Source of the DNA: Naegleria gruberi
Lineage: Eukaryota
Assembly: GCA_000004985.1 (NCBI GenBank)
Contig: GG738845.1
Reading direction: 5' to 3' (one strand)
Length of the DNA stretch: 64,000 nt
How positions within the stretch are numbered: position 1 is the stretch's first letter; every line of letters starts with the position of its first letter. The position numbers were made by a program, and so were the translations under genes. Under the pieces are notes generated by a model. The model did not search any database. It was given only the letters and a program-made list of their open reading frames with translations, and had not been told where the DNA came from. Positions 1 to 64,000 of the stretch are shown here, piece after piece.

Positions 1-2
1 GT

Positions 3-152
3 AGTGTTTTAATTGATGAACGCCACTTTTATCAACATAGTGATGAAGAGTCTGAGCATGATGAAAAAACTGATTCATCTGTTGAAGACATTCCAGTGGA
101 AATAATAGCTTCCTCTCTTAACAGGGCATCTTATCCAGCCCACAATTTGTAA
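3..152 (+). CDS. Possible 3' end of a gene truncated by the window edge (acidic tail ...HSDEESEHDEKTDSSVEDIPVEIIASSLNRASYPAHNL*)
   Basis: Frame 3 is open from the window edge to TAA at 150-152. There is no start and no recognisable domain. Support is only positional (it would be convergent with the next gene). Confidence 0.2.
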   Translation, partial: SVLIDERHFYQHSDEESEHDEKTDSSVEDIPVEIIASSLNRASYPAHNL

Positions 153-188
153 TTGTACATTATGAGAAATTGTTACACAACTATGGAT

Positions 189-898
189 TTATTTAGAGTC
201 ATTTCCAAACACTAATTTTTGATTTAGGATATAATTTTGTTCCTTAACAGGCTGAAGAGTTTTTTTGGCCGATTTTGTAAAGTATGTATGCTTTGTAAGG
301 AAATCCAAATTAGAAATGTGCCATTCTCTTGGTGGGAATGGTTTTTTGTTTACCCTTTCTAATTCAAGTCTTAATGATTCGGATTTCAAAAAGTAAAGAT
401 CAGTTCCTAAATGAGCTAAATCGGCATCACAAATAATTTGGCACAATAAACAATCACCTGGATTTTGTGGTACTTGTGTAGCCATAATACATTTACAAAT
501 TCTATCTATTTGATCTTGAGTGTAACCAAATTGTGGCAAATATTTACGAGCTCTATCTGCTCCAAAAGGTTCATTCTTTGGATATTGATCGAGATATCCA
601 GTATCATGGAACAAGGCAGCAGTTTTTCTATTTAATTGTATTATTATCGGAGGAAGAATATTGTCAGCTGCTCTTAACAGTTTAAAAAAACCTACAAAAT
701 TAATGTATCTTCCTCGTTGAGACCTTCTTCTTGTGCCAATTTAATAGAATAACCAATAACATCTTCAAAAGTGTGATTTATGGAGTGATAGAACAAATTC
801 TTATCCAAAGCTTGCATTTGTTCATGTACAAGTTTGTATGCACCTTCATAGTCTGGCGTGGTAGCTGATGAGGTCATTTTTTGTATCTTTACTCCCAT
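189..898 (-). CDS. HD-domain metal-dependent phosphohydrolase, 2 exons
   Basis: Exons are 898..696 and 627..189, with a 68-nt intron at 695..628 (GTAGGT...AATAG). Splicing restores the classic HD signature: ...HSINHTFEDV...EEDTLIL|KTAALFHDTGY..., followed by CDADLAHLG. Summed exon length is 642 nt (214 codons). ATG at 898. Confidence 0.75.
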
Positions 899-1129
899 AT
901 AGCGTCAAGCGTTTTTTAATAAGCTGTTGATCAGAATTATTAGAATTATTATTATTTTCTAAGGAGAACTTGATACTGATGAACTTGTCATGTTCAAGAG
1001 GAAGGTGTTAAGGTTGGCACAAGTGAAATAAGTAGATTATTTAAAACAATTTCATGCACTATTTCTATTTAACGTTTGTTTGTAATTCAAAAACTATAAA
1101 TATGAATATTAATAAAATTATTTTTAAAA

Positions 1130-3529
1130 ATGAAGAACACAAGCAGTGGAAGAAACCTGTGTTCGTTGTTGATGAAGAAAAACCATCATCGGGTTACTGC
1201 TTCCAGACTTTCAGGAACCATTTCATCTCTTCACAACAATATATCAACATGGAAAAGTGTTCCTTCCTTCATTAATAACTCTATCACCATGGCTAGTAAT
1301 AATAATAATTGCAAATTCTATAGTATCATCTCCAATAATAATTTACAATCCGACAAGGAAGACAGGGATGATGATTTTATGGATGACAATTTAATTGAAG
1401 GATTTATTGTTGAATATTTTGATAAGAGTAGTAAAACCATCAAATTAGGCTTGTTGGATGAACATGAATCTGTTATTTATCAAGAGAATTTTACAAATGT
1501 TAAAAACAAGGATGTTGTCATTATAGAAAAGTGGTCAAACATGTTGACTACTTTGAATGATTTACGAGAAATTAGAGAAAAGGCTAATTATATGGTATTG
1601 GATGAAACCTATCAAGCAGATTTTGAACTAAGATTGGAAAATCTATTAATTGAAGGATTTACATCTGGAAAGAAATTTTCATCATCAACATTATCGAATG
1701 AATTATTTGAAATTCAAAGTATGATTACCAGATATATTGCTTTTTATTTATTTGAAAATTCTGGATGTTTCAAATATGATACAAGATCCAACAAGTATAT
1801 TGTTATTGAAACAGATTCTAGTCAGATTAGAGTTAAAGATTTTATAAGGAGAGCTAAGAAGCGTATTCAGGAAATTAATGACTTGAAACAAAAGAATGGT
1901 CAAATAGAAAACAATTCACAGCTTCTCAATGCGAATCTTCATACTAAATGGGATCCAATTATTGATGTGCCACTTTTGAGAAAAATGGAGTTTTTCATCC
2001 TTTCCAACTTTTTGAACTCTAAAAACAAGACTATCATTGAATCAATTTTAGAATCTTTCAGATATCCAAAGAATAGACGTGGAGCTGCCCAATTTCTACA
2101 TGCTGTTGGTCATATGCATTTTGAAAAGTCTTCAAATCTCATGGAAGAGAGTATGGACCCAGATTTTGAAAATGTAAAAAATCTCCCATCGATAGTCAAG
2201 CCATTCCCAAACCAAGTTGAAAGTGCTTCTCAAATCATGCTCAAACAAGTTACTTCATTGATTGAAAAGGAAAAGGAAAATATTTCGAGAAGAGACTTAA
2301 GAAAATTGAAATGTATTGCTATTGACGATATTTCTACACAGGCATACGATGATGCTGTCAGTATTGAAAAGACTGTGAATGGATATAAGATTTATATTCA
2401 TGTTTGTGATGTTTCCTCATTTATTACTAAGAATGATGCCCTTGAAACAGAATCTCGTTCCAGAGTTAAAACAATCTATGGAAAGAATGGTGTCCGTTTA
2501 ATGTTGCATCCTTGTGCTATCAGAGCTATCACGCTTTCACCAGAGAGAGAAAACCTAGGGTTCACTCTTGAACTCAGTCTTATAAAGAGTGGCTCAGAAC
2601 TTAAATTGGACAAGTATGAATTTTACAAATCCATTCTTCCAAAGGTTGAAATATTCACTTATAACACTGTAGACTCACTCTTCAATCAATTTGTAAAGAA
2701 AAAGATGGGCAACAAGTCAACTGATATGGATCAATCTCATCAATTGCTGATAGAAATGCTTCATATTTCAATCAATGTAGATAAGAGTTTGAATTTGGGG
2801 TTAATTTCCAAAACAAAATCAACTCCTGCTCACGATACTGTTGCAATTATTATGAGTATTGCCAATAGTGTCTTGGCTGCTCACATCAAGCAAGTAGATA
2901 TACAAAATCTATTCCCACAATCCAATTCATACTATAGATTTACTTCTCCTATGAGAAGGTATGCTGATTTGGTTACCCACATCCAATATAACTCATTACT
3001 GAACAATAGCAAGGAGCCTATCTATTCAGATAAGGAAATTAAGAATATTTGTACAGAAATTCAATCATTTGAAAAGGATATTTTGGAAACTCAACTAATG
3101 ATGGATAAGAAAAAGAGAGATTTGGCAACATCAAAAAATAAGAATCAATCGGTCAATAATAGCAATCAAAAGCAATCCAATAAGGTGATTGGTAAGGTTG
3201 TTAAAAAGAGAAAGGGTATGAGCTCTGTTTACATCCCATCTATGGATAAAACAATTTCTCTTCACTTGGTTGAATTTGACGAAGTGAAAATGATAGAGCT
3301 ATTGTCTGGCATTCTTCCCGAAACTGAAAAATCATCAATGGATATGCTTGGATGGCCTGCCCTTACTAAGAAAATGAAGGAAAATAGATCTCCAAATGAT
3401 ATTATGGAAGGTTCCAAAGTTGTCTTGAACATCAAACACATTGAATATTACGAAAACGATACTTACAAACCAAAGGTTATTGTTGCTGAACATTGTTTTG
3501 AAGAAAAGGTTGACAATTATACCATTTAA
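1130..3529 (+). CDS. RNB-family 3'-5' exoribonuclease (RNase II/R / Dis3-like), 799 aa
   Basis: Single ORF. RNB motif I is IAIDDISTQAYDDAVSI (2321-2356) and the conserved motif YYRFTSPMRRYADLVTHIQ is present. The ATG is preceded by an A-tract. The N-terminus is basic and S-rich, so possibly organellar. Confidence 0.8.
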   Translation: MKNTSSGRNLCSLLMKKNHHRVTASRLSGTISSLHNNISTWKSVPSFINNSITMASNNNNCKFYSIISNNNLQSDKEDRDDDFMDDNLIEGFIVEYFDKSSKTIKLGLLDEHESVIYQENFTNVKNKDVVIIEKWSNMLTTLNDLREIREKANYMVLDETYQADFELRLENLLIEGFTSGKKFSSSTLSNELFEIQSMITRYIAFYLFENSGCFKYDTRSNKYIVIETDSSQIRVKDFIRRAKKRIQEINDLKQKNGQIENNSQLLNANLHTKWDPIIDVPLLRKMEFFILSNFLNSKNKTIIESILESFRYPKNRRGAAQFLHAVGHMHFEKSSNLMEESMDPDFENVKNLPSIVKPFPNQVESASQIMLKQVTSLIEKEKENISRRDLRKLKCIAIDDISTQAYDDAVSIEKTVNGYKIYIHVCDVSSFITKNDALETESRSRVKTIYGKNGVRLMLHPCAIRAITLSPERENLGFTLELSLIKSGSELKLDKYEFYKSILPKVEIFTYNTVDSLFNQFVKKKMGNKSTDMDQSHQLLIEMLHISINVDKSLNLGLISKTKSTPAHDTVAIIMSIANSVLAAHIKQVDIQNLFPQSNSYYRFTSPMRRYADLVTHIQYNSLLNNSKEPIYSDKEIKNICTEIQSFEKDILETQLMMDKKKRDLATSKNKNQSVNNSNQKQSNKVIGKVVKKRKGMSSVYIPSMDKTISLHLVEFDEVKMIELLSGILPETEKSSMDMLGWPALTKKMKENRSPNDIMEGSKVVLNIKHIEYYENDTYKPKVIVAEHCFEEKVDNYTI

Positions 3530-3646
3530 TTAAAATTTTAATTTTTTACCCACCCTTTCTAATAAATTAATAAATCCAAGTTGAAACCTGAGCTATTACA
3601 TAAATCCATGTGAAGGCTCTCCTGTCAATATTTCCTCCATCCAGGA

Positions 3647-6624
3647 TTATAGTTTTCGTTTAATGGTTCCTGGGTTAGATATTTCAATCAAATCTCTAAA
3701 GCAAAGAGCTCGCACCTGAACATTGAATAGAGATTGTAGTTTAGAATCATCCTTCTTTGCTTTTTTCATTTGTGCAAATCTCTCCAACCATTCAGCCACT
3801 TCAATTTCATACCTTACATTCATTTTACATTGTTCCAAGGTGTTTTTTGCCATGTACAAGTCTGGTGTTTCATGTTTTTCTTTTGTATTGTCACATAGGA
3901 ATAGAGTTGGATGGTAAAAGGCTAGATTGTACTCATAGCCTTCCCTCTTTGTGAGAGGTCTGATGAATTGATTGAGAGATTGTCCTTTCATAGGTTGAAT
4001 GAAAAATAATTCATTGAGCACCAACTTTTCGATCCATGGCCTTTTCGAATATTCTTTCGTATTGATGGAAATGAATTCGGTTTGATATATCGTAGAAGGA
4101 CTTGTAAACATGTCCGTAAATAGAGTTTTGAGCTTGCTTTGGACCTTCTTCCATGTTTCTTGAGAGATTTGTTCTGATGTTTCTGCTGTATCGATCTGAG
4201 AGGAGAGAATTGACTTTCTCTTTTGCTTTCTACCTTTGAAAATCGTTTCATCTTTGTATGTAGAGCAACATCCCTCACAATAATACTTGATAATGGTGTT
4301 GACTTCCTCTGGTGTAATGTCAATACATGAAAAGTGATAGTGATTTCTGCATCTTTCACACATAACCATTTCATTGGTTTTCCAAGATCCTCCACATTTA
4401 CAAAAAGTATTCTTCTTTCTTTTAGAGACTGATTTACCGGATTGGTGCTCTTTCAAAGCTTTACAATATTTACAATTAAATGCTCGTTTTTCACTGTAAT
4501 CAGTGGCCTTTTCCCCTACACATTTGCAGTGATACCAAATCTCACAACTCTCACACTGTATCATATCATCTCTTGAGCTATCATATATACCTCTACAGAA
4601 ACAATAATTTGTATCTTGTTGTTCAGTTCTAACACAAGTATTACAGTGGAAGGTTTTGGAAGGTGGGTTGTGAACTCCAACGCATGATTTGTGGAATACA
4701 TTATTGCAAAGATTACACTCAACCTTATCTCTTGGCTTGAGCTCGAGTTGACAAAAACAACTAGTCTTAGATTTGGGAATGAGTTGTTTTGGATCAAATT
4801 CTTCCTCATCGTCAGACATGTACTTAGCTGATTCAGAATTGGATTGGAATTGCTTTGTAAGATAATTCATTGTTTCTAGCGGTAAACTACTACTATCACC
4901 ACTGCTGATTAATTGTTCAGCAGTGGTATCGCTTGTTTGAATAGTTACATCTTTGAAAATGGAAGATAATGTATTATATTCCTCTTCAAATAGACCTTGG
5001 TTGCTTCTTATTTCATCAATTTTGACTTGCCAACAAGCTAAAAAGTCAACAATGTTTTCCTTTGGTATATCACCTCTATTATTGTTGGCATCATAAAGAA
5101 AAATATGATTAACTTACTTTAGTGCTGTAATAATCTTCTTGAACCAAGATTGCTCTTTGAAACTTCTTGGAGAAATAATGGACTGATGGATAATTAGGAC
5201 AAGATCGTCATTCTTCTCTTCACCAATTATTTCCAAGGTTTGTTTAACATTTTGCTCTTTAAAAACCAAGCAACGCAGGGCTATTTCGATCAATTCAACA
5301 ATGAGAGGATGAATGTAAAAGAAAAATCTGAATTGAGTTATACAGGGACTTATATCTTCTTCAGTAACATTGTTTCCACTTTAAACAACAACATTCTTAT
5401 CCAAACATTGATAAGGCTATTAACTTACAATTTCGATTTTACAGAAGGTAATGATTTCAATAGTGGCAATAACTCTTTAGAAAAGAGAATTTGTAAACAT
5501 TTTTCGTCTGGTAATGTGAAAAAAGCTCTAGTAAAAATAGAGAGTGGGCAATAGTGGAAATGTCTAGTATACAAATGCTATTCCATTTCAATAATTTCAG
5601 TAATCACATTGAAACTTACCTTGAGAGAGTTGGAAAAATGTTTGAGGGATGTAAAATCGTTCATTAAAAATTTCAAAACTTCATAGCTAGGTCTTAAATT
5701 AACATTGAAATTTTTCTGAATAAAGAGATCATTGGTACATTTCAAAAATAGTGGCTTTGCTAATGATTGAGTTTTGAACGTTTTGATTTGAAATCTGCTC
5801 AACTGTTGTACAATATTAGTTTGTTCAATTAAAAATAGTTTAACTTACATCAACATTCATCCCTTCCAAAATATCAACTCCCTTCTCATCCACTCTCAAG
5901 ATATTAATGATTGGAAATCTTGAAGAATATGATGAACACAACTCTAACCATTTTCCAATTTGAGGTACATTGTGAGTATTCTCGAAAACAAATACGATTG
6001 CCTTCTTTCCACCAGGTGAAGAATATGTCATTTCTTTAAGGGCGTCGGGTAATCCAAATACTTTGTTTGTATACTTTTGTGCAATTAGTGTCAATAGAGC
6101 TTTTAAGGTTGGAAACATTGTCTCTGATCTGAAAATGCAAACATGAAATCCGTCCAATTTTTGTCCTTTTTTTGGAGCTTCTTCCTCATAATCTTCATAG
6201 TCCTCGTATTCATCATATTCGTCATCATATTCCACATATGAATCTCTAATGAAAAATGATTCCATTAATTTGTCTATTATTTCGAAACAATTAACATTCG
6301 AAATGTGACATTTAACCTACTTGTTGTTGTTTTCAAAATGATTACAGGTGAAATACATTTACTCAAGCCTTTATCAAATCTTTCTGCAATATCCTGTAAC
6401 TCTTCAATAATTAACTCTTCAGTGTGGGTATTTTCTTCAGCACTTGCCTTTCTATTGATAAACTCTTCCACATTATGAATTGATGAATCTATAATTTTCT
6501 GATATTTATCATGTTTTAAAAAGTCCTTTCTTGCCTCCGATAAGTCTTGTTCTTCAAGAATCAACTTCTTCTTGTGTGATCTCCGCCTAGAACGAACAGG
6601 TATTGTCAAAGAGTTGTTTATCAT
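3647..6624 (-). CDS. ORC3: Origin recognition complex subunit 3-like protein with three inserted PHD fingers, 6 exons, 916 aa
   Basis: Exons are 6624..6321, 6273..5849, 5802..5620, 5577..5429, 5378..5118 and 5075..3647. Introns are 47, 46, 42, 50 and 42 nt, with GTAGGT/GTAAGT donors and AG acceptors; total 2751 nt is in frame. ORC3-like blocks recalled from human ORC3: AIVFVFENTH...RFPIINIL; FNVNLRPSYEVLKFLMNDFTSLKHFSNSLK|HLYTRHFHYCPLSIF; LPDEKC..SLPSVKS; FFFYIHPLIVELIEIALRCL. The C-terminal block is PDLYMAKNTLEQCKMNV..VAEWLERFAQM...RDLIEISNPGTIK. Three PHD fingers lie at 4759..4265: CFCQ..CNLCNNVFHKSCVG..HCNTC; YCFCRGIYDSSRDDMIQCESCEIWYHCKCVG..CKYC; FCKCGGSW..MVMCERCRNHYHFSCI..YCEGC. Confidence 0.72.
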
Positions 6625-6652
6625 TTTTTTAAAAACTAATTTTTTGAATAAA

Positions 6653-6662
6653 TTTTGGCGGG
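6653..6662 (-). promoter_or_regulatory. E2F-type element CCCGCCAAAA, 38 nt upstream of the ORC3-like ATG
   Basis: The plus strand reads TTTTGGCGGG at 6653-6662. It lies in the 66-bp spacer between the exonuclease stop (6691) and the ORC3-like ATG (6624). The same 8-mer recurs upstream of three other genes (see findings). Confidence 0.5.
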
Positions 6663-6690
6663 TAAAACATTATTGTTGCTTCCAAGAAAA

Positions 6691-8343
6691 CTATTGAGTA
6701 TTGAACTTTATTGGAATGTTGTACTTGTTGGAAATGTGATCCTCATAGTGATGATGACCTGAATCGAAAAATTCCATCAGATTTTCCTTCACTCGTTTAG
6801 ATCTCTCCTCAATTTGTTGTTCAAAGTTTGGAATTTGCATCTTGATTCTGAAAAGATTACTTGCTGGATTTGAGATATGTTTGAAAAAGTAATAACCTGC
6901 CAGTACATCAAGGGCAGCATATTCAATTCTTATGTTTCCTTTGGATGTTGAGGGCCTCATATCTTTTGGATTCCAAATCAAATCATTGTACTTTAAATTA
7001 TTTTCAAATTTGTGATAAATCTTTGGTGCACAGAAGGAGAATAGTTTTTGTAGACCTAATACTAGAGGATCACCTTCAACCCATCCATGTTCGTTCACAT
7101 TCAGGTCGGTTTGCAGGTTTGAATCAACTAATTGTTCATGCTTGTGATGTTGCAACCAATTATTGACCTTTTTAATGTCACCACTCAATGAATAACCAAT
7201 TTTCAAAATTTTTGGACTTCGAAAGAAATCGAGAAGGAATTTAGGAATGGGCTGTTTAAAATCAATTAGTAACACAAGACATACATCCAATGTCGATATT
7301 TGTAAGAGTCTGATACCGTGATCATTTTCATCATTGAAATTCCATTCTGTATCAACAACAAAAATTGAAGATTGATCTGCTGTATCCATGAATGAGTTCC
7401 AAATTCTCTTTTCCAATTTGCTCAATCTAGAGACAATTATCAGCTTGTCAGAATAGTCCAAATGAGTTAGAGATGTTCCAACCAGATGTTTCTTTTCTGG
7501 AATTGCTGATAATTTTTGTTTAATGTCTGTATTCCAAACTGAGAATCCATTCTTTGTTTTCTTTTTCAAATATAATTCATTATTATCCAACAAACCAGAA
7601 ATATATTCCACAAATTTAGAACGGTCGAGACCAAAATAATTAGTATTAGAGTAGACATTGCCAATATTAAAACATGCATCACCACTATTTACATTGAAAA
7701 TTCCCACAAATGAAGAGCAAATCTGTCCAAACAATCGATCCTTAAACTCTTGGCTTGTATTATCCTTTTTGGAAAAGAATGGTGCGATTTTTTTGCAAAC
7801 AATGGTGTCATCTTGAATTTCAGTAATATTGAGCTCTTTGGAATGTTGCTCAACAAATGTTTTGCTTAATAAATAATGTAATCTAGGTAGAATTTGTTTA
7901 AGTTTTGTTGTCATTTCTTTCATAGAACATGAGACAATTCCCTTCTCTTCTTTTCCACAATATTTTAAATAGTTGAAAATAAAAATTACTAATTGTGTAT
8001 CATCACTGCCATAAATTGTGTCAATAATTCTTTTAACAGTAGCAAGTTTATGCAATTCCTTCTTTCCTAATCTCTTTTCCGAGTCGTTTACATCCTCAGT
8101 AGCAACTAAGTCGATATCTTTTTCAAGTACAAAAGATGATGTTATTTGTTCATCCCTTTCATTCTTTTCCTCCGAAGTATGCTTTTTCTTTTTTGTTTTA
8201 GGTTCCAATTTATGTGGTTTTTCTTGTTGTTTAATTTGTGTTGATGATTTTTTCTTCTTATCTTTGTTATGTTGTTTCGATGATGAAGAATTGTTTCCCT
8301 TTTTCAACAGTTGGGATTTAACTTCCTCTCTTCCTCTTTTCAT
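6691..8343 (-). CDS. 3'-5' exonuclease domain protein (DEDDy, WRN-exonuclease/Mut-7-like), 550 aa
   Basis: Single ORF. Exo I is IFVVDTEWNF, followed by LLQISTLDVCLVLLIDF, KILKIGYSLSGDIKKV and the Exo III motif EYAALDVLAGYYFF. The N-terminus is lysine-rich. The ATG is preceded by an A-tract. Confidence 0.75.
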   Translation of the reverse strand: MKRGREEVKSQLLKKGNNSSSSKQHNKDKKKKSSTQIKQQEKPHKLEPKTKKKKHTSEEKNERDEQITSSFVLEKDIDLVATEDVNDSEKRLGKKELHKLATVKRIIDTIYGSDDTQLVIFIFNYLKYCGKEEKGIVSCSMKEMTTKLKQILPRLHYLLSKTFVEQHSKELNITEIQDDTIVCKKIAPFFSKKDNTSQEFKDRLFGQICSSFVGIFNVNSGDACFNIGNVYSNTNYFGLDRSKFVEYISGLLDNNELYLKKKTKNGFSVWNTDIKQKLSAIPEKKHLVGTSLTHLDYSDKLIIVSRLSKLEKRIWNSFMDTADQSSIFVVDTEWNFNDENDHGIRLLQISTLDVCLVLLIDFKQPIPKFLLDFFRSPKILKIGYSLSGDIKKVNNWLQHHKHEQLVDSNLQTDLNVNEHGWVEGDPLVLGLQKLFSFCAPKIYHKFENNLKYNDLIWNPKDMRPSTSKGNIRIEYAALDVLAGYYFFKHISNPASNLFRIKMQIPNFEQQIEERSKRVKENLMEFFDSGHHHYEDHISNKYNIPIKFNTQ

Positions 8344-8376
8344 TTTTTTTGATGAAGTTGACTTTGAAAAGTTTTA

Positions 8377-9159
8377 TTAGGCACATTTTTCAATAAATTG
8401 TGCATCTATTATGTAATCATCGTCGAATGTTTTCTTTTTGGATTTAGACTTTTTCTTTTTCGATTTTTTCAAACCTGAACTGTTTCTAGTTGTTTCTTCA
8501 GTGAATTCCTGATCCTCACCAAAGGATGATTCGAAATTTTCTTGGTCATTAGTGGATTCACTTTCTTGTTTTCTAATCATGATACAAATACCTTCTGCTC
8601 CATCATATTCAGAACGTTCTACATTGAGATCTGTTATGTGAGGTTTAGCCTCAATTTTAGCACCTTCTGGTAATGGAACTCGTCTGTGAAATGTCACAGA
8701 CTCCATCATGCCACTCAAAGGTTTGAGTTTACCCTTTACAACCAGGCAATTTTCATCTATTGAAACTTGAGCTCTCTTTTTTGATAAACCTGGACAAGTT
8801 ACAACTAATTCAAAATGATCGTTTTCCTCATGCCAATTAATAGCAACCGAGTCATGGTTTTGATGTTCTTGTTCATAGACAAAAGCTTGTTTTAGCATTT
8901 CGGGAGCCATTCCTAAAATTGGATGTTCAAAATACATCATATCCTCACTAGGTCCATCTCTTATTCCTTGTTGTTGAATTATTTGAAATGGATCCATAGA
9001 AAATATATCTTCTATGGATCGTCTCTTTTTCAAGCTACTTGATTTTTTCTTTTTTGCCATTAATTTTTGTCCTATTGAAAAACTTCTATTATTCATAATC
9101 GTACATCCAAGCTGTTCTCCGATAAAACGACTTTTAGACAAGTTGTGTAATTTTAGCAT
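8377..9159 (-). CDS. Alpha-crystallin/HSP20-like domain protein, 260 aa
   Basis: The core INWHEENDHFELVVTCPGLSKKRAQVSIDENCLVVKGK...FHRRVPLPEGAKIE...GICIMIRK follows the ACD pattern (PG-x-K, L-x-I/V-x-G, F-x-R-x-x-x-LP). The tail is acidic and lysine-rich. This is a motif-level call only. Confidence 0.55.
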   Translation of the reverse strand: MLKLHNLSKSRFIGEQLGCTIMNNRSFSIGQKLMAKKKKSSSLKKRRSIEDIFSMDPFQIIQQQGIRDGPSEDMMYFEHPILGMAPEMLKQAFVYEQEHQNHDSVAINWHEENDHFELVVTCPGLSKKRAQVSIDENCLVVKGKLKPLSGMMESVTFHRRVPLPEGAKIEAKPHITDLNVERSEYDGAEGICIMIRKQESESTNDQENFESSFGEDQEFTEETTRNSSGLKKSKKKKSKSKKKTFDDDYIIDAQFIEKCA

Positions 9160-9263
9160 TTTTTTTGAATATTTAATATAATTAAATTTAGAATGAAAAA
9201 AATTAGAACCAATAATTTTTGGTTACCATTTAGAAATGGTTAAAATAATTTTCATCTCAATCT

Positions 9264-12111
9264 CTAGAGAAACTCTAACATTAATTCGTTTTCTTCTGGC
9301 AATGGAGCAATTCTGAAAGCCTTGACATGCATTGCTAAAGTTCTATCTGTTGTAAGGTAGTGTTCATTGATGTGAGCTAGGAGGTATAAAAGAAATTCTT
9401 CTAGAATAAATTCAGAACCATGTTGTTTGAATTCATCATGCAATTCATAAATAATTTCAATGAATTTTTCATGCTCCTTGAAATGTTCTTCCAACAAGTC
9501 GTTTTTAAGTAAGCATTCAATAAAGAGTCGTCTTTCTGCTTCAAAGGATTCTTGTAATGATTCAATGGCATCTTCCAAAATATAAATCCCAATATTCCAC
9601 TCCACTAGAGACACATTCTTGTTGGCTTTTGCCATTCTGAAAATTGATTTGGTCAAGTTATTAATTGTATCGAATAATTTCATGTAGCAAGTATCAATAA
9701 CACCTAAATTATAACCCAACTGATTAGTCCAAGCAATCAATTGTTCTCTAGGCAACACTGTAAGATTATTAATGGTTACCAAGTGTTGAGATTGTGTTGA
9801 GGTTGGTATTGTTCCACTCACAACATTACTTCCTCCATTCAGGTTATTACTTGCTGAGGAACCAGCTGTTGAACCATTTAGAACAGCACTGAAATCATCC
9901 ATAGATGAAGTCTGTCTGTGTGGAGTGGCAGATCCACTACTTTGACCGCTTTCTCCTCTATTTTTTGTAATCTTCTTGAATAGTCCAGCAAATCGATTAG
10001 AATCCTTGGTATCATCATTAATGATAATTCCCATTTCTTTTGCAACTTTCTTGCATGATTTGTGTTGCTTGTTTTGAATTTTTACATTGGCACCTCCAAT
10101 AGTAATCAAGAGATTGGAAGTTGATGGATTATTCAATTTCAATGAGAGATGAAGCCCCGTATCACCATCATTATTTTGTTCATCAATAGACATTTCATTA
10201 CTTGATATCAAAACCCAAAAGAATGCCTCATTGGGAATATCATGATTGTACAGGTAGCATTTTGAAGCAGAGAATGGAATGTGTACTGGTGTATTAGTAA
10301 TATTACTGCTATTATCTCCATAATACGATGGAGAATCACTGCTACTATTGCTGTTATTATCTGCACTGCCTGTTGAATCATTTTCATTACTGTTTTGGAA
10401 GGAGAAATTATTATTGACAGTTGGCGTTGAAATAATAGTTGCAGAATCAATTGGTTCACTTCCACTATTTGGTGTAATAATATTTGAGTTGACAACATTG
10501 GAGATGGAATTACCAACCAAGTTGACTGTATAGTGAAGAACAGTATTTCCCTTAACTCTATCTTTGAAATTTAAAAAGGCCTGAATTCTATCTAATGGTA
10601 TGAATTGAATTAAAATGCAAAACGAAATGAAATAACCCTGTTGAGCACATATATGAAGGAGAGTTTTGCCTAGTTGATCATCAGATCGAATCCATCTCTG
10701 AAACTCATCCAATGCATAATTTTTACAGAACCAATCACACAATTTGAACAACAATGAAGGGAATGGAAGTGAGCAGAATAGACAATTTTCCTCGAATCGG
10801 TTCTTTGTTGCAATGTTAATATTTGGCTGTTTAAGAATGAATTGAACTCGAGGCCAATCGTTCGATTCACATGCATCGTGTAAAATGGTATTTCCTCTCT
10901 TTCCCTTAAAATTGACATCAGCTCCAAACAGAATAAGAGCATCTGCTGTTTCAAAAAACCCTCCCGACAAGGCTATACCTAATGGAAAATTTTCATAAGC
11001 ATCACGAATATTAACTTGAGCTCCTTTTGATGCCAGAACATGACAGGCATCAGTGTGTCCATGAGCACTTGCTAAGAAAATTGGAGTACTATCCGATTTG
11101 TCAACAATATTAGGATTAGCTCCATACTTGTCAATTAAATATTCAATAATATGAGTATGACCAAATCTTGAAGCAATATGTAATAGTGATCTATCATTCT
11201 TTGTCTTGTCTCTAAATATTTGATTAATATCAAATAGTATGCCACCTCCTCCACCACTAGAAAATGAAGTATTTGACGGAACAAATAGGGATGTTGAATT
11301 GCTACTGGTAGAATTACCACCAGATGGTGACGAAGAGCCACCACTAGCCACTCTAGGTGAAATTGGATAAGTATTGTTTTTAATTGAATCCAGTAATCGA
11401 ACCAATTCATCCAAATACCCATACTCAATGCAGGCCAATACACGTTGTTCCATTGATAATTTAACATGTTCAAAATCTATTAATTGATCTCCTAATTATT
11501 ATTCAAAGTATTAACATGTGAATGTTGAATTAGATAGACATACCTGTATATAAATTATTTCCCAAATGTGGAGCTTCTAAAGTTAACAAAATTGGAGAGG
11601 ATCCAATTTCCAAATCATTCAGTTTAATCATGATGGATGGATTTGAATCTTTCAACCTATCATTTTGATGATTATCTGTAATATTTTCATCACAATCCAA
11701 TTTCTCTCCAAATTCATGGTAATGCATCTGCTGATTTTGAGAAGAGGAATCACTGAGTTGTGTGTCTTCTTGTTTCTTGTTGATTTTTTCATATTTTTCA
11801 CTTAGAATTTCACTACTCAGTGAGTGAACGCTCATATTTTCTATGAGCATTAAATCATCAGATTTTAATCTGTGATATGGAATGGTATTGTCCCCTAGCA
11901 TACACCTCCTAATACAATACAAGTCAAAGTGATATTTACATAGTGTTTTAATGGAGTGTTTTCCGGAAATTAGATTGTAATGAATGCTACTGGTACTTGA
12001 GAGAGATGTTAAATTATTATTGTTTGATGATGAGATGTTCATTGATGAAGAGGAAGGAAAAAGATTGGCAGATGATGAGTGTGGAGATGGTTGAGACATT
12101 TTTTGTAACAT
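9264..12111 (-). CDS. Ankyrin-repeat protein with low-complexity inserts, 2 exons
   Basis: Exon 1 is 12111..11544 with a GTATGT donor. Exon 2 starts at 11476 (67-nt intron) or 11491 (52-nt intron); both acceptors are in frame. Ankyrin repeats include SLLHIASRFGHTHIIEYLIDKYGANPN, TPIFLASAHGHTDACHVLASKGAQVN and NTILHDACE. An alternative ATG lies at 12099. Confidence 0.7.
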
Positions 12112-12264
12112 TTGACATGATGAATGGTGGGCATTGGTAACTTATATGATAATAAACATTTGTACAACACCAACAAACAATTCTCTTAAAAAATAAGGTA
12201 TTGCAATACTCTTTTGTTGTTTCGAAGAAAACTCAAATAATCTTTTTATTAATATCAATCAATG

Positions 12265-13173
12265 TTAATAATACAAATCCCAATCCATATTGATAGCTTT
12301 TTCCCTTAGTTTGATGTCGTCTATCAAGTTTGGACTGGCTTGTATTGTCAATGAGAAATCTCTAGGGGTAATGACATGCTTATCAATTTCATGGATGGCA
12401 TTGGTGCTGAACTCTTCTTCTTCCTCTTCTTCTGGCAGAGGCAGTTCATAGTGTCTATAACTGTGTGTATATTTTCCATCTTTCACTAAATAGGATCCTA
12501 TCTGAGGTTTTTTGTAATTTTCATATTTTTGCTTTTTTTGTTGCAGACATTTTGTTATTAAATTTTTCAAATAGTACTCTGTGGCATAATATAACAAGTT
12601 GATACTTTCACCATCAACATTCATTACGCCCAAATCATTCGCAATCTTATTCATTTTACTTTCGAATAAATCTTTTGTATAGTGTTTTTCATTAGATAAA
12701 TTTACAGATTTGGAAGGGTTATAAGATGTTGAAGTGTGTAAACATAAATTATCAAATATCAAATTTTGGCTCGACAAGTGTAGTAATTCCTTTTCCATTA
12801 GCATCATCATATTATTAATTCCTCTATTTTTACGTTTAGCTCCATCTGTTGAGCTAGTTCCATTCAAATGATGGAATGTCGAAATCTTGGCATTGCACAG
12901 TAAGCTCTTAATAAAGTAATTATGGAGTGCAATAAATTCATATCCAAAAGTAATTTTAATGAAATGGTCCCATTCAGTTTTTGATAATTTAGCTTGTAAA
13001 TATTTAATAAATGTATTCCAATACAAGCCCTTTCTATCATCTAAATGTTTATCTATTGCTTTTTTAATTTGTATCAAATTTATACGTTGTTGTATTGGTT
13101 GATGATGTTCTTTTTTCGTGATTCCTATTTTCCACATTAAATAATATTTAGGATCCAAAATGATGATAATCAT
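12265..13173 (-). CDS. TADA1: SAGA complex subunit Ada1/TADA1-like, 302 aa (5' end uncertain)
   Basis: The N-terminal block IKKAIDKHLDDRKGLYWNTFIKYLQAKLSKTEWDHFIKITFGYEFIALHNYFIKSLLCNA resembles the SAGA-Tad1 domain. The later block NVDGESINLLYYATEYYLKNLITKCL is histone-fold-like. The start may be M1 or M13. Confidence 0.6.
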   Translation of the reverse strand: MIIIILDPKYYLMWKIGITKKEHHQPIQQRINLIQIKKAIDKHLDDRKGLYWNTFIKYLQAKLSKTEWDHFIKITFGYEFIALHNYFIKSLLCNAKISTFHHLNGTSSTDGAKRKNRGINNMMMLMEKELLHLSSQNLIFDNLCLHTSTSYNPSKSVNLSNEKHYTKDLFESKMNKIANDLGVMNVDGESINLLYYATEYYLKNLITKCLQQKKQKYENYKKPQIGSYLVKDGKYTHSYRHYELPLPEEEEEEEFSTNAIHEIDKHVITPRDFSLTIQASPNLIDDIKLREKAINMDWDLYY

Positions 13174-13504
13174 GATCCGATAAAAAATATCGTGGTGAAT
13201 AATAATTTTACACTCTCACAATAACATACCACCCTTTGAAAGCATTAACGATGATTTTTGATTTGCTCCTCTTAGTGATGCTGCTCCCGAGGAGGAGAGA
13301 AGTGTCGACGATGTATGTGGGTTGAGCATTTTTTATTATTTTAAATTTAAAAATATTATGTCACAGGTTGCCGCTAAATTTTTGGCTATTGTGAAACCGT
13401 CACAGAATTAGTAGTGTATTAATAACGGAAAACAAGAAACAAGCTTTACACAGTTTGATCCAATAGAGAAATTTTCCATTTGTGATTAATTGCAATTATA
13501 AAAA

Positions 13505-13996
13505 ATGTTTAAAAGAACAATTACTGTACGAAAGTTTATTTCTTCGTCCAGGTTGTTTAACAACTCGTTTCCTAAAACCCAATCCACAAATTACTCAACC
13601 ACACAGAGTAATGCAGATCAAGAAGGCAACACTCAATCAAATATTCATACTGCTGCTGCTGCTTTGGATTATGATGTTAAAGCAGAGAGGAAGCAATTGA
13701 AGAAAGATATGAGAGGCTTGAGTGACAAATATTTTGTTCCTCCACAGGTTGGGGTGGATGATGAGCAATATATCAGGTCCATGGAGACTCTAGAGCAACA
13801 GAGACAAGATGGCTCTACATCTGTAGAAGAATTTGTTTCGCTCACAACAACTACTTTGGAAGTAAAAGAAGTGGAACAAGACCACTCCAAACCACACCAC
13901 AAAAAACGTGGTTTACAACCACAACTTGCCAAAGGGAGCCTTATTAACAACACTAACCAAGATCCATCAAAAGACACTACCATCGATGAAGAATAG
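13505..13996 (+). CDS. Hypothetical small protein (163 aa), possible mitochondrial presequence
   Basis: Clean ORF with an A-tract before the ATG. The N-terminus MFKRTITVRKFISSSRLF is basic and hydroxylated. No recognisable domain. Confidence 0.45.
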   Translation: MFKRTITVRKFISSSRLFNNSFPKTQSTNYSTTQSNADQEGNTQSNIHTAAAALDYDVKAERKQLKKDMRGLSDKYFVPPQVGVDDEQYIRSMETLEQQRQDGSTSVEEFVSLTTTTLEVKEVEQDHSKPHHKKRGLQPQLAKGSLINNTNQDPSKDTTIDEE

Positions 13997-14286
13997 TTAT
14001 TGTAAACATGGATTATTGTATTAATACCTCAATTCCCAAGATTCCGTCAATAAACATATATTGGTACTGATGTTTTCTACAAGACTATCTCCATCGCAAG
14101 GTCATCTCTGATGCTTCTGAAGGGATGAACTTTCTGTAGTCGGTTGCTGTTGTTCTCAATATAATAACTCAAAAGTTTAAGGTCAAACCAAACAACTACA
14201 AAAAAAATAATAGTGTTGTGTTCTCTTTCCAAAGGATTGAATTTGCCTCACGCTCTTAATAGATCTCCTTCGCAAGCTCTCAAAAA

Positions 14287-17200
14287 ATGTATTCCCAACA
14301 ACAATACTATCACGAGCAACAACATCACCAACAAATGATGATGGCTCAGCAACAACAAGCCTATAATCCTCAACAAGTTGTTGTTGTGCAAACTACAACT
14401 ACTACTTACCATCAACAGCCAATGTATCAACAATACAATATGTATGGCCAATATAATACGATGGAACAAAACTATGGTACGATTAATACAAACTATGAAC
14501 AACCAAGATCATTAGATACTTTGCCATTCTTTACAACAACTGAGTCGACTGATAGTCACAGTGACTTTGTTCCTCCTCCATTGTTCAATTTTGATAACTT
14601 GAATGTGGAAGCCCTTATTCAACCAACCTATCTTCCAATTGCAACCACTCAAATCAATAATGAGGTTACAAATACCAATAACGTTATAACCAACAATACT
14701 ACCATTAATAAGACCAATATTGTCAATACTGAAATTACAAATAACACTACAACCATTAATAACAATGTTACAAATCAAACTAATAAGATTAACAATGTTG
14801 CCAACACTAATAAGCAAGTTGTAAAAACAGTGGAAAAGAAGTCTGTCGTTAACAATCAAAATACTACAACAAACACTGTTAACAATCAAGTTATCAATAA
14901 TGTCACAACCAACAATATCTCAAAAACCGTTAATAACTCTGTCACTGTTAACGACACTACAGTTAATATTCAAAAGAATCATAATATCCAAACAGTAGAA
15001 ACTTCTGAAAATAATAAGAAAAATGTTACCACCAATGTTAGCGAAACAACAAAGGCTTCTGTCACAGTCCCAACCGTAGATCAAACTAGTAAGGTCACCA
15101 CTAGTAAGACTGTTGAAAAGAACACTACTATTGTGAATAACAGTGTTCCTGTTACTACCACTACAAGTACTCAAAAAACCGTAACTAGACCTCAATCAGC
15201 AACAAAAACAATTACCAATGCAACTACAAATGTTGTCAATAATCAAACAACAAATGTTGTTAACTCAAATACCACCAATACTGTTGTTAATAATACAGTT
15301 AATGTCACAAACAATACAACAACCACAGAAAACACCAAAACATTAGTCAGAACAAATACACAACCAAAACCAATCAGCCCAAGACCTACAAGTCCTGCAG
15401 GAAAGAAGGTTGTCGAAAACAATTCCACTATTGTTAACAATAATGCATCCAACGTGGTTAATAATACTGTTACCAATACCACTAAGGTTGTTGAAAATAA
15501 CACTGTTATCAATAATAATTCGACCAATGTAAAAACAATTGATACCAATACTCTTCAACCAACCACAACAACTCCAAGAAGACCAGTCAGTCCAAGGTTG
15601 AGTAATACCACTACTGCTACTAACACTGTTAAAGCTGTAAATCAAGTTGTTGAAAATAAGGCTGTAGTTAATAATAATCAGACAACGAATGTTGTTAATA
15701 ACACAACCAACAATGTTGTCAATAACAACACAACCACTAGTACTGAAACCACCAAGACTTTGGTTAGAACAAATACTCAACCAAGACCAATTAGTCCAAG
15801 ACCTCCAAGTCCTTCATGCAATAAGGTTGTTGAAAACACGTGCTCTAACGTTGTTAATAATTCTTCTAATGTTGTAAATAATGTGACCAATACAGTCACC
15901 AATAATACTACAACAAATGTTGTCAAAAACACAAACATTGTCAACAATACCAATGTTGTCAATAATAATACCAGTACAACATCTCAAAATACCAAGACTT
16001 TGGTTAGAACAAATACTCAACCAAAACCTATTAGCCCAAGACCAATTGTGGAAACTAATTGCTCCTCAGTTGTTGAAAATAATTCATGTAAGGTTGTTGA
16101 TAATGATTCAACTAAGGTAGTCAATAATTGCTCAAATGTAGTTAACAATGTCTCAACAACAGTAACCCAAAATGTTGTTACTAATACAGTAACAAACATT
16201 ACTAATACCACAAATACAGTGATTAGTAACACAAAGGTCGTTGAAAATAAGACTGTTATTAACAATGACTGCACAAACGTAAAGACCATTGAAAACAACA
16301 CCAATACTTCAACCCTTCAAGCAACCACCACAACTCCAAGAAGACCTGTCAGTCCAAGAGTCAATAGCTCTGCTAATGTAACAAGGACAGAACAAAACGT
16401 TGTTCAAAACTCTGTGACTAACAATGTTACAAATAATGTCACAAAGAATGTCGAAAATAATACTATTGTAAAGAATGAATCAAATTGTGTTAAAACAGTT
16501 ACTAACAATACAAAGGTTGAAAACAATACACTCCAAAACACCACCACAACTCCAAGAAGACCAGCAAGCCCTTCCCCTCAAACCACCACCAATTCAACTA
16601 GTAACACTGTTACAAAAACTATTGTCAATAACACTACAACAAACAGTAATACTACCATTATTAATAACAATGTTGTCAATAATACCTCTAATCAAACATC
16701 CAACACAACCAAATCCGTCAAACTTGAAAGTACAGTTAACAATAACCAACCAACTTCAATTACAGCAACCAAAACAGTGGAAACCAATACAAGTATTGTT
16801 AATAACAAGGCACCTGTCTCCACAACCACCACAACTCAAACTGCCTCAATTACAAGACCACAAAGTGCCACTAAGACGGTATCAAACACTACAACTGTAA
16901 CCAATAACCAAGAAATTAACAAGACCATTGTGAACAATACCACCAATAACATTATTAATAATACTATTATTGAAAAGAATATTACCAATAATGTTACAAA
17001 CAATGTTGTCAATAACCAGACAGTTAACAAGTCTATTGAACAAAATAATAACTCAACTGTAGAATGTATCAATAACAAGAAATGTAACATTACTAATACA
17101 GTTGAAAAGGTCAATGTTATTAATAATGTTACTTCAAATGTTACAAACAATATTACTCATGTCACTAACACAACCAACACTGTTACCAATAATGTTATTA

Positions 17201-18783
17201 ACAACACTAATGTGATCAACAACTCCACAGTTAATAAGAATGTTAGTGAAACAAACAATTCTTCCAAGTGCATTACAGATGAGACAAACATTTGCAATAA
17301 TAAGGCTATCACCAACCAAACCAACAAGTGCTCCGTTGAAAATAGTGAAAGAAAATGGGTAATTGAAGTTACAATTACCAACTTTAAATCAAACTTTTCT
17401 CACTTGATGGGAGTTTCTCCTCTCTATTCTTCAACTTTACAAACTTTGGAGAAGTATCAAGCCAATCTCATGAAGACTCTTGAATTGGCAACTGGAGATA
17501 ATACTCACAAGTTTATGACTTTGGCCAATCAAATCGATTCTGAATTTGAAAAGAATATAGGTTGGTTGACTAGAACAATTGTCATGCTCGAAAGAGAAAA
17601 GATTGCGTTCAACAACTGGACTGATAACCCTAATATTCCAAAATTTTTGTCTATGAATGTTGAACAACTCATTGAGGAGTGTAGAAAGCTACCTTCTGAT
17701 CCAAAATTTGATTCATCAGTCAAGACTCTTATTGAATACTTCCAAAAGTATGGCAAATTAGTACAATACTTGGTTCTTTTAAGATATTATTATACTAGTA
17801 TCCATAAAAAGTATGACGCCCCAAAGGTTGTCCTTGAAAGAACTACAAGATGTGGAGTTTCAAAGATGTATTCGGACAATGATTTTGACTTTACTGTTGA
17901 TTCCCTCAAGGTCAGTGTTGCCTATTGGTTAAGGCCTTGTCAATTCAGTGATAAGCCAATCTTGGTTGATTCTGCCGCTGGTATTGAAGTAAAGAATATC
18001 AGAAAGGGTCTTATCAACAATGCCTATTTTATCTCTGCACTCTATGCCATTTCATCAAAGAGACCAGAAATTATCAAGAATAGTTTTGTTGAAACTGATT
18101 TTGTTACGGGAAGACATACCATGAAGCTCTACAATTCTAATGGTCACCAAAAGTTTGTTTCAATTGATGATAGCATTCCTATTGAATATTTGGGTAAGCC
18201 TATTGGTGCCATCTCTGGAAATCCAAATGAATTCTGGGTGCAATTGTTAGAAAAATCTTACGCAAAACACTTGGGAGGTTATCATATGTATTGCCATGGT
18301 GGTAGACCCCAAGATGCTCTCCAATCATTGTTTGGAACGAAGATTAGCTTTGAAACCAAGTTAGGAAGTAGTTGCGACGTTTCATCTGTTTGGTCAAGAG
18401 TCGTTTCAGAATTCAACAATGGAAATCTCCTTCTTGTTTCAAATACTAAGGGCTACAATGAAATTACTGAAAATGATTGTCATGCTTATATTGTCCAACA
18501 AGTTGTTGAAGTAGAAGATGATAATAAGGTTGTTCACAAGCTTGTAAAGTTATTCAACCCATGGGGTTTCGCTTACAGCTCAAATGAGCAATTAACTGAG
18601 AAGGCATATGCTTGCATGGAATGGAAAGGTAAATACTCTGACAATGATTCATCATGGAATGAATCACTCTTGAAAAAACTTGATGTTAAGAGTGCTAATG
18701 ATGGCATATTTTGGATGTGTTGTGAAGATTTCTGTCGTCACTGGACTGAGGTAGTATCTGTTACTCTTCCTCGTGCTAAGTAA
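14287..18783 (+). CDS. Giant calpain-like (peptidase C2 fold) protein, catalytic Cys replaced by Ala; about 1000 aa of N/T/V-rich repeats N-terminal
   Basis: Single 1498-aa ORF. Calpain core blocks: GLINNAYFISALYAIS (Ala codon GCC at 18022-18024 where calpains have GDCWFLSA); FWVQLLEKSYAKHLGGY; HAYIV (His codon at 18481-18483); KLVKLFNPWG (Asn codon at 18556-18558); EWKGKYSDNDSSW; DGIFWMCCEDFCRHW. Confidence 0.8.
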   Translation: MYSQQQYYHEQQHHQQMMMAQQQQAYNPQQVVVVQTTTTTYHQQPMYQQYNMYGQYNTMEQNYGTINTNYEQPRSLDTLPFFTTTESTDSHSDFVPPPLFNFDNLNVEALIQPTYLPIATTQINNEVTNTNNVITNNTTINKTNIVNTEITNNTTTINNNVTNQTNKINNVANTNKQVVKTVEKKSVVNNQNTTTNTVNNQVINNVTTNNISKTVNNSVTVNDTTVNIQKNHNIQTVETSENNKKNVTTNVSETTKASVTVPTVDQTSKVTTSKTVEKNTTIVNNSVPVTTTTSTQKTVTRPQSATKTITNATTNVVNNQTTNVVNSNTTNTVVNNTVNVTNNTTTTENTKTLVRTNTQPKPISPRPTSPAGKKVVENNSTIVNNNASNVVNNTVTNTTKVVENNTVINNNSTNVKTIDTNTLQPTTTTPRRPVSPRLSNTTTATNTVKAVNQVVENKAVVNNNQTTNVVNNTTNNVVNNNTTTSTETTKTLVRTNTQPRPISPRPPSPSCNKVVENTCSNVVNNSSNVVNNVTNTVTNNTTTNVVKNTNIVNNTNVVNNNTSTTSQNTKTLVRTNTQPKPISPRPIVETNCSSVVENNSCKVVDNDSTKVVNNCSNVVNNVSTTVTQNVVTNTVTNITNTTNTVISNTKVVENKTVINNDCTNVKTIENNTNTSTLQATTTTPRRPVSPRVNSSANVTRTEQNVVQNSVTNNVTNNVTKNVENNTIVKNESNCVKTVTNNTKVENNTLQNTTTTPRRPASPSPQTTTNSTSNTVTKTIVNNTTTNSNTTIINNNVVNNTSNQTSNTTKSVKLESTVNNNQPTSITATKTVETNTSIVNNKAPVSTTTTTQTASITRPQSATKTVSNTTTVTNNQEINKTIVNNTTNNIINNTIIEKNITNNVTNNVVNNQTVNKSIEQNNNSTVECINNKKCNITNTVEKVNVINNVTSNVTNNITHVTNTTNTVTNNVINNTNVINNSTVNKNVSETNNSSKCITDETNICNNKAITNQTNKCSVENSERKWVIEVTITNFKSNFSHLMGVSPLYSSTLQTLEKYQANLMKTLELATGDNTHKFMTLANQIDSEFEKNIGWLTRTIVMLEREKIAFNNWTDNPNIPKFLSMNVEQLIEECRKLPSDPKFDSSVKTLIEYFQKYGKLVQYLVLLRYYYTSIHKKYDAPKVVLERTTRCGVSKMYSDNDFDFTVDSLKVSVAYWLRPCQFSDKPILVDSAAGIEVKNIRKGLINNAYFISALYAISSKRPEIIKNSFVETDFVTGRHTMKLYNSNGHQKFVSIDDSIPIEYLGKPIGAISGNPNEFWVQLLEKSYAKHLGGYHMYCHGGRPQDALQSLFGTKISFETKLGSSCDVSSVWSRVVSEFNNGNLLLVSNTKGYNEITENDCHAYIVQQVVEVEDDNKVVHKLVKLFNPWGFAYSSNEQLTEKAYACMEWKGKYSDNDSSWNESLLKKLDVKSANDGIFWMCCEDFCRHWTEVVSVTLPRAK
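15100..16910 (+). repeat. Intragenic modular repeats inside the calpain-like gene
   Basis: TKTLVRTNTQP(K/R)PISPRP occurs three times (about 15334-15390, 15751-15810, 15991-16045). The last two copies are nearly identical at DNA level. LQ.TTTTPRRP(V/A)SP occurs three times (about 15551-15600, 16321-16370, 16531-16575). A roughly 45-aa module ...KTVE.NT.IVNN..PV.TTT..Q....TRPQSATKT occurs twice (about 15100-15240 and 16765-16910). Confidence 0.8.
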
Positions 18784-18852
18784 AAATAATTTAGAATAAA
18801 TTATATTTCTGAAATTTCCTGAAAATTAATAAATAACCTTTGTAAACCTTTT

Positions 18853-19857
18853 TTATTGTTTGTTGGCCTTCTTTGCTTTTGCCAAAAAGTCGTCCTTCAT
18901 CTTGATAGTAAGCATGTATTCATTCTTTTGCTTGAATGGTTTATCTTCTTCAAGGGCTTTCTTTAAATCCATACCAGGGAATTCATTAGCAAGTTTTTCC
19001 TTAGCTTTACCAACAAAGTCTTTTAACATTTGGAAAGCTTGTTCTTCATTTTCAACACGGAAACACAAAATCTTTACCTTTTTTCCTGTCACCAAAAACT
19101 TGATCATTTTCTTCATCTTGACATCCAAATCATGAGTATCAATATTAGCAGAAAATCTAATTTCCTTAGTCTTCTTCTCTTCCAATTCCTTTTCTAAATC
19201 CTTCAACTGGCTCAACTTGTCCTTGATAATTGCATGTTTTAAAAATACAACATAATCACCCAATTTAACAACTGGTGGGCTAACAGAATCTACAACTAGG
19301 ATTAAATCTAATCCTTCATTGAGTGCAATTTCTTCTGCTGATTCTCTATCAATTTTATCGGCAATCATTGTACCATCACTGACACGAATAAGTCTATAGT
19401 GTGTAAATTCTTCTGGAATTTCATAATTTACAGGTTTAGTAATTTGGTCAATTCCGAGTTCCTCTTCCTTGGCTACAAGAATGGTCTTGCTTGTTCGGAG
19501 AGCCTTTTCTTTTTTAGAAGATGTTGTTCTAGCTTTGAAATAATTGGACCATTTAATATCAAGTTCTTGAGCAACACGATCCAAGTAAGCTGCCTCATCT
19601 TCTCCTTCATTGGCACTCTTAGGAACAGCAGTAGTATGATACATCATTTGTTGACCAGTACTTGTTGTTGTATTCATAAATAATGCATTATTATTAACAA
19701 ATTGTTTAGTATTCAAAGATAGTTGTTGATGTACAATATTCAAAAATCTATTATTATTATTATTGTTAATAATAATAGGAAGGATGGAATTTACACTAGG
19801 AGAGGAAGCGGATTTGAAAATTCCTCTGATATTATTTACAAGGCTTAACCTTTTCAT
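18853..19857 (-). CDS. MTIF3: Translation initiation factor IF-3, organellar (mitochondrial) type, 334 aa
   Basis: IF3 N-domain: YRLIRVSDGTMIADKIDRESAEEIALNEGLDLILVVDSVSPPVVKLGDY. IF3 C-domain: KEIRFSANIDTHDLDVKMKKMIKFLVTGKKVKI. There is a long N-terminal extension. Confidence 0.8.
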   Translation of the reverse strand: MKRLSLVNNIRGIFKSASSPSVNSILPIIINNNNNNRFLNIVHQQLSLNTKQFVNNNALFMNTTTSTGQQMMYHTTAVPKSANEGEDEAAYLDRVAQELDIKWSNYFKARTTSSKKEKALRTSKTILVAKEEELGIDQITKPVNYEIPEEFTHYRLIRVSDGTMIADKIDRESAEEIALNEGLDLILVVDSVSPPVVKLGDYVVFLKHAIIKDKLSQLKDLEKELEEKKTKEIRFSANIDTHDLDVKMKKMIKFLVTGKKVKILCFRVENEEQAFQMLKDFVGKAKEKLANEFPGMDLKKALEEDKPFKQKNEYMLTIKMKDDFLAKAKKANKQ

Positions 19858-20059
19858 TTTTTTTGTTTGTGAGTTATTTTTAAAACTTGATTGCTTCTTT
19901 CTAATTGCATCAAGCTTTTATTAAGAAATTCGCAACTTGTTATCAAAGGAAGAGAGATAATTGTAATATTGTTGAATTTAAAGGTTCATTGCATTACTTA
20001 TTGAAATTTAAATGATGAAAAAAGTAGGAATAGAATGTGAAAAAAAGTTAGTTCAAAAT

Positions 20060-20932
20060 TTATTGTTTGAGACCCAATCTTCTAGAAGCGAACAATGGAA
20101 GAACAAAGCTTGAAGCATGGAGACCTGGGTTATAGTATTGGAGGGTATCCTTAGCAGATTCGAACCATTCAGTTCTCTTAGCAACCTTGACGTCATTGGA
20201 TTCATCCTTAGAACAAATGAAGAAACCAATAGCACCAGATGGATAAGTTGGAATGGAAATAGTAGAGTAGGAGACATTTGGGAAAATATCAACAATGAAA
20301 TCCTTCATACCAGCAATAATGTCCAAGTGCAACCACATGGATTCAGCTTGAGTACACAAAATACCATTTTCGTTCAAAGCTTCCTTGCAGGACTTGTAGA
20401 ATTCAGGTCCGAACAATGATGAAGCAGGACCAACTGGATCAGAAGAGTCAACAATGACAACATCAAAGCAATTCTTGTGTTCCTTCAAGAAGACAGCACC
20501 ATCATAAATGTGGAGCTTGAGCTTTGGACTTTCGAAAGACATATTCATGTGTGGGAGGAACTTCTTGGAAGCATTAACGACACCTTCATCAATTTCACAC
20601 AAGTGGACTTCTTCAACAGATGGATGCTTCAAAATTTCTCTAACGACACCACCGTCACCACCACCAATAACACAAACCTTCTTTGGGTCAGTCTTGAGAG
20701 CAGCCAATGGGATGTGAGCCATCATTTCTTGATAAGCACATTCATCTCTTTCAGTTTGTTGGATGACACCATCCAAAACCAAAACTCTTCCGTAATTTTC
20801 AGAGTCAAAGACCAAAATATCTTGGAACTTGGACTTTTCTTCGTGCAAAACTTGCTTGACCTTCAAGCTGAAACATTCTCCTGGCCACATAGTGGAGAGT
20901 TCTGAGAACCAACCTTCCTTTAAAGCGTTCAT
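20060..20932 (-). CDS. SRM: Spermidine synthase, 290 aa
   Basis: MNALKEGWFSELSTMWPGECFSLKV..ILVFDSENYGRVLVLDGVIQQTERDECAYQEMMAHIPL...VCVIGGGDGGVVREILKH..VEEVHLCEIDEGV...VIVDSSDPVGPA. The ORF track extends to 21166, but that extension lacks similarity, so the start is taken at ATG 20932. Confidence 0.9.
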   Translation of the reverse strand: MNALKEGWFSELSTMWPGECFSLKVKQVLHEEKSKFQDILVFDSENYGRVLVLDGVIQQTERDECAYQEMMAHIPLAALKTDPKKVCVIGGGDGGVVREILKHPSVEEVHLCEIDEGVVNASKKFLPHMNMSFESPKLKLHIYDGAVFLKEHKNCFDVVIVDSSDPVGPASSLFGPEFYKSCKEALNENGILCTQAESMWLHLDIIAGMKDFIVDIFPNVSYSTISIPTYPSGAIGFFICSKDESNDVKVAKRTEWFESAKDTLQYYNPGLHASSFVLPLFASRRLGLKQ

Positions 20933-21236
20933 ATTGTTTTGTTGTTGTTGTTTGGGTGTTGTGTTAATATTTTTTTTGAACAGCAAATATTTTGAATAGG
21001 TTTTAACGGGTTGTTTTGCGTTGTTGTTGCGGTGCCAACTTCTGCTTGGTTGATGTTTGTGATGGTCCAACAAAAGGATTCTTGTTGAGGCACAAAGATG
21101 TTTCTTCATGAAAAGATAGAGAGATCTCCAACACAGGTGGTGACTTGCTTTTTTAATTATGTGCAATAGAGGTTGGTTTGTTTACAAAAAGAATGCATTG
21201 TAAAGTTTTCTTATGAGAAAAAACTGGATTTAAAAT

Positions 21237-23277
21237 TTATTTAGAAGCTTCTCTAATTTCCTTAATGAGCTTCTTCTTGTAAGCATCAATGTTATCCTTA
21301 TAAATCTTGACAGTACCCTTTTCAACTTGCCAGATTTGCTTATTTTCTATCTTATCAATCAATCTAAAATCGTGAGAAACTAAAACAACACCGCCAGAGT
21401 AGCAGTTGATAGCTTCAGCAAGAGAGTCAATTGTTTCAATATCAAGATGGCTGTAAAAAGATAAATTAGAAATTAAATTCAATCTAATATACTTACTTAG
21501 TAGGTTCGTCAAGGAACAAAATAAATGGCTTCTTAAGAGCTAACCAAGCAAAAATCAATCTTGATTTCAAACCATCTGAGAGACATTTAATTGGAGCAGT
21601 TTGACGTGTACCACTGATACCATAAGTACCAATAGCAGCTCTCATCATTTCTGTACCATTAGAGTTATTTTCAATAAGGTCTGGGAATTCCTTAAACATC
21701 CATTCTAAAGGAGTCATGTCTTCATCTAATTGCTAAATAAATAGTTAAAATTATTGACAGGTTATTAAAAACATACTTCAGTCAAATGTTGGTGGTAGTG
21801 ACCAATCTTCAAGTGGGAGTGAAGATTAATATCTCCAGAGACAGGTTTAAGTTGCTTAACCATGAGTTTCATCAATGTAGATTTACCAGCACCATTCTAT
21901 AAAGAGTGTTAAAAATTTCAATTAAGGATATACTATTGACTACTTACTGGACCGACGAGAGCAATACGGGAATCCATATCAACACCCAAAGATAGCTTAC
22001 TGAATAACAATGGAGGTTCTGGCATAATTTCAGTAGCTGGGTAGTGGAATGAGACTTCGTTAAATTGCAAAACTGGTGGTGGCAACTTTGGAACATCTGG
22101 GAATGTGAATTTGAAAATCTTGTCAGCAGTAACCTTTTCAGTTAAACCACTTCTCATCATCTTTTCAAGTTGTTTTTCCTTAGATTTGGCTTGTCTAGAC
22201 ATTTTGATGGATGTTTGACCGAACTTGGCAATATATTCCTTCATTCTACTGATATCATCTTGTTCAGATTGATATCTCTTCATTTGATTGACTTCTAATT
22301 CTTCTCTAGTCTTGCAGTAGGTATCATAATTACCTCCGTAATAAGTTAATCTTTGATCTTTGAGATGGATAATTGATGTACAGACATTGTTAAGGAAATC
22401 TTGAGAGTGGGAAATGATAATTAAAGAGTTTTCATATTCTTTGAGGTACATTTCAAGCCAGACACAAGTTTCAAGATCAAGATGGCTGTATATTATTAAT
22501 GGATGGAAATAAGATTGTAATTATATGAAAATAAGAATTAGGTCAAAAATCATAAAACACTTACTTTGTAGGTTCATCGAGAAGCAAAACATCAGGTTCA
22601 ATGAAAAGAGCTTCGGCCAACTTGATTCTCATTCTCCAACCACCGGAGAAATCCTTAGTTGCCTTCAATTGCATTTGAGGAGTAAAACCCAAACCGTGCA
22701 AAAGTTTAGCAGCCTTAGGTTTCGTCCATTCTGGATCTAATTCTTCCAACTTATCCATGATGAGTTCTTGTCTTTCAGTTGTTGTCTTTGGATCGTTCAA
22801 TTCCTTTTCTAATCTTTTACGTTCCTTATCGACACTTGATAAAACATAGTCAAGTGCACTCATATCGGTTGGTTTAGCTTCACCTTGTAAGTGATAAATT
22901 GAAATTTGCTTTGGAATAGGAATCATTCTTCTACCCAAAACTTTGAGAAGAGTGGATTTACCTGAACCATTCAAACCGATTAAACCGTATTTAACACCTC
23001 TATTCAAACAAAATTCAGTGTCATCAATAAGATCAACTGAGGCAGAGAGTTGTGGTGAAGAAATGGATATAGAAAAGTGTTCAAATTTCAAGTCCATAGA
23101 AAGTGGGTGAGAAACCAAATTACCAGTGGCTGAAATGTGAAGAGTTGTTGTGGAAGCATCTTGTTGAAGTTCGTGATTTTCGTCATCACTATCATAATCA
23201 ACCTTTGTTGGAGTGGTACTAGCAGGAGAAGGAGTATTGGATTTACCACCTTTCTTGTTATTCTTCTTTGGAGGCAT
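21237..23277 (-). CDS. ABCF2: ABC-F family ATPase (ABCF2/Arb1 type), 5 exons, 606 aa
   Basis: Exons are 23277..22565, 22485..21948, 21896..21777, 21732..21497 and 21450..21237. Introns are 79, 51, 44 and 46 nt. Splicing restores LLLDEPT|[17 protein letters not shown]|[12 protein letters not shown] and FLDEPT|[11 protein letters not shown]. The total of 1821 nt is in frame. The protein is collinear with human ABCF2 as I recall it. Confidence 0.9.
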
Positions 23278-23478
23278 GTTGGGTGATGAGTGGTAATGTG
23301 GTGGTGGTGGTTAGTCTTTTGACTTTTTTTTGTTCAAACAATTTCCAGATAGATGGTTGGTTTTTGTTGAAGCGAGAATCCTCCAATAAATGTTTTACAT
23401 TTGGCTTTTCTTGCCTGGTACCTAGGTAATGATGTTGTTTAAATAAATTGAATAATAAATAATTAATAATTTAAAAAA

Positions 23479-24591
23479 ATGTTTGTCAAAGCTCAACACA
23501 ATAAGCAAAATGTTTCATTAATTGCTGGAGGACATTATTTTGGAGGAGAGGAAAATTCAATTGAAAAGACAACAAGACTAGTAAAGGATTTGAGTAAAAT
23601 TGAAAAGGTGATTGCTTTGAATGAACAAGTACCAATAGTTTGTCAATTTTCAATCTTTTCCGAAGGAGAAGGTTTTGAAGAATTGTTTAAATCTGTGAGA
23701 GAACAAATATCTCAATTTTATTCTGCTTTGGATGATGAAAATAGCTATTATGGAACAAATACTTTGCATGATGCATTCACAACATTTAAATCATCCTATT
23801 CTTTTTATGAGTATGAGGGAGAAATTATTGATTTATTGAAAAAGAGATTTGGCATTTCTTATAGAAATGAAAATCATACACAAAAACTCATCAAATTAAA
23901 CAAATTTATCAAAAAGAATATGGGAAGATTATCAGGAAAGGAATTGAGAATTTTAATTGCAAAACTAGATCATGAAATGAATATTGAAAAGGATAAAAAG
24001 AGATTTGAGATTACATTTAATTCAATTAATACCATAATGGATACAGTGGATGAATGTTTATTTACAATATTGCAAATGTCACAAACTTTAAAGTATATAC
24101 AGAATGTACTTTTGGAAATAGCTCAAGAAATTTATCAAAAATTGAATATTGCTTTCAGATCATTTGTAATGCCTTGGATGATATTCTTATCAATAACTGC
24201 CAGATTATACAGTATTACCTTGGAGAATATGAAAGTTGTAGAGTTAATTTATAACAAATTTAAAAAGTGGTGCAATTGTCTTCCAACTAGAGAACAAGTT
24301 GCATCCTATCTCATGAAAGAGGTATCTATTATTTTCCTTACAAAAACTAATAGAATGGATTTTCCATCTCCATTTCCAGAAAGCTTGATAGAATTTACAA
24401 AGAATAATGAATCGTCAGATCTTTCTCAATTCCTACTCAATGAATCAATCAAGAAGGAGAATCAAGAATTAGTATTTTCACTTGTCGAACAAGTCAAGAT
24501 ACAGAAAAAACTATCACTAGAGAATGCCTCTAACATGTCTTCTGCTCCATCTTCGACGAGTAAGAAAAATAAACAGAAAAAGAAGAAATAA
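23479..24591 (+). CDS. Hypothetical protein, 370 aa, lysine-rich C-terminus
   Basis: Clean ORF with an A-tract before the ATG. I can name no domain with confidence. The tail is SSTSKKNKQKKKK. Confidence 0.5.
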   Translation: MFVKAQHNKQNVSLIAGGHYFGGEENSIEKTTRLVKDLSKIEKVIALNEQVPIVCQFSIFSEGEGFEELFKSVREQISQFYSALDDENSYYGTNTLHDAFTTFKSSYSFYEYEGEIIDLLKKRFGISYRNENHTQKLIKLNKFIKKNMGRLSGKELRILIAKLDHEMNIEKDKKRFEITFNSINTIMDTVDECLFTILQMSQTLKYIQNVLLEIAQEIYQKLNIAFRSFVMPWMIFLSITARLYSITLENMKVVELIYNKFKKWCNCLPTREQVASYLMKEVSIIFLTKTNRMDFPSPFPESLIEFTKNNESSDLSQFLLNESIKKENQELVFSLVEQVKIQKKLSLENASNMSSAPSSTSKKNKQKKKK

Positions 24592-24660
24592 AGGTATTGA
24601 AAGAATTAAACAGATTTAATCGAGCGGTGTTATTAATAGTTGTAGGTTTGTACGAACATT

Positions 24661-24669
24661 CCCGCCAAA
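24661..24669 (+). promoter_or_regulatory. E2F-type element CCCGCCAAA, 39 nt upstream of ATG 24700
   Basis: Read directly: ACATTCCCGCCAAATTTG. Confidence 0.5.
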
Positions 24670-24699
24670 TTTGTAGTTTAAAAAAACAACTTTAAAAAA

Positions 24700-25728
24700 A
24701 TGAGTCACAAATATCAAAAGGATTTCTCTCTGCCCAATAACTTTCAAGAGACTTTACGGGACTTTACTAGAGAGGTTTTAAGATCTCAACCTGGTAACAT
24801 TTATCGATTTGGATATGATTATTTTATGAAGCTGGCTAAGGAAATGGGAGAAAGTACACCTGTGGTTACTGCTGGAAACAATGCCTCCAAAGTTAATGAG
24901 GAGGAACCAGAACAAGAATACAAGGTTGTACATACAAATAATAATGATTTACATACTTTGGATGAATCTCTGAACGCTAGTAGTATTAAACCAAACGAAG
25001 ACGACTACCAAAATATTTCCAGCATTTCCATACAAGATAAACCTGTGAGCATTAAATCTCAAGACAAATTCGAAGACAATGATGTCGAAGAGGAGGGTGT
25101 AGATGAAGATCCAGAAGGTGGTGCAAATTCTGCTTTTGAAGGAGACATGCTCCAAGCTATTGTACAAATTTCAGACCAAGAGCTTTTAAATATTATCTAT
25201 AATCAATTAAGCTCGTTCGGATATGAAAATCTTCCTATGGATGTCATTAAGGATGAAATCAAAAAAGTTTTCAACTATCAACTCCCTGAAGCAATCATGC
25301 TCTTTGTTATGGCAGAATCAGAAATTTCAGAGGATGGTACAATTGAAATTGGTCAATTCTCTCAACAAGTGACAAATGTTTTGAAAACAATTGTGGGAGT
25401 AGAGTCGTTTATGGAAGAAATTAATGTCAATGAGGCCGATGTTGTTCATGGACTCAACAAGATGGAACTGGATGAAGAATTGAAGGCCATTTTCGAAAGA
25501 GCTGACGAAGGCCAAACAGGTGCCATTTCATTCGCCAAGTTCAGAAGAGAATTGTTGGAAGCAGACTTGGACCTTTCTAGAAGAGAGGTGAATATTGTTC
25601 TCTCTGAGGCTGAGTCAGATGAGCATGGTCAAGTTCTGTATGAGAAGAGTATTAATAGTGCTCACAGACTTTTATTCATTGCAAATATGTTTGATGATTT
25701 TTGTAATGAAAATGATTTACATTTCTAA
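24700..25728 (+). CDS. RIIa dimerisation/docking-domain protein with C-terminal EF-hand-like region (radial-spoke RSP7-like architecture), 342 aa
   Basis: The N-terminus LPNNFQETLRDFTREVLRSQPGNIYRFGYDYF matches the RIIa/DPY-30-type docking motif. The C-terminus IFERADEGQTGAISFAKFRREL is a degenerate EF-hand loop. The middle is acidic. Confidence 0.6.
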   Translation: MSHKYQKDFSLPNNFQETLRDFTREVLRSQPGNIYRFGYDYFMKLAKEMGESTPVVTAGNNASKVNEEEPEQEYKVVHTNNNDLHTLDESLNASSIKPNEDDYQNISSISIQDKPVSIKSQDKFEDNDVEEEGVDEDPEGGANSAFEGDMLQAIVQISDQELLNIIYNQLSSFGYENLPMDVIKDEIKKVFNYQLPEAIMLFVMAESEISEDGTIEIGQFSQQVTNVLKTIVGVESFMEEINVNEADVVHGLNKMELDEELKAIFERADEGQTGAISFAKFRRELLEADLDLSRREVNIVLSEAESDEHGQVLYEKSINSAHRLLFIANMFDDFCNENDLHF

Positions 25729-25921
25729 TTGGATCATTTAAAATTATTGTACATTTATAAAACTAATATTAACTAATTGATTTAATCTCAATGTTATTTG
25801 AACGACCATCATGACAAGAAAATGAGGAGATTTTACTTTTTCAAAATTTTAACGTTGACTTCCAATTACTGGCTAATAGAAGATTTCATTTGAATGTAAA
25901 TAAAAATAAATTTTAAAAAAA

Positions 25922-26695
25922 ATGAACTCTGCTGATCCGTTCGACCTGGTGAAAGACAAGGTCAGAGAAAAGCTGGCCTCCATCAAAGTTTTACAGGAGA
26001 TGTATATTGATCCAACAAGTCAAGAACAATGGAGAGGAATAGAAACCGAATTACAAAGTAATATTAAATCGGTTGATTTATTTTTGGGGGATCTGCAATC
26101 AACAATTGATATTGTAGAGAAGAATCCGCAACGTTTTAAAAACATTTCAAAGGAAGAAATCGGAAAACGTAAATTATTTATTTCGACAACATCACAACAA
26201 ATGAGACAAATAGAACAACAAATTAAAACTAGAAAACAAAAACAGCAACAACAGAAAAAAGAAACCTTGCTGACAAACGACGAGGATGAACAACCAATAC
26301 AACCAAAACCAACAGGAAAAGGTTCATCAAAATATTCTAGATTGGAAGAATCATACATTCAAGATAATCAAAAATTTATCGACCAACAATTACAAGTTCA
26401 GGATCAAGTCAAGAAAAATCAAGACCAACAATTGGATAAGATGGCAACTACTGTTCAACGTGTTGGGCAAATCGCTCAAGATATGGGTGATGAACTCGAT
26501 GAACAACACAGAGAGTTGGAGGATATGGAGCAACATGTCGATAAAACAAAAGGATTATTGGAAAGAACGAATAAGAGATTGAGCAACATGTTAAATAATA
26601 CCTCTGATAAGTGGAAAATTATTATCATTGTAACTCTGATTGTTGTGATTTGTATTTTATTTGGCTTGTTATTCATTCCAATTAAATTTAATTAA
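25922..26695 (+). CDS. STX6: Syntaxin-6/Tlg1-like Qc-SNARE, 257 aa
   Basis: Syntaxin-6 N-domain pattern: DPFDLVKDKV...W..ELQSNIKSVDLFLGDLQSTIDIVEKNPQRFKNISKEEIGKRKLF. SNARE heptads: DKMATTVQRVGQIAQDMGDELDEQHRELEDMEQHVDKT. C-terminal TM: WKIIIIVTLIVVICILFGLLFIP. Confidence 0.8.
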   Translation: MNSADPFDLVKDKVREKLASIKVLQEMYIDPTSQEQWRGIETELQSNIKSVDLFLGDLQSTIDIVEKNPQRFKNISKEEIGKRKLFISTTSQQMRQIEQQIKTRKQKQQQQKKETLLTNDEDEQPIQPKPTGKGSSKYSRLEESYIQDNQKFIDQQLQVQDQVKKNQDQQLDKMATTVQRVGQIAQDMGDELDEQHRELEDMEQHVDKTKGLLERTNKRLSNMLNNTSDKWKIIIIVTLIVVICILFGLLFIPIKFN

Positions 26696-26714
26696 ATAAA
26701 TCAATTGTACATTT

Positions 26715-29700
26715 TTAAACAATTTCTGGTTTATCATTGACTGTTCTGTGGTGGGTTAAGGTTTGTCCAATTCCAACTGAGCTAGAGGTACCTGCTGTAA
26801 TCGGTTGACCAATGCTTGTTTGATCCTTTTCATCTGTGAAACTAGTACCCATATTTGTTTGATTTTTAAAGTTTCTGCCACTCTTATTTCCACCCTTTGA
26901 TTTGAACAATTTTCTTACAATTAAACAACAGCAACAAATAAAGCAAATCACACCGACAATAATAGCGTCATAAACATAACGATTATATCGAACATTATTG
27001 TAGTGCTCCATCAATTCATCAATATAGAGGAATGGATTTTCTTCACTGTCTTGTAATTCAAATTGGGATCTATTTGGGAAGTACCAATTGTAAAAGTTGT
27101 GTAACATTTCAACAACCTGTTCATTTGGTTTGGTTTGATTCATATCATCATTCAAACAAATGAATTTAGGTCTGTTTCTTCTCAATTCGTCCAATTGATC
27201 TCCAACTTTATCTTCATCATCTCTAATCATGTGGAATCCTACTTGAGATAAATCTTCCAATGTAAATGGAAAACGTTGTTCGCTCTTGTGTGCCTTTGTT
27301 TTAACAATATCGCTTAGGCCACTATTAACAAAATCTTCAAGAATTGGTTTAGTTCTGAATGCAGAGTCATCCATTGCTTGATATCGTGACAATACAAGCC
27401 TTGTATAATTGAGATGGCCATACAGGATATTTCTTACTGTTTGATGATACTCCTTAAATTCAGAAAAATCTTCAAAATAGGACCAAGATTTCCACTTCTT
27501 GTTACTCTTTGTACTGGCCCAGAAATAGGAACCAAATTCATCATCTTCTGAATTTTTTGTACTGTTTGTTGTTGCAGTTGTGTTAATAGGTGATGTACTA
27601 ATTTCTGGTGTTGGAGTCTTCTTTTTGCCCTTCTTAGTTTTCTTTTTTGGTTTTTCTAATCCTCCTCTTTCCTTTTTCATTTCATCATTAATTGTATTAA
27701 TACTAGATGTAATATTGGTATGTAAATCAGTTAATTTGGAGAGAGGTATCTTGTACTTGTGATACATCAAGTTAGCTAAATTTCTAATTTCATAATTATC
27801 CAAAACATTATCATTGTTTGTATCAACATGTTCCCTCAAAAATCTAGAGACATTATAGTGAATACCTTCATGCATTAAATAGTAGAAATAGGTAAATGTA
27901 TACTGCATATCACTTGAGGATCTAAATCTATTGGATGATGTGACATTGAATTCATATTCCCATTTCTTTTGAAGTTCGAACATAATGTCCCTATCAATCA
28001 TGTGAGGCATGTGAGCTGGTACCTTACGAGAGGCCCTACCATATTCTCTATTCAACAACTTATTCACATGAATTAAACTATCTCCAAACTTATCGAGGAG
28101 TTTTCTACCGATTCTAACAGGTGTGGAGCTTTCTGTGGTGACGCTGTTACTGCTGTCATCATAGTTTTCACTCTTGATTTCTCTTTCAATTCTCTTTTTG
28201 ATATTTTCATATTTTTCTTGATTCTTTTCCTTTTCTGCTAGATTGAAACGGAGGGAATTAACAATTTCTTCAGGATGAGATTGAACAATAGGAATTCTGT
28301 TAGAGTATGATGGTCGAATATTTGATGGAGACGAGATGCCCAATAACTTTCTGTTTTTCTTTTTTAACAACTTTTTCAAATATCTCAATTCATCACTATT
28401 GAGATTATCGATATTATAATTGTCGGCTTCTTGAGTTGGAGACTTTTCTGGTGTTTTAGGAACTTGCTGCTTCTCGGTTGCAATGACTGGATTGGTTTTG
28501 ATAACATTTTCAGAGATGTCATCAATTTCTGTTGCCTTTTCTTTTTGTTTGGTTTCTGTCTTGATATCAACAACTTTTTTAGTCAAATCATCTTCAATCT
28601 TTTTAGTGACAGGTTTGATTTCAGTATCCTTTTTAGCTTGTATAGTGTCGAGTGTACTAGTTGGGGTTTCTTTGGTGACAGTTTCCAAAGTATTCTTCAT
28701 TGGTTCAGTTTTCTTTTCCTCCAATTTAACTTGAGCTTTTTTGGTGTCAATAGATGCAGGACGAACAGCTTGGTTTTCAGTAATGACTGGATTGGTTTTG
28801 ATAACATTTTCAGAAATATCGTCAATTTCTGTTGCCTTGGTTTCTAACTTGGATCCAGATTGTTTCTTGGTATTTGTAACTGACTTGTCATTTTCTTGAG
28901 TATCAGAATTGATATTGTTCCAACTATTAAACCAATCAGTTTCAGGAGTTGTCTTGGTGGCTTTTTCTGCAGGTTTGGTGCTATTGTTCTTTCCAACAAT
29001 AGCATTAAGCTGAGTTTTAGAAAAGTAGGTAGAAACCACCAATGCCTTATTGTAGTTCTTGTCAGCTGCTAACTCTGATTCTTGTGATTCATGAATACCA
29101 AAAATGCTTGTTTCATTTGATAAGTTAAATTTTTTGGCAATGTAATTGAATGTATGATTTGAAACAACCTTTACGATGAAAGATTTTGTAATTGTCAATT
29201 TAGTGCCCAATTGTTCAAAAGTAGTGGAGTGAGTGTTTTGGAATGTATCAGTTTTGGAGGTATCATTAAGAACTCTCTCAGCTTCCAAAGAAACCGGGAC
29301 ATGTTCTTCATAGAAATTGGTATTGTTACTGTACTTGGTAACATTGGACTTGAGAGATTGATAATTAAAAGTGAATATGAGGAGCTTTTCCTTTTGTGAA
29401 ATTGTTGAACTTCTAACTAGCTTTTCATTTTCGTGATTGCCATTAGTAATTTGAGCATCTTTGAATATCTTACTCAAATCCAAGTAAATGGAAGGTTCTA
29501 TATTACGGACATAGATAACTGAAATGCTATTTTCCAATTGTACATGCTCCAATTCTGTCTTTAATTCCTTAAACTCGCAATCTCCAGCATCATAACCACA
29601 TTCTTTAACGTTACATGGTCTATCACAAAAACGATCACCAATCCATGAATCAGAACAAGAGGCTGAGCAATAATTCTTAGTATTAGTGGATGACCAAAAA

Positions 29701-31285
29701 CTATTAGAATTACTACCATAATTATAGTTACCACCATAGTTGCCATAACTTGATGAAGAGCTTGAAGATCCGTAAGAGAATCTCACATTTGGACCAACGC
29801 AATCACCACCATCAAAATCACATTGAGTAACATTGCAAGAAACGTCACAATAACCATCACCTAACCAAGATTCTTGGCATCCTTCATGGCATGGAGGAAC
29901 TTCCCAACTGAGGAATACTTTTTGTCCAGTTGAGTGACTATAAAAATCCTCTGGATACACATCGTTACCAAACATGACATCATCATTCAAGTAAATAAAC
30001 TTTTTAGAAAGGCCAGGAATTCTATGAATTTGAGATTCAATAGAAGGTGAGCTGAAAACTGGTAAATGGATTGGATTTCTGTAAACATCGGCATGTTTAA
30101 CAATTTTAACCTTTGGATTCTTTACGTTTAACCAGCTTGGCACTTGACCACTTGTCACAATATAAACATTTCTGACCCATGGAGCAAATCGTTCCAAACT
30201 ACGTAAACTGTATCTCAACTCATCATTATCTCTAAATCTGTTACTACTATTGGTATCATCAGTTTTGGTAGCATTCTTAGTTGTTGTACCATTGTTGATA
30301 ATTTCTGAGTCATTTTTAACTTTAGGAGTATTTTCCTTCTTTGATTTCTTAGTGGTCTTTTTTGTCAAAGCCTTGTTAGTTTTTGCTTTCTTTCCAGTGG
30401 CACCCTTTTTTTCAACCTTAGTATGTTGTTGTTTGGTAACTGGTGGTTTGGTTGTCTTTTTTGATGAATTGGTTTTCTTTGTAACAGGTGCTTTAGTCTT
30501 TTTGGTTACTTTGGCATTCTTATTGGTTTGAGGAATTGATTTCTTATTAGTTTCTTGTTTCTTCTTGCTTGTGGATTTCACAGAGAGTAATCTTCTTCTC
30601 TTCTTTGTTTTGTTTTCTTGTGTTTTCACATGTGCATTTCCTACTCCTTTCAAATGGTAATTATTGGTTGTTTTCTGATTGGATTTGCTAGAATCAGTAG
30701 TACTAGTAGTAGTAGTATTGGAAGACGTCTTGGTAGCAGCACTTTCAATTGTTTTAGTATTGTCAACATTAGATTTTTCTTCCTTCTCCTTTTCCAAAGC
30801 ATTAAATCGTTTCACTAAATTCTTGTGTATTGGATCGGAACCATTGACCCAAGTATAAACAATATCCATAGGTTCATAACACAATTTAGAAACTGAATTA
30901 ATTTTCATAATATTATCTCTATACATCCTATTACAATAATTTCCCAATTGTGATGCTTCATCATCCTATATTAAATATTTAAATAAATAATTTAAAAATT
31001 GAAATGTTAAAATTATTGAGAATAAATTCATTCGCATTATTATAAACTTACCACAAGGGTAGTCTTATCAGTGATGGAAATATCCAAAATAGATTGTAAC
31101 AAGTGCAATGCCGTATTTAAAGTAATAAATGTAATAATAATCAACAATATAGCACCCCATTTAGATGTTGCAAAGGAATAGAATGAACGTTGAATAGACT
31201 TTGAAAATTGATCATTAAAACAGGAACAACATTTCTTTCCTCTCTTATGATCCAATCCGACATTAGCAGTCGATGAGGGTAACAT
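26715..31285 (-). CDS. GNPTAB: UDP-GlcNAc:lysosomal-enzyme GlcNAc-1-phosphotransferase alpha/beta-like (Stealth family), 2 exons, 1494 aa
   Basis: Exons are 31285..31052 and 30965..26715, with an 86-nt intron (GTAAGT...ATATAG). N-terminal TM: WGAILLIIITFITLNTALHLL. Stealth CR1: DIVYTWVNGSDP. CR2: NRFRDNDELRYSLRSLERFAPWVRNVYIVTSGQVPSWLN...IYLNDDVMFG. CR3: VPAHMPHMIDRDIM...NRFRSSSDMQYTF. Two Notch/LNR-type modules, CQESWLGDGYCDVSCNVTQCDFDGGDC and CSDSWIGDRFCDRPCNVKECGYDAGDC, lie at about 29570-29900. EF-hand-like DTNNDNVLDNYEIRNL. C-terminal TM: AIIVGVICFICCCCLIV. Confidence 0.85.
28482..28838 (-). repeat. Direct duplication of a 57-nt unit (3 mismatches), 300 bp apart, inside the GNPTAB-like spacer region
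   Basis: 28482-28537 versus 28782-28838: AATGACTGGATTGGTTTTGATAACATTTTCAGA(G/A)AT(G/A)TC(A/G)TCAATTTCTGTTGCCTT. It encodes KATEIDDISENVIKTNPVI twice. Confidence 0.85.
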
Positions 31286-31645
31286 ATTTTCCGATTCAAA
31301 AAAAGCAAAATTCTCTCTTTAACAACAACCTTCTTCTCTGTTGTTGTTGTTGTTTTCTTTAAAATAGTGTACGTTTACTCAGAGCAGTGTCTCCTTCGAC
31401 TACTTGGATGACACGTGTATGGTACGCCGTGTGAGTGTGGATTTCTTTTTTTTAATGGAGTTTAAGTGAGTGGATATACAGGAGTTTCAATTTGAAACGG
31501 TGAAGAAATAATGATACAATGATACAATTGAATCTACTTACAAGCTTGTTAACTCTCCTCTAGAAACATTCATACAAACAATTTTATTGCATCAAATAAT
31601 AATACACTGTTCAATAATTATTCAATAAAATCAAAGAAGAAAAAA

Positions 31646-33240
31646 ATGGGTCTTCCCAGAAGTACAGTCACATCAGTGTTGAGTTTCATTCTCGGAACGA
31701 ATGATGCCTCCATGAATATGATTGCATCAAAGAAGCAACCACAATTGGAAGGTGGTGGTGATGGTGCAGGAGGAGCCACTATGGAAACTGTTATTTATAT
31801 TGATGGAAATTCATTAATTTATCACAAATTGCAAGATGTTATTCCTGTAGATGCTACTGCTTCAACATTGTTTGCTGAGAAGAGTGTTTTGAAAATTGTG
31901 GAGCAAGTTAAGGATTCTGTAATTGGTCAATTGAATCATATTTATTTGGAGAATAGACCATTTTCAAAGATTGTACTAGTTTTTGATGGTCCTTGCCCAT
32001 TGTAAGTATAGTTTCCTTGCTATCATAATTATGAATTTGGAAAAGTGCTAAAAATCAAGAACAAAGAAAACGTAGATTTGCCAATGTTTCCAGTTTGATG
32101 GCAAGTCCAGGAACTTTTTTCATGTTTAAAATTTGCCAGGAGATTTATAAATGGGCAGATGATGTGTTCTATTCACATGCCACAAAGGGAGTAGATATTA
32201 AGGTGGAATTTTCTGATTGTTTCGTACCTGGAGAGGGTGAAATTAAAATTTTAGAGGCTATAAGAAATAATCCAAATTGTAGACATGTTGTCTATACTAA
32301 GGATAGTGATTTTGTATTGCTCTTATTGACATCATGTGAGGAGAATATCATTCTTGTAAATGATTATCAGAAAATAGAAAAGATTATTCTGGTAAAGAGA
32401 GTTAGAGATCAGTTTGGATTATTTGATAATCAACAATATAAGGAAAAATTGAATAGCATACTGTTGGATATGGTATTTCTATCAATAAGTTTTGGAAATG
32501 ATTACTTGAAACCAATGTCACACGAACAAAAATTGTTAAACCTATTATTGAGATACAAGAAAAAGAAGCAAAAATATCCAGAAAAGTCTCTCGTTCATAT
32601 TGAGAAGAATACAATTGGACTAGATTTGGAGTTTTTCACCAAGATTTTAATTAAATCGAAGGATGTACAACCCTCCATGAAACGATCAGAGGAAGAAACT
32701 CTTTTAACGCTTAATTATTTGAAGAGTTTGTTGTGGTGTATTGGCACTTATGAGAGTGGAGTCTGTAGAAATTACTCACAATTCTCACATTGCACACCAC
32801 CAGTACTTTTGTCTCAAATGATTCAAGATATGAGAATTTTAGCGAAAAGGGATAAGATATTAATGTTGCCAACAATTGGTGATTCAAGCTTGTTACCAGT
32901 TACATTTTTAATGTCCATAATGCCTTTCACTGTATTTAGACAGGCGATACCAAAGAATATCATTTCATTAATTGAGTCGGATAGGTCTCTAATTGTAGAG
33001 TATCAGAATCACTCTTTAAAGCCATCAAGTTTCTTCCAATTGAAAACAATTGAACAAAAGCTACAGTCCTCCATCTCCAAGGAGAAAACAATCCAAGAGG
33101 ATGACCAGATTTGGTGTGAAAAATTACTCTATCCACCCAATACAGTGTTCAAAGTTTCGAAAAATAGAATTGAGGATATCTATCTCAGAACCAAAAAAAT
33201 AGCTAAAATCCTTAAAAAGAGCAAGTCAAATAGTAAATAA
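31646..33240 (+). CDS. XRN-family 5'-3' exonuclease-like protein (N-terminal catalytic region only), 2 exons, 516 aa
   Basis: Exons are 31646..32001 and 32046..33240, with a 44-nt intron (GTAAGT...AAAAG). Splicing restores VLVFDGPCP|FAKNQEQRKRRF (compare XRN FDGvAPrAKmnQQRsRRF). Also present: VIYIDGNSLIYH, FVPGEGEIKILEAIR and VVYTKDSDFVLLLL. The N-terminus is atypical (MGLPRSTVTS...). Confidence 0.7.
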
Positions 33241-33393
33241 TTTGAATGTGCAAAATTGTATTTATTTTGGTTGCGAACAGACTTGTCAGTGACTTTAGTT
33301 ATTTTACAAAGTTGTGCTTAGAAATTGGCTCGTGCCAAACCTAGATTAGTATTATTAATTGGTATCTCAAATAGTTCTTGAAATTGGAAATAT

Positions 33394-33993
33394 CTAGTCA
33401 TCCCACGACGACTGTTGTTTTGGAACATTCTCAAAATCTACTTCCTTATCATACTCATATCCCTCATCACCAGGTCTGATAACGTTGAATTTCTTGTCCA
33501 TCTCTGCCTTTACTCTCCTTAGGGTGACATCATCTAGCTTGTTCAAGTCTTTCTGTTGTGTTTCACTGTCTTCCTCATCCTCGTCAAAGTTATCGTCATC
33601 ACCTTGGTGATGGTACTTAGAGGTTGTATTATTGGTATTTGGGGAAGGTTTACTTTGGTTTTGTATAGATTGAGGCCTATTATCTGGAGGTAAAAATGAT
33701 TTTGTAGTAAAATCGACCAGTTTTCTGATCATTTTTGTAGTTTGATTTTCTGGAATGTGGGAGGCTAAATTCTTATGGTGCTTCATCAGGACATTAGACT
33801 TGATGTGTTCAACCAATTCATCTTCCTCTAATTCCGGATAGTTTTGTACAATGTAGTCTTCCAAGTAAATTTTTCGATGTCTGAGTTCCTTCTTTCCTTT
33901 CTTTGAAATTGTTGTATATTCAATTACGAGAGCACATAATTTCAATCTAATTCCAATTCTTAAAACATTTACATCATCGTTATTTGAGGGCAT
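33394..33993 (-). CDS. CEP19: CEP19-like centrosomal/basal-body protein, 199 aa
   Basis: The C-terminal block DLNKLDDVTLRRVKAEMDKKFNVIRPGDEGYEYDKEVDFENVPKQQSSWDD closely resembles the human CEP19 tail as I recall it ([20 protein letters not shown]...DPNFVYDIEVEF...SCGWD). The ATG is preceded by an A-tract. Confidence 0.6.
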   Translation of the reverse strand: MPSNNDDVNVLRIGIRLKLCALVIEYTTISKKGKKELRHRKIYLEDYIVQNYPELEEDELVEHIKSNVLMKHHKNLASHIPENQTTKMIRKLVDFTTKSFLPPDNRPQSIQNQSKPSPNTNNTTSKYHHQGDDDNFDEDEEDSETQQKDLNKLDDVTLRRVKAEMDKKFNVIRPGDEGYEYDKEVDFENVPKQQSSWDD

Positions 33994-34171
33994 TTTTTTT
34001 GTAGATTTTTGGAGGCAAAAATTTCGTTCAAATAAGCTTCAGTGCTACATTAAGGGAGCCTAAATATGGTAAAAACAATTCTTGTTTGTGGAAAAATTCT
34101 TCTTCTTGAAACCTATAACATGCAATATGTGTTGTTGATACATCCTACAAAGTAGTGAAACATGCTTGTTA

Positions 34172-34864
34172 TTATTCTCTCTCTGTATTATTCAATATGT
34201 ATTTTAAGGAGAGAGGATAGAAATTCTCAAAGAAATCATATTTTCTATAATCTAGATAATTGTGGGGCCACTTATCAATTCCAATCTTTTCCTTGATCTG
34301 ATAAAATTTTCTTTTAAGAGTTGATAAACTACATCCAAGAACATTGCATGCTTGCTGTTGAGTAAGATGCAAGAGACGTATCATCTCATCATCTGTAATA
34401 CTATCCACACTTCTTTTTCCTCTTTTTCCAATCATGGATGCATCGACTCGAATTATGGAAACATGTTGATCCTTTGAATAATTAAAATATGAATTCTTAT
34501 GAACATCTACTGGGCTTAACATTTGATTTTCCATGAATGTATAAACAACTTGTTCAAAGGGTTTTTCGCTAGTATTCGAACTATTGGAATCTCTATTCTT
34601 CATTTCGTACTTTCTTTTGATTTTTTTAGTTTTTTTCACTCCACCAATCCTGAATTTCGACATGTATTCGAATTGTGAGTTGGATGTTAAGCATGTGTCA
34701 TCAACATCCTCATGCACATGCATGCCATCCGTTGTCACATTAGCAGATGTGTTGTACGCAGATTCTGGTGATGGTAATCTCATACTATTGTTGTGTTGGT
34801 GTTGTTGTTGATTTCCCCTATTAATGTTTAAATAGATGTTATGGTTTGATGTTGTTTGATGCAT
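34172..34864 (-). CDS. RWP-RK domain DNA-binding protein, about 230 aa
   Basis: ITDDEMIRLLHLTQQQACNVLGCSLSTLKRKFYQIKEKIGIDKWPH matches the RWP-RK helix-turn-helix pattern (AA..LG.S.T.LKR.CR..GI.RWP), with KWPH in place of RWPxRK. The track start at 34867 is TTG; the first ATG is at 34864. Confidence 0.65.
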   Translation of the reverse strand: MHQTTSNHNIYLNINRGNQQQHQHNNSMRLPSPESAYNTSANVTTDGMHVHEDVDDTCLTSNSQFEYMSKFRIGGVKKTKKIKRKYEMKNRDSNSSNTSEKPFEQVVYTFMENQMLSPVDVHKNSYFNYSKDQHVSIIRVDASMIGKRGKRSVDSITDDEMIRLLHLTQQQACNVLGCSLSTLKRKFYQIKEKIGIDKWPHNYLDYRKYDFFENFYPLSLKYILNNTERE

Positions 34865-35857
34865 CAAGGCTGCGGAGGAGGATGTTATATTGGCTAGTGT
34901 TGAGATTTGTAGATGGATTCAAAAGCTCTGAGTACTCCATTGATGTGAAGTTGTGTTTTTTGTTGGTTTTTAATGATGGCAATGACTAGAAGAAAGAACA
35001 TAGATGAGCGAGTAAAGCTCGTCAGTGTAGATCGTTCGTTATTGGTTGGGAAGTTTTTTTGTTGTGTGTTGTTGGTGGTTCAAGGGTTGATTTCTTTGGA
35101 AAGAATAGACCTTTACTGGCCCAATTTATTATCGTTGCAACACTGGTTGAAGACAGAGAGTGTCCTTGACAATTCCATCGATTATCTTTTGGGTAATGGT
35201 GTTTTTGTGGTTTGAGATAATTTTGTTTAAGAAACTAACCAATCACATTATTCATTGTAAAATACACAACAAAAATTGAACCCAAATCATGTTTCAGATT
35301 TCTTATTATCAAGCAATGTGATATGACAGAACTATTTATTAATAATTTACATAAAATGTGATTCAAAATTTAAAACTCAAGAAAGATATTCTTCATAGTC
35401 TTCCTTCGAACTGTTAGAGAGGGATTAATTTAGAGTGATGAGGAAAAGCTATAAACGAAATAAACAATCAAGCTAATGATGGAGAGGTAAATAAAATCTA
35501 TTTAACAAGTCCGATTATTAATTATTAAAATATAATTGTTATTAAATTATCAATATCAACAACAACACATACTCATCAAAATAATTTCCCACGGTTCCAA
35601 CATGTAGTTAACACTCATAATTTGATAGTGTTTGAATTTTCTCTGAAGAAAGCCGATCATCTTGTTGCAATTTTTTATTTGATTTTAATGTCCTTGCTGC
35701 GAAAGGCAAACAGAAAAGTTATCGTTGAAAGTAATATCCTCTATCACCCTTCAACTAATTGGATGATAGAATTGTCGGTTCATGTAAGGAACGAGTAATA
35801 AGAAGAGCAAGATATAAGTAATTGGAGGAAACAACATTAAATAGATGATAAATATTT

Positions 35858-35866
35858 CCCGCCAAG
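35858..35866 (+). promoter_or_regulatory. E2F-type element TTTCCCGCCAAG, 37 nt upstream of ATG 35895
   Basis: Read directly: AATATTTCCCGCCAAGTGTT. Confidence 0.5.
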
Positions 35867-35894
35867 TGTTATTTACGAAAAAACATCAAAAAAA

Positions 35895-37295
35895 ATGAGC
35901 TCAAACCGAAGACCCAACAATAATAACACAGCACCTCCCCAACCCACAACAGCCGCTGCTAATCCAGCTGATGCTAAGAATTATGAAGAGTTGAAGGCGG
36001 AATTGGAGGAGACAAAGAGAAATAGAAATTACTACCAATTGGAAAGGGATAGAATAAATTCCTTCTGGGATATTACAAAGAAGGAAGTGGAAAATCTCAA
36101 GGGCGAGGTAAGGAACATGCAGAGGGAGATGGAAGAAAATGAAGAAAGACATCAGGTAGAATTAAAAGTGTACAAACAAAAAGTTAGACATCTTCTCTAT
36201 GAACAAAAGATCACCATTGATAGATTAAAAATTGAAAGTGAGAATGCTTTAAAGATCCAAGCTGATGAATTTAGGCAAAAATTAGCTCAATTGAAATCGG
36301 ATAAGAGAAAATTAAAAAGAGAACTCCACTCTATGGAAATAGCTTACCAAGAAGAAATCAAGGGGCTTAAAACGAATCAAGACAAAAACTTGACAAAACA
36401 AACTGAGACATTTGCAAGAAAACTTAAAGAGACCCAACTGAAATATGAAATGAAAATGAAAAAATTAAGAGAAGATTTAGAATTGAGAGGGAGAAAAGAA
36501 ACTGAAGAAATTGAAGAAAGAAAAAATACTCACATCAAACAATTAATGGAAAAACACAAACTTGCCTTTCAACAAATGAAGGATTACTATATAACTATTA
36601 CTAGAAATAACTTGGAATTAATCAAAACTCTGAAAGATGAAGCTGCACTGATGAAACAGGAAGAAGCAGACAATGAAAAACTCATGTTGGAAATTGCTCA
36701 AGACAATAAGAGATTGAGTGAACCTCTTGTTAAGGCTCTGGCAGAAGTTAAAAAGCTCAGAAATGAATTGGCCAACTACCAAAAGGACAAGCTATCTCTC
36801 AAAAATGCCAAGAGCAGGCTGGTCATGATGGAAGATCAATTGAAGAAATTGAAATGGGAACATGAGATTTTAGAACAAAGCCATAAGCAAGTGCACAGAG
36901 AACGTGACGATCTTTACGATAAGTTTGAAAAAACTATTCATGAAGTTCAACAAAAAACACTGTTCAAGAATCAAGTTCTTGAAACAAAGGTTTATGCACT
37001 TCAAGAAACTTTGGAAAAGAAGGATGCCCAAATTCATGAAATACTCAAAGCTTGTAACATAGATGAACACACAGCCGAAGAAATCTCTGAAGGTCTTGAT
37101 AATGTCATTGAAGAAAAGAACAACACGATACGAGAACTCAAATTTGAAATTGAAAAGATGAAGAAGAGTTATAATGATTTGATACGAGTAATTAATGCCA
37201 AGATGCAACAGTATGGAATTGAGGATGAGTTAGGTATTGAACCAATCGCTAACGTTGTTGATGAAGGTGTCCCAGGTAGAGTATGGGTAAAATAA
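35895..37295 (+). CDS. GAS8: Nexin-dynein regulatory complex subunit 4 (GAS8 / PF2 / trypanin), 466 aa
   Basis: RNYYQLERDRINSFWDITKKEVENLKGEVRNMQREMEENEERHQVELKVYKQKVRHLLYEQ is near-collinear with human GAS8 ([24 protein letters not shown]...[28 protein letters not shown]). It continues through ...NKRLSEPL.. and WEHEILEQ..ERDDLYDKF..IHEVQQKT.FKN. Confidence 0.9.
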   Translation: MSSNRRPNNNNTAPPQPTTAAANPADAKNYEELKAELEETKRNRNYYQLERDRINSFWDITKKEVENLKGEVRNMQREMEENEERHQVELKVYKQKVRHLLYEQKITIDRLKIESENALKIQADEFRQKLAQLKSDKRKLKRELHSMEIAYQEEIKGLKTNQDKNLTKQTETFARKLKETQLKYEMKMKKLREDLELRGRKETEEIEERKNTHIKQLMEKHKLAFQQMKDYYITITRNNLELIKTLKDEAALMKQEEADNEKLMLEIAQDNKRLSEPLVKALAEVKKLRNELANYQKDKLSLKNAKSRLVMMEDQLKKLKWEHEILEQSHKQVHRERDDLYDKFEKTIHEVQQKTLFKNQVLETKVYALQETLEKKDAQIHEILKACNIDEHTAEEISEGLDNVIEEKNNTIRELKFEIEKMKKSYNDLIRVINAKMQQYGIEDELGIEPIANVVDEGVPGRVWVK

Positions 37296-37402
37296 GTAGC
37301 ACTAAATTCAACAAACACTAGGTTTTTTATCTTGTAAATAAAGTTAACAATTGTTATTGATTGACTATTTGCAGAATAATTGTTTTTCTATTATTAAAAA
37401 AA

Positions 37403-38209
37403 TGACAATACATCATACTTCTGATGGTATCAGAGAGGGTTATCAATTTAAAGATCCCTATATTAAAAATCTATTTAATATGATTGCAAAACAATCACCT
37501 TGTTTTCCAATTGAACCTGATCATGTTCAAGTTATCGAAACACCATCACAATTTTATGATGATTTATTGGAGGGAATTAAACATGCAAAAGACAGAGTTG
37601 TATTGAGTAGTTTATATCTAGGAACAGGAGAACAAGAGAAGAAAATTATTCAAGTCTAAGGACTCTTCTATAGCTCTCACTAGCGCCTATTTTAACTTTA
37701 CAGATGAATATATGGAAAGAGTATTGACTACACCATGTACAGACATTTCAATACTCACTGCCTCACCGGCTGCAAATGGATTTTTTACAGCAACTGGCAT
37801 TTCAAAGAATATTCCAATGGCATATGATACTATGGAGCAATCATTTTTTTCTGCAGTTGAGAGAAATCAAAAATTGGGATCCATCAAATTATTCGAATAC
37901 AATAGAGAGAAGTGGACTTTCCATGCCAAAGGATTGTGGCTCTATTCTCCAAACAAAACTATTAATGCACCATTTCTAACCATGATTGGAAGTAGTAATT
38001 TTGGACAACGATCAACAGAAAGAGATGTCGAATCTCAAATAATTTTAATGACTGAGGATGAAAAGTTAATGCAAACATTAGAGAAGGAGAGACAAGGTCT
38101 CGCCAATTACTCCAAACTTGTAACAAGAGCTACTTTTGCCTCTCCTGAGAGAAAGATTGGCAAAGTTTCACAGTTTTTAGTTTCCAAGTTTTTCCATAAA
38201 TTCCTTTAA
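37403..38209 (+). pseudogene. PGS1: PGS1-like (PLD-type phosphatidylglycerophosphate synthase) locus, apparently disrupted: N-terminal and C-terminal pieces only, in different frames
   Basis: Piece 1 (frame 1, stop at 37657-37659) reads ...IETPSQFYDDLLEGIKHAKDRVVLSSLYLGTGEQEKKII. Piece 2 (frame 2, open from 37622) reads ...IALTSAYFNFTDEYMERVL...ILTASPAANGFF...WTFHAKGLWLY...MIGSSNFGQRSTERDVESQ (second HKD). About 200 aa containing the first HKD (GLQHMKIY..SGANLSNDYFTNRQDRY in yeast Pgs1) have no counterpart. I found no GT..AG pair that joins the frames. Confidence 0.5.
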
Positions 38210-38212
38210 TTT

Positions 38213-41200
38213 TTATTCCAAATCTTTGAAATACTTTTCCATCTCGGCACTAGCTTTGAGATTCTTTGGATTTAATGGATAAGGATACAAATCGCCCTTA
38301 AGAGTCTTTCTCAAGTATTTATAACCTTGCTTTCCATCAGCTTTAGAAATGATTACTTTTGATAAAGTACCTTCAGGTAAGCACATTGAAGTAATTACGT
38401 GACCTCCTCTCTTGAGTGGAGTATCAGTAATACGAGGCCATCTAAATGATTGAAGAGAAAATTCTCTTGCATAACCTCTCAATTCCTTTCTAAGTGCAAT
38501 TTCCTTTTCCACAACAGAATCTGGAAGTTGCTCTCTTATTTGTTTCTTTCTCATTTCTTCTTCTTCTTCTTTTTCTACTTGCTCTCCATATTTAAATCCA
38601 TCAAGTCCATGTCTCTTGAAAGCAATGAATGAGTAATTTTCATTTTCATATTGTTTTTTAGCTTGCTTGGTCAACTTTTGGAATTCTTCGCGCTCCACTC
38701 TTTGTGCAAAGTGACACCATTTTGGAGTGCCGGCCATTGGACAAACTGAATCATGAGGGCATGGGGCCAATATTGTTGGCTTATCATTAATGTTAATGTA
38801 TTTTTGTGTGAGTACTGTTGATCTAGCCTCTCTGATAAAATCAAATCCAACAGGTGTACCTGGTTCAATAATTATCAAAACACCAGATGTTAGTTTCCAC
38901 AGTGCCTTTACAATTCTTTCTCTTTCTTGAGAGTTAGACAATTCATTCATTACAAATGAGGCAACAACAAGGTCATATTGCTTACTAGAATGTTCATTCA
39001 AAAAACGTCTCCATGTAATGTGTGGTTTGTTGTTCATATATTCGAATAATCTGGAAGCAACGTCCATCATTGCAGTAGACGGTTCAACAGCCATCACTTC
39101 TTTCACACTTCCTCCAAAAGCTTCATGAGCTGCCCAAATGGTAGTACCTGGTCCAGTACCAAAATCAAGCATTGTCTTTGGTTCAAAGTCAGGCATTCTC
39201 ATTACAGCCTCTGAAAATACTCTATATGATGTACCATAGATGGCAGGAAGTCTGTGGGCAATATATGCAGCAGATTCCAACTCCTTATAAATAATTTGAG
39301 GATTATAAGTTCTATTAAATTCCTCTTCACTATCCTTTTTCATCTTTTCAATATCAATAGGTCTCTTCTTTTTTTTTGAGGTTTCCTTGTAACTTCTCAA
39401 ATGTTTGAGAACTTCCAATTGTTCCCTGAATAATTCATCTTCAGGACTTTCATCCTTATTCAATTTCTTTTCTTCATCAGATCTGCTGAAAACTTTTGGA
39501 TTCTTATCCAAGCCATTAGTTCTCAATCTAAAGGCAGCACTTAGAATTTGAGCAGTTCTTTGAATCAAATTCTTTGGATATTCAGATACAATCTCAGATA
39601 CACCCTCAACAAGTTCTGGAGGAAGACTAATAGAACCAATACTCATATTGGCTATTTCCTTTCTAAGCTTATCCTCGTTTTCTTTTGTAGATTTCTTCAA
39701 GTATGGGTGTATATCCTCTGAAAACATTGCATATTCTGATTTGGTTTCATATTCAGATAATAGTAAATTCTTTTCTTCCAACGATTGGAAAATTTGGTTT
39801 GGGTCATCATCCCCCAAGTATTCATCCAAAAGATTCGAAATTGGTGTCTCATTCTCTTCATTTTCCAATTCGTCTTGCAGTTTATCATAAGCTGTAGTTT
39901 TTTCTATTTTTTTAGGTTGAGTTTTTTCCTTCTTCTTTTTAATGATTTCATCATCTTTAAGAATGGTATTAAGATCTGAAATATCATATCCATATTCTAA
40001 AAAGTAGTTTTTAGCATCTATCAATTTCTTCTCCAAATCTCTCTCATCAAAATTTGAGCTTTCCAAATCTACCTCATCCTTGGTACTTTCATCAACTAGT
40101 AAATCTCTTAGAGGTATTCTTCCCTTTGATCCTGCAACTATAAGTGGTTTCGTTTGGTCCTTATTGGTGGCATTTTTAACCTTTTCCACAACTTTCTTTG
40201 TATTGGTTCCAATTGGGTAGAGGATTAATATTTTTCTACCATGATTGTTTTGTATTACTGGTGAGTATCCCTTTAATTCCCATTGTTTGTTAAATTCAAC
40301 TGGATTTGACATGGCATTACTATATTGTTCATCTGTTAAATTCAAGATGGTTGTGGAGAATGTTGGACTAGATTCATTTTGATCCACTTCTGGTTTTTCT
40401 TTACTTGAGTCCATTGTTTCTTTGTGAGCTAATTCTTCATAACTAGATGGTTTCTTATTGACGGTGGAGAGTCTTTGGGATAATTTTTGGAGATCGGTCT
40501 TTTTGTGAGGTTTTGAGGAGAGCTTATCACTCTCAACAATTTCAATATTCTTTGGCAATTGTTTCTTTGGTCTTTCGACATCCTCTTCCTCTTCCTCAGT
40601 AATACTATTTACAAATTGTTTGAATGAAATATCTTCTTTTCCTCTCTTCTCCTCCTCTTCCTCTGGTACAGAATTCACATAGTCTTCGTATGCTTTTTTG
40701 AGTTCTGCCTTCTTTTTCTTTTTTTCTTCAATTTCCTCTGGTGTACTGTCCATGTCAGGGAGAAGAATATTTTCCAAATTGTATCTGACATCATGTTTAA
40801 TACCCCATTCAACAACTTTCGAGATGTCATCCTCAGTGTTTACCTTATTTTGTAAGAGGTTTGCAAATTTCTTATCTTGTAATTTAGTTGTTGTGTATTC
40901 TGCAACAGGCATTGAGCTTGTATCTATTTGATCTCGTTTAGGTTTGTTAACAAGAATTTTGAATGATGATTCATCTTTCTTTCTAGATTCCTCCTTTTTC
41001 TTTTCTAGTTCCTTTGCTTCCTTCAACCTGGATTCTTTCATCTCTTTCCTCAATTTTTGAACAAGTGCTACAACATCCTCTTCCTCCATATTATTTTTTC
41101 CATCAGTTACCTTTTGATTTGTGATAGTAGTGGTATTTGGTTGTTGTGGGTTGGATAATTTTGTGGTACTTTTTGGAATCTCTGAAGATACCTTCTTTTT

Positions 41201-41452
41201 CGTTTTGTTGCTGGCTTGTTCTATTTTCTTATTGTTGGATTTAGTTGTGTTCATTGGTTTGTTGTTACTATTCTTTTTAATTCCCGATGATTTTTCCATG
41301 GATGAAAGTAGAGAATCAATAGAAGATTTCTTCTCTAGAAAAAGTGTTGTAGAGAATAACCTATTGTTATTTCCAATCAGAGGCAATTTTCTAGAAAGAG
41401 GCAATCCCGACAAGGAAGCTACTACTGATGACTTTCCAACGAATCTCTTCAT
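38213..41452 (-). CDS. RSM22: Rsm22/METTL17-like mitochondrial methyltransferase with a long K/E-rich N-terminal extension, 1079 aa
   Basis: The C-terminal half reads MLDFGTGPGTTIWAAHEAFGG..VMAVEPSTAMMDVA...YDLVVASFVMNEL...GVLIIIEPGTPVGFDFIREAR...ILAPCPHDSVCPM...WCHFAQRVER. This is a SAM-binding GxGxG motif plus the Rsm22 Cys cluster. Confidence 0.75.
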   Translation of the reverse strand: MKRFVGKSSVVASLSGLPLSRKLPLIGNNNRLFSTTLFLEKKSSIDSLLSSMEKSSGIKKNSNNKPMNTTKSNNKKIEQASNKTKKKVSSEIPKSTTKLSNPQQPNTTTITNQKVTDGKNNMEEEDVVALVQKLRKEMKESRLKEAKELEKKKEESRKKDESSFKILVNKPKRDQIDTSSMPVAEYTTTKLQDKKFANLLQNKVNTEDDISKVVEWGIKHDVRYNLENILLPDMDSTPEEIEEKKKKKAELKKAYEDYVNSVPEEEEEKRGKEDISFKQFVNSITEEEEEDVERPKKQLPKNIEIVESDKLSSKPHKKTDLQKLSQRLSTVNKKPSSYEELAHKETMDSSKEKPEVDQNESSPTFSTTILNLTDEQYSNAMSNPVEFNKQWELKGYSPVIQNNHGRKILILYPIGTNTKKVVEKVKNATNKDQTKPLIVAGSKGRIPLRDLLVDESTKDEVDLESSNFDERDLEKKLIDAKNYFLEYGYDISDLNTILKDDEIIKKKKEKTQPKKIEKTTAYDKLQDELENEENETPISNLLDEYLGDDDPNQIFQSLEEKNLLLSEYETKSEYAMFSEDIHPYLKKSTKENEDKLRKEIANMSIGSISLPPELVEGVSEIVSEYPKNLIQRTAQILSAAFRLRTNGLDKNPKVFSRSDEEKKLNKDESPEDELFREQLEVLKHLRSYKETSKKKKRPIDIEKMKKDSEEEFNRTYNPQIIYKELESAAYIAHRLPAIYGTSYRVFSEAVMRMPDFEPKTMLDFGTGPGTTIWAAHEAFGGSVKEVMAVEPSTAMMDVASRLFEYMNNKPHITWRRFLNEHSSKQYDLVVASFVMNELSNSQERERIVKALWKLTSGVLIIIEPGTPVGFDFIREARSTVLTQKYININDKPTILAPCPHDSVCPMAGTPKWCHFAQRVEREEFQKLTKQAKKQYENENYSFIAFKRHGLDGFKYGEQVEKEEEEEMRKKQIREQLPDSVVEKEIALRKELRGYAREFSLQSFRWPRITDTPLKRGGHVITSMCLPEGTLSKVIISKADGKQGYKYLRKTLKGDLYPYPLNPKNLKASAEMEKYFKDLE

Positions 41453-41582
41453 TTTTTTTGATGTGAATATTGACTTGAAGAAATTATTGTAGAAAGTATC
41501 ACTCTAGGCCTTTATTGTCTTTGTCACATCTACTGCAAGGTGGAGCAGCTTGATAAAATACACAACACTGTTAATTTACAAT

Positions 41583-43325
41583 TTAAAGATCTCCATCGTT
41601 TGGATCTTTTTGATTCTTATATTTGTGGAATAATCTCAATGTTTCCAGTGTTCTGGCAAATCTTTCTTTGGGATCTGAAATATGTGGACCATCAGATTCA
41701 TTCTCTCTTTCTGGAGATTTAGATGGTGAAGGTTCAACCTCTTTCTTTGGAGACCAACTCGTGTTTGGAATGTCAGTGTCCAATTCATACTGCTTAATAA
41801 TGGCAAAAATTTGGTCATCTGTCAAACTAAAGTTACTGTCAGAAGTACCTGCACTAATATTGTCATCATCTCCAAAGTAAGAATCATCATCCTTATGGAT
41901 AATACCTTGGCCTCTTTTTTGGTAAAAATTATGAAGGAAAGTTTCTCTGAACTTCTCCTTCTTTTCGAGACCTTCTAGACCTTGCTTATATAGCCTATCA
42001 CCGAAAGGTTCAGATCTTTTCAAGTTGGAAGCCTTACTTGTGATATTAGGGTTGTGTTGGGCTTTCTCTTGCTTGATGTAAGACTCTATATATTTTCGTT
42101 TCTTATGGTTTTTGATGAACTCCCATTCGTAATTCCTCTCAAAAACGTCGTTTGAGGTCTGAAATGTGCTTGGTGTCTTTTTTGTTTGTTCTGCTATCTT
42201 TCTGGATCTACTACTTAAATTTGGTCTGAATGTACATCCATCAACTTCCTTTTGTTTAACTTGATCCTTTAGGCTTTTGAGGCGTTCTTTCTTTTCTTCT
42301 CTCCAATTAAGAAGAACTGTCACATCTCTATTCATCTTTTGAGACTTTTTAGTTATTTCAGGTTTGAATTTTAGCTCATTCTCCTCAATTTTGGAAAATT
42401 CTTGTTTCTTCTTTTCAATATGTTTCATCTTTTCTACTACAAAGGTGGATACTCTGTCGTCAAGTGTACTTCCTGGAGAGATCAATTGTCGTGATCTTTC
42501 ATTGATAACTGGTTGAAATGTATTATTCTTACAATAGTCCTCCTCTCTTTCATTAACAATTTTCTCTATTTTCTTTGCCTTTTTTTCGTATGGTCTATTT
42601 AATCTTTGCGCCAACTCGTCCCACTTTTCTTGACCAACTTCCTTCTTTGGTTTCTCTTCATTGATTTCACTGTTTATCTTATTCAATATGTAAATGGTTT
42701 CGTTTGGATCTTCTGTTTGGTTTAAATGCTCTCTAAAGGCGGATATAGATCTTTGCATTCTTGACTTAATGCTTGGAGCGACTGACTCCCATACGGGGCC
42801 TAACACAGCATCCTTCTTAGGTGAATCTTCCTTGTTTTTAGAATGACTCTCTAGATAACTTTTAAAATCTACAACACTACTGTTCATATTTTGCAATCCT
42901 ATTTTCGATAAATTATGTGAAATTCTAGAGTTACTAATCTCCAATGCCTTGCTATTATTTAAATCTGTATCTCCGAGAAGCTTTACCAATTGATTCACTG
43001 CTAATTCAAATTCATGATCACCAACATCAACTTGATCCGAATTTTCTTCCATTGTTGAAAGTTTCTGAACAAATTCATCATCAGACATGTCTTGGTAAAG
43101 TCCTAGCTGTTGAAATAACCTAGATGTATTCTTAGGGGAGTCTCTTCTCTCTGATAAAGGATTTCCTGGGCTTAATTGTATTGTTAAATTATTCTTATTA
43201 ATAGGAGAGGGTGGGCTTAAGGCCTTATTATTTGTAAGCTCTCCATCAGACTCATAATTCCTAACTTTTGATAAGGCGTTGTTACGAACGCTTAGTTTGA
43301 ACAAATCGGTCTGATTATGACTCAT
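41583..43325 (-). CDS. Hypothetical protein with four F/H-x-P-x-(I/L)-x3-S-x2-(L/M/I) mini-repeats, about 580 aa
   Basis: The track start at 43382 is TTG; the first in-frame ATG is 43325 (MSHNQTD). The repeats are TFQPVINERSRQL, KFKPEITKKSQKM, TFRPNLSSRSRKI and HNPNITSKASNL. I can name no family confidently. Confidence 0.5.
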   Translation of the reverse strand: MSHNQTDLFKLSVRNNALSKVRNYESDGELTNNKALSPPSPINKNNLTIQLSPGNPLSERRDSPKNTSRLFQQLGLYQDMSDDEFVQKLSTMEENSDQVDVGDHEFELAVNQLVKLLGDTDLNNSKALEISNSRISHNLSKIGLQNMNSSVVDFKSYLESHSKNKEDSPKKDAVLGPVWESVAPSIKSRMQRSISAFREHLNQTEDPNETIYILNKINSEINEEKPKKEVGQEKWDELAQRLNRPYEKKAKKIEKIVNEREEDYCKNNTFQPVINERSRQLISPGSTLDDRVSTFVVEKMKHIEKKKQEFSKIEENELKFKPEITKKSQKMNRDVTVLLNWREEKKERLKSLKDQVKQKEVDGCTFRPNLSSRSRKIAEQTKKTPSTFQTSNDVFERNYEWEFIKNHKKRKYIESYIKQEKAQHNPNITSKASNLKRSEPFGDRLYKQGLEGLEKKEKFRETFLHNFYQKRGQGIIHKDDDSYFGDDDNISAGTSDSNFSLTDDQIFAIIKQYELDTDIPNTSWSPKKEVEPSPSKSPERENESDGPHISDPKERFARTLETLRLFHKYKNQKDPNDGDL

Positions 43326-43557
43326 TAGCGTAACGGTATTTTTTTTAAGGTAATACTGTGCAATGTTGTAACTTGGTTGCAAGATTAAATATTTGGGATA
43401 AAATGGTCAAGTCTTCAAATACTCCCCTATGCATCCTTTTGGTGATTTTCAACTTTTTTTGACCAGGTAATGTTCTGTTAACAATAAACATATGATGTTA
43501 TTATGTTTCAAATAATAAATAATATTATCCAATGGAACAAATAACATTAAATAAAAA

Positions 43558-44340
43558 ATGGACAGAAAATCATCATCAATGATGTTCGATCCAATCATCA
43601 CAACAGACGTCGATGACTTGGTGGAGGAAGAAGAAAACGATCAATTATTAGCAACAAAAACATGGAGAGATGAACTCTTCTTACGTTTTAGACCAATAGT
43701 TAATGAGGATACAGCATTGGAGTATTTTTGCAATAGATCAAACCCTTTCTATTCGAAAAAGTCTGTCAATGAAACACTCCGAATGCAACAAACAGGAGGT
43801 ATCATTGATAGGAATGCTCTCCTAGAATCAACAGAGGGTATTCGATATTCTGTTGACTCTAAACGATCAAAACCTCCTTCCCTCTTCATCATTAAAAAAG
43901 AGAAGGTGGAAAAGAAGGATAGGAATGCTCCAAAATTATTGAATTTGTACTATATAGCTGCGGAAGCTGGTGTTGTTTATCAGTCACCTTCTGTTTATGA
44001 CGTGATACAAGCAAGATCTTTTAATTCTCTTTCTCTGTTGAATCAAACTTTCAAGGAAATACAACCTCATGTTGAATACACAACAAATGATGTGACTGTT
44101 CTCTCTAGTCCATTAGCAAAAAAGGATGGAAACAAATCGGAGGAAGAGGATCGTTTTGTTGTTGCCAACTTACCTCCTTATTCTGTAGAGATGCAAAACC
44201 ATGTTTCCCGACTTATCGACCTGTTAGATATTGACACAAACACATTGATACAAAACAAACAAAACAAGAATGCCTTCCAAATTCAACCATCAATAGATCC
44301 AAATTATCAACAACCTGCCACAATAAAGGAAGAGCATTGA
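43558..44340 (+). CDS. MED6: Mediator complex subunit 6, 260 aa
   Basis: TWRDELFLRFRPIVNEDTALEYFCNRSNPFYSKKSVNETLRMQ...LFIIKKEKV......LNLYYI matches the MED6 domain pattern. Confidence 0.75.
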   Translation: MDRKSSSMMFDPIITTDVDDLVEEEENDQLLATKTWRDELFLRFRPIVNEDTALEYFCNRSNPFYSKKSVNETLRMQQTGGIIDRNALLESTEGIRYSVDSKRSKPPSLFIIKKEKVEKKDRNAPKLLNLYYIAAEAGVVYQSPSVYDVIQARSFNSLSLLNQTFKEIQPHVEYTTNDVTVLSSPLAKKDGNKSEEEDRFVVANLPPYSVEMQNHVSRLIDLLDIDTNTLIQNKQNKNAFQIQPSIDPNYQQPATIKEEH

Positions 44341-44385
44341 GAATTGAATTATTAATTATTTGAAATTTGAATAATACTTTAAAAA

Positions 44386-44868
44386 ATGTCACCACAAGAG
44401 GAAAGTGTGGAGGATAATTCTGATGATAATAGTGTTGATGATGATAATGCAAAGTCTGACACAACACACAACAGCAATGACACTATTGGAGGTGATGATA
44501 CAACTACCAATCAAGAGGATATCCATAGAAGAAATGATCGCTTGATGGCTAAACAATTCCGAAAGTCAGCCATCGAAACTATTGACGAGAAGAGAGAATT
44601 ATTTATTGAATATAAGAAGGAACAAAAAGGAAGAATGATTTCTTTTCTCACATGTATTTTAACAGATCCTCTTACCCCAATATTTAATCAATTCTTTAAC
44701 GAATATTTGACTCCGATCAACTTTTCAATCTTTGAGGGGATTCAAGCTGAACAAGTTAAGAAGCTCATAGTATCCCAAGAACAAATTGAAATGTTGCAAC
44801 ATGCCTTTCAGAAAGGGGATGAAGAAAAGAACATTTTTCAAATTCAAACAAAACCTAAAATGGAATGA
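44386..44868 (+). CDS. Hypothetical acidic protein, 160 aa
   Basis: Clean ORF with an A-tract before the ATG. No recognisable domain. Confidence 0.4.
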   Translation: MSPQEESVEDNSDDNSVDDDNAKSDTTHNSNDTIGGDDTTTNQEDIHRRNDRLMAKQFRKSAIETIDEKRELFIEYKKEQKGRMISFLTCILTDPLTPIFNQFFNEYLTPINFSIFEGIQAEQVKKLIVSQEQIEMLQHAFQKGDEEKNIFQIQTKPKME

Positions 44869-45080
44869 TACAATTTTTCCCCATGGAAAAATAAGAGTTT
44901 TGTCAAATGTTGATTATATGAGATATTTAACAAGGGTATTATTTAAATCTCAAAAGGAAGAGATTGAAATCAATCATATTGTATGGACATTGAGTTTCAA
45001 TAGTAGTTACTGAAGAGTAGAGTACAAGAAAAAACCTCAAACAATCTTGAGAAGAATTATAAATGTAATAATTTTAAAAT

Positions 45081-45090
45081 CCCGCCAAAA
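45081..45090 (+). promoter_or_regulatory. E2F-type element CCCGCCAAAA, 47 nt upstream of ATG 45128
   Basis: Read directly: TTAAAATCCCGCCAAAATTATTAC. Confidence 0.5.
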
Positions 45091-45127
45091 TTATTACATT
45101 TTGCACAAACTTTGACAAAAAAAACAT

Positions 45128-46291
45128 ATGGCCATCGCTACCTCTCCAAAGTCTTCAGTGCTAAAAGCCACAAACACAAGCACGGGAGCAACCTCAACTC
45201 CACCAACATCACATACATCCCCGAAGAGAAATAATAACAACAATAAGGATGGACAACAAGTGTTGAGGAAGATTTATAGGTGCGACTCTGAAATTAAACG
45301 TATGAAGGAACAAGATGAAAAGCAACTACGAATAGAAAGATTAAAACAAGTCAGACAAATGGCTATGGATATTGCAAAAAACAAGACAAAACAATATGCA
45401 CAAGCAAAGGAAAAGGAAAATCAAAGTAATTTGAAGGTAATCAAAAAAGCATGGGAAGAAAGAAAGGAAGAAGAGATTGATCAACTCCAAACAGAGTTGG
45501 ATTATGCTAGAAAAAAAGCTGGTGAAGCCAATAGGAATGCACTCCAATTTAATAAGGAATTCCATCTTCAACAACAGAAGAAACATGAGCAAAATAAGGC
45601 AAACGCTTTAATAGCTCAACAGAGGTTTGATAAATGTGTCAGTATTGTCAAACAAAGACAGGTCGAGAATCAAAAGAAAAAGGATAATCTCTTTGAAAGA
45701 ATTGAAAAATCAAAGAACATGGAATATCCAGAAATTGAGCCTGTCCACAATGGATATGAAAAGTTGTTTGCAGTTCCATCTCGTGACCTGAATGATGTAG
45801 TGGCTGGTTGGAATCCTACCAAAAAGAGAGAAGACCAGGGAATTTACGAGACGACGTTTAATCACCAAATGGTTTTAGAACCAACCTCACCAGAAAAGCA
45901 AACAGCTATTAAAGTTAATCAACATGTGGTCAAACATTTTGATAAACAGGCTGGTGTTGATGTAAATAATGAACAAGCCGAATTGACCTTAGAGGAAAAA
46001 AAGAGGACAGCTTTGCAAAGAGCATTTTCAGAAAAGAGATTTGCAAGAAAAGCCGCAGAAAAGGTGCGAAATGAAAAATTTAATGAGATTATTGTTGAAG
46101 AATTAGAACGAGTATCCAAAATTGATAGACAACTTAAAGTTGAGTCCATACAGAATCCTTCTAGAAATACTCTGGCAGACAATCAATACAAGAAGAAAAA
46201 GCAAATGGAACTGGAAAGAAAATTTGAAGAGCTCTTCAGAAATAGGGTCCATTTTGCAGATAAACCAGAAGAAAAGAGCAGTTACTTTTAA
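45128..46291 (+). CDS. Coiled-coil K/E/Q-rich protein, 387 aa (family not recognised; possibly ciliary or centrosomal)
   Basis: Clean ORF with heptad-like charged sequence throughout. The only hint of a flagellar link is the shared upstream motif. Confidence 0.5.
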   Translation: MAIATSPKSSVLKATNTSTGATSTPPTSHTSPKRNNNNNKDGQQVLRKIYRCDSEIKRMKEQDEKQLRIERLKQVRQMAMDIAKNKTKQYAQAKEKENQSNLKVIKKAWEERKEEEIDQLQTELDYARKKAGEANRNALQFNKEFHLQQQKKHEQNKANALIAQQRFDKCVSIVKQRQVENQKKKDNLFERIEKSKNMEYPEIEPVHNGYEKLFAVPSRDLNDVVAGWNPTKKREDQGIYETTFNHQMVLEPTSPEKQTAIKVNQHVVKHFDKQAGVDVNNEQAELTLEEKKRTALQRAFSEKRFARKAAEKVRNEKFNEIIVEELERVSKIDRQLKVESIQNPSRNTLADNQYKKKKQMELERKFEELFRNRVHFADKPEEKSSYF

Positions 46292-46295
46292 TAAA

Positions 46296-47006
46296 TTATT
46301 GTTTTACAAATTCTCCTGAATCAGTTTGGTCGTAATCTTCATTGAAAGTTGCATTGCCCTTATTGGAAGTAGTTGGTGCAGCTCTCACTTGCTCATTGGT
46401 TTCATAATACTTGACAGCTCTCTTGGAATCAACATAATTGAAAAGTCTTTCCATAATATCAGAATCCCTCCATCGTTCTGGTAATTTTTCTTTCCATTCA
46501 GGATCTTGTCTATCAGTTTCAGTTGCAATAAGCCAATTATACAAGTCACTGTCATGTTCACAGAGTAAATCATAAAATTCCTCAAGATCTGACCATTGAG
46601 TCATCTTTGGAACATTCTCTCTAGCAAAACCACCCAAGAAGAGTTCAGTTTCAACACGACCTCTATTTCTACAATACATGAGGATACGACGTTTTATATT
46701 GTCCATAAAAGCTTGTTCCTCTACTGGTGTCATATCTTTGATTGATTTTCCTTCTGTTACTGCCTTTTCTAAAATTTCATGAAAATATGGTGGACGGAAG
46801 TCTGGAATACTCTTGATAATCTCTTCATCAGTTAAATATTCTTCTTGTTGTTCATTTTCGGAAATGTCTTCTTCCGCATTATTATTTGAAAATTTAATAC
46901 ATTGTGTTGAAAAACGTGCCAATGAGAGATGATTAAAATTCTTGGTGAGAGGTATGTGGTTAAATTTCTTGATTGAGCAAAATTGATACTTGATTAAACG
47001 ATTCAT
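46296..47006 (-). CDS. SDHAF2: Succinate dehydrogenase assembly factor 2 (SDH5/SDHAF2), 236 aa
   Basis: RILMYCRNRGRVETELFLGGFARENVPKMTQWSDLEEFYDLLCEHDSDLYNWL matches the Sdh5 flavinylation-factor core (R-G-x-x-E-x-D-L). The N-terminus looks like a presequence. Confidence 0.8.
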   Translation of the reverse strand: MNRLIKYQFCSIKKFNHIPLTKNFNHLSLARFSTQCIKFSNNNAEEDISENEQQEEYLTDEEIIKSIPDFRPPYFHEILEKAVTEGKSIKDMTPVEEQAFMDNIKRRILMYCRNRGRVETELFLGGFARENVPKMTQWSDLEEFYDLLCEHDSDLYNWLIATETDRQDPEWKEKLPERWRDSDIMERLFNYVDSKRAVKYYETNEQVRAAPTTSNKGNATFNEDYDQTDSGEFVKQ

Positions 47007-47160
47007 TTTTTTTTTAAATTGATAGTAAAATTAATTGAATATTTAATTTTCATTCTCCGAAATTTATTGGGTTAAATACAAAATCAAGAAATTGAAAAGA
47101 ATAATAAAGAGAATGAATTAATAAGGTTGGTGGTTAGTGTTTTATTGGTACAATTTATAT

Positions 47161-47628
47161 TTACTTTTGCATCATCATCTTGACGAATTCAGTATAGTTG
47201 ATTTGGTTATCACCGTCAATATCGGCTTCACGAATCATTTCATCAACTTCTTCGTCTGTGAGTTTTTCACCTAGGTTGCACATAACGTGTCTGAGTTCTT
47301 GAGCAGAAATGAAACCGTTTCCGTCCTTATCGAAAACTTTGAAAGCTTCCTTGATTTCTTCTTCGTTATCAGTATCCTTCATCTTCTTGGCCATCATTGT
47401 CAAAAATTCAGTGAAATCTATTGTTCCATTACCATCAGCATCAACTTCGTTAATCATGTCGTGGAGTTCTGCTTCAGTTGGGTTTTGTCCCAATGATCTC
47501 ATAACAGTTCCCAATTCGCTTGTAGTAATAGTACCATCACCGTCCTTATCGAACAGAGAGAAGGCTTCCTTAAATTCAGCGATTTGTTCTTCAGTTAATT
47601 CGTTATTGCTAATAGCTTCTCTACTCAT
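47161..47628 (-). CDS. CaM-1: Calmodulin with N-terminal extension (flagellar CaM-1 type), 155 aa
   Basis: [55 protein letters not shown]...; four canonical EF-hands. The track ORF extends to a TTG at 47730, but the calmodulin starts at ATG 47628. Confidence 0.95.
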
Positions 47629-47719
47629 TTTGTATACAAGGGTCTTCGTTAGGGATTTTTTTAAGGTTATGTTTTTATTCGGTTGATGTATTGGCCAATT
47701 TATTGTAACTACAGTATTT

Positions 47720-47731
47720 TTTGGCGCCAAA
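47720..47731. promoter_or_regulatory. Perfect 12-nt palindrome TTTGGCGCCAAA (double E2F-type half-sites), 92 nt upstream of the calmodulin ATG
   Basis: Read directly at 47720-47731, in the calmodulin/CDK20 divergent intergenic region. Confidence 0.45.
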
Positions 47732-47843
47732 GATTTACAACGTTGTTTTCGTAGGCGAACTGGTTAGAAAGCGCGTCTTCTAGATTAATTGGCCTTTCAT
47801 CGCTAATCACACTCACTACAAAATTCAGAACCACAAGAGATGA

Positions 47844-47851
47844 GCGCCAAA
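47844..47851 (+). promoter_or_regulatory. E2F-type half-site GCGCCAAA in the calmodulin/CDK20 intergenic region
   Basis: Read directly: GATGAGCGCCAAACAAG. It lies about 400 nt upstream of the CDK20 ATG. Confidence 0.3.
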
Positions 47852-48257
47852 CAAGTGCTATCAGTGCGACAATTAGGAAAATAGCGAACCCTTAATGAAT
47901 GGAAGGTTATTATCTTCTCATAAACAATGATCACTTTATAAACCAATACTTTTTCTCATCAGCATATATGGTTTTAACATTGTTTTTTTTGAAATATGTC
48001 GTAATGGGTTATGGTTGAATACAGGTCCTACTACTAGTTCCTTATTGGATGTTTCCCTCATGTGGAAGTTGTGCCCCATGAGTTGAACTTTGTTAAGGTA
48101 CTTTGTCATCCCTATATTCACAACTTTTGAAGAGTGACCAATTGTTATCTTTGAGTATTGGTGGGTTTAAAAGGATGATTTTTGTTCGAACACGCTCATA
48201 CAATGGTTTCATACAAATGAATCAAAGAAGTTGGTTTTGTATGCAACAAAGTAAAAA

Positions 48258-49285
48258 ATGGCCACAAACTACTTGATGGAAAATTATACAATTATTGAGA
48301 AGATTGGTGAGGGAACATTCGGACAAGTATTAAAAGCAAAAAGGTAAGTAGTAAAAGGAAGATAATGATCTTTAATATAATTTAGGAAGGCTGATGGACG
48401 AGTTGTGGCCTTAAAGAAAATTAGAATTAGGAAACAAGAATTTGAAGACTTTCCGAAAAATGTAATTAGAGAAGCAAAAAGTCTTCAACATGTGTGCCAC
48501 AATAATGTCATCAAGTTGTATGATGTCTTTGTGAATGGATCATCTCTTGTTCTCTCATTAGAATTTATGAAAACAGATTTGGCAAGAATTATTAAAGCCC
48601 AAAGGACACCCTTCCTTGAGTCTCATATCAAATGTATAATGCTAATGATGTTAAAGGGTCTCCACAATTGTCACACCAATAGTATCATGCACAGAGTATG
48701 TAGGAAAGTGTAATTATTTAGAAATTAATTATGTGGAATTATTAGGACATCAAACCTGCCAACTTACTTTTCAATCACAACGGAGAGTTAAAACTGGGAG
48801 ATTTTGGATTGGCTACGTTGTATCTTGGAAAGAATGAATCTTACTCACATCAAGTTGCAACAAGATGGTACAGAGCTCCAGAACTTTTGTATGGAAGTAG
48901 ATCTTATGATTGTAAAGTAGATATTTGGGCAGCTGGTTGTGTCATGGCAGAATTGTACAATCTTTGTCCCTTATTCACTGGTGAAAATGATATTGATCAA
49001 TTATATAAGGTACTTTCACTTTTGGGAATTCCTTCAGAAAATAATTGGCCAGGAGTTTCCAAGTTGCCAGATTTTGGCAAGATAACCTTCTCGAAAATTA
49101 AAGTGAGAACGATCAGTGAACTAGTTCCAGGAGCTCCTGATTTGGCTCTTGATCTTATGTCACATCTATTAAGATTTGACAATGATGAAAGATATAGTGC
49201 TGAGGAGGCCTTAAGACATCCATACTTTTTTAGTGAACCTTTGCCTTGTGATTTTTCAGAGCTTAAATTGCCAAACAAGATGTAG
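48258..49285 (+). CDS. CDK20: Cyclin-dependent kinase 20 (CCRK / LF2-type), 3 exons, 311 aa
   Basis: Exons are 48258..48343, 48386..48695 and 48746..49285. Introns are 42 and 50 nt (GTAAGT..TTTAG; GTATGT..ATTAG). Splicing restores GEGTFGQVLKAK|RKADGRVVALKKI and IMHR|DIKPANLL. SHQVATRWYRAPELLYG and HPYFFSEPLPCDFSELKLP parallel human CDK20. Confidence 0.85.
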
Positions 49286-49357
49286 TCGTACTTTGAGAGC
49301 TTTGAGAATAGCTAATCATTTCTTTTTTCAGGATGTATTGATACATTTTATTTACAA

Positions 49358-50620
49358 TTATTCTACAAGGGCTTCAAACTTATCAATTGGATCAGCATTG
49401 ATTGGTTCTGTATTGGAATTCCAATCAAACTTGAGAGAGACATACACTCCCTTATTATTACAAACGAGAATGGATTCATCATTAGTCTCAAAAGTACAAA
49501 CTGACACACCATCAATATTTGGATATTTAAATGTGCTAGTAGGTGTAGTTTCAAGAGGTTCATAAATTGTGGTTGTTACATAGCTCCAAATTGTTGATAG
49601 ACTAGAATTGGCAGAATTTTCAGTGTTGCTTGCTAGTCTGGCTTTCCACTCTTTAAAGTCTACTACAAACACATGGAGTGTCTCTCTAGAAACACACGAT
49701 ATCAAGTCTCCCTTATGATTAAAAGTGAGAGAATAAATTTCCTTTGCCAAATTACCTCTTCTGAATTCATGAATTTTCACACCTGTATCAATGTTGAACA
49801 CTCTTACCAACGTTCCCTTCTCAGAAACAGTTGCCAACATGGATCCATCCTGATTCAAGGCAACACATCTTATTGAAGATTCATGAGCTCTAATTGTAAT
49901 TTCAGAAATTATTTCATAATTTTCGTGGCCAATGGTAACAACCTTTACCTCTCCAACTTGTTCATCCAAAATAGCCAGCAAGTACTCTTTCTTTTGCTTA
50001 TTGTAAATAAAGGTGGATATACCATATGAATTGAGGGTTGTCTTCCATGAGTGTACTTGTCGTTTGGTTTGTAAATCAAAAATATACACCATATCCTCAG
50101 CAACAACAGCAAATCTGATAATTCAAGTTTGATTATTACAATAAATCAATTAAATATAATTAAAATCAAATAATAAACTTACAAATTCTTCTTTGAATGA
50201 ATACTTATAATATTCCTTGGGCAAATCAACTCATTTGTGACCTTTCTTTCTTTATAATTGTAAAAAACAACCTTATTCATTGCAAATGCTGGTCGAGAAC
50301 CTCCTCCGACAAGGGCAACTGTGCCCTTATCCTCATCCATGAAACAAACAAATGAAATTCCTCCATCAATAAATTCTAATGTTACGATGATGATTAGTCT
50401 AATCAACAATTTAAAACTCACTATGATCAAATACCCTCTCACAAAATCCGTAAGCACACGAAATAATTCTAAACCCTTGATCCTTTCCGTAGGCTAACAT
50501 TGTAGAATCTTGGTTAAATCCGATGAATAGAGTATTATTATTATTGGTGTTGCTATTCGATTGCTCTCCAACAGCATTGTCAGAACCAACATTACTTCTC
50601 GGAACGACCACAAAAGACAT
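49358..50620 (-). CDS. ATG18: WD-repeat phosphoinositide-interacting protein (PROPPIN; WIPI/Atg18), 3 exons, 382 aa
   Basis: Exons are 50620..50422, 50375..50183 and 50114..49358. Introns are 46 and 68 nt. LFIGFNQDSTMLAYG, ALVGGGSRPAFAMNKVVFYN and the FRRG lipid-binding motif (HEFRRGN) are present. Confidence 0.85.
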
Positions 50621-50874
50621 TTTTTACTTTTAGTTGTTTGAAACGTGTTATAACTAGATTTAAAAATAGGAAGGAATTGGAAGCAGTAATAACCATATGT
50701 TTAATTGATAAGAAAAAGGGAGGTTACATTTGGAGAGAAGGAAGAAAGGCAGTCCTCAATATGCAGATGAGACTTGGATCTTTGTAATTGAAAGAATGCT
50801 CTACTCTATTGTTTTAATTGTTTTAAAATGATGAAACGGTAACTTTTAAAAGAAACAATCACCATTTTAAAAAA

Positions 50875-52455
50875 ATGTTCCACAACACCTTAGACGTTGT
50901 TGATAAGCCTTACATTCTCAGTAAAAAAATTAAATTTGATGAGGACGACGATAGTGAGGAGAATAGGGATGATTCCGAGCAGGATTATTCATCAGAGGAT
51001 GACTACTCTTCTGAAGAGTCTTCAAATAATCAACAACAACAGGAACAATTAACAATTCATACAGCTCTTCCACAACCAGAATCTAAGAAACCCACCAAAT
51101 CCAGTATCACTGATGTGTTGATAGATAAATTCTATTATGAAACAATGATAGAGATGAATATTAAGGATATTAACTCCAGTAACGGACACTTGCCTGACTT
51201 TAAAGCAAATATTAACAATGTGAATAATGCCAAAAAGAAGTCCCTAGAAGAAATTAATGAGGATGAAATAACGAGTAAAGCCCTTTTGCTTTCCCTGAAG
51301 AAGGATTTGGAGAATGAAATTAGATTTGCAGAGAATGATCTTAGTGATCTCAATGAACAGGAAACCATTTTGTTGATGGGAAATTCAAGATTACAATCGG
51401 AAATTAACTTTAACAAAACTCTTGCTGAGGAAGAAACATCAAATATTTCAGATCTTGGAGAGTTGTCTAAAATAGTGGAGATGGAAGTTGAAAAGAAGGA
51501 GTCTTCAGAACAGAAAAAAATCATAACAAACTTGGAAAACTCAGACAATGACGCTTTTACAAACTCATCCATTGCTTATAACATGTTGAAATTACAATAT
51601 CAAATAGAGGATGCTTCTAGGAAATTGGAGGAAGTAAATTCCATTCACAATCAACATCTCATGGCAAAGAGAAGAAGGATGATAGAAAAGCTCCACCTCA
51701 AAGAAATTAATCAACAAAAGTTAAATTTTGAGAAGAGGGTCAGCGCAGAAACAAAGAGAATTGAAGATAAACACAATCATGATCTTCAAAAACTATTGGA
51801 AGAAAATAGAAAACTCGAAGAACAGGAGCAAATGTTGGAGAGTAAGCTAGAGTTTGTTGTAAATGAAGATGGTGAACAAATTATGAAAACTATGGAAAGG
51901 GTAATGTCAATGTTAAAAGGAAGAGAGGAACTTCCAGATGGAAACTATATTAGTGTTTCCAGAGCAATTGGGTATTATTCCCAATTAAAAGATGCAACCG
52001 AGAAAAATCAATTCACGGTCAAACTCTTTAAAAAGTTTTTAAGGGAACACAAAGAATTCGGCTTTTTCGTATTTGATTTTGAAGACTTTTACGCAGCAGC
52101 CAAAGTGGAGGGTAGCAGTCTTCAATCAGATCAATTAATGACAACCAGTCGAAACATCGAGGAACCTATTCCACAAAAGGTCATTCTCGATCCAACAGAA
52201 AATTTGTACAATAACAGAGAGGAAATGCCCAAGTTTGTCGAACAGGAAGTGCCATCACAACAACGAACACCCTTGCTTAGAAAGAAATCAATTGGAAACA
52301 ATTCAATGTTGACACGATCATCCAATAATACCTCCAATCAAGGCACCAATAGATCGCTCAATAAGAGTGAGGGAAATGCAACAGCACAAGATGTGCTTAA
52401 AAGAAGTATGGGTGTGCTGTCAAAAATCAATCAGATCAAAAAAAATAATAAATAA
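50875..52455 (+). CDS. Hypothetical acidic coiled-coil protein, 526 aa
   Basis: Clean ORF with an A-tract before the ATG. It has an acidic D/E/S-rich N-terminus and central heptad-like region. No recognisable domain. Confidence 0.5.
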   Translation: MFHNTLDVVDKPYILSKKIKFDEDDDSEENRDDSEQDYSSEDDYSSEESSNNQQQQEQLTIHTALPQPESKKPTKSSITDVLIDKFYYETMIEMNIKDINSSNGHLPDFKANINNVNNAKKKSLEEINEDEITSKALLLSLKKDLENEIRFAENDLSDLNEQETILLMGNSRLQSEINFNKTLAEEETSNISDLGELSKIVEMEVEKKESSEQKKIITNLENSDNDAFTNSSIAYNMLKLQYQIEDASRKLEEVNSIHNQHLMAKRRRMIEKLHLKEINQQKLNFEKRVSAETKRIEDKHNHDLQKLLEENRKLEEQEQMLESKLEFVVNEDGEQIMKTMERVMSMLKGREELPDGNYISVSRAIGYYSQLKDATEKNQFTVKLFKKFLREHKEFGFFVFDFEDFYAAAKVEGSSLQSDQLMTTSRNIEEPIPQKVILDPTENLYNNREEMPKFVEQEVPSQQRTPLLRKKSIGNNSMLTRSSNNTSNQGTNRSLNKSEGNATAQDVLKRSMGVLSKINQIKKNNK

Positions 52456-52473
52456 TATCAGAGGAAGAATGTA

Positions 52474-53126
52474 TTACTCTTCATCGCTTTTTGTTTCAGA
52501 TTGTTGAACTTGTTTGTTATTCTCCCTTACTTGACTAACCTTTTTAGAAATGGAAGAAAGAAATGCATCTGCAGACACATTTCCTTTATCATTAGTTGAG
52601 GCAAAAACTCCTTGTTGGGAAACTTCAGGTAATTCCTCTCCTCTTTCAATTCTCCTCTTTTTTTCATTTTCTCCCTATTGATATGTTTTTCAACAATTTA
52701 ATGATAATAACAAATTATTTTTACAATAAATCCACAAATTGAATCCACACTTACAACATAATAAATCAATCCAACAATAAATCCAGCAACAATCATCACA
52801 TTACCCAAATTTTGTGCCAATTTAATTCTTTCTTCTTGTTTTTCCTTTCTCTTACTACCATCCAATTTAGCAGTTAAAAATTCAGATAATTCTCTTTTAA
52901 TATTATACATCTTTTCTTGTGCTTCCTTTCTATCCTTCTTTCTTTCCTCCTCGACATCATTATTCAATAATTTATTCCAAGTTGAAAATGATTTTCCAAA
53001 TTCTTTTCCTGATATTAAATAGTGTTGTCTAAAAGTATCATTGTTGCAACAATTATGTGTTTTAGTTACGATAGTTGCTCGGATTATTCTTCCTTGATTG
53101 AATGCACTTTTTGATTGTTTAATCAT
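52474..53126 (-). CDS. Hypothetical single-pass membrane protein, 2 exons, 190 aa
   Basis: Exons are 53126..52755 and 52674..52474, with an 80-nt intron (GTAAGT...CAATAG). TM segment: NVMIVAGFIVGLIYYV. Exon 2 is an open 66-codon frame ending in TAA at 52474-52476. No family recognised. Confidence 0.45.
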
Positions 53127-53204
53127 TTTTTTAGTAAAATTAATTATTTATCAATTAACACAATAATTTACATATGAACAATATTGAGAATAATAAAAGA
53201 AAAA

Positions 53205-54999
53205 ATGAATGAACAAGTATTATCGAGTACACTTTCACATTTTGAAAGTCTATTCGAAGTTCTTTTAGAAAAACAACAAGAAACTTCTGAACAATTACAA
53301 GAAATTATTTCCGAAAGAAATTCAATATGGCACGAAAAGATTATTCCCAAAATTGAACAATTGTATTATAAAAAGAGAGAATTTCATTTAAATAATGAAT
53401 TTCTCTCGTTAAAATCCAATAGGATGGATTCTCTTGTAAAGGAATTAATCGGAAGAGAGGATGAAAAACAAAACAGATTAATTGAGACTAGAAACATTGT
53501 TAAGGATAAATTTCAAGACTTGTTTAAATTGATAGGGATGGAAATGGATTATTTACATAATTTATCTAACTCTTCAAAAATTGGAGAGGATGCCAAGATC
53601 TTTCTGAAAATTCCAAAGAATTTGGATACTGAAGGGAGAATTGATTATTTATTGAATAATGTAGAGGAAAATATTAGAAACGAGTATAAGGATAAAAATC
53701 AATTGAAATATTACGAGATTGGGAAAAAGTTTGTTGAATATTTCAATCAGAGGGAAAATGAAAAAATTAGGAAAAACAACAAGATCGTCCTCAAGGAACA
53801 AAAGGACAAGCCAATGAATGAAAAATTGAACCAGCTGAGAGGGTTCATTGAAGACACATTCCATTTCAGTACAAGAAAAAAGAGTGAGTAATTTAATTGA
53901 GAATATTGATGGAATATTAATAGTTATCCAAAGTGCTAAATATGTATTATATTGCAAGATTAAATTCAATTATCATTACAATTTTCAACAAATACTGAAT
54001 CAGGAATCAACCATAACAACATTTGATGCTTGGTGTGATAAATATTCAATACTGGAACGGTTCAATAATGAAATAAGGGAAGTATATTACAAACGACAAT
54101 TATTTTCCAATAGTGAGGAGTATGATTTGAATATTCTCAAACCTAGTGTTGAAATAACTAATCATTCAACATTCAACCTCTCCAGAAAAATCTCAGAACC
54201 AAGAAATAACAATCCTATGAAAACTATTCTAGGTCTATATTTATTTTCCCTAATACTTTCAGATCCTATTCTACTAGGTCAAGACGAAACAAAAGTACAA
54301 AGCCTAAGAATATTATTTATTGAACTTGTAAATCGAACGCAATTCAAACATTTTTCTCGGTTGTTGCCTGATATGAAATTGTCAATATTAACAACTAATC
54401 TCGTAAAACTGAAAAGTGAAAAACAGAGCTATTTAAGGTACTTAATTAGCAAATATCAAACATCTCCTCAAGATGAAAAACTACTAAGATTAATGTTTAC
54501 TCTACATAATTGTGGAGTCAACAAGCTTTCTCAAACAAAAAAGAGGGAATTGGAGAAAATTGCAATGTCCATGATATTTCGAGAAGCTGCCAATTGTATT
54601 TCCATTAATGATTTCATGGTCATGTCCAAACTGTATAATATTGAAAATATCATTTCACCTTTATTAGTGGGTAAAAATTTGGAGTTTATCCCTACCGTTT
54701 CAAACCAGAAAAATCATGTCGAAGAATTGTTCCAATTATGGGACATCTTCAGTGAGTTGTTAGAAACATTTAAACAGAACCAGGTTGAAATGATTAAAAG
54801 AGCGAGAATGGAAATAACAGAGAGTATCAAATATATTTGTCAAAAATTGACATCACTTGTGATTTCATCTCAAGAGGGTTCCCTTTTACTTGTAGAAGAA
54901 ATGTTTTCACTTTTGGAATCTTCATACCATTCCCTTAAACATTTTCCTGATCTGCAAAATATGATTGAGCACACCCTTCAGTCCATAATAAAACTGTAA
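53205..54999 (+). CDS. Hypothetical protein, 2 exons, 584 aa
   Basis: Exons are 53205..53883 and 53924..54999, with a 40-nt intron (GTGAGT...TAATAG) that joins the two track ORFs in frame. The track start at 53184 is TTG; the first ATG at 53205 follows an A-tract. The N-terminus is coiled-coil. No family recognised. Confidence 0.5.
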
Positions 55000-55196
55000 T
55001 TCTATTATGATTTCACATTTATTCTTAATAATTATCAGAGTCTCACACAAGTTCTTTAGCATTTCTATAGATTACAAAGTTTAATCACTATTTATCCACA
55101 TAGTACAGATATTCTCCGAATCTGTGATCTATTATGAAAATAGCTAGTGTATTTTCTTACTCACCTCTTTCAGGATGGTAACATCATGATAAGGTG

Positions 55197-56723
55197 TTAT
55201 TGAATTTGTTGTTGGAAAGTCTCAACCTCATTAGAGACAAGTATCTTGATATCCTCAGTTTTAATATCCTCACTGAATTGATAATCAAAATTAGCTTGAC
55301 AAAAGTAAGTATTTTCAGAAGTGTTTGGATCGGTATTATATTCATCCTGATCGAACATTTCTTTCAGATAGGGATGTCTAAGAGCATCTCTAACTGTTAT
55401 TCTCTTTTCAGGATCCCATGTGAGCATTCTTTCAAGCAAATCAATTGCTAATTGATTCGTAACATGTGAAAAGATTTGACCGAAATTCTTCTTTTCATAT
55501 GTTTGCTTAAAGTGAGTCTTCATAAATTTAATTCCTTCACTGCAACCTCTAATTTCCTCATCCTTTGGAGTACCAACCAAACGTAAAATCAATTCCAATT
55601 GATCCTTAAAATCTTTGCCAGGAAACAAAATAGGTCTTCCATTTTTGTGAAGTGGTTTCACTAAGAGTTCCTATTAAAATGACTGTTATTAGAAAGAATA
55701 AAATTATACACATACAGCAAAAATACATCCAATTGACCACATATCCATAGCAGCATGCAATTTGTTCCAATACAAAATCTGATGCAACTATTTAGAAAAT
55801 ACATGTAGATCAGTACTTACAACTTCTGGACTTCTGTACCATCTTGTCACAACATATTTGGAATCTTCTGGATAATCTTGACCAATGGCTCTACTCAAAC
55901 CAAAATCACATATTTGTAAATCCAAATCTCTATTCAGCAGAATATTGCTTGGCTTTAAATCTCTGTGAATTATATTACTGCTATGCATGATATTAACTGC
56001 TTTTAAAATTTCATGAAGAAAGTATTGGATAGATTGTTCACTAAATGTCTGATTACTTGACAAGAGTTTTTCCAAATCAAAATCCATCAAATTGGTGACA
56101 ATATAAATACTTCCAGGTTGATAAGGATCAAAGAATAAATCCTTAAGTAATACAACATTATGGGCACTAAATTGTCTGAAATGTTTCAAAATTTTGATTT
56201 CTCTTAAAATTCTCTTTTGATAATTTCTATCTCTTTCATAGAGACTGGATACTTTTTTAATGGCAACTCTTTCATTATTCTTATTATCCAATGCACTCAC
56301 AACACAACCAAATCCACCAGCTCCTTTTACACCATCCATTGTATATCTCTTTGGTAATGAAAATGTGTTTCCATTTACAGAATATTGTACATATTCCGGA
56401 GAGGAAGTTTGTCTACTTGCTTGTTGACCAGTAAACATTTGATTATTATTCGGATATGATGAATTTCCTCCATTAAATAATTGTTGTTGTTGATTATAGT
56501 ATTGTTGCTGTTGTTGTTGATAGATATCATGTTGATGAGCCTGAATGAATGAAGCTTGATCGGAATATTGTTGTTGAGTATTGTAATTTGAACCATTGTA
56601 TTGCGGTTGTTGTTGTTGTTGATTTCCCATCACCATGTTCATATTGTTCAGTTGTTGGTGTTGGTAGGAATTATTGTTGTTGTGGTGTTGTGGAAGCATT
56701 TTTATTATTTTAATATTCTTCAT
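55197..56723 (-). CDS. MAP-kinase-like Ser/Thr kinase with Q/N-rich N-terminus and atypical S-K-Y activation loop, 3 exons, about 479 aa
   Basis: Exons are 56723..55821, 55778..55716 and 55670..55197. Introns are 42 and 45 nt; a 33-nt alternative for intron 1 is also in frame. GAGGFGCVVSA, VAIKK, HRDLKPSNILL, DFGLSR, SKYVVTRWYRSPEV|ILYWNKLHAAMDMWSIGCIFA|ELLVKP. An alternative ATG lies at 56699. Confidence 0.8.
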
Positions 56724-56915
56724 TCAGGAAATGAATCCGTGATGAGTATTTAGGGTGATGTTGAAGGCTTATTGTTGATGTTCACACAAATCAGAATGCT
56801 CACCAAGACCCTTATTTAAAATCTTCCGAACACATGATTCAAGTTGAGAAGTTCCCTTATGAGGAAATATTTTAAGGTTAAGAAGGTGTTTTATTGACTC
56901 ACTCCGAAACTTTGG

Positions 56916-58031
56916 TTAATTAACCAATAATTCAGATCGAATAGAGGATGTAATTTCTTCCCAATTTGAAGCAAAGTGTGGAGAGGGAATGAGAGTTGTT
57001 TGAACTTGTTGAATGCTGCTAGCGGCATTTTGAGGGAGCTTTGAGAGTGGAATGCCCAATCTTTTGAAGAGGGATAGTATAGTTGTTTCCTCATTATTTC
57101 TCGGATGATAAAGTATGCCATTAGTTTCTAGAATGCATCTCAAATCATTGACAGAGTCGCCAATGTATATTGTCTTACTGGTATCTCTACTGATGAAGAG
57201 ATGATGTCTGAGGGACATGAGTTTGTCCATTGAGGTGACACATTGCTTGGAAGAAAATTTTCCAGTTGAAATTCCATTCTCGTTAAATTGTAAATCATTC
57301 GTGTAAATGTAAATGTTTGGAAATGAGCTATTCTCTACACTCCACTGAGTAGGAATGGTTGGAATTACTTCAGGGTTGGTAAGAGTTTCATTAATTCTAT
57401 CTACTGAAAATATATTCAAATGAGTATTTACATGTTTTTGAACATTTTGTTTGATAAATGATTGAATGACATCAAAAGACCAATTACTGGATATAATACA
57501 AAGCTCAATATTTTTCTTCTTTCCAAACTCATAAAGTAATTCGAATAATGACTCACATTGAGGAGCAAGCTCAGTGTGAAATTTTTTTGGCAACTCTTCG
57601 AGATCTTTCTTAGAAAGACCCTCCAATAGATTATTTTGCTCTACTGAATTTACTCCAAATAACTCTACATGATCCATTTCATTCAAGAAATCAGATATAT
57701 TTGACATGGATATATTTCCTTCATATTTTGACAGAATAGTCTCGTATTTCTTTAAAAAGTCGTTTGAAACCATTTCCCAAGCTTGATTCTTTTCTGGATT
57801 TTTTAAAAGTTGTGGAATTAATGTGCAAGTATCAGATTTAGTTATGGTAGAATCAAAATCAACAAATAATCTCAAATTGCTTCTGCTCTTCCTTCCATTA
57901 TTCATTTCGGAATATGAATTATATTTCTTGATTGCATGAAATTTTCTGCACAAATTTTGACCAACTCTGTCTAATGATAACATTTGAGAAGAAGGTCTTT
58001 GCAACAGATGATCAAAGATTATTCTTTTCAT
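56916..58031 (-). CDS. HAD-superfamily hydrolase (subfamily IB-like phosphatase), about 371 aa
   Basis: Motif I is LFVDFDSTITKSDT (DxDxT) and motif IV is IYIGDSVNDLRCI. The track start at 58058 is TTG; the first ATG is 58031. Confidence 0.6.
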   Translation of the reverse strand: MKRIIFDHLLQRPSSQMLSLDRVGQNLCRKFHAIKKYNSYSEMNNGRKSRSNLRLFVDFDSTITKSDTCTLIPQLLKNPEKNQAWEMVSNDFLKKYETILSKYEGNISMSNISDFLNEMDHVELFGVNSVEQNNLLEGLSKKDLEELPKKFHTELAPQCESLFELLYEFGKKKNIELCIISSNWSFDVIQSFIKQNVQKHVNTHLNIFSVDRINETLTNPEVIPTIPTQWSVENSSFPNIYIYTNDLQFNENGISTGKFSSKQCVTSMDKLMSLRHHLFISRDTSKTIYIGDSVNDLRCILETNGILYHPRNNEETTILSLFKRLGIPLSKLPQNAASSIQQVQTTLIPSPHFASNWEEITSSIRSELLVN

Positions 58032-58356
58032 GATGAAGGAGTCAAGGTGTGGAGGCAATTTTTTGGATATGTTTTCTTCTCTAGAATTTCCGAGAATGGT
58101 CCGTAAGAAGTAAGGATTTTATTTTCCGCACTTTGGAAAATCTCCAATTATTCGTTTGAAGCTTAAATTGAACGTTCTTGTAAGAAATTGTTGAATTTTC
58201 AATAGAATTAGTAAGGAAGTGACAAGTATTCAACGTTAAACAAGGTTCGAATTAAGGTCGATTGGTTTTGGTTGACCAATTCCAACAGACAAATTATGAT
58301 CGATAAAAATTATCATTTTTGAACAGGAAAATTGTTGTGAAATAATTATTGATAAT

Positions 58357-59358
58357 TTATTTCTTACGTCTAAGATTAGCAACGAAACCTTGCTTAACAG
58401 CTTGCACAGTTCTTGAAGCTTGGCAGTTAGAACAGTGAATAGAATAGAGACGAGTTGTGGAATCACGGTTGAGTCTAGTGTCCAAACTATTACAAATCTT
58501 ACAAACAACATATTCGGTAATGTACTTTCTCAACAAGTTTTCAATATCCTTACTCTTGAATGCACCACGAATAACAAGTCTGTTGCTACCATCCAAGTTA
58601 CCAGTTGTACCCAATTCGGCGAACAAGTAGTCCAAGACGTGTTGTTCAGCACGATGTAAGTTGGCACAAATTTCAGTAAAGTTGATAAGAACAGTCTTCT
58701 TTGGACCGTCTCTGGCAACTTGTGGAGTTTTAACCTTGATTGGCTTTCTCTTACCACCACCCAATTCTGGGTTGTTCTTCTTGAGTGTATCGAAAATACG
58801 TTCTAAAAGTTCTGGGTACTTGTAGTCACGATCAGACTTGTTCCAAGCGAGTGGACCATGGTCTTCATCCTTGGCCAAAAGTGAAGCCAAATCTCTTCCA
58901 GAATTTTCCATATCACCTTCACCTTCCTTATCTTCACTCCAGTAGGATCCTCCAGTGCTTTGGGATTGTTGTTTCTTGCTGAGAATTTGAGCAACTTCGG
59001 TACTCTTCTTTGTCTTTAACAAATCAATAATTTCTGATACTTGTTCATCATCTTCAACATTAATATCAATGTCTTGAGAGTTATCAGTTGGAAGAACCTT
59101 TTCCAAAGCTTCCTTGAAAAGTTTGGCCTATTTTAAAATATTAATTTAATAAATTGATGATGATTAAAAACTTACAGCATCCTTGAGAATGACTTGCAAT
59201 TCTTCGGAGTCTACCTTATCTTCAGAGGATTTCTTCTTCTTTTCGGTTTTTTCAGTCTTTTCTGTCTTTTCAGTCTTTTCAGCTTTTTCTGATGACTTTT
59301 TTGTGGTCTTCTTCTTCTTCAAGTCGAGACCGAGGGCCTTTTCGTCTACAACGCTCAT
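58357..59358 (-). CDS. EIF2S2: Translation initiation factor eIF2 beta subunit, 2 exons, 317 aa
   Basis: Exons are 59358..59176 and 59127..58357, with a 48-nt intron (GTAAGT...AAATAG). N-terminal lysine boxes (KKKKTTKK, KKKK) are present. The core reads YKYPELLERIF..L..NNPEL...VLINFTEICANLHRAEQHVLDYLFAELGTTGNLDG..RLVIRG. The C4 zinc ribbon is CKICNSLDT...CSNC. Confidence 0.9.
59241..59290 (-). repeat. 9-nt tandem repeat (GAAAAGACN)n encoding (EKT)n in eIF2-beta exon 1
   Basis: The plus strand reads TTTCGGTTTTTTCAGTCTTTTCTGTCTTTTCAGTCTTTTCAGCTTTTTC. It encodes EKAEKTEKTEKTEKTEKKK. Confidence 0.8.
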
Positions 59359-59750
59359 TTTTTTATTCAATTTTATTTTAAAATTTTAAAATGTTTTTGT
59401 TTTTTAATATTCTTACAGGTGTAAAACGAGAAATGTACCTCTATTTTTATAATTGTGTTATCATTAAATTCAATGTGAAAGTGTATCATATTTTGAGATT
59501 TTCAATATTTGTGTTTCATTTTCTTAGTGTATTTTTAATAGCTCTTGTTTTTTAAAAATTGTTTTGCACTGTAATTTGGAACAGTAATTGTGAATTGAGT
59601 CAATGGGTCTTTTCAAATCTAAAGTAAATTGTACGATTCCTATGAATGTACCAAGTTACACTTGTGGAACTTACCAAACACGCAAAATACAAACGGCTGA
59701 TATTACATTAGAAACGATTTCTGAGGTTTCGAAGAAACTAAGTAAAAAAT

Positions 59751-61124
59751 ATGTCCTTCGCCAAAGGCTGTCTTACATACATTCTGGTCTCGTTACTCAT
59801 ACTATCGCTTCTATTGAACTTTTTTCTCACTATAAAGCATTCAAGAAAGGAGACGAAACGAGCCGAATCCAAACCATCATTTATTGATAAATCGGAAAAT
59901 GAAACACTTCCACCTTCTTCACGTGAAGAAGAATTAATCGACCATTCTGATAAGCTATCATCATCATCGGCACTACTTATTAATAATACAAATAATACAA
60001 CAACCAATAGAACAACAAAGTGTCCCACTCGCTTCGGAAACTTTATGAAACCTGAAGTATTTGAACAAGAGAAGAAGAGAAAGAGGCTACCACCCAATGA
60101 ATCACCCATCGTAACACTACCAACCTTTATTCCGATGGAAGTTAAGAAGGATAAAAAGAGGTATGCCATTCTGAATGAATATTGGATACCTAAGGATGAA
60201 GAGTTTGATTTGATTGTATTAATGCCAACTATGGCTCGTAAAGATAATGGAACTGATACACTACTCACCTATTTGAATAGTACAATTTATGGATATTATC
60301 ATCAGTTGAGGGTTGAGCCAGATCCCATCATTCAGGGAAAGAAAATTCTATTCATTATTCAAGCATTTGTCAATGAGATGGAACATGAATTATTTTATGA
60401 ACTTAGGGAACAGTATAGTCATGTGAAGGAGTTTGTGTTTTTTGTTCCACCTTTCAGATTTACTGATCCATATAGAGATGTTCCAAAAGTTAACTATAGA
60501 GATCCAAATAATCCATATCCTGGAAAGATGGCTCGACAACAAACGTGTGATATTGCCTTTCTGACAGATTTCATTTTGAGAAATTTCAAATTCAAATATT
60601 TAATGTATACAGAGGATGATTTTGTTCCATGCAATAACCTTTTAAAAACCACATTCGAAACTTTAAATGATATTGAATGGTTCTATTCTGAAGAGAATGC
60701 GGATAGACAAGAGTTTGATAAGGGATTCTGTTCATTGAAATTGGCAACAGGATTGGGAGGATTAATTCTCAGCCCAGTTTCTGCTGAAATTTTTCTGAAA
60801 CACATTAAGGATAACATTCAATTAGAACCAATTGACATTCTCGTTATATTTGTACTTTATAGCAGAGAAATGACATCATCATATGATACCTGTGTGAGAA
60901 GGGGTCTCAGCTCCTATGTCTATCGTAAAAGTCAATTGGAACACATTGGAGGAATTAGTAATTGGGTCGAGAGAAATAATCATTCCAAGTTTGGTAATCG
61001 TTTATACTCTTGTGGATGGGGTTTGGAAGGAGGTGTCTTATGGGATGTTGGACATGCCAATAAGTTTAACCCAACTCACAGAAAATGTCCAAGGAATAAT
61101 CGAAAGCTAGTACCATGTGTTTAG
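59751..61124 (+). CDS. Type II membrane glycosyltransferase, MGAT4 (GT54)-like, 457 aa
   Basis: Signal anchor: CLTYILVSLLILSLLLNFFL. Blocks resembling GnT-IV: DLIVLMPTMARK...YL..T, MARQQTCDIAFLTDFIL...KYLMYTEDDFVP, LKLATGLGGLILS. This family assignment is from memory of motif patterns only. Confidence 0.45.
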   Translation: MSFAKGCLTYILVSLLILSLLLNFFLTIKHSRKETKRAESKPSFIDKSENETLPPSSREEELIDHSDKLSSSSALLINNTNNTTTNRTTKCPTRFGNFMKPEVFEQEKKRKRLPPNESPIVTLPTFIPMEVKKDKKRYAILNEYWIPKDEEFDLIVLMPTMARKDNGTDTLLTYLNSTIYGYYHQLRVEPDPIIQGKKILFIIQAFVNEMEHELFYELREQYSHVKEFVFFVPPFRFTDPYRDVPKVNYRDPNNPYPGKMARQQTCDIAFLTDFILRNFKFKYLMYTEDDFVPCNNLLKTTFETLNDIEWFYSEENADRQEFDKGFCSLKLATGLGGLILSPVSAEIFLKHIKDNIQLEPIDILVIFVLYSREMTSSYDTCVRRGLSSYVYRKSQLEHIGGISNWVERNNHSKFGNRLYSCGWGLEGGVLWDVGHANKFNPTHRKCPRNNRKLVPCV

Positions 61125-61258
61125 TTAGAGCTGTTCTCAAATCTTTAAGAAATCTTAATAAAACACAAACGAACAAAACACGAACATTGTACCAATTTCA
61201 ACAATATTTAATGCATTTCATTGTGAACTCATATTAGATCAAGCAAGTTGTAAAAAAA

Positions 61259-62518
61259 ATGGGTAATTCATCTTCGGGTGGAGGAGGTTCCTCTTCAACA
61301 ACCACAACCAATCCATCTGCAAGTCAAGTTGCTGATTTAAAGATACAATCAACAGAGTATGATTTTGCATCTAAATTGTTCAAGAGCTTGATTGGAGTGG
61401 CTGGACATGGTAATAATTTGATAATTTCTCCTCTATCAATTTTTGTTGCATTATCGATGGTTATGTGTGGCGCCAATGGTAAAACTCTTCTTGAGATGAG
61501 TAATGCACTTTCATATGGAGATTCTGATTTCTCTCAAGTGAAAGATAATCAATTGAAGCAGTTTATTGATGGAATTGTGGAACATTTATCTTATTCTGAG
61601 AATACATTATCATTGGCCAATAATATTTATATTTCCAATAGTATTGAATTACAAGATGCTTTTAAAAACACAATGAAGGAAATATTCAAAGCAGATTTGA
61701 AGCAGACAGATTTCACTCATTCAACTAAAGCTGCTAATGAAATTAATGAATGGGTTTCTGAAAAGACGGCTGAAAAAATTAAGGATCTCATTAATCCATC
61801 ATCCATTAATGCAAGTACGAAATTAATTTTGGTGAATGCCATAACTTTCTTTGGATCCTGGAAAAATACATTCGATATCAAACAAACAGATGAAGATGGA
61901 GAATTTTACACAGTGAATGGAGTGGTTAAGAGTGTGCCACTCATGAAAAAACGATTTGTAAAATTGCCATACGGAGAAGATGATTCTTACAAATGGGTCA
62001 CATTAGAATATTCAGAATATAATTTTGCAATGAAATTGTTTCTTCCCAAGACACCAAACACAAAAGTTTCTGATAAGGTAGAATCAAAATTTGATGAGTG
62101 GATTACTAAGAAACTATCTCAAAGATCGAATCTATCCAAATTTCCAACGAGTGAGAAAAAACTCGAATCGTTCATTCTTCCAAGATTTGAGGCTGAATAT
62201 TCATCCTCACTAAATGAAATTCTTCAAAAGGCTCCCTTTTCGATGACATCTGCATTCTCAGCAGGTGCTGATTTCAGTCAAATGGACAAGAATAATTCTG
62301 TAATGATTGATAAGGTTTTTCACAAAGCTGTCATTAAGGTTAATGAGGAAGGTACAGAGGCTGCAGCTGCCACTTATGTGAGTATGAGAGCGAAATCTAA
62401 AAAGGTAAAGAAAGAGGTTGTTTATTCATTTAAAGCTGACCAACCTTTCTTTTATATGATTACATATAAGGATCACATCTTATTCCTTGGCAAGACTAAT
62501 AATCCTAATAAAAAATAG
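61259..62518 (+). CDS. Serpin (inhibitory-type reactive-centre loop), 419 aa, N-terminal MGNSSSG
   Basis: NLIISPLSIFVALSMVMCGANGKTLLEM; NAITFFGSWKNTF; hinge and RCL VNEEGTEAAAATYVSMRAK|SKK at 62345-62398; FKADQPFFYMI. There is no signal peptide. The N-terminus fits the MGxxxS myristoylation pattern. Confidence 0.85.
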   Translation: MGNSSSGGGGSSSTTTTNPSASQVADLKIQSTEYDFASKLFKSLIGVAGHGNNLIISPLSIFVALSMVMCGANGKTLLEMSNALSYGDSDFSQVKDNQLKQFIDGIVEHLSYSENTLSLANNIYISNSIELQDAFKNTMKEIFKADLKQTDFTHSTKAANEINEWVSEKTAEKIKDLINPSSINASTKLILVNAITFFGSWKNTFDIKQTDEDGEFYTVNGVVKSVPLMKKRFVKLPYGEDDSYKWVTLEYSEYNFAMKLFLPKTPNTKVSDKVESKFDEWITKKLSQRSNLSKFPTSEKKLESFILPRFEAEYSSSLNEILQKAPFSMTSAFSAGADFSQMDKNNSVMIDKVFHKAVIKVNEEGTEAAAATYVSMRAKSKKVKKEVVYSFKADQPFFYMITYKDHILFLGKTNNPNKK

Positions 62519-62543
62519 AAAAATATTTCAGATAAAGAGAATT

Positions 62544-63659
62544 TTAATATCTATAATCCCCTCCATGTGAATCTTGTCTCGAATGATGATGGTGATTGTC
62601 GTATGATCCTCGTTGATGATGATTATCTCTATAGTAGCTTCCACCTCTATCACGATCGCCACCAGATTTATAATAGCTTCCACCTCTCCTATCTGAATAT
62701 GAAGATGATCCACTCTGATAGCTGTTGTGTCTGTAATCTCTTTGAGTGTTAACGTTGGTTGATCCACTTTCTGATGAGGAACTGGATATATTTTCAGGTT
62801 TTTTAAAACTCTCAGGATCCTTTTCATACATTTCCAACTTATTTGTGAGATATTTGAAAGCGTCATTAAACTTTTTTTCCTCTTGTGGAGCAAGTCTAGC
62901 CACATGTTTAGCAATTGACTTTTTCGATCGGTTGACTTTAATTTCCTTATCTAGTAATTTAGCTCCTGATAACAAAATAGCCTTGTTGGCAGCTTCAATC
63001 TCTAAAAATTCAATAAATGCAAATCTACATGGATGTTTATCATCTCCAGCCAATCTTATGCAAGCAACTGGTCCACACGAACTGAAAAAATCCACAAGAT
63101 CATTATGATTAGCTCTCAAATTAATATTTCCAACATAGATCGTCCTCGCAATTTCTTTATCCTTTTCAACATCACCAGTACTATATACAAGATTATTATC
63201 TACATTTGGATCACCAATTTGTTGAATGAATGGATTTAAAGCCTTTGAAGATGATTCTTGGGATGCTCCAATCAAAATTTCAGCTGCCGTATTTCCACTC
63301 GACAATTGAAATGATGAAGATGATGAAGATTGTGCAGAATTATCATTCAATCCCGTTATTTGTAATTTAAATCCTAACATTGGTGTTCCATTTAATTTTA
63401 TAGCTTTTTGAGCAGAACTCTCCTCCATAAAAATTATTTTAAATTTTGTATCTGATGAAGAACTATTCGGAAATTATTATTACAAACATATTTTAAAAAA
63501 CATTAGAAATTAAAAATCACCACCATAAAATACATACTTTAATTGTTCCATCATTTCAATTTCTCCACAATAATTAAAAAATGTTTGTAGAGTACTTTCG
63601 GAAATGGTTGGGGCAATATTAGAGACGAGAACAGTTCTCTCTGATGTATGGCTTGACAT
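62544..63659 (-). CDS. Two-RRM RNA-binding protein with R/G/Y/H-rich tail, 2 exons, 346 aa
   Basis: Exons are 63659..63538 and 63462..62544, with a 75-nt intron (GTATGT...GAATAG). RRM1: RTVLVSNIAPTISESTLQTFFNYCGEIEMMEQL|N..KFKIIFMEESSAQKAIKLNG. RRM2: RTIYVGNINLRANHNDLVDFFSSCGPVACIRLAGDDKHPCRFAFIEFLEIEAANKAI. Tail: GGSYYKSGGDRDRGGSYYRD. Confidence 0.8.
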
Positions 63660-64000
63660 TTTTTTTTTGTAAATTTAAAATTTTCAAAATTTGATCCTCC
63701 ACATTGTTGGCTGTATTGATTCTCCTCTTGCCACAAGAAGATGCCAAACTACCTGGAACGGGTTAAGGAACACATCATACATAAGTTGGATTGAATTAAA
63801 ATTTCATTTAAATTCTGAAATGCAACATTGTTTAAAAATAACCTTATTGTAAAAAACTGTTGAAATCTATTCTTAATTTCTCAATGCTATTATTTTTAGA
63901 TGGCTAACACCATACAAAGTAATCAGTAACATTGAAAATTACATCTATTCTAATAGAAATTTAAAATAAATACTTGCCTCCGTAACAACAACATTTTCAA

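What the first reader, a model, noticed from the sequence alone, without database searches (positions are those of the whole stretch)
189..63659. Micro-intron population: 15 of 23 mapped introns are 40-50 nt long
Hand-mapped intron lengths, in window order: 68; 47, 46, 42, 50, 42; 67 (or 52); 79, 51, 44, 46; 86; 44; 42, 50; 46, 68; 80; 40; 42, 45; 48; 75. All start GT(A/G)(A/T/G)GT and end (A/T/C)AG, often ATAG or ACAG. Each restores a conserved motif across the junction, for example DEPT|NHLD twice, GP|NGAGKS, HR|DIKPAN and FDGPCP|FAKNQEQRKRRF. Introns of 40-50 nt are near the lower limit for spliceosomal introns. Splitting ABC signature and kinase catalytic motifs at identical codon positions (the two DEPT|N junctions) hints at ancient intron positions. 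The ORF track alone would fragment at least 13 genes.
Basis: seen in the sequence. Interest (0 to 1): 0.3.

Follow-up and report, generated by a model that had tools for sequence, protein, structure and literature searches.

The report
Ordinary short introns of Naegleria gruberi
The window is a piece of the Naegleria gruberi nuclear genome, and the 23 hand-mapped interruptions are real, conventional spliceosomal introns of the short (about 40-90 nt) size normal for this amoeba; most are already in the public annotation and they are not especially ancient.

Summary
All 23 introns sit at the stated places with the stated lengths: mean 54 nt, median 47 nt, range 40-86 nt, and 15 of 23 in the 40-50 nt band. 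All have GT[AG]NGT donors and YAG or AAG acceptors. Their GC content is 22%, against 33% for the window.

The window is Naegleria gruberi NEG-M. Two spliced models match RefSeq proteins residue for residue.

Twenty of the 23 junctions are backed by domain continuity or collinear homologues. All five introns of the PHD-finger gene lie at the same positions and phases in N. fowleri. Three junctions (C, I, L) rest on intrinsic signals only.

At least 14 of the introns are already in RefSeq. One RefSeq model fuses four genes through dubious introns.

- 40-50 nt is an ordinary minimal-intron size, not near the spliceosomal lower limit.
- DEPT|N is the Walker B motif, not the ABC signature.
- The "ancient position" hint fails for the ABCF gene. 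None of its four intron positions is shared with a jellyfish, a legume or a Chlorella orthologue. Two close relatives lack all four.

Low interest; already known in kind.

The parts
628..695 (-). Intron A, 68 nt, phase 2, in the HD-domain gene (CDS 898..189)
   Evidence: GTAGGT..ATAG. The Pfam HD domain covers aa 47-137 in one stretch across the junction at aa 67.67.
6274..6320 (-). Intron B1, 47 nt, phase 1, in the PHD-finger gene (CDS 6624..3647)
   Evidence: Present in RefSeq XP_002683524.1. The N. fowleri orthologue aligns without gaps and has an intron at the same position and phase.
5803..5848 (-). Intron B2, 46 nt, phase 0
   Evidence: As for B1.
5578..5619 (-). Intron B3, 42 nt, phase 0
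   Evidence: As for B1.
5379..5428 (-). Intron B4, 50 nt, phase 2, AAAG acceptor
   Evidence: As for B1.
5076..5117 (-). Intron B5, 42 nt, phase 2
   Evidence: As for B1.
11477..11543 (-). Intron C, 67 nt (alternative in-frame acceptor at 11492 gives 52 nt), phase 1, in the ankyrin-repeat gene (CDS 12111..9264)
   Evidence: RefSeq uses the 67-nt form. No homology spans the junction. The downstream ORF has an ATG only 14 codons in, so two separate genes cannot be excluded. This is the weakest of the 23.
22486..22564 (-). Intron D1, 79 nt, phase 2, splits DEPT|N of Walker B in ABC domain 1 of the ABCF gene (CDS 23277..21237)
   Evidence: The spliced product equals XP_002683528.1 exactly. An independent metagenome contig, L001, carries it. 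It is absent from relatives and from distant orthologues.
21897..21947 (-). Intron D2, 51 nt, phase 0, splits GP|NGAGKS (Walker A of domain 2)
21733..21776 (-). Intron D3, 44 nt, phase 0
21451..21496 (-). Intron D4, 46 nt, phase 2, splits DEPT|N of Walker B in ABC domain 2
   Evidence: It shows no sequence similarity to D1 beyond shuffled controls.
30966..31051 (-). Intron E, 86 nt, phase 0, in the GlcNAc-1-phosphotransferase-like gene (CDS 31285..26715)
   Evidence: Exon 1 encodes the conserved N-terminal membrane anchor found in the N. lovaniensis, Willaertia, Diplonema and dictyostelid homologues. The N. lovaniensis gene is intronless and collinear across the junction. RefSeq model P0010 lacks exon 1.
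32002..32045 (+). Intron F, 44 nt, phase 2, AAAG acceptor, in the XRN-like gene (CDS 31646..33240)
   Evidence: Xrn1 (PDB 3pie) aligns without gaps over aa 85-132, across the junction at aa 118.67.
48344..48385 (+). Intron G1, 42 nt, phase 2, in the CDK gene (CDS 48258..49285)
   Evidence: One Pfam Pkinase stretch covers aa 10-293. RefSeq XP_002683217.1 equals the model minus its first 6 aa. Present in contig L002.
48696..48745 (+). Intron G2, 50 nt, phase 0, splits HR|DIKPAN
50376..50421 (-). Intron H1, 46 nt, phase 1, in the PROPPIN/WD40 gene (CDS 50620..49358)
   Evidence: The spliced product equals XP_002683534.1 exactly. One PROPPIN stretch covers aa 34-283.
50115..50182 (-). Intron H2, 68 nt, phase 2
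52675..52754 (-). Intron I, 80 nt, phase 0, in a gene of unknown function (CDS 53126..52474)
   Evidence: Intrinsic evidence only. Exon 2 is a 66-codon ORF with a good coding score and no ATG. RefSeq XP_002683535.1 is the unspliced 142-aa ORF.
53884..53923 (+). Intron J, 40 nt (the shortest), phase 1, in a gene of unknown function (CDS 53205..54999)
   Evidence: The 640-aa homologue P0261 contains both halves and aligns without gaps for 25 aa on each side of the junction. RefSeq annotates the first, unspliced ORF as its own 228-aa gene, XP_002683219.1.
55779..55820 (-). Intron K1, 42 nt, phase 0, in the MAPK gene (CDS 56723..55197)
   Evidence: One Pkinase stretch covers aa 134-424. An internal AG at 33 nt would add 3 aa absent from the kinase consensus (inference and family knowledge).
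55671..55715 (-). Intron K2, 45 nt, phase 0
   Evidence: An internal AG at 33 nt would add 4 aa (inference).
59128..59175 (-). Intron L, 48 nt, phase 0, in the eIF2-beta gene (CDS 59358..58357)
   Evidence: Intrinsic evidence. There are 72 open codons upstream of the first ATG of exon 2. Exon 1 has a high coding score and carries the lysine-rich blocks expected of eIF2-beta. RefSeq has only a 162-aa partial model.
63463..63537 (-). Intron M, 75 nt, phase 2, in the two-RRM protein gene (CDS 63659..62544)
   Evidence: The spliced N-terminus gives RRM_1 over aa 10-74, profile positions 1-69 of 70, 27.9 bits. Exon 2 alone gives no RRM match.

Best explanation
The window is nuclear DNA of the amoeboflagellate Naegleria gruberi (strain NEG-M). 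The 23 interruptions are conventional U2-type GT-AG spliceosomal introns.

Their anatomy is as follows:
- a strong 5' splice site (GTAAGT, GTATGT, GTGAGT or GTAGGT) that can pair with U1 and U6;
- an AT-rich body;
- no polypyrimidine tract;
- at most a degenerate branch site (NTAAT or YTRAY);
- an (A/T)(A/T)YAG 3' end.

At this size they would be recognised across the intron (intron definition). The 3' site would be the first usable AG beyond the branch point.

The narrow 40-50 nt peak is the species' minimal-intron class, kept small by genome compaction. It is not a special population.

Shown here: boundaries, composition, restoration of reading frame and domains, collinearity with homologues, conserved positions in N. 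fowleri, and agreement with part of RefSeq.

Inferred, not shown: actual removal from mRNA, the branch points, and the recognition mode.
For: Organism: the spliced ABCF and PROPPIN models are identical to N. gruberi XP_002683528.1 and XP_002683534.1.

Junctions supported by domain continuity:
- Pkinase over G1/G2 and K1/K2, and HD over A;
- PROPPIN over H1/H2;
- RRM_1 over M;
- Xrn1 over F.

Junctions supported by homologues:
- Gene B aligns without gaps to its N. fowleri orthologue at all five junctions. That gene has introns of 58, 43, 60, 53 and 54 nt at the same positions and phases, plus one extra 61-nt intron.
- E is collinear with the intronless N. lovaniensis gene.
- J is collinear with a 640-aa homologue.

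Other evidence:
- Intron GC is 22%, against 33% for the window.
- Independent metagenome contigs, 99.0-99.9% identical to the window, carry the same eight intervening sequences. Their few differences are about fourfold denser in introns than in exons.
- Intron density here is 23 introns in about 39 genes, with 13 genes interrupted. This fits the published 1.7 exons per gene (PMC8296547) and 10,688 introns in 15,709 genes (PMC6142364 supplement).
Against: No transcript evidence could be reached.

Three junctions (C, I, L) have no homology across them. RefSeq annotates I unspliced and L only as a partial model.

The C acceptor is ambiguous between 52 and 67 nt.

The branch-site motif is not significantly enriched: YTRAY occurs in 13 of 23 introns, against 10.6 in shuffles.

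The published mean intron length for N. gruberi is 203 bp, far above the 54 nt seen here. Either this window is atypical or the published mean is driven by long or artefactual introns.
Confidence: 0.93

Rival explanations
1. A minority of the 23 junctions are wrong in detail. C may be two adjacent genes or may use the 52-nt acceptor. I and L may be read-through ORFs or partial genes, as RefSeq has them. The population would then be 20-22 introns rather than 23.
For: No homologue or domain spans C, I or L. RefSeq XP_002683535.1 is the unspliced I ORF. The separate C ORFs also exist as gene calls on metagenome contigs. C's downstream ORF has an ATG only 14 codons in.
Against: I's second exon is 66 open codons with a good coding score and no ATG. 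L's second exon has 72 open codons before its first ATG. At about 7.5% stops per random codon these correspond to chances of about 0.006 and 0.004 (my arithmetic from base composition). RefSeq itself splices C. All three have consensus donors and AT-rich bodies.
Confidence: 0.3
2. One reading: the intron positions, especially the paired DEPT|N introns, are ancient. They would date to the last eukaryotic common ancestor, or to before the duplication of the ABC domain.
For: The two introns lie at homologous codons, in the same phase, with identical flanking exon sequence (ACNAA|CCATCTTGAT). Many N. gruberi introns are reported to share positions with other eukaryotes (PMC3488318, citing the genome paper). 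An Arachis intron lies 8 nt downstream of D1.
Against: None of the four ABCF positions coincides in position and phase with any of the 9 Rhopilema, 4 Arachis or 12 Chlorella introns. Yet Arachis and Chlorella share one position, and Rhopilema and Chlorella share another, in the same alignment. So the method does detect shared positions. Relative L004 (79% protein identity) is intronless. Relative L006/L007 (79%) has a single intron elsewhere, in Walker A of domain 1. Two-domain ABCF proteins also exist in bacteria (family knowledge), so the internal duplication predates spliceosomal introns.
Confidence: 0.08
3. The interruptions are not introns. They would be assembly or sequencing errors, pseudogene lesions, or copies of a mobile 'introner' family.
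For: None specific. One 14-mer is shared by introns E and D3.
Against: The same sequences are present in independently assembled contigs. All have GT..AG ends and restore conserved domains. Positions are conserved in N. fowleri. There is no family-level similarity among the introns: the shared k-mers are AT-rich and of low complexity, and D1 against D4 scores 15.5 where shuffles give 13.3 +/- 2.2.
Confidence: 0.01

Closest known systems
Annotated spliceosomal introns of Naegleria gruberi NEG-M (JGI/RefSeq gene models, 2010 genome)
   Same: Same organism and same loci. At least 14 of the 23 introns (B1-5, C as 67 nt, D1-4, G1-2, H1-2) are already in RefSeq models. Intron density matches published figures.
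   Different: RefSeq XP_002683524.1 fuses four genes through weak-donor 'introns' of 188, 114, 138, 44 and 33 nt. The 33-nt one removes a conserved strand of the exonuclease domain: 29.1 bits with it, 21.1 bits without. The published mean length of 203 bp is far above the 54 nt seen here.
Minimal-intron class of compact eukaryotic genomes (for example fission yeast, many fungi, C. elegans; modal lengths roughly 45-60 nt, from my own knowledge)
   Same: A narrow length peak just above the size needed to fit the 5' splice site, branch point and 3' splice site. Strong GTAAGT-type donors. Presumably intron definition.
   Different: Naegleria introns here lack a clear branch-site consensus and a polypyrimidine tract, and end mostly in AATAG.
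Ultra-short introns (Paramecium, Bigelowiella nucleomorph; 35-nt Giardia intron)
   Same: Short, AT-rich, GT-AG introns.
   Different: Those classes are shorter: 35 nt for the Giardia intron (PMC1201135), and 'extremely short' for Paramecium and the B. natans nucleomorph (PMC3488318). Nothing under 40 nt is supported in this window, and the one 33-nt RefSeq intron fails the domain test. So 40-50 nt is not near the known spliceosomal minimum.

Membership tests
U2-type (GT-AG) spliceosomal introns | GT at the 5' end and AG at the 3' end | tested here: met
   23 of 23.
U2-type (GT-AG) spliceosomal introns | Extended 5' splice-site consensus complementary to U1/U6 (GTRAGT-like) | tested here: met
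A3 in 21/23, A4 in 16/23, G5 and T6 in 23/23. However, only 6 other such donors with open flanks exist in the window.
U2-type (GT-AG) spliceosomal introns | Branch-point motif (YTRAY-like) 10-40 nt upstream of the 3' splice site | tested here: inconclusive
   YTRAY in 13/23 against 10.6 in shuffles. NTAAT in 18/23 against 11.2.
U2-type (GT-AG) spliceosomal introns | Removal restores a continuous, homologous coding sequence | tested here: met
   20 of 23 junctions are spanned by a single Pfam domain stretch, a collinear homologue or an exact RefSeq product.
U2-type (GT-AG) spliceosomal introns | Absence from mature mRNA | not testable with these tools
   No RNA-seq or cDNA of N. gruberi could be reached. 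Look-ups in the contig collection for the N. gruberi proteins returned nothing.
U2-type (GT-AG) spliceosomal introns | Position and phase conserved in orthologues of related species | tested here: met
   Gene B: five of five positions and phases are shared with N. fowleri. Not met for the ABCF gene in two unnamed relatives.
U12-type (minor) introns | [AG]TATCCTT donor and TCCTTAAC branch site | tested here: not met
   No intron has a TATCC donor; all are GTRNGT.
Introner-like mobile intron families | Many introns sharing extended sequence similarity | tested here: not met
   Only low-complexity AT-rich k-mers are shared, and there are no repeats of intron sequence elsewhere in the window. The test is limited to 64 kb.
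Introns inherited from the last eukaryotic common ancestor (ABCF gene) | Same codon and phase in orthologues of distant intron-rich lineages | tested here: not met
   None of the four positions is shared with Rhopilema, Arachis or Chlorella. Those three do share positions among themselves.

The most novel reading that the evidence does not exclude
The two Walker-B introns of the ABCF gene (D1 and D4) may be lineage-specific parallel insertions. They lie at homologous codons of the two ABC halves, in the same phase, with identical exon context ACNAA|CCATCTTGAT. They are absent from the closest available relatives and from animal, plant and green-algal orthologues. If they are parallel gains, this would be a natural example of sequence-targeted intron gain in a heterolobosean.

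A more modest companion reading is that the published 203-bp mean intron length of N. gruberi is inflated by gene-fusion artefacts of the kind seen in XP_002683524.1. The true mode would then be about 45 nt, with a floor near 40 nt.
Probability: 0.3. Interest if true: 0.35.

Novelty: already known. Interest (0 to 1): 0.12.

Why it matters
It matters little for biology. Short GT-AG introns at about 0.6-0.7 per gene are the documented state of the Naegleria genome.

The practical value is for annotation. The hand-mapped models correct several RefSeq entries in this window:
- They restore the membrane anchor of the GlcNAc-1-phosphotransferase homologue.
- They rejoin a gene that RefSeq splits in two.
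- They probably complete eIF2-beta and a small membrane protein, though those two junctions (L and I) rest on intrinsic signals only.

My own mapping of the RefSeq models onto the window also showed that one 2425-aa RefSeq 'protein' is a fusion of four genes.

The window also suggests a working lower bound of about 40 nt for Naegleria introns, which is useful when setting aligner and gene-finder parameters.

Tried and rejected
1. Looking up the N. gruberi annotation around the window through the look-up of encoding contigs failed. That genome's genes are not on record there.

2. A first chimeric query made of junction segments was swamped by low-complexity words and returned only the gene B orthologues. 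A second was swamped by GlcNAc-phosphotransferase homologues. So no orthologues were obtained for C, I or L.

4. Metagenome contigs L001 and L002 are 99.0-99.9% identical to the window. That is too close for an exon-versus-intron divergence test beyond a handful of differences.

5. Candidate extra introns were examined and rejected:
- A 57-nt candidate upstream of the calmodulin gene (47760-47816) has no upstream ATG, and the gene is complete without it.
- The 105-nt (13125-13229), 98-nt (31466-31563) and 79-nt (24642-24720) candidates are not needed, because the Pfam domains and N-termini are complete without them.
- The RefSeq 33-nt intron 7252-7284 is rejected by the domain score.

6. An intron-duplication origin for D1 and D4 was rejected: they show no similarity beyond shuffled controls.

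7. A published median intron length for N. gruberi could not be found. The machine-read supplement table of PMC6142364 is truncated before the N. gruberi row, and the genome paper is not held.

8. Rfam and tRNA scans of the window were empty, so there is no sign of intron-hosted RNAs.

Full report
**Source of the window.** The window has 33% GC and is densely packed with ORFs on both strands. An exact-sequence look-up showed that the four-intron ABCF model is identical to Naegleria gruberi XP_002683528.1. The two-intron WD40 model is identical to XP_002683534.1. Both lie on a 1.56-Mb scaffold. The window is therefore N. gruberi NEG-M nuclear DNA.

**Check of the observation.** Scanning both strands for GT[AG]NGT...[ACT]AG segments that join open frames recovered every one of the 23 introns at a unique place with exactly the listed length.
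- Lengths run from 40 to 86 nt, with mean 54.3 nt and median 47 nt. Fifteen of 23 fall in the 40-50 nt band.
- Donor positions 1, 2, 5 and 6 are invariant. A is at +3 in 21 of 23 and at +4 in 16 of 23.
- Acceptors are ATAG (12), TTAG (4), ACAG (3), TCAG (2) and AAAG (2).
- Intron GC is 22%, against 33% for the window and 28-41% for the flanking exons.
- All quoted junction peptides are reproduced.

Specificity comes from the consensus, not from GT..AG alone. With the strict donor, AT-richness and flanks of at least 24 open codons, the window yields the 23 reader donors plus only 6 other donor sites. Those 6 have short flanks and fall in implausible frames or strands. With bare GT/GC..AG there are 1677 ORF-bridging candidates.

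**Evidence junction by junction.**

*Domain continuity:*
- One Pkinase stretch spans both CDK junctions and both MAPK junctions. One HD stretch spans junction A.
- One PROPPIN stretch spans H1 and H2.
- RRM_1 covers aa 10-74 (profile 1-69 of 70, 27.9 bits) only when M is spliced. Exon 2 alone gives no RRM match.
- Xrn1 (PDB 3pie) aligns without gaps across F.

*Comparative evidence:*
- The N. fowleri orthologue of the PHD-finger gene B aligns without gaps at all five junctions.
- Mapping that protein onto its genomic locus gave six introns. Five of them (58, 43, 60, 53 and 54 nt) lie at the same positions and phases as B1-B5. One extra 61-nt intron lies after aa 278, at a site that is uninterrupted in N. 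gruberi.
The N. lovaniensis gene is intronless and collinear across the junction.
- For J, the 40-nt intron, a search with exon 2 alone found a 640-aa homologue. Its first 237 residues match exon 1 (41% identity). It aligns without gaps for 25 residues on either side of the junction.

In all, 20 of 23 junctions have independent support.

*The three without homology:*
- L and I rest on intrinsic evidence. Each has a long open stretch upstream of any ATG in the downstream exon, a good coding score and consensus signals.
- L's exon 1 also carries the lysine blocks expected of eIF2-beta (family knowledge).
- C is the weakest. Nothing spans it, both acceptors are in frame, and the downstream ORF could stand alone.

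*Alternative acceptors in the MAPK gene:* for K1 and K2 an internal AG at 33 nt would add 3 or 4 residues that the MAPK consensus lacks. The 42- and 45-nt forms are therefore preferred (inference).

*Not assembly artefacts:* metagenome contigs 99.0-99.9% identical to the window carry the same eight introns of the ABCF, CDK and WD40 genes. In the contig with the most differences, substitutions occur at 0.4% in exons. Three of those fall at third codon positions 6 nt apart. Substitutions occur at 1.5% in introns. Indels are confined to intergenic DNA. The numbers are small.

**Relation to the public annotation.**
- At least 14 of the 23 introns are already in RefSeq models: D1-4 and H1-2, G1-2, and B1-5 and C as 67 nt.
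- Four are not in RefSeq. The GlcNAc-phosphotransferase model is the single-exon ORF, 91 residues short at the N-terminus. The unspliced I ORF and the first J ORF are separate RefSeq proteins. The eIF2-beta model is a 162-residue partial.
- The status of A, F, K1-2 and M could not be determined.
- RefSeq XP_002683524.1 (2425 aa) maps from 12099 to 4014. It fuses the ankyrin gene, an HSP20-like gene, a 3'-5' exonuclease gene and the PHD-finger gene. The fusion runs through 'introns' of 188, 114 and 138 nt with poor donors (GTTTCT, GTCTAA, GTACAA), plus a 44-nt and a 33-nt intron.
- The 33-nt segment encodes a conserved strand of the exonuclease domain. The Pfam score is 29.1 bits with it and 21.1 bits without it, and removal loses the N-terminal third of the match. 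It is coding sequence.
- The N. fowleri orthologue of gene B is a stand-alone gene, which argues that the fusion is an artefact.

**Is the length class unusual?** The intron density here is 23 introns in about 39 genes, with 13 genes interrupted. This agrees with the published 1.7 exons per gene (PMC8296547) and with 10,688 introns in 15,709 genes (PMC6142364 supplement). The published average intron length is 203 bp for N. gruberi and 126-144 bp for N. fowleri. That is far above the 54 nt found here and the 43-61 nt of the six N. fowleri introns I mapped. I could not find a published median. The fused RefSeq model shows one way the mean could be inflated, but that is an inference from one locus. 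The N. fowleri study set the minimum intron length for read mapping to 30 bp 'based on an assessment of predicted genes', so short introns in the genus are recognised.

A 40-50 nt mode is the ordinary minimal-intron size of compact eukaryotes (my knowledge). Clearly shorter classes exist: a 35-nt Giardia intron (PMC1201135), and Paramecium and the B. natans nucleomorph described as 'extremely short' (PMC3488318). 'Near the lower limit' is therefore overstated. Within this window, however, nothing under 40 nt survives testing.

**Splicing signals.** No polypyrimidine tract is visible. The last five bases are mostly AATAG. YTRAY occurs in the 3' 30 nt of 13 of 23 introns, against 10.6 expected. 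NTAAT occurs in 18, against 11.2 expected. The branch site is therefore degenerate or undetectable at this sample size. The exon base before the donor is A or T in 19 of 23, so there is no AG|GT proto-splice pattern. No intron has a U12-type donor. The introns share only low-complexity k-mers, so there is no introner-like family.

**The 'ancient position' hint.** DEPT|NHLD is the Walker B / D-loop region, not the ABC signature. Both DEPT|N junctions lie in the one ABCF gene, one per ABC half, in phase 2, with identical exon context.

I mapped the introns of ABCF orthologues from a jellyfish (9 introns), a legume (4) and Chlorella (12), and placed them on one alignment.
- None coincides in position and phase with any of the four N. 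gruberi introns.
- The nearest lie 8, 9 and 12 nt away.
- The legume and the alga share one exact position, and the jellyfish and the alga share another. The method therefore does detect shared old positions.

Two genomic contigs from unnamed close relatives were also examined (79% protein identity to N. gruberi by tblastn).
- One (L004) encodes the orthologue as an uninterrupted 598-codon ORF.
- The other (L006/L007) has a single intron elsewhere, in Walker A of domain 1, and none of the four.
- Either the four introns were gained on the N. gruberi lineage, or the relatives lost them, for instance by recombination with cDNA. The data cannot decide between these.

D1 and D4 are no more alike than shuffled controls, so a recent copy of one into the other is unlikely. 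Because two-domain ABCF proteins also occur in bacteria (family knowledge), the introns cannot predate the internal duplication. The hint is not supported. By contrast, the gene B introns are conserved at genus level.

**Verdict.** The thing observed is the normal intron complement of a sequenced and annotated organism. The residual value is in annotation fixes and in a small open question about the paired Walker-B introns.

Noticed in passing
window 4014-12099 (-): RefSeq XP_002683524.1 (2425 aa) fuses four separate genes: ankyrin, HSP20-like, 3'-5' exonuclease and PHD-finger. The fusion runs through weak-donor 'introns' at 9086-9273, 8336-8449, 6587-6724 and 4101-4144, plus a false 33-nt intron at 7252-7284.
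   Followed up: yes
window 26715-31285 (-): The RefSeq GlcNAc-1-phosphotransferase model (1403 aa) lacks the 78-residue first exon. That exon encodes the conserved membrane anchor present in all homologues examined.
   Followed up: yes
window 37402-38206 (+): Two overlapping ORFs in different frames look like a truncated or frameshifted PLD-type phosphatidyltransferase (PGS1-like). The first has 86 aa ending '...VVLSSLYLGTGEQEKKIIQV'. The second has 195 aa with a PLDc_2 match. Most of the first PLD domain is missing. No convincing intron joins them.
   Followed up: partly
L004:3181-4977; L006:7618-9478; L007:8169-10029: Unnamed metagenome/SRA contigs encode ABCF orthologues with 79% protein identity to N. 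gruberi. They have no intron, or one different intron. Both relatives have DEPSNHLD instead of DEPTNHLD in both ABC halves, which is a parallel T-to-S change.
   Followed up: partly
L003:10936-10996: The N. fowleri orthologue of gene B has a sixth intron (61 nt, after aa 278) at a site that is uninterrupted in N. gruberi. This is an intron gain or loss within the genus.
   Followed up: partly
L001, L002 (ENA ERZ929261); the 5618-nt contig: A public metagenome assembly contains contigs 99.0-99.9% identical to N. gruberi NEG-M. The same or a very close strain was therefore present in that sample.
   Followed up: no
window 55671-55820 (-): Both MAPK introns contain an internal in-frame AG exactly 33 nt from the donor (AATAG, ACAG), just downstream of a CTAA(A/T) motif. 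The distal AG fits the kinase alignment. This suggests that AGs very close to the branch point are skipped, or that minor alternative 3' sites exist.
   Followed up: partly
window 14287-18783 (+): A 1498-aa single-exon ORF has a C-terminal calpain protease domain. It is preceded by about 1100 residues of T/N/V-rich low-complexity repeats.
   Followed up: no
window 47161-47628 (-): An intronless calmodulin gene (155 aa, four EF hands). A consensus-looking 57-nt GT..CTAAC..AG segment lies upstream at 47760-47816. It is non-coding, and could be chance or a 5'-UTR intron.
   Followed up: partly
L011:10001-15387: The N. lovaniensis GlcNAc-phosphotransferase orthologue is annotated as three consecutive genes (1015, 230 and 439 aa). 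This is probably a split annotation. Its convergent arrangement with the syntaxin-6-like neighbour is shared with the window.
   Followed up: no

What the first reader, a model, noticed from the sequence alone, without database searches (positions are those of the whole stretch)
3647..6624. ORC3 orthologue with three PHD fingers inserted before the C-terminal winged-helix region
Five micro-introns join the track ORFs 6277-6624, 5840-6265, 5578-5802, two unlisted exons and 3647-4870 into one 916-aa frame. The N-terminal two-thirds and the last roughly 150 aa show ORC3-type blocks. Three consecutive PHD fingers sit between them (4759-4265). The middle finger is of the YCxC...W.H..CVG type, typical of H3K4me3 readers such as BPTF and PHF8.

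Chromatin-reader modules in ORC are known on ORC1 (BAH in animals, PHD in plants). I know of no ORC3 with PHD fingers. If the model is real, this lineage may attach histone-mark reading to ORC through a different subunit.
Basis: partly seen in the sequence, partly recalled or inferred. Interest (0 to 1): 0.55.

Follow-up and report, generated by a model that had tools for sequence, protein, structure and literature searches.

The report
Naegleria ORC3 carrying three PHD fingers
This Naegleria gruberi gene encodes the replication-origin protein ORC3, previously reported missing from this branch of eukaryotes, with three histone-reading PHD fingers built in just before its last domain; the layout is shared by related amoebae and hidden by a faulty public gene model.

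Summary

**Gene model.** Five GT-AG micro-introns of 42-50 nt join six minus-strand exons (6624..3647) into one 916-aa protein.

**PHD fingers.** Pfam finds three (E 3.9e-16). The middle one keeps all four H3K4me3-cage residues of PHF2/PHF8.

**ORC3 homology on both flanks.**
- A family profile of the N-terminal part hits only ORC3 in the PDB (human, E 1.8e-10).
- An AlphaFold model of the N. fowleri orthologue has ORC3 chains as its top 24 Foldseek hits.

**Single gene.**
- N. fowleri shares five intron positions.
- One metagenomic relative encodes ORC3_N, PHD fingers and the winged helix in one uninterrupted 1601-aa ORF.
- Another relative has no intron at the critical junction.

**Conservation.** The layout is conserved across Heterolobosea (Naegleria, Willaertia, Acrasis), with 3 to 6 or more PHD fingers.

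**Why it was missed.** Published surveys scored ORC3 absent from N. gruberi and from Discoba. The public N. gruberi model is a 2425-aa chimera of four genes that loses the winged helix.

**Not tested.** Histone binding and ORC membership are inferred only.

**Verdict.** New variant of a known kind, moderately high interest.

The parts
3647..6624 (-). Whole gene: six exons and five micro-introns, 916 codons plus a TAA stop at 3649-3647.
   Evidence: It aligns over its full length (97% coverage, 49% identity) with N. fowleri FDP41_000508 (921 aa) and with N. lovaniensis C9374_001934.
6321..6624 (-). Exon 1 (aa 1-101 plus 1 nt). It holds a basic N-terminal tail and the first helices of the ORC3 N-terminal region.
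   Evidence: The intron after it (6320-6274, 47 nt) lies at the position homologous to N. fowleri intron 1.
5849..6273 (-). Exon 2 (aa 102-243). It holds an acidic loop and the alpha/beta core of the AAA+-like domain. This includes the Walker-B-like strand 'AIVFVFEN' and the invariant block 'PIINILRVDEKG'.
   Evidence: The profile alignment to human ORC3 residues 116-346 runs through this block.
5533..6232 (-). Stretch matched by Pfam ORC3_N (aa 116-319, profile positions 160-328 of 328). It spans exons 2-4 and contains the hallmark 'F...L..LY.RHF...PLS' lid motif.
   Evidence: E 3.7e-5, 23.7 bits against a cut-off of 25; the family profile hits human ORC3 at E 1.8e-10.
5620..5802 (-). Exon 3 (aa 244-304).
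   Evidence: Both junctions are conserved in N. fowleri and are used in the public model P0020.
5429..5577 (-). Exon 4 (aa 305-353 plus 2 nt).
5118..5378 (-). Exon 5 (aa 354-440 plus 2 nt). It is part of the all-helical region after ORC3_N, at the position of the ORC3 insertion domain.
   Evidence: helices 370-498 in the orthologue model.
5076..5117 (-). Intron 5 (42 nt, GTAAGT...TAG). This is the junction that links the ORC3 body to the exon carrying the PHD fingers and the winged helix.
   Evidence: The homologous intron exists in N. fowleri. The ENA relative L003 has no intron here and reads through. The public JGI model uses the same junction.
4760..5075 (-). Start of exon 6 (aa 441-546). 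It holds the conserved helices 'GDIPKENIVDFLACWQVKIDEIR', then an acidic, poorly conserved linker. There is no ATG before 4870.
4634..4759 (-). PHD finger 1 (aa 547-588, C4HC3). It has no cage tryptophan.
4463..4606 (-). PHD finger 2 (aa 598-645), of the 'YCxC...W.H..CVG' type. Y598, Y605, M612 and W621 align with the PHF2 H3K4me3 cage residues Y7, Y14, M20 and W29.
   Evidence: PHF2 E 1.4e-9; 37% identity, E 2e-11; cage residues from PMC9898751.
4268..4402 (-). PHD finger 3 (aa 666-710). Its closest solved relatives are plant Alfin-like PHD fingers. It lacks the tryptophan before the zinc-binding histidine.
3650..4165 (-). Conserved C-terminal region (aa 745-916). The winged helix proper is about aa 844-916 (3868-3650) and carries the motifs 'PD.Y.AK', 'EWLERF' and 'F..QVRAL..R..I'.

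Best explanation
The locus is the Naegleria gruberi orthologue of ORC3, the non-catalytic AAA+-like subunit of the origin recognition complex.

**Domain order.**
- A basic tail.
- An ORC3 N-terminal alpha/beta domain with its lid.
- A helical region at the position of the ORC3 insertion domain.
- An acidic linker.
- Three PHD zinc fingers.
- A basic linker.
- The ORC3 winged-helix domain.

**Shown here.**
- It is one spliced gene.
- It has three C4HC3 PHD fingers.
- Both flanks are homologous to ORC3.
- The PHD block sits in the linker before the winged helix.
- The arrangement is conserved in Naegleria, Willaertia, Acrasis and uncultured relatives.

**Inferred, not shown.**
- The protein assembles into ORC in the usual way, through its AAA+-like and winged-helix tiers.
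- PHD finger 2, which keeps the complete PHF2-type methyl-lysine cage, binds the H3K4me3 tail.
- It thereby tethers or biases ORC towards H3K4me3 nucleosomes just downstream of transcription start sites in this gene-dense genome.

If so, the fingers would play the part that the PHD finger of ORC1 plays in plants and the BAH domain of ORC1 plays in animals. Fingers 1 and 3 lack a full cage. They probably read a different state of the H3 tail or add avidity.

My confidence in the identity and architecture is about 0.85. My confidence in the H3K4me3-tethering mechanism is about 0.45-0.5.
For: **Gene model.**
- The open spliced frame, the five micro-introns and the stop on retention of any intron are shown.
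- Five of the six N. fowleri introns lie at homologous codons.
- The public JGI model uses the same five junctions.
- P0004 is a continuous ORF across the exon 5/6 junction.
- P0010 is a single 4806-nt ORF with ORC3_N (77.6 bits), at least five PHD fingers and the same C-terminal tail.

**ORC3 homology, N-terminal side.**
- Pfam ORC3_N gives E 3.7e-5 on the window's N-terminal part.
- A Naegleria-only profile searched against 1.84 billion representative proteins hits Acrasis kona 'ORC3' at E 8.5e-15 and P0010 at 3.2e-8. Both pass the Pfam ORC3_N cut-off with 75-78 bits.
- The family profile searched against PDB sequences hits only ORC3: human at E 1.8e-10 and Drosophila at 1.5e-5, with the next hit at E 0.82.
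- Foldseek with the orthologue model gives ORC3 chains from human, fly and yeast as the top 24 hits (E 1.3e-8 to 3e-4), ahead of ORC4 and the clamp loaders.

**ORC3 homology, C-terminal side.**
- The top two PDB sequence hits are the winged helix of Drosophila ORC3.

**PHD fingers.**; cage residues from PMC9898751.

**The mark exists in this organism.** H3K4me3 ChIP-seq in N. gruberi shows the mark after the transcription start site of most genes (PMC12695648).

**No other ORC3 candidate is known.** Surveys scored ORC3 absent in N. gruberi (PMC3297607) and in Discoba (PMC7058166).
Against: - The N. gruberi sequence alone does not reach Pfam's gathering score for ORC3_N (23.7 against 25 bits) and gives nothing for ORC_WH_C.
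- The full-length AlphaFold model is of low confidence (mean pLDDT 54.5, pTM 0.39).
- The C-terminal sequence and Foldseek E-values are weak (0.016 and 0.033).
- I had no transcript data.
- There is no evidence here that the protein sits in ORC.
- There is no binding data for any finger.
- The second cage tyrosine (Y605) is not conserved in N. fowleri, N. lovaniensis or Willaertia.
- I did not check whether Naegleria Orc1/Cdc6 has a chromatin reader of its own.
Confidence: 0.8

Rival explanations
1. There are two genes. An ORC3-like gene ends near 5118, and a separate PHD-plus-winged-helix gene starts at ATG 4870. The 916-aa frame is then an artefact of joining them.
For: ATG 4870 opens a 407-aa ORF. 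Reading through intron 5 stops right after K441. I had no transcript data.
Against: - The 68 codons between 5074 and 4871 are conserved in four relatives and contain no start codon.
- The homologous intron exists in N. fowleri.
- P0004 has no intron at this junction.
- P0010 is one uninterrupted ORF with all the parts.
- A stand-alone winged helix of ORC3 fused to PHD fingers would leave the N-terminal gene without the winged-helix tier that ORC3 needs.
Confidence: 0.03
2. The protein descends from ORC3 but no longer acts in ORC. It would be a lineage-specific chromatin factor, for example in transcription or silencing, that kept the ORC3 fold. The replicative ORC of Naegleria would then lack ORC3 or use an undetected one.
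For: - The sequence is very divergent and falls below the Pfam cut-off.
- Loss of ORC subunits is common in protists, and ORC3 is the least conserved of them (PMC7058166).
- ORC subunits have non-replicative roles in other organisms (PMC6244734, by title and abstract only).
Against: - Both ORC3 tiers (the AAA+-like domain and the winged helix) and the helical region between them are retained and conserved across Heterolobosea.
- The exhaustive search recovered no second ORC3-like protein from Naegleria. The two Acrasis and the two Willaertia entries fall in single 90%-identity clusters.
- N. gruberi is reported to keep Orc1/Cdc6, Orc2, Orc4 and Orc6, which in known ORCs assemble around ORC3.
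Confidence: 0.12
3. It is ORC3, but the PHD fingers do not read H3K4me3. They might bind unmodified H3 or another mark, bind a non-histone partner, or simply act as zinc-stabilised spacers in a long linker.
For: - Only one of the three fingers has a full cage, and Y605 varies among orthologues.
- The number of fingers ranges from 3 to 6 or more, and the linkers are not conserved.
- PHF2-type fingers also bind methylated non-histone proteins such as VRK1 (PMC9898751).
Against: - The W-x-H tryptophan and the cage methionine of finger 2 are kept in all five Naegleria and Willaertia-type sequences.
- Its best solved relatives are all H3K4me3 readers.
- It is 37% identical to the PHF2 PHD, with all four cage residues kept in N. 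gruberi.
- H3K4me3 is present in N. gruberi chromatin.
Confidence: 0.3

Closest known systems
Canonical ORC3 (human 5UJ8/7JPO chain C, Drosophila 4XGC/7JGR chain C, yeast 5ZR1 chain C)
   Same: - The domain order is the same: AAA+-like N-terminal domain with lid (Pfam ORC3_N), helical middle region, C-terminal winged helix.
- The family profile hits human ORC3 residues 116-346 at E 1.8e-10.
- ORC3 chains are the top fold matches for both the body and the winged helix.
   Different: - About 200 residues holding three PHD fingers and charged linkers sit between the helical region and the winged helix.
- The sequence is so diverged that single-sequence Pfam and PDB searches fail or fall just short.
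Plant ORC1 with a PHD finger (an H3K4me3 effector in Arabidopsis; Sanchez and Gutierrez 2009, as cited in PMC7058166)
   Same: A PHD finger of the methyl-lysine-reading type is built into a subunit of ORC. It was acquired in one lineage by domain rearrangement.
   Different: - The host subunit differs: ORC3 rather than ORC1.
- There are three or more fingers instead of one.
- The fingers sit before the winged helix rather than in the N-terminal region.
- The lineage differs: Heterolobosea rather than Chloroplastida.
- Binding is untested here.
Animal and yeast ORC1 BAH domain (an H4K20me2 or nucleosome reader; from my own knowledge, and mentioned)
   Same: A chromatin-reading module is covalently attached to ORC and helps place it on chromatin.
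   Different: The fold, the mark and the subunit all differ.
PHD fingers of PHF2, PHF8 and KDM7A (the KDM7 family)
   Same: - Finger 2 is 37% identical to the PHF2 PHD (E 2e-11).
- It keeps the Y7/Y14/M20/W29 cage as Y598/Y605/M612/W621.
   Different: - No Jumonji domain follows it. In PHF2 that domain supplies two further cage residues.
- The acidic residue that contacts H3R2 (E22 in PHF2) is Q614 here.
Acrasis kona 'origin recognition complex subunit 3' (KAL0487211.1, 1409 aa) and the metagenomic protein P0010 (1601 aa)
   Same: - Same family and same layout: ORC3_N (74-78 bits), a PHD array, and a C-terminal winged helix ending '...RFGLA.RS.MIMGFVK'.
- They bridge the Naegleria sequences to canonical ORC3.
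   Different: - They have six or more PHD fingers and much longer disordered linkers.
- They are only 18-24% identical to the window protein.
- P0010 has no introns.

Membership tests
ORC3 (origin recognition complex subunit 3) | N-terminal AAA+-like domain with lid, recognised by Pfam ORC3_N (PF07034) | tested here: met
   - The direct hit is E 3.7e-5 and 23.7 bits, just below the 25-bit cut-off, over aa 116-319.
- A Naegleria-only profile reaches proteins that pass the cut-off with 75-78 bits, at E 8.5e-15 and 3.2e-8.
- The family profile hits human ORC3 at E 1.8e-10 and Drosophila ORC3 at 1.5e-5, and nothing else below E 0.8.
- So the feature is met by profile and transitive evidence, not by the curated single-sequence threshold.
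ORC3 (origin recognition complex subunit 3) | Overall fold closest to ORC3 rather than to ORC1, ORC2, ORC4, ORC5, Cdc6 or other AAA+ proteins | tested here: met
   Foldseek of the orthologue model against the PDB gives ORC3 chains from three species as ranks 1-24. ORC4 starts at rank 25, followed by the clamp loaders. Caveats: the model has mean pLDDT 54.5, and it is of N. fowleri FDP41_000508 (49% identical), not of the window protein.
ORC3 (origin recognition complex subunit 3) | C-terminal winged-helix domain of the ORC3 type (Pfam ORC_WH_C, PF18137) | tested here: met
   - There is no Pfam hit.
- The seven-sequence C-terminal profile has Drosophila ORC3 residues 570-667 of 676 as its top PDB hit, at E 0.016.
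- The model of window aa 745-916 has winged-helix topology with pLDDT 72-91.
- So the feature is met by fold and profile, not by the Pfam model.
ORC3 (origin recognition complex subunit 3) | Helical insertion domain that binds the C-terminal helix of ORC6 | not tested
   A conserved all-helical stretch (aa ~320-500) sits at the right position. I did not compare it with the ORC3 insertion domain on its own, and ORC6 binding cannot be assessed with these tools.
ORC3 (origin recognition complex subunit 3) | Stable subunit of the ORC2-5 core, required for origin licensing | not testable with these tools
   This needs purification of Naegleria ORC or a genetic test.
ORC3 (origin recognition complex subunit 3) | Single orthologue in the genome, with no better ORC3 candidate | tested here: inconclusive
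   The exhaustive profile search found no second Naegleria protein. Two surveys found no ORC3 at all in N. gruberi or Discoba. I did not scan the N. gruberi genome with an ORC3 model.
PHD finger (PF00628) | C4HC3 zinc-ligand pattern with PHD spacing | tested here: met
   Pfam PHD gives E 3.9e-16 and 59.2 bits against a cut-off of 24, in three stretches. The regular expression matches at aa 547-588, 599-645 and 666-710.
H3K4me3-reading PHD fingers (PHF2, PHF8, BPTF, ING type) | Aromatic/methionine cage around the trimethyl-lysine (Y7, Y14, M20, W29 in PHF2) | tested here: met
   Finger 2 only. Y598, Y605, M612 and W621 align with the four cage residues (residue list from PMC9898751). Fingers 1 and 3 lack the tryptophan.
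H3K4me3-reading PHD fingers (PHF2, PHF8, BPTF, ING type) | Measured, methylation-dependent binding to the H3 tail | not testable with these tools
   This needs peptide arrays, ITC or NMR with the recombinant fingers.

The most novel reading that the evidence does not exclude
[quoted passage not shown] Origins would then be chosen by direct reading of H3K4me3, and perhaps of combined H3-tail states, on the nucleosomes just after transcription start sites. This would be an independent, third solution to ORC-chromatin coupling, after BAH on ORC1 in animals and fungi and PHD on ORC1 in plants. It would also show that a complete ORC with ORC3 existed in the ancestor of Discoba.
Probability: 0.4. 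Interest if true: 0.72.

Novelty: new variant of a known kind. Interest (0 to 1): 0.6.

Why it matters
1. **It fills a gap in comparative work on replication.**
   - ORC3 was scored absent from N. gruberi (PMC3297607).
   - It was the only ORC subunit with no candidate anywhere in Discoba (PMC7058166). That gap bears on whether the last eukaryotic common ancestor had a complete ORC.
   - The gene exists. It is highly diverged and was hidden by a chimeric, truncated public gene model.

2. **It is a new way of joining a histone reader to ORC.**
   - I found no report of a histone-reader module on ORC3 in the paper library.
   - The arrangement is conserved across a whole protist class, so it is under selection and is not an annotation accident.

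3. **It makes a question directly testable.**
   - N. gruberi already has H3K4me3 ChIP-seq data (PMC12695648).
   - The prediction is that ORC binding sites and replication origins coincide with H3K4me3 nucleosomes, and that this depends on W621. Both can be checked.

Tried and rejected
- **Full-length Pfam scan.** It showed only PHD. ORC3_N appeared only when the N-terminal part was scanned alone.
- **Three-sequence Naegleria profiles against PDB sequences.** The N-terminal and C-terminal parts gave nothing. The full-length profile gave only PHD proteins among the 60 hits shown. Broader family alignments were needed.
- **The word-indexed protein search.** All three runs returned only the N. 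fowleri and N. lovaniensis orthologues, even with a six-sequence profile. It also missed the N. gruberi protein itself, because that sits as a member behind a 729-aa cluster representative.
- **The spliced window protein.** I used exon translations and the N. fowleri orthologue instead.
- **Exact look-ups.** The 407-aa and 550-aa ORFs found nothing.
- **Full-length AlphaFold model.** It is of low confidence. I used it only for ranking fold matches.
- **Two-gene reading.** I considered it and rejected it; see the rival explanations.
- **Synteny with DNA primase.** The small subunit of DNA primase lies next to this gene in N. fowleri and in the ENA contig. I looked for it in this window and it is not there.
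- **Literature.** I searched for ORC3 together with PHD and found nothing relevant. The Acrasis genome paper contains no occurrence of the phrase 'origin recognition complex'.
Full report
**1. What is in the sequence**

The minus strand between 6624 and 3647 carries six coding blocks separated by five very short introns.
- All five introns have strong donors: GTAGGT once and GTAAGT four times.
- With the nearest acceptor for each donor, the exons are 6624-6321, 6273-5849, 5802-5620, 5577-5429, 5378-5118 and 5075-3647. They give an open 2751-nt reading frame of 916 codons plus TAA.
- The introns are 47, 46, 42, 50 and 42 nt long and are 22-28% GC, against 33.8% in the exons. Retaining any one of them runs into a stop codon.

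The window is from Naegleria gruberi NEG-M. Seven of ten other window ORFs are letter-for-letter N. gruberi proteins from one 1.56-Mb scaffold.

**2. Is it one gene?**

That reading fails for four reasons.
- The frame of the last exon is open from 5118 down and has no ATG before 4870. Its first 68 codons (GDIPKENIVDFLACWQVKIDEIR...) are nevertheless conserved in N. fowleri, N. lovaniensis, Willaertia magna and an uncultured relative.
- The N. fowleri orthologue is FDP41_000508: 921 aa, 49% identical, 97% coverage. It has six introns, and five of them lie at the codons homologous to the five N. gruberi introns. This includes the one before the PHD exon.
- An ENA metagenome contig (L003) encodes a 541-aa uninterrupted ORF. 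It reads straight through that junction ('RDALKGSIPKSNVIDFL') and continues through three PHD fingers to the same C-terminus.
- A JGI metagenome contig (L002) encodes a 1601-aa protein as one uninterrupted 4806-nt ORF. It contains Pfam ORC3_N (77.6 bits), at least five PHD fingers and the same kind of C-terminal tail.

The fusion therefore does not depend on any splice prediction.

**3. The PHD fingers**

- Pfam PHD matches three stretches (E 3.9e-16).
- The C4HC3 pattern occurs exactly three times, at aa 547-588, 599-645 and 666-710, which is window 4759-4268.
- For the middle finger, the best-matching solved proteins are all H3K4me3 readers: PHF2 (E 1.4e-9), CFP1, PHF8, KDM7A, DIDO1, YNG1 and BPTF.
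- Aligned pairwise with the PHF2 finger, it is 37% identical (E 2e-11). It places Y598, Y605, M612 and W621 on PHF2 Y7, Y14, M20 and W29. Those four residues form the K4me3 cage and are invariant in the KDM7 family (PMC9898751).
- The tryptophan and the methionine are kept in every Naegleria and Willaertia-type orthologue. The second tyrosine is not.
- Fingers 1 and 3 lack the cage tryptophan.

**4. Are the flanks ORC3?**

Taken alone, the N. gruberi sequence is borderline.
- ORC3_N scores 23.7 bits (E 3.7e-5; cut-off 25) over aa 116-319, and only when the N-terminal 540 aa are scanned separately.
- The C-terminal 197 aa hit nothing in Pfam.
- Three-sequence Naegleria profiles hit nothing in PDB sequences.

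Broader comparisons settle it for the N-terminal side.
- I searched a profile of the N-terminal part, built only from Naegleria sequences, exhaustively against 1.84 billion representative proteins. It found 11 proteins.
- One is Acrasis kona 'origin recognition complex subunit 3' (E 8.5e-15). Another is the 1601-aa metagenomic protein (E 3.2e-8). Both pass Pfam's ORC3_N cut-off three-fold.
- A six-sequence family profile then hits human ORC3 at E 1.8e-10, aligned to residues 116-346 through the 'VVVILKD...' strand and the 'F...L...L.EHFY..PLS' lid motif. It hits Drosophila ORC3 at 1.5e-5, and nothing else below E 0.8.
- An AlphaFold model of the N. fowleri orthologue is poor overall (pLDDT 54.5). 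Even so, ORC3 chains from human, fly and yeast are its first 24 Foldseek hits (E 1.3e-8 to 3e-4), ahead of ORC4 and the clamp loaders.

The C-terminal side agrees.
- A seven-sequence profile has the winged helix of Drosophila ORC3 as its top two PDB hits (E 0.016).
- The AlphaFold model of window aa 745-916 shows helix-strand-helix-helix-strand-strand topology, with pLDDT 72-91 over the last 75 residues.

Both flanks are therefore ORC3.

**5. Distribution**

The same layout occurs in the following.
- N. fowleri, N. lovaniensis and Willaertia magna, each with three fingers.
- Acrasis kona, with six.
- Two uncultured relatives.

The insertion therefore predates the split between the Naegleria/Willaertia branch and the acrasids. 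The number of fingers has changed since then.

**6. Why it was overlooked**

- Tiengwe et al. 2012 score Orc3 as absent from N. gruberi (PMC3297607).
- Ocana-Pallares et al. 2020 found candidates for every ORC subunit in Discoba 'except ORC3' (PMC7058166).
- The public N. gruberi model that covers this locus is NAEGRDRAFT_61447 (EFC50780.1), a 2425-aa 'predicted protein'. It is a chimera of four neighbouring minus-strand genes.
- That model contains aa 14-751 of the protein described here, joined by the same five junctions. It then uses a spurious 44-nt intron (4144-4101), which shifts the frame and removes the winged helix.
- N. fowleri and N. lovaniensis entries are named only 'PHD-type domain-containing protein'.
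- I found no paper that links ORC3 with PHD fingers. The Acrasis genome paper contains no occurrence of the phrase 'origin recognition complex'.

**7. How it probably works**

Shown: the identity, the architecture and their conservation.

Inferred:
- The protein takes the ORC3 position in ORC.
- The PHD array, held on flexible charged linkers next to the winged helix, contacts histone H3 tails.
- Finger 2 recognises H3K4me3.

H3K4me3 is present in N. gruberi and marks the region after the transcription start site of most genes (PMC12695648). Such a reader would therefore bias ORC towards the 5' ends of genes. This would parallel the PHD finger of plant ORC1 and, by a different fold and mark, the BAH domain of animal ORC1.

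Rivals that remain open:
- The fingers may read something else or act as spacers (about 0.3).
- The protein may have left ORC for another chromatin role (about 0.12).

**8. Verdict**

- The feature belongs to the whole lineage, not to this genome alone.

It is a new variant of a known kind: an ORC subunit with a built-in histone reader. Interest is moderately high because it recovers a subunit thought missing from a major eukaryotic branch. It also gives a concrete, testable route from a histone mark to origin choice in an organism that already has matching ChIP-seq data.

Noticed in passing
window 4011-11453 (minus strand): The public N. gruberi gene model NAEGRDRAFT_61447 (EFC50780.1 / XP_002683524.1, 2425 aa) is a chimera of four adjacent genes:
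- an ankyrin-repeat-like gene (ORF 9264-11453);
- the ORF 8377-9159;
- the 3'-5' exonuclease gene (6691-8343);
- aa 14-751 of ORC3-PHD.

One predicted intron swallows the exonuclease stop codon and the ORC3 start codon. A spurious 44-nt intron (4144-4101) shifts the frame, so the model ends at 4011 and loses the ORC3 winged helix.
   Followed up: yes
window 6691-8343 (minus strand): The upstream neighbour is a 550-aa protein with a DNA_pol_A_exo1 3'-5' exonuclease domain (E 8.5e-6). Its stop codon lies only 66 nt from the ORC3 start codon, which helps explain why the gene predictor merged the two.
   Followed up: partly
window 1130-3529 (plus strand): The downstream, convergent neighbour is a 799-aa RNB-domain (RNase II/R-like) protein (E 2.5e-32). 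Its stop codon lies about 117 nt from the ORC3 stop codon.
   Followed up: no
L001 11246-12569; L003 2115-3311: In N. fowleri and in the ENA metagenome contig, the gene just downstream of ORC3-PHD is the small subunit of DNA primase, another replication gene. No primase gene lies anywhere in this 64-kb N. gruberi window (tblastn), so that neighbourhood is not conserved.
   Followed up: partly
P0002 (N. lovaniensis C9374_001934), aa ~345-400: The N. lovaniensis model lacks about 50 residues of the conserved helical region and has an unrelated stretch in their place (alignment columns 370-450). It is probably a mis-predicted exon, not a real deletion.
   Followed up: no
P0007 and P0014 (Acrasis kona KAL0485922.1 and KAL0487211.1): Acrasis kona has two near-identical ORC3 entries on different contigs. 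One has 786 aa and ends in an unrelated tail before the PHD array. The other has 1409 aa and is complete. They may be alleles or duplicated contigs, with a frameshift or a model error in the shorter one.
   Followed up: no
window protein, full length against aa 1-540: A point of method. The ORC3_N match (E 3.7e-5) did not appear when the 916-aa protein was scanned at E up to 1. It appeared only when the N-terminal 540 aa were scanned alone. Whole-protein scans of similar fusion proteins may therefore hide weak flanking domains.
   Followed up: partly
L002 (JGI metagenome 3300037860, contig Ga0401357_00210), 3001-7806: An uncultured eukaryote encodes an intron-less 1601-aa ORC3 with at least six PHD-like fingers. 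By the C-terminal motif, Acrasis is its nearest named relative. I did not identify the organism.
   Followed up: partly

Follow-up and report, generated by a model that had tools for sequence, protein, structure and literature searches.

The 24.6-kb interval 24700-49285 of the window (the whole stretch of Naegleria gruberi NEG-M DNA that was analysed, 64,000 nucleotides) contains five genuine cilium/basal-body genes among 16, with a sixth possible. Very probably this is an ordinary compact stretch of chromosome, in which rearrangement and chance have grouped the five ciliary genes with no mechanism acting at the level of a cluster, and in which regulation proceeds gene by gene. We also put forward, tentatively and at somewhat less than an even chance, that this accidental grouping exposes a cis-element of the Naegleria flagellar regulon, consisting of a proximal E2F-type site (TTTGGCGGGAA or TTGGCGCC) and a TTTACA-like element. 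The five genes are as follows.

24700-25728, + strand: RSP7-like radial-spoke protein (NAEGRDRAFT_61455), with N-terminal RIIa and C-terminal EF-hand pair
33394-33993, - strand: CEP19 (NAEGRDRAFT_56519), PF14933 E 1.2e-42
35895-37295, + strand: DRC4/GAS8, nexin-dynein regulatory complex subunit 4 (NAEGRDRAFT_88226), with GAS domain
47161-47628, - strand: flagellar calmodulin CaM-1, 155 aa, identical to UniProt P53440 'Calmodulin, flagellar'
48258-49285, + strand: CDK20/CCRK/LF2-type kinase, 311 aa, exons 48258-48343, 48386-48695 and 48746-49285

The original prediction had named these same genes, and all five assignments, including those of CEP19 and RIIa/RSP7, pass profile tests, with the coordinates confirmed; the interval had been thought to hold about 25 genes, and the actual count is 16. 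The product of the gene at 24700 has a RIIa domain (PF02197, E 9.6e-10 with Pfam profiles) and a weak EF-hand pair (EF-hand_7 at 20.3 bits, under its Pfam cut-off). Its top PDB match is Chlamydomonas RSP7 (7jtk_M, E 3.5e-26; the runner-up stands at 1e-4), in an alignment that spans the N-terminus and the EF-hand region, with 342 aa in the Naegleria protein vs 500 aa in Chlamydomonas. The RIIa plus EF-hand-like layout, with RSP7 as the nearest characterised relative, points to an RSP7-like protein. The predicted protein at 33394 matches the CEP19 family profile above its curated cut-off (146.3 bits vs 27; profile positions 2-151 of 151 aligned), and UniRef lists the gene as 'Centrosomal protein of 19 kDa', which identifies it as CEP19. 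For the gene at 35895, the GAS domain (PF13851, E 4e-72 in Pfam) and a full-length match to the DRC4 of the Chlamydomonas axoneme structure (7ju4, E 3e-128) argue for DRC4/GAS8, the E-values against Chlamydomonas, human and bovine DRC4 ranging from 3e-128 to 1e-102. The calmodulin at 47161 has four EF-hands (Pfam), and its exact match to P53440, N-terminal extension included, assigns it to the flagellar isoform CaM-1 of N. gruberi. Finally, among the top 120 matches of the kinase at 48258, the named ones from outside the Heterolobosea are nearly all CDK20 or CDK20-like (49-55% identity, 315-360 bits), two names in the same list being of CDK2 type; against CDK2, CDK3 and CDK7 the scores are about 250-258 bits, and the gene appears closer to CDK20 than to other CDK subfamilies.

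The cilium genes of the interval are interspersed with ten others that are unrelated and occupy both strands; these encode syntaxin-6, a GlcNAc-1-phosphotransferase-like Stealth protein, an XRN-like protein, an RWP-RK protein, a PGS1-like protein, Rsm22, MED6, Sdh5 and two proteins without an assigned function. Domain searches found no recognisable ciliary domain in the ~27 remaining genes of the window, so that the limits of the interval are in effect drawn post hoc around the ciliary genes. For six proteins in or near the interval (599, 160, 370, 526, 387 and 317 aa), Pfam and the sequences of solved structures gave nothing usable, and none of these can therefore join or leave the ciliary set. 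Tandem duplication as the origin of the grouping is ruled out because the gene families are unrelated, and an assembly artefact because the order GAS8 - RWP-RK - CEP19 - XRN is also present on an independent metagenome contig.

One of the six, a coiled-coil protein, had been suggested to belong to the same set.

45128-46291, + strand: coiled-coil protein, 387 aa (NAEGRDRAFT_61464), Heterolobosea-restricted

The suggestion holds insofar as the gene carries the promoter motif described below, but nothing in the sequence of the protein itself identifies it as ciliary. It has no match in Pfam or PDB; phmmer, run in full against 1.8 billion representatives, returned just two homologues, from N. lovaniensis and Willaertia, and neither a word-indexed search nor a profile search with the three-sequence alignment recovered further relatives. 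The Willaertia homologue (35% identical) has a precomputed match, as a candidate only, to PF28375 CEP295NL; with a Pfam set that does not include this model, none of the three proteins gave a match. By way of this match, its sole link to the centriole, the 387-aa protein may be CEP295NL-like, and it may be a sixth member of the cilium/basal-body set.

An important question is whether five ciliary genes among 16 are more than chance would place together. We simulated random placement in a genome of 15,727 genes and recorded the frequency with which some run of 16 genes includes five or more ciliary ones. The genome-wide P is 0.005, 0.04, 0.35 and 0.86 for 200, 300, 500 and 700 ciliary genes, respectively. 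The enrichment is nominally strong and hinges on the breadth of the definition of 'ciliary': a strict ciliome of ~200 genes would speak against chance, making the 5-in-16 run significant genome-wide (P ~0.005), while at realistic ciliome sizes the probability is unremarkable. The expectation of an excess is thus borne out as a nominal enrichment, but not as one clearly beyond chance across the genome. According to the main text of the RNA-seq time course, 6,389 genes shift >2-fold during differentiation, so that co-induction alone would discriminate poorly.

Gene order in related species gives no sign of a functional cluster. In N. fowleri/N. lovaniensis, GAS8, calmodulin, CDK20 and the coiled coil have their orthologues on four separate contigs, among unrelated neighbours. 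The 10 kb on either side of GAS8 in N. fowleri and N. lovaniensis have a wholly different gene content, as have the neighbourhoods of calmodulin, of the coiled coil and, PROPPIN aside, of CDK20, and Willaertia agrees on the absence of linkage for CDK20 and the coiled coil. When 42 window proteins were compared with these loci by tblastn, the query genes themselves and PROPPIN were found and nothing else, CDK20-PROPPIN being the sole adjacency kept in the loci examined. Among ~45 distinct neighbours of the four orthologues, just the dynein light chain LC8 is evidently cilium-related, which at ~2% equals background. The linkage is not conserved in relatives, and the genes of the interval are not contiguous, co-oriented or served by shared regulatory DNA. 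Since genes have been reshuffled in general between N. gruberi and N. fowleri, the lost linkage is weak evidence against mild or recent selection. The caution of the original prediction, which spoke of a modest excess that might be due to chance and of gene order as a poor guide to function, agrees well with the absent linkage in N. fowleri, N. lovaniensis and Willaertia and with the unremarkable simulated P; any reading of the grouping itself as functional is unsupported.

Several of these genes do have one thing in common: RSP7, GAS8, calmodulin and the coiled coil, together with a gene for a 317-aa protein outside the interval, each have an E2F-like box, TTTGGCGGGAA or TTGGCGCC, at a distance of 32-95 bp upstream.

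24660-24668, + strand: E2F-like box TCCCGCCAA, with TTGGCGGGA as its reverse complement, 39 bp upstream of the ATG of the RSP7-like gene
35857-35865, + strand: E2F-like box TTTCCCGCCAA, 37 bp upstream of the ATG of GAS8
45080-45088, + strand: E2F-like box TCCCGCCAA, 47 bp upstream of the ATG of the coiled-coil gene
47721-47730, no strand: palindromic E2F-like box TTGGCGCCAA, upstream of the ATGs of both calmodulin (94 bp) and CDK20 (535 bp)
6655-6663: E2F-like box ACCCGCCAA, 32 bp upstream of the ATG of the 317-aa gene (- strand)
5578-6624, - strand: spliced gene, 317 aa, outside the interval, exons 6624-6321, 6273-5849 and 5802-5578

The motif SSCGCCA occurs at six places in the window (8 strand matches, vs 1.2 matches expected), and five of the six lie 32-95 bp upstream of an ATG. 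Each box sits in the private proximal promoter of its own gene, and four of the genes concerned have an established or suspected role in cilia, the fifth being the 317-aa gene. The product of the latter has no Pfam or PDB match, and the structure model of its exon 2 (mean pLDDT 47) is too poor for a fold search. The shared upstream element on which the original prediction laid weight is therefore present at RSP7, GAS8, the coiled coil and calmodulin, but not throughout the set: the region upstream of CEP19 has no E2F-like box, merely a degenerate GCCTCCAAAAATCTACA, and the CDK20 of N. gruberi is without a proximal one. The ten intervening genes of the interval have no box either. A general core-promoter role is ruled out, as genes for ribosomal proteins and translation factors do not carry it, either in the window or at the other loci.

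The E2F/DP site consensus is TTTSSCGC, and the predicted sites match it, as TTTGGCGGGAA at RSP7 (reverse complement), TTGGCGGGAAA at GAS8, TTTGGCGGGA at the coiled coil and TTTGGCGCCAAA at calmodulin. E2F-family proteins are reported from Excavata generally (PMC4862756), and an E2F/DP factor would be the candidate to bind the box. In other Naegleria species it is the gene, and not its surroundings, that the box accompanies. The GAS8 orthologues of N. fowleri and N. lovaniensis have TTTGGCGCCA at -44, the calmodulin orthologues have TTGGCGCCA at -116 and -130, and the N. lovaniensis coiled-coil orthologue has TTTGGCGCC at -55, the sole match in its 21-kb locus. LC8 of N. fowleri is also preceded by a box, against a background of about 2% across the loci of N. 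fowleri and N. lovaniensis.

On the reading that we prefer, rearrangement and chance would have brought five members of a large cilium/basal-body set among 16 genes, every gene would be transcribed independently from a short promoter that it does not share, and co-regulation in the transition from amoeba to flagellate, where present, would act singly on each gene through its proximal box. The predicted layout is the box, 6-12 nt further on a TTTACA-like element, and then an A-rich leader. On this reading the motif would confer induction during differentiation, such that RSP7, GAS8, the coiled coil and calmodulin would be box-controlled and CEP19 and CDK20 would not.

Could part of the interval be a functional unit all the same? 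The head-to-head pair of calmodulin and CDK20 might be one by itself, sharing a bidirectional promoter whose palindromic site drives both genes. Transcription does diverge from a 629-bp common region that holds TTGGCGCCAA, and a one-mismatch AGCGCCAAA in this region faces CDK20. However, the palindrome is more than five times further from the CDK20 ATG than from that of calmodulin, whereas all other instances lie 32-130 bp from theirs. In addition, the CDK20 genes of N. fowleri and Willaertia have no box inside 400 bp upstream and are preceded by TFIIA-gamma, not calmodulin. As TFIIA-gamma occupies this position in both N. fowleri and the outgroup Willaertia, the head-to-head arrangement is derived in N. 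gruberi and its box-less counterparts mark it as a rearrangement junction. We regard a shared promoter as unlikely.

A little less likely still is a recently assembled, N. gruberi-specific neighbourhood in which shared chromatin would aid the rapid mass induction of box-bearing flagellar genes. Four box-bearing genes do lie inside 23 kb, with a fifth at 6.6 kb of the window, and five among ~43 window genes exceed the ~2% background seen at the loci of N. fowleri and N. lovaniensis. In the simulation the nominal probability at window level is low, and a Poisson estimate for the box-bearing genes, ~0.003 for one window, also speaks against chance. This estimate nonetheless means that about one or two such windows are expected per genome by chance. 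Moreover, the box-bearing genes are separated by ten unrelated box-less genes on both strands, the boxes are all in private proximal promoters, and orthologues have the same box in quite different surroundings that show no ciliary excess.

That the interval is left over from a larger, ancestral cluster of ciliary genes, broken up in the N. fowleri/N. lovaniensis lineage, is highly improbable: the GAS8 - RWP-RK - CEP19 - XRN order on the metagenome contig carries little weight in its favour because of the near identity between this contig and N. gruberi, whereas the outgroup Willaertia shares the CDK20 upstream neighbour with N. fowleri and has its coiled-coil homologue without ciliary neighbours from this set, tblastn finding no window genes there.

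The Chlamydomonas 'uni' linkage group (XIX) is reported as a region that drew notice for its many genes affecting the basal body and flagellar apparatus (PMC2120091), and a special status for it as a basal-body chromosome has been argued against (PMC2288942). The Naegleria interval resembles it in that unrelated gene families are grouped by function, not by duplication, but 'uni' is a whole genetically defined linkage group, whereas here we have a 25-kb stretch with five genes, unconserved in sister species and with a chance-compatible probability. As in eukaryotic co-expressed clusters, operons and bidirectional pairs, related functions lie close together, with calmodulin and CDK20 head to head; unlike in those, the genes are neither contiguous nor co-oriented, have no common regulatory region and ten genes between them, and the pair is lineage-specific.

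A parallel for the box is the E2F4/5-DP1-Multicilin programme of animal multiciliated cells, since the proximal promoters of Naegleria flagellar genes have textbook E2F-type sites (TTTGGCGGGAA, TTTGGCGCCAAA); Naegleria, for its part, builds basal bodies and flagella de novo. Unlike in the animal programme, the Naegleria sites are predicted from sequence and lie on axonemal genes (RSP7, DRC4, calmodulin, LC8), two basal-body/regulatory genes, CEP19 and CDK20, being without the motif. Multicilin and GEMC1 are not known outside animals. The arrangement also resembles the animal X-box/RFX and FOXJ1 regulons, where dispersed ciliary genes each have a short proximal motif and clustering is needless, although the Naegleria motif is of E2F type and not an X-box. 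Naegleria is without RFX, FOXJ1 and XAP5, and its cilia-gene transcription factors are unidentified according to a 2025 review (PMC12183034).

With gene-by-gene control as the preferred reading, the clustering amounts to an accident, local to one part of an already published genome, in the order of its genes; it is of little importance in itself and not usable to infer function for neighbouring genes of unknown function. Its value is that several flagellar genes in one window make their common E2F-like box easy to spot, which provides a direct handle on the question of the Naegleria cilia-gene transcription factors. If E2F/DP reads the site, this would explain how cilia genes are driven in an organism without RFX, FOXJ1 and XAP5, and E2F-type mass induction of basal bodies and flagella would be no invention of animal multiciliated cells, being either ancient or convergent. 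The box could also predict new flagellar genes, for example the 387-aa coiled coil (45128) and the 317-aa gene (5578-6624).

The window, assigned by exact sequence matches to a 1.56-Mb contig of Naegleria gruberi NEG-M, is gene-dense (33% G+C, with few and very short introns), and the original prediction saw in it a grouping of cilium and basal-body genes between an RSP7-like gene and CDK20. The five named assignments all hold in profile or similarity searches, including those of CEP19 and of the RIIa domain; a sixth gene had been proposed more cautiously:

24700-25728 (+), RSP7-like, NAEGRDRAFT_61455; RIIa (E 9.6e-10) and a weak EF-hand pair by profile search
33394-33993 (-), CEP19, NAEGRDRAFT_56519; CEP19 profile matched end to end (E 1.2e-42)
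35895-37295 (+), DRC4/GAS8, NAEGRDRAFT_88226; GAS domain (E 4e-72)
45128 (+), 387-aa coiled coil, NAEGRDRAFT_61464
47161-47628 (-), flagellar calmodulin, P53440; identical in sequence to the characterised flagellar calmodulin
48258-49285 (+), CDK20; 311-aa kinase after splicing, two introns of 42 and 50 nt

The closest solved-structure relative of the RSP7-like protein is Chlamydomonas radial spoke protein 7 (E 3.5e-26; runner-up 1e-4), with strong N-terminal similarity, and DRC4/GAS8 matches Chlamydomonas DRC4 over its full length (E 3e-128). Named relatives of CDK20 outside Heterolobosea are nearly all CDK20 (315-360 bits, 49-55% identity), versus only ~250 bits for CDK2 and CDK7. Our three-exon CDK20 model shares 85% identity with its N. 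fowleri counterpart; the exact sequence of the model is absent from the protein collection, so a public N. gruberi model is probably either lacking or different. The suggestion that the 387-aa coiled coil belongs to the same set is favoured by a box at its promoter (see below), but Pfam and PDB searches returned no match. Its only two homologues among 1.8 billion representatives are from N. lovaniensis (50% identity) and Willaertia (35%), and since the CEP295NL match of the latter comes from precomputed annotation only and was not reproduced, it is no more than a hint of a ciliary or centriolar identity.

From RSP7 to CDK20 we count 16 genes, not the approximately 25 first estimated. The other ten, on both strands, encode syntaxin-6, a Stealth/GlcNAc-1-phosphotransferase-like protein, XRN-like, RWP-RK, PGS1-like, Rsm22, MED6 and Sdh5 proteins, and proteins of 599 and 160 aa with no assigned function. 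A domain search of the ~27 genes elsewhere in the window found none with a recognisable ciliary domain, which indicates that the interval limits were set around the matches themselves. The Stealth-family protein (26715-30947(-), 1,410 aa) has the CR1-CR4 and two Notch LNR repeats of the GNPTAB architecture, together with long low-complexity inserts. The mid-interval 599-aa protein (41583-43382(-); 580 aa counted from the first ATG, 501 aa in the public model) carries repeated F-x-P-x-I/L-x(3)-S-x-K/R motifs, e.g. TFQPVINERSRQL, KFKPEITKKSQKM and TFRPNLSSRSRKI, and had no match in Pfam, PDB or precomputed domains. An RWP-RK transcription-factor gene (34172-34867(-)) lies between CEP19 and GAS8, and Willaertia has another 7 kb downstream of CDK20 (L009:18390-18971); the two show no similarity by tblastn at E < 1e-6, and their occurrence near these genes is probably coincidental, the family being an expanded one. 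Contigs of environmental metagenome ERR1078381 encode proteins ~100% identical to the N. gruberi XRN-like, RWP-RK, GAS8, MED6, 599-aa and 160-aa proteins, and a CEP19 of 208 aa (199 aa in N. gruberi; 94.7% identity); the sample contains a near-identical N. gruberi strain.

How unusual is such a grouping? We placed K ciliary genes at random among the 15,727 genes of N. gruberi and scored whether any run of 16 genes in a row contained at least five ciliary ones. The genome-wide probability was 0.005 for K = 200, 0.04 for K = 300, 0.14 for K = 400, 0.35 for K = 500 and 0.86 for K = 700. In one fixed window of 43 genes, the probability of five or more ciliary genes is 0.001-0.04; the 41-Mb genome holds ~640 windows of this size, so several comparable ones are expected. 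A review gives the gene number as 'about 16,000', and the human gold-standard ciliary list is put at 688 genes. Given that list and the breadth of the "ciliary" category used, which takes in a calmodulin isoform, a CDK and a centrosomal adaptor, values of K between 300 and 700 are realistic and the grouping would be unremarkable genome-wide (P 0.04-0.86), bearing out the initial caution that the excess could be chance.

Gene order in relatives points the same way. The orthologues of GAS8, calmodulin, CDK20 and the coiled coil lie on four separate contigs. GAS8 in N. fowleri and N. lovaniensis is surrounded by genes for an amino-acid transporter, COBRA1, DHHC, L51/S25, an RRM protein, RpS8, a v-SNARE, an ARM protein and RpL34e; calmodulin by an ABC transporter, a COMM-domain gene and guanylate cyclase; the coiled-coil orthologue by F-box, RWD, Zn-cluster and RGS genes; and N. 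fowleri CDK20 by TFIIA-gamma on one side and PROPPIN on the other. A tblastn search of 42 window proteins against all comparison loci recovered only the sought genes plus the PROPPIN adjoining CDK20, an adjacency common to N. gruberi and N. fowleri (window 48258-50457; L008:10001-13004; cf. L009:8203-11142 in Willaertia). [quoted passage not shown] We consider it probable, with good confidence, that the grouping arose by chance in the course of the heavy rearrangement that sets N. gruberi apart from its relatives.

Among the alternatives, all of which we rank below chance, a functional bidirectional promoter for the head-to-head calmodulin-CDK20 pair is unlikely. CDK20 has TFIIA-gamma upstream of it in N. 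fowleri and in the outgroup Willaertia but not in N. gruberi, which makes the pair a derived rearrangement junction and places the breakpoint in the 629-bp spacer; no box is present upstream of CDK20 in N. gruberi, N. fowleri or Willaertia. A recently selected, co-regulated neighbourhood is a little less probable again: with N. gruberi gene order broadly scrambled, lost linkage is compatible with weak or recent selection, but of ~45 distinct genes neighbouring the four orthologues just one is evidently cilium-related (dynein light chain LC8; ~2%), which is the background rate, so ciliary genes have no general tendency to cluster in Naegleria. A relic of an ancestral cluster, with the orthologues now dispersed, is very improbable. 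What stands of the original prediction is the existence and naming of the genes; the grouping is probably not functional, its linkage being unconserved and its members non-contiguous, so that both conservation and contiguity, as expected of a 'functional gene cluster', are lacking; the simulated enrichment, with P running from 0.005 to 0.86 according to K, speaks neither for nor against that class. The nearest earlier example of flagellar genes grouped together is the Chlamydomonas uni linkage group, where many genes affect basal body and flagella (PMC2120091), and whose proposed special status is disputed (PMC2288942).

The part worth pursuing is a promoter box displayed by accident of the grouping. 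Exact TCCCGCCAA occurs three times in 64 kb (~0.1 expected from base composition): RSP7, GAS8 and the coiled coil each have one copy, on the + strand and 37-47 bp upstream of the ATG. The pattern SSCGCCA/TGGCGSS is found at six places (8 strand matches versus 1.2 expected; no shuffle reached 8), five of them intergenic and 32-95 bp upstream of an ATG, belonging to these three genes, flagellar calmodulin (palindromic TTGGCGCCAA) and a 317-aa gene. Box forms are TTTGGCGGGAA or TTGGCGCC:

6655-6663 (-), 317-aa gene
24660-24668 (+), RSP7-like
35857-35865 (+), DRC4/GAS8
45080-45088 (+), coiled coil
47721-47730, flagellar calmodulin

TTTACA, TTGTAG or ATTAC follows 6-12 nt on, and then an A-rich leader. 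Upstream of CEP19 there is no full box, just degenerate GCCTCCAAAAATCTACA, and ribosomal-protein and translation-factor genes have none. Judged by sequence, the box fits the E2F consensus, TTTSSCGC.

N. fowleri and N. lovaniensis keep the box at their orthologues despite unrelated surroundings, 32-130 bp from ATGs overall: TTTGGCGCCA at -44 for GAS8 in both species, TTGGCGCCA at -116 and -130 for calmodulin, and TTTGGCGCC at -55 for the N. lovaniensis coiled coil; Willaertia has TTCCCGC at -37. Positions in the comparison loci are L001:9959, L003:9959, L004:9886, L005:9872, L012:9946 and L008:1460. In the surroundings of these genes in N. fowleri and N. lovaniensis, ~85 kb from four distinct loci of which two were sampled in both species, just one further promoter-proximal match turned up, 115 bp upstream of N. 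fowleri LC8; at the N. fowleri GAS8 locus, a gene of no known function has a looser variant, TGGCGCG, 232 bp upstream.

We infer that each interval gene would work independently from a short promoter of its own. A private E2F-like box would serve to induce the axonemal genes (RSP7, DRC4, calmodulin, probably also the coiled coil), and CEP19 and CDK20 would be under different control. Proximity would then contribute nothing beyond the per-gene element, and dispersed orthologues would function alike. This regulatory logic is similar to that of dispersed X-box/RFX-type ciliary regulons, and by sequence the box resembles sites of the E2F4/5-DP1-Multicilin programme of animal multiciliated cells (PMC5839779). 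According to a 2025 review, Naegleria lacks RFX, FOXJ1 and XAP5, and the factors driving its cilia genes are not known (PMC12183034); E2F-family proteins are present in Excavata (PMC4862756), and our literature search found no paper tying E2F to Naegleria flagellar or cilia genes. From the box, participation of an E2F/DP-type factor in Naegleria flagellar gene induction is predicted, as is a flagellar role for the 387-aa coiled coil and for the 317-aa gene.

The 317-aa gene lies outside the interval at 5578-6624(-), with exons 6624-6321, 6273-5849 and 5802-5578 and the box 32 bp upstream of its start codon. Its promoter alone makes it a candidate for a new flagellar gene; Pfam and PDB searches gave no match, and a structure model of exon 2 (pLDDT 47) was too poor for use. 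The public model here, NAEGRDRAFT_61447 (2,425 aa, ~5800-12111(-)), shares one 90%-identity cluster with separate ORFs of 115, 141, 193 and 729 aa from this stretch and therefore looks like a chimeric annotation: several genes have apparently been fused, among them an ankyrin-repeat gene and the 193-aa ORF, along with both exons of the 317-aa gene.

What the first reader, a model, noticed from the sequence alone, without database searches (positions are those of the whole stretch)
37351..38209. PGS1-like gene lacks its entire first HKD half and has a frame break between the two remaining pieces
The N-terminal piece (...ETPSQFYDDLLEGIKHAKDRVVLSSLYLGTGEQE...) stops at 37657-37659. The C-terminal piece (ALTSAYFNFT...WTFHAKGLW...GSSNFGQRS) is in the +1 frame, which is open only from 37622. 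By comparison with yeast Pgs1 or human PGS1, about 200 residues are missing, including the first catalytic HKD motif. The two pieces overlap within about 40 nt, and I found no usable GT..AG pair that links them.

PGP synthase is normally essential for the cardiolipin pathway. Four explanations are possible:
- a decaying paralogue
- an assembly collapse or indel
- an unconventional join
- a genuinely minimal single-HKD enzyme
Basis: partly seen in the sequence, partly recalled or inferred. Interest (0 to 1): 0.5.

Follow-up and report, generated by a model that had tools for sequence, protein, structure and literature searches.

The report
Broken PGS1 gene in Naegleria reference
The window holds the Naegleria gruberi gene for the first enzyme of the cardiolipin pathway (PGS1) with about 640 or more bases cut out of its middle and the reading frame shifted; a nearly identical environmental Naegleria contig and two sister Naegleria genomes carry the normal sequence, so this is an ordinary recent deletion or an assembly drop-out, not a new minimal enzyme.

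Summary
The window is Naegleria gruberi NEG-M. A PGS1-like reading frame starts at ATG 37402 and hits TAA at 37657-37659. The rest of the gene, with the second PLD domain, continues in the +1 frame to 38209.

Compared with N. lovaniensis PGS1 (477 aa, intronless), the window keeps residues 11-81 and 294-477. It lacks residues 82-293, which include the first HKD motif.

The decisive result is an independent ENA metagenome contig, L001. It differs from the window by only 4 substitutions in 5.7 kb. It matches the window exactly up to base 37654 and then continues in frame as ...KKIIQ-ELEKALERE. That is the normal PGS1 continuation, identical in N. lovaniensis. The lesion is therefore a clean internal deletion of 3n+2 bases (at least 635 nt) at 37654|37655.

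Both retained pieces show strong purifying selection and no rate acceleration, so the break is young or artefactual. No repeat flanks the junction.

I could not tell a real, probably heterozygous, null allele from an assembly drop-out. I reject a decaying paralogue, an unconventional join and a minimal single-HKD enzyme. Interest is low.

The parts
37402..37654 (+). Retained 5' part of the PGS1 coding sequence. It holds codons 1-84 (MTIHH...GTGEQEKKIIQ) plus the first base (G) of codon 85. This is the first strand and helix of PLD domain 1 (RVVLSSLYLGTG at 37594-37629).
   Evidence: Translation. 66% identical to N. lovaniensis PGS1 residues 11-80. 100% identical in DNA to the independent contig L001 up to base 37654.
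37654..37655 (+). Deletion junction. To its left the sequence is shared with the intact contig L001. To its right the gene resumes at a full codon (TCT), 212 codons further on. The missing stretch is 3n+2 nt, at least 635 nt, and longer if the intact N. gruberi gene has an intron there.
   Evidence: L001 diverges from the window exactly after 37654 and continues as ELEKALERE, which matches N. lovaniensis residues 82-90.
37657..37659 (+). Premature TAA in the original (N-terminal) frame, created by the frameshift one codon after the junction.
37619..37621 (+). TAG in the +1 frame. It is the upstream limit of the frame that carries the C-terminal piece. The frame-2 reading of 37622-37654 (EQENKRRKLFK) is only the alternative frame of real N-terminal coding sequence.
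   Evidence: The DNA up to 37654 is identical to L001, where it is read in frame 1.
37655..38209 (+). Retained 3' part of the PGS1 coding sequence (184 codons plus TAA). This is the whole second PLD domain, with HAKGLW at 37922-37939 and GSSNFGQRS at 37988-38014. The longest ATG-initiated ORF inside it starts at 37712.
   Evidence: Pfam PLDc_2, E = 4.2e-6, 27.1 bits against a cut-off of 27. 80% identical to N. lovaniensis residues 295-477 and 75% identical to P0165. pN = 0.136 against pS = 0.80. Coordinates.

Best explanation
This locus is the Naegleria gruberi orthologue of the mitochondrial PLD-type phosphatidylglycerophosphate synthase PGS1.

In the reference sequence an internal segment has been lost between bases 37654 and 37655. 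The segment runs from the second base of codon 85 to the end of the codon equivalent to N. lovaniensis residue 293. That is at least 635 nt, and its length has the form 3n+2.

The loss removes the rest of PLD domain 1, including the first HKD motif (the catalytic His/Lys/Asp), and the inter-domain linker. It also shifts the frame, so translation from ATG 37402 stops at 37657 after 85 residues. As written, the gene cannot make an active enzyme, because the PLD-superfamily active site needs one HKD motif from each half.

I take the lesion to be a real, very recent deletion allele in the clonally propagated lab strain NEG-M, sheltered by an intact allele at the same locus. Naegleria is described as mainly a heterozygous diploid.

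Shown: the junction, the missing residues, the intact continuation in a near-identical genome, the intact orthologues, and the lack of decay in the retained pieces.

Inferred: that the deletion exists in the cells rather than only in the assembly, and that an intact allele supplies the function.
For: - The window is N. gruberi NEG-M. The GAS8 ORF equals EFC50469/XP_002683213 on a 1.56-Mb scaffold.
- Contig L001 (ENA ERZ929261) has the same gene order. It differs from the window by 4 substitutions in 5.7 kb, is identical up to 37654, and then reads ELEKALERE in frame. N. lovaniensis has DELEKALERE at that point.
- N. lovaniensis PGS1 (477 aa) and a second Naegleria-like protein (483 aa) are uninterrupted two-domain ORFs. 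The N. lovaniensis protein aligns end to end with solved PssA structures.
- The retained pieces are under strong constraint: pN/pS is 0.136/0.80 for the C piece and 0.204/0.77 for the N piece. The N. gruberi branch of the C piece (0.117) is as short as the N. lovaniensis branch (0.117). Hence the break is young.
- No direct repeat lies at or around the junction that could drive an assembly collapse, and the window contains no N.
- The other window-versus-L001 differences look like selection-filtered natural polymorphisms. They are a 27-nt in-frame indel inside an ORF and 1-2-nt indels only in intergenic DNA. This suggests both assemblies are accurate at the base level.
- PMC9928731 describes Naegleria as mainly a heterozygous diploid with plastic ploidy.
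Against: - No reads are available, so a real allele cannot be told apart from an assembly artefact.
- L001 ends 99 nt past the junction. Only its first 37 nt there are recognisably PGS1. The right-hand breakpoint was never seen in intact N. gruberi DNA.
- L001 comes from a close relative or another strain, not demonstrably from NEG-M. It proves the intact form exists in the species, not in this clone.
- An out-of-frame deletion in a normally essential single-copy gene is also what a rare assembly or cloning error would look like.
Confidence: 0.5

Rival explanations
1. Assembly or cloning drop-out. The NEG-M genome carries only an intact two-HKD PGS1 here. The draft Sanger assembly lost about 0.64 kb or more at this point, for example through a deleted clone in a thinly covered spot or a spurious contig merge. 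The biology would be entirely ordinary.
For: - The lesion sits in a normally essential gene and is out of frame.
- Both retained pieces are pristine.
- A genome that differs by only 0.07% in substitutions has the intact continuation.
- None of 20 plausible ORF or spliced models of this locus is in the protein collection. This is compatible with annotators having no clean model here.
Against: - No repeat at the junction could cause a collapse.
- There is no gap or N in the window.
- Elsewhere the window and L001 differ only in ways expected of real polymorphism, which speaks for good consensus quality.
Confidence: 0.35
2. Decaying paralogue. This is a redundant, dying copy, and an intact PGS1 sits elsewhere in the N. 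gruberi genome.
For: - The gene is broken.
- Its neighbours differ from those of N. lovaniensis PGS1.
- A published survey scores N. gruberi as Pgs_pld-positive (PMC5573378).
Against: - A near-identical genome carries the undeleted sequence at this same locus, next to the same GAS8 neighbour.
- The retained pieces are 80% and 66% identical to the N. lovaniensis orthologue, with no extra stops and no rate acceleration.
- Synteny is broken generally between these species, for GAS8 as well, so differing neighbours say nothing here.
Confidence: 0.05
3. Functional product from the sequence as written. Either a cryptic intron (for example 37610..37673, 64 nt) or a +1 ribosomal frameshift within 37622-37656 joins the pieces into a roughly 247-268-aa single-HKD protein, or the 165-aa ORF from ATG 37712 is used. 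The product would act as a homodimer like Nuc or Zucchini.
For: - In-frame GT..AG pairs exist, and the acceptor at 37673 has a pyrimidine tract.
- The spliced product still scores as one PLDc_2 domain at 26.7 bits.
- Single-HKD enzymes that dimerise are known in the superfamily (own knowledge).
Against: - The would-be intron is conserved coding sequence (SSLYLGTGEQEKKIIQ), read as exon in L001 and in the orthologues.
- The surviving motif is the degenerate second one, HAKGLWLY, with no Asp.
- The Pfam score is at or below the cut-off of 27.
- The orthologues in sister species are two-domain proteins.
- A fusion would carry two copies of the first strand and no coherent single domain (alignment).
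Confidence: 0.03

Closest known systems
Naegleria lovaniensis PGS1 orthologue (C9374_007670, 477 aa; P0157, locus L008:8001-9434)
   Same: - Same protein family and same genus.
- The window's N piece is 66% identical to its residues 11-80. The C piece is 80% identical to its residues 295-477, including HAKGLWLYSPNK, MIGSSNFG and the C-terminal SKFFHKFL.
   Different: - The N. lovaniensis gene is one uninterrupted 1434-nt ORF with both PLD domains and the first HKD (HMKLYMFD, 162-169).
- The window lacks the equivalent of residues 82-293 and is frameshifted.
- The genomic neighbours differ.
[quoted passage not shown]
   Same: The best named database hits of both pieces are annotated PGS1 proteins of animals, fungi, oomycetes and protists. 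They are 440-500 aa long and 35-50% identical.
   Different: Those enzymes have two PLD halves that together form one active site. Only the second half and the first roughly 70 residues of the first half are encoded here.
Bacterial PLD-type phosphatidylserine synthase PssA (solved structures 3HSI, 8YR5)
   Same: This is the closest solved fold. The intact Naegleria orthologue aligns with it end to end, residues 28-451 against 18-424.
   Different: The window's pieces align only to PssA residues 20-70 and 267-444. The substrate also differs: serine rather than glycerol-3-phosphate.
Single-HKD PLD-superfamily enzymes that act as homodimers (Nuc, BfiI, Zucchini/MitoPLD)
   Different: - Those are complete, uninterrupted single-domain genes with a full HxKxxxxD motif, and their orthologues are single-domain too (own knowledge).
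- Here the ORF is broken and the motif lacks the Asp.
- The orthologues here are two-domain.

Membership tests
PLD-type PGP synthase (PGS1/Pgs1p) | Significant sequence homology to PGS1 orthologues | tested here: met
   C piece E = 1.6e-106 and N piece E = 5.8e-34 against N. lovaniensis PGS1. Named PGS1 proteins dominate the hits.
PLD-type PGP synthase (PGS1/Pgs1p) | Two tandem PLD-like domains in one polypeptide | tested here: not met
   Pfam finds one PLDc_2 stretch, on the C piece only. The orthologues have two stretches. tblastn finds no first-domain core anywhere in the window.
PLD-type PGP synthase (PGS1/Pgs1p) | First HKD motif (HxKxxxxD; N. lovaniensis H162-K164-D169) | tested here: not met
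   The equivalent of residues 82-293 is absent. PF00614 hits the orthologues at 159-181 and 166-188 but hits nothing in the window.
PLD-type PGP synthase (PGS1/Pgs1p) | Second motif (HxK ... GSxN) in the C-terminal half | tested here: met
   HAKGLW at 37922-37939 and GSSNFGQRS at 37988-38014, conserved with the orthologues.
PLD-type PGP synthase (PGS1/Pgs1p) | One continuous reading frame (after splicing) | tested here: not met
   TAA at 37657-37659 in frame 1, and the remainder is in frame 2. The in-frame GT..AG pairs only remove conserved coding sequence.
PLD-type PGP synthase (PGS1/Pgs1p) | PGP synthase activity and mitochondrial location | not testable with these tools
   Needs biochemistry or cell biology.
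Single-HKD homodimeric PLD-superfamily enzymes (Nuc/BfiI/Zucchini type) | A complete single PLD domain in an uninterrupted ORF | tested here: not met
   The only ATG-initiated ORF of the C piece (37712-38209) starts after the first strand ALTSAYFNF (37673-37699). PLDc_2 scores 27.1 and 26.7 bits against a cut-off of 27.
Single-HKD homodimeric PLD-superfamily enzymes (Nuc/BfiI/Zucchini type) | Full HxKxxxxD motif | tested here: not met
   The motif reads HAKGLWLY, with Tyr where the Asp would be.
Old (decayed) pseudogene | Several disabling mutations and relaxed or accelerated substitution | tested here: not met
   There is a single lesion. The N. gruberi branch of the C piece (0.117) equals the N. 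lovaniensis branch (0.117). pN is far below pS. The N piece and its upstream region are 100% identical to L001.

The most novel reading that the evidence does not exclude
NEG-M is truly homozygous for this deletion and still has working mitochondria. It would then make phosphatidylglycerol and cardiolipin by a route that does not need PLD-type PGS1, for example a CDP-alcohol-phosphatidyltransferase-type PgsA or lipid scavenging. Alternatively it expresses a chimeric single-HKD protein through the cryptic 64-nt GT..AG interval 37610-37673. My evidence does not exclude this because no NEG-M reads, transcripts or whole-genome search were available.
Probability: 0.05. Interest if true: 0.6.

Novelty: already known. 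Interest (0 to 1): 0.12.

Why it matters
The main value is quality control.

- The N. gruberi NEG-M reference, which is used in comparative surveys of cardiolipin and phospholipid pathways, carries a defective PGS1 at this locus. Automated annotation will give either no model or a bogus single-domain model.
- Surveys that score N. gruberi for Pgs_pld (for example PMC5573378) should rest on the intact allele.
- If the deletion is a real heterozygous allele, it is a small example of null alleles sheltered in a clonally propagated diploid amoeba.
- It does not bear on any open question about PLD-family catalysis.

Tried and rejected
- **Linking introns.** I enumerated all GT..AG pairs that put the two frames in register. 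Many exist, but all delete conserved exon sequence and none restores the domain. The tempting 20-nt GTCTAAG...TATAG (37654-37673) has the wrong length (20, which is 2 mod 3) and is far too short.
- **Missing half elsewhere in the window.** tblastn with four full-length homologues found nothing.
- **Public gene model for the locus.** I made exact look-ups of 20 candidate products: the N ORF, the C ORF and 16 spliced variants, plus two forms of the product that the collection's gene caller predicted on L001 at this locus. Only one form of that L001 product (121 aa) is on record.
- **Intact N. gruberi copy in public data.**
  - Exact look-ups of the Rsm22 neighbour and of the C-terminal ORF failed.
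  - The Med6 neighbour gave contigs of the same ENA run, but they stop at about window position 41485, short of PGS1.
  - A peptide-pattern scan and a DNA-pattern scan of JGI metagenome contigs found nothing.
- **Tool caveat.** The single-sequence homologue searches missed the closest relatives, including the query's own parent protein. Absence from those lists means little. The profile search is what found the Naegleria orthologues.
- **Synteny.** N. fowleri and N. lovaniensis have different neighbours next to GAS8 and next to PGS1, so synteny gave no help.
- **Repeat-mediated collapse.** No repeats lie at the junction.
- **Literature.** I found nothing on this gene in Naegleria beyond presence/absence tables, and nothing on project PRJEB11402.

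Full report
**What is in the sequence.** The window is AT-rich (33% G+C), gene-dense and free of N. An ORF starts at ATG 37402, 106 nt after the stop of a GAS8/DRC4-type gene (35895-37295; Pfam GAS). It encodes MTIHH...ETPSQFYDDLLEGIKHAKDRVVLSSLYLGTGEQEKKIIQV and stops at TAA 37657-37659. The +1 frame is closed by TAG at 37619-37621. It is then open to TAA 38207-38209 and encodes SKDSSIALTSAYFNFTDEY...WTFHAKGLW...GSSNFGQRS...KFL. Pfam finds a PLD-like domain only on this second piece, at 27.1 bits against a cut-off of 27. Against the solved PLD-type phosphatidylserine synthase 3HSI, the N piece aligns to residues 20-70 and the C piece to residues 267-444.

**Which organism.** Exact look-ups show that five ORFs of the window are annotated proteins of Naegleria gruberi. 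The GAS8 ORF, for example, is EFC50469/XP_002683213 on a 1.56-Mb scaffold. The window is a stretch of the NEG-M reference genome.

**What the gene should look like.** A profile search with the N-terminal halves of PGS1 homologues found two close relatives. One is the N. lovaniensis orthologue P0157 (477 aa). The other is a second Naegleria-like protein from a JGI metagenome, P0165 (483 aa). Both are single uninterrupted ORFs in their genomes. Each gives two PLDc_2 stretches and a PLD active-site hit on the first HKD, which is HMKLYMFD at 162-169 in N. lovaniensis. The N. lovaniensis protein aligns end to end with PssA structures.
- The window's N piece corresponds to N. lovaniensis residues 11-81 (66% identity).
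- The C piece corresponds to residues 294-477 (80% identity).
- Residues 82-293 are missing. That is 212 codons covering the core of PLD domain 1, the first HKD and the linker.
- No other place in the window encodes them.

**The decisive comparison.** Looking up the GAS8 protein returned an independent contig, L001. It is 5,731 bp long and comes from ENA metagenome assembly ERZ929261, run ERR1078381. It has the same gene order as the window: XRN_N, CEP19, RWP-RK, GAS8 and then the start of PGS1. It differs from the window by 4 substitutions in 5.7 kb plus a few indels. It is identical to the window through base 37654 and different from base 37655 onward. Past that point L001 stays in frame 1 and reads ...GTGEQEKKIIQ-ELEKALERE. 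N. lovaniensis reads ...GTGTQEQKIVD-ELEKALERE-KDLQVVILLDYLRGTR at the same place. A tblastx of the L001 tail hits exactly that part of the N. lovaniensis gene.

On the other side of the junction the window resumes with a complete codon. TCT AAG GAC = SKD aligns with VEN in N. lovaniensis and CKN in P0165, followed by SSIALTSAYFNF against SSLAFTSAYFNF. The lesion is therefore a clean internal deletion between 37654 and 37655. It removes all but the first base of codon 85 and everything up to the codon equivalent to residue 293. Its length is of the form 3n+2 and is at least 635 nt. This is why the frame shifts by +1 and a stop follows one codon later. The frame-2 'coding' upstream of 37655 (EQENKRRKLFK) is only the other frame of genuine N-terminal coding sequence.

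**Age of the lesion.** Both retained pieces have been kept as coding sequence. Against N. lovaniensis, pN is 0.136 for the C piece and 0.204 for the N piece, while pS is saturated at about 0.8. In a three-taxon comparison the N. gruberi branch of the C piece (0.117) equals the N. lovaniensis branch (0.117). Its share of the tree (0.27) is similar to the share for GAS8 (0.20). The 5' piece and its upstream region are base-for-base identical to L001. There is one lesion and no further decay, so the break is very recent or does not exist in the cells.

**Splicing and other 'joins'.** Contrary to the finding, GT..AG pairs that put the two frames in register do exist. Examples are 37610..37673 (64 nt), 37607..37673 (67 nt) and 37600..37660 (61 nt). 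All of them would excise SSLYLGTGEQEKKIIQ. That sequence is conserved with the orthologues and is plainly exon in L001. None can bring back 212 codons that are not there. The 20-nt GTCTAAG...TATAG at the junction has the wrong length for the required shift. A spliced or frameshifted product would contain the first strand of domain 1, then the first strand of domain 2, and only the degenerate second motif (HAKGLWLY, no Asp). It scores at or below the Pfam threshold. In the PLD superfamily the active site is built from two HKD motifs (established knowledge). I therefore regard the sequence as written as a null.

**Real deletion or assembly artefact?** I could not decide this.
- Against a repeat-driven collapse: there is no repeat at or around the junction and no gap in the window.
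- For real polymorphism: the other differences between the window and L001 look filtered by selection. They are a 27-nt in-frame indel inside the CEP19-like ORF, a 131-nt versus 2-nt replacement just upstream of the RWP-RK gene's start codon, and 1-2-nt indels only in intergenic DNA. This suggests both sequences are accurate.
- Naegleria is described as mainly a heterozygous diploid with plastic ploidy (PMC9928731). A null allele could therefore persist in a clonal lab strain and be picked by the assembler.
- For an artefact: an out-of-frame loss inside a normally essential gene whose remains are pristine is also what a rare cloning or assembly error looks like.
- My split is about 0.5 real allele, 0.35 artefact, and the rest for the minor rivals.

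**Limits.** L001 ends 99 nt past the junction, and only the first 37 nt there are recognisably PGS1. The remainder begins with GTACGT directly after ...GAA AGG GAA A. This would fit a phase-1 intron in the Lys/Asn codon that follows ERE in the orthologues, but it could also be a contig-end artefact. The right-hand breakpoint was never seen in intact N. gruberi DNA, so the exact deleted length and any microhomology are unknown. The other contigs from the same run that I could reach stop at about window position 41485. Two scans of JGI metagenome contigs found nothing. I could not search the rest of the N. gruberi genome for a second copy or for a PgsA-type enzyme. A published table scores N. 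gruberi positive for Pgs_pld and Cls_pld and negative for Cls_cap (PMC5573378), but it gives no accession.

**Comparison with known things, and verdict.** The locus is homologous to PLD-type PGS1 and is the orthologue of N. lovaniensis C9374_007670. As written, it fails three defining features of the family: two PLD domains, the first HKD, and one continuous frame. It also fails the features of single-HKD homodimeric enzymes and of an old pseudogene. It is an ordinary gene carrying one recent internal deletion, or a reference-assembly defect. That is useful as an annotation warning for a much-used reference genome, but it is not a new kind of enzyme or of gene expression. Interest is 0.12.

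Noticed in passing
L001:5670-5731 (beyond window 37654; not present in the window): After ...ELEKALERE the near-identical contig stops resembling PGS1, and the divergent part begins with GTACGT right after 'GAA A'. This fits a phase-1 intron in N. gruberi PGS1, whereas the N. lovaniensis gene is intronless. It could also be a contig-end artefact. The reverse strand of this tail is an open frame (KIQYDVQIRTEETIITLPVSANVLS...) with no match in the window or in the other loci.
   Followed up: partly
window 34945-35075: The window has 131 nt (GTGAAGTTG...GTTGTTGG) where contig L001 has only 'AT'. The site lies just upstream of the start codon of the minus-strand RWP-RK-like gene. It is a structural difference between two genomes that differ by only about 0.07% in substitutions.
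   Followed up: partly
window 33591 (inside minus-strand ORF 33394-33993, CEP19-like): L001 carries an extra 27 nt (ATCGTCAAAATCTTCCTCGTCAATATC) that the window lacks. This is an in-frame 9-codon indel in a coding region. Correspondingly, L001's product is 208 aa against 199 aa in the window.
   Followed up: no
window 38207-38215; L008:9434-9439: PGS1 and the convergent Rsm22-like gene (38213-41452, minus strand, 1079 aa) end only 3 nt apart. In N. lovaniensis PGS1 is also followed after 4 nt by a convergent gene, but there it is a protein kinase. The 3' ends are extremely tightly packed.
   Followed up: no
window 31900-45200 against L002-L004 and L008: Gene order is not conserved between N. 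gruberi and N. fowleri or N. lovaniensis around either GAS8 or PGS1. In the two sister species GAS8 is followed by an L51_S25_CI-B8 gene, an RRM protein and ribosomal S8. In N. gruberi it is followed by PGS1, Rsm22 and Med6.
   Followed up: partly
window 38213-41452 (minus strand): The Rsm22-type mitochondrial methyltransferase domain occupies only residues 726-1057 of a 1079-aa ORF. The N-terminal roughly 700 residues are Lys/Glu/Ser/Asn-rich low-complexity sequence with no Pfam hit. The exact protein is not in the public collection, although its neighbours are.
   Followed up: no
tools: Single-sequence homologue searches failed to return the closest relatives: N. lovaniensis P0157, the L001 product P0061, and even the query's own parent protein. 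A profile search did find the Naegleria orthologues. Absence from the single-sequence lists should not be read as absence from the database.
   Followed up: yes
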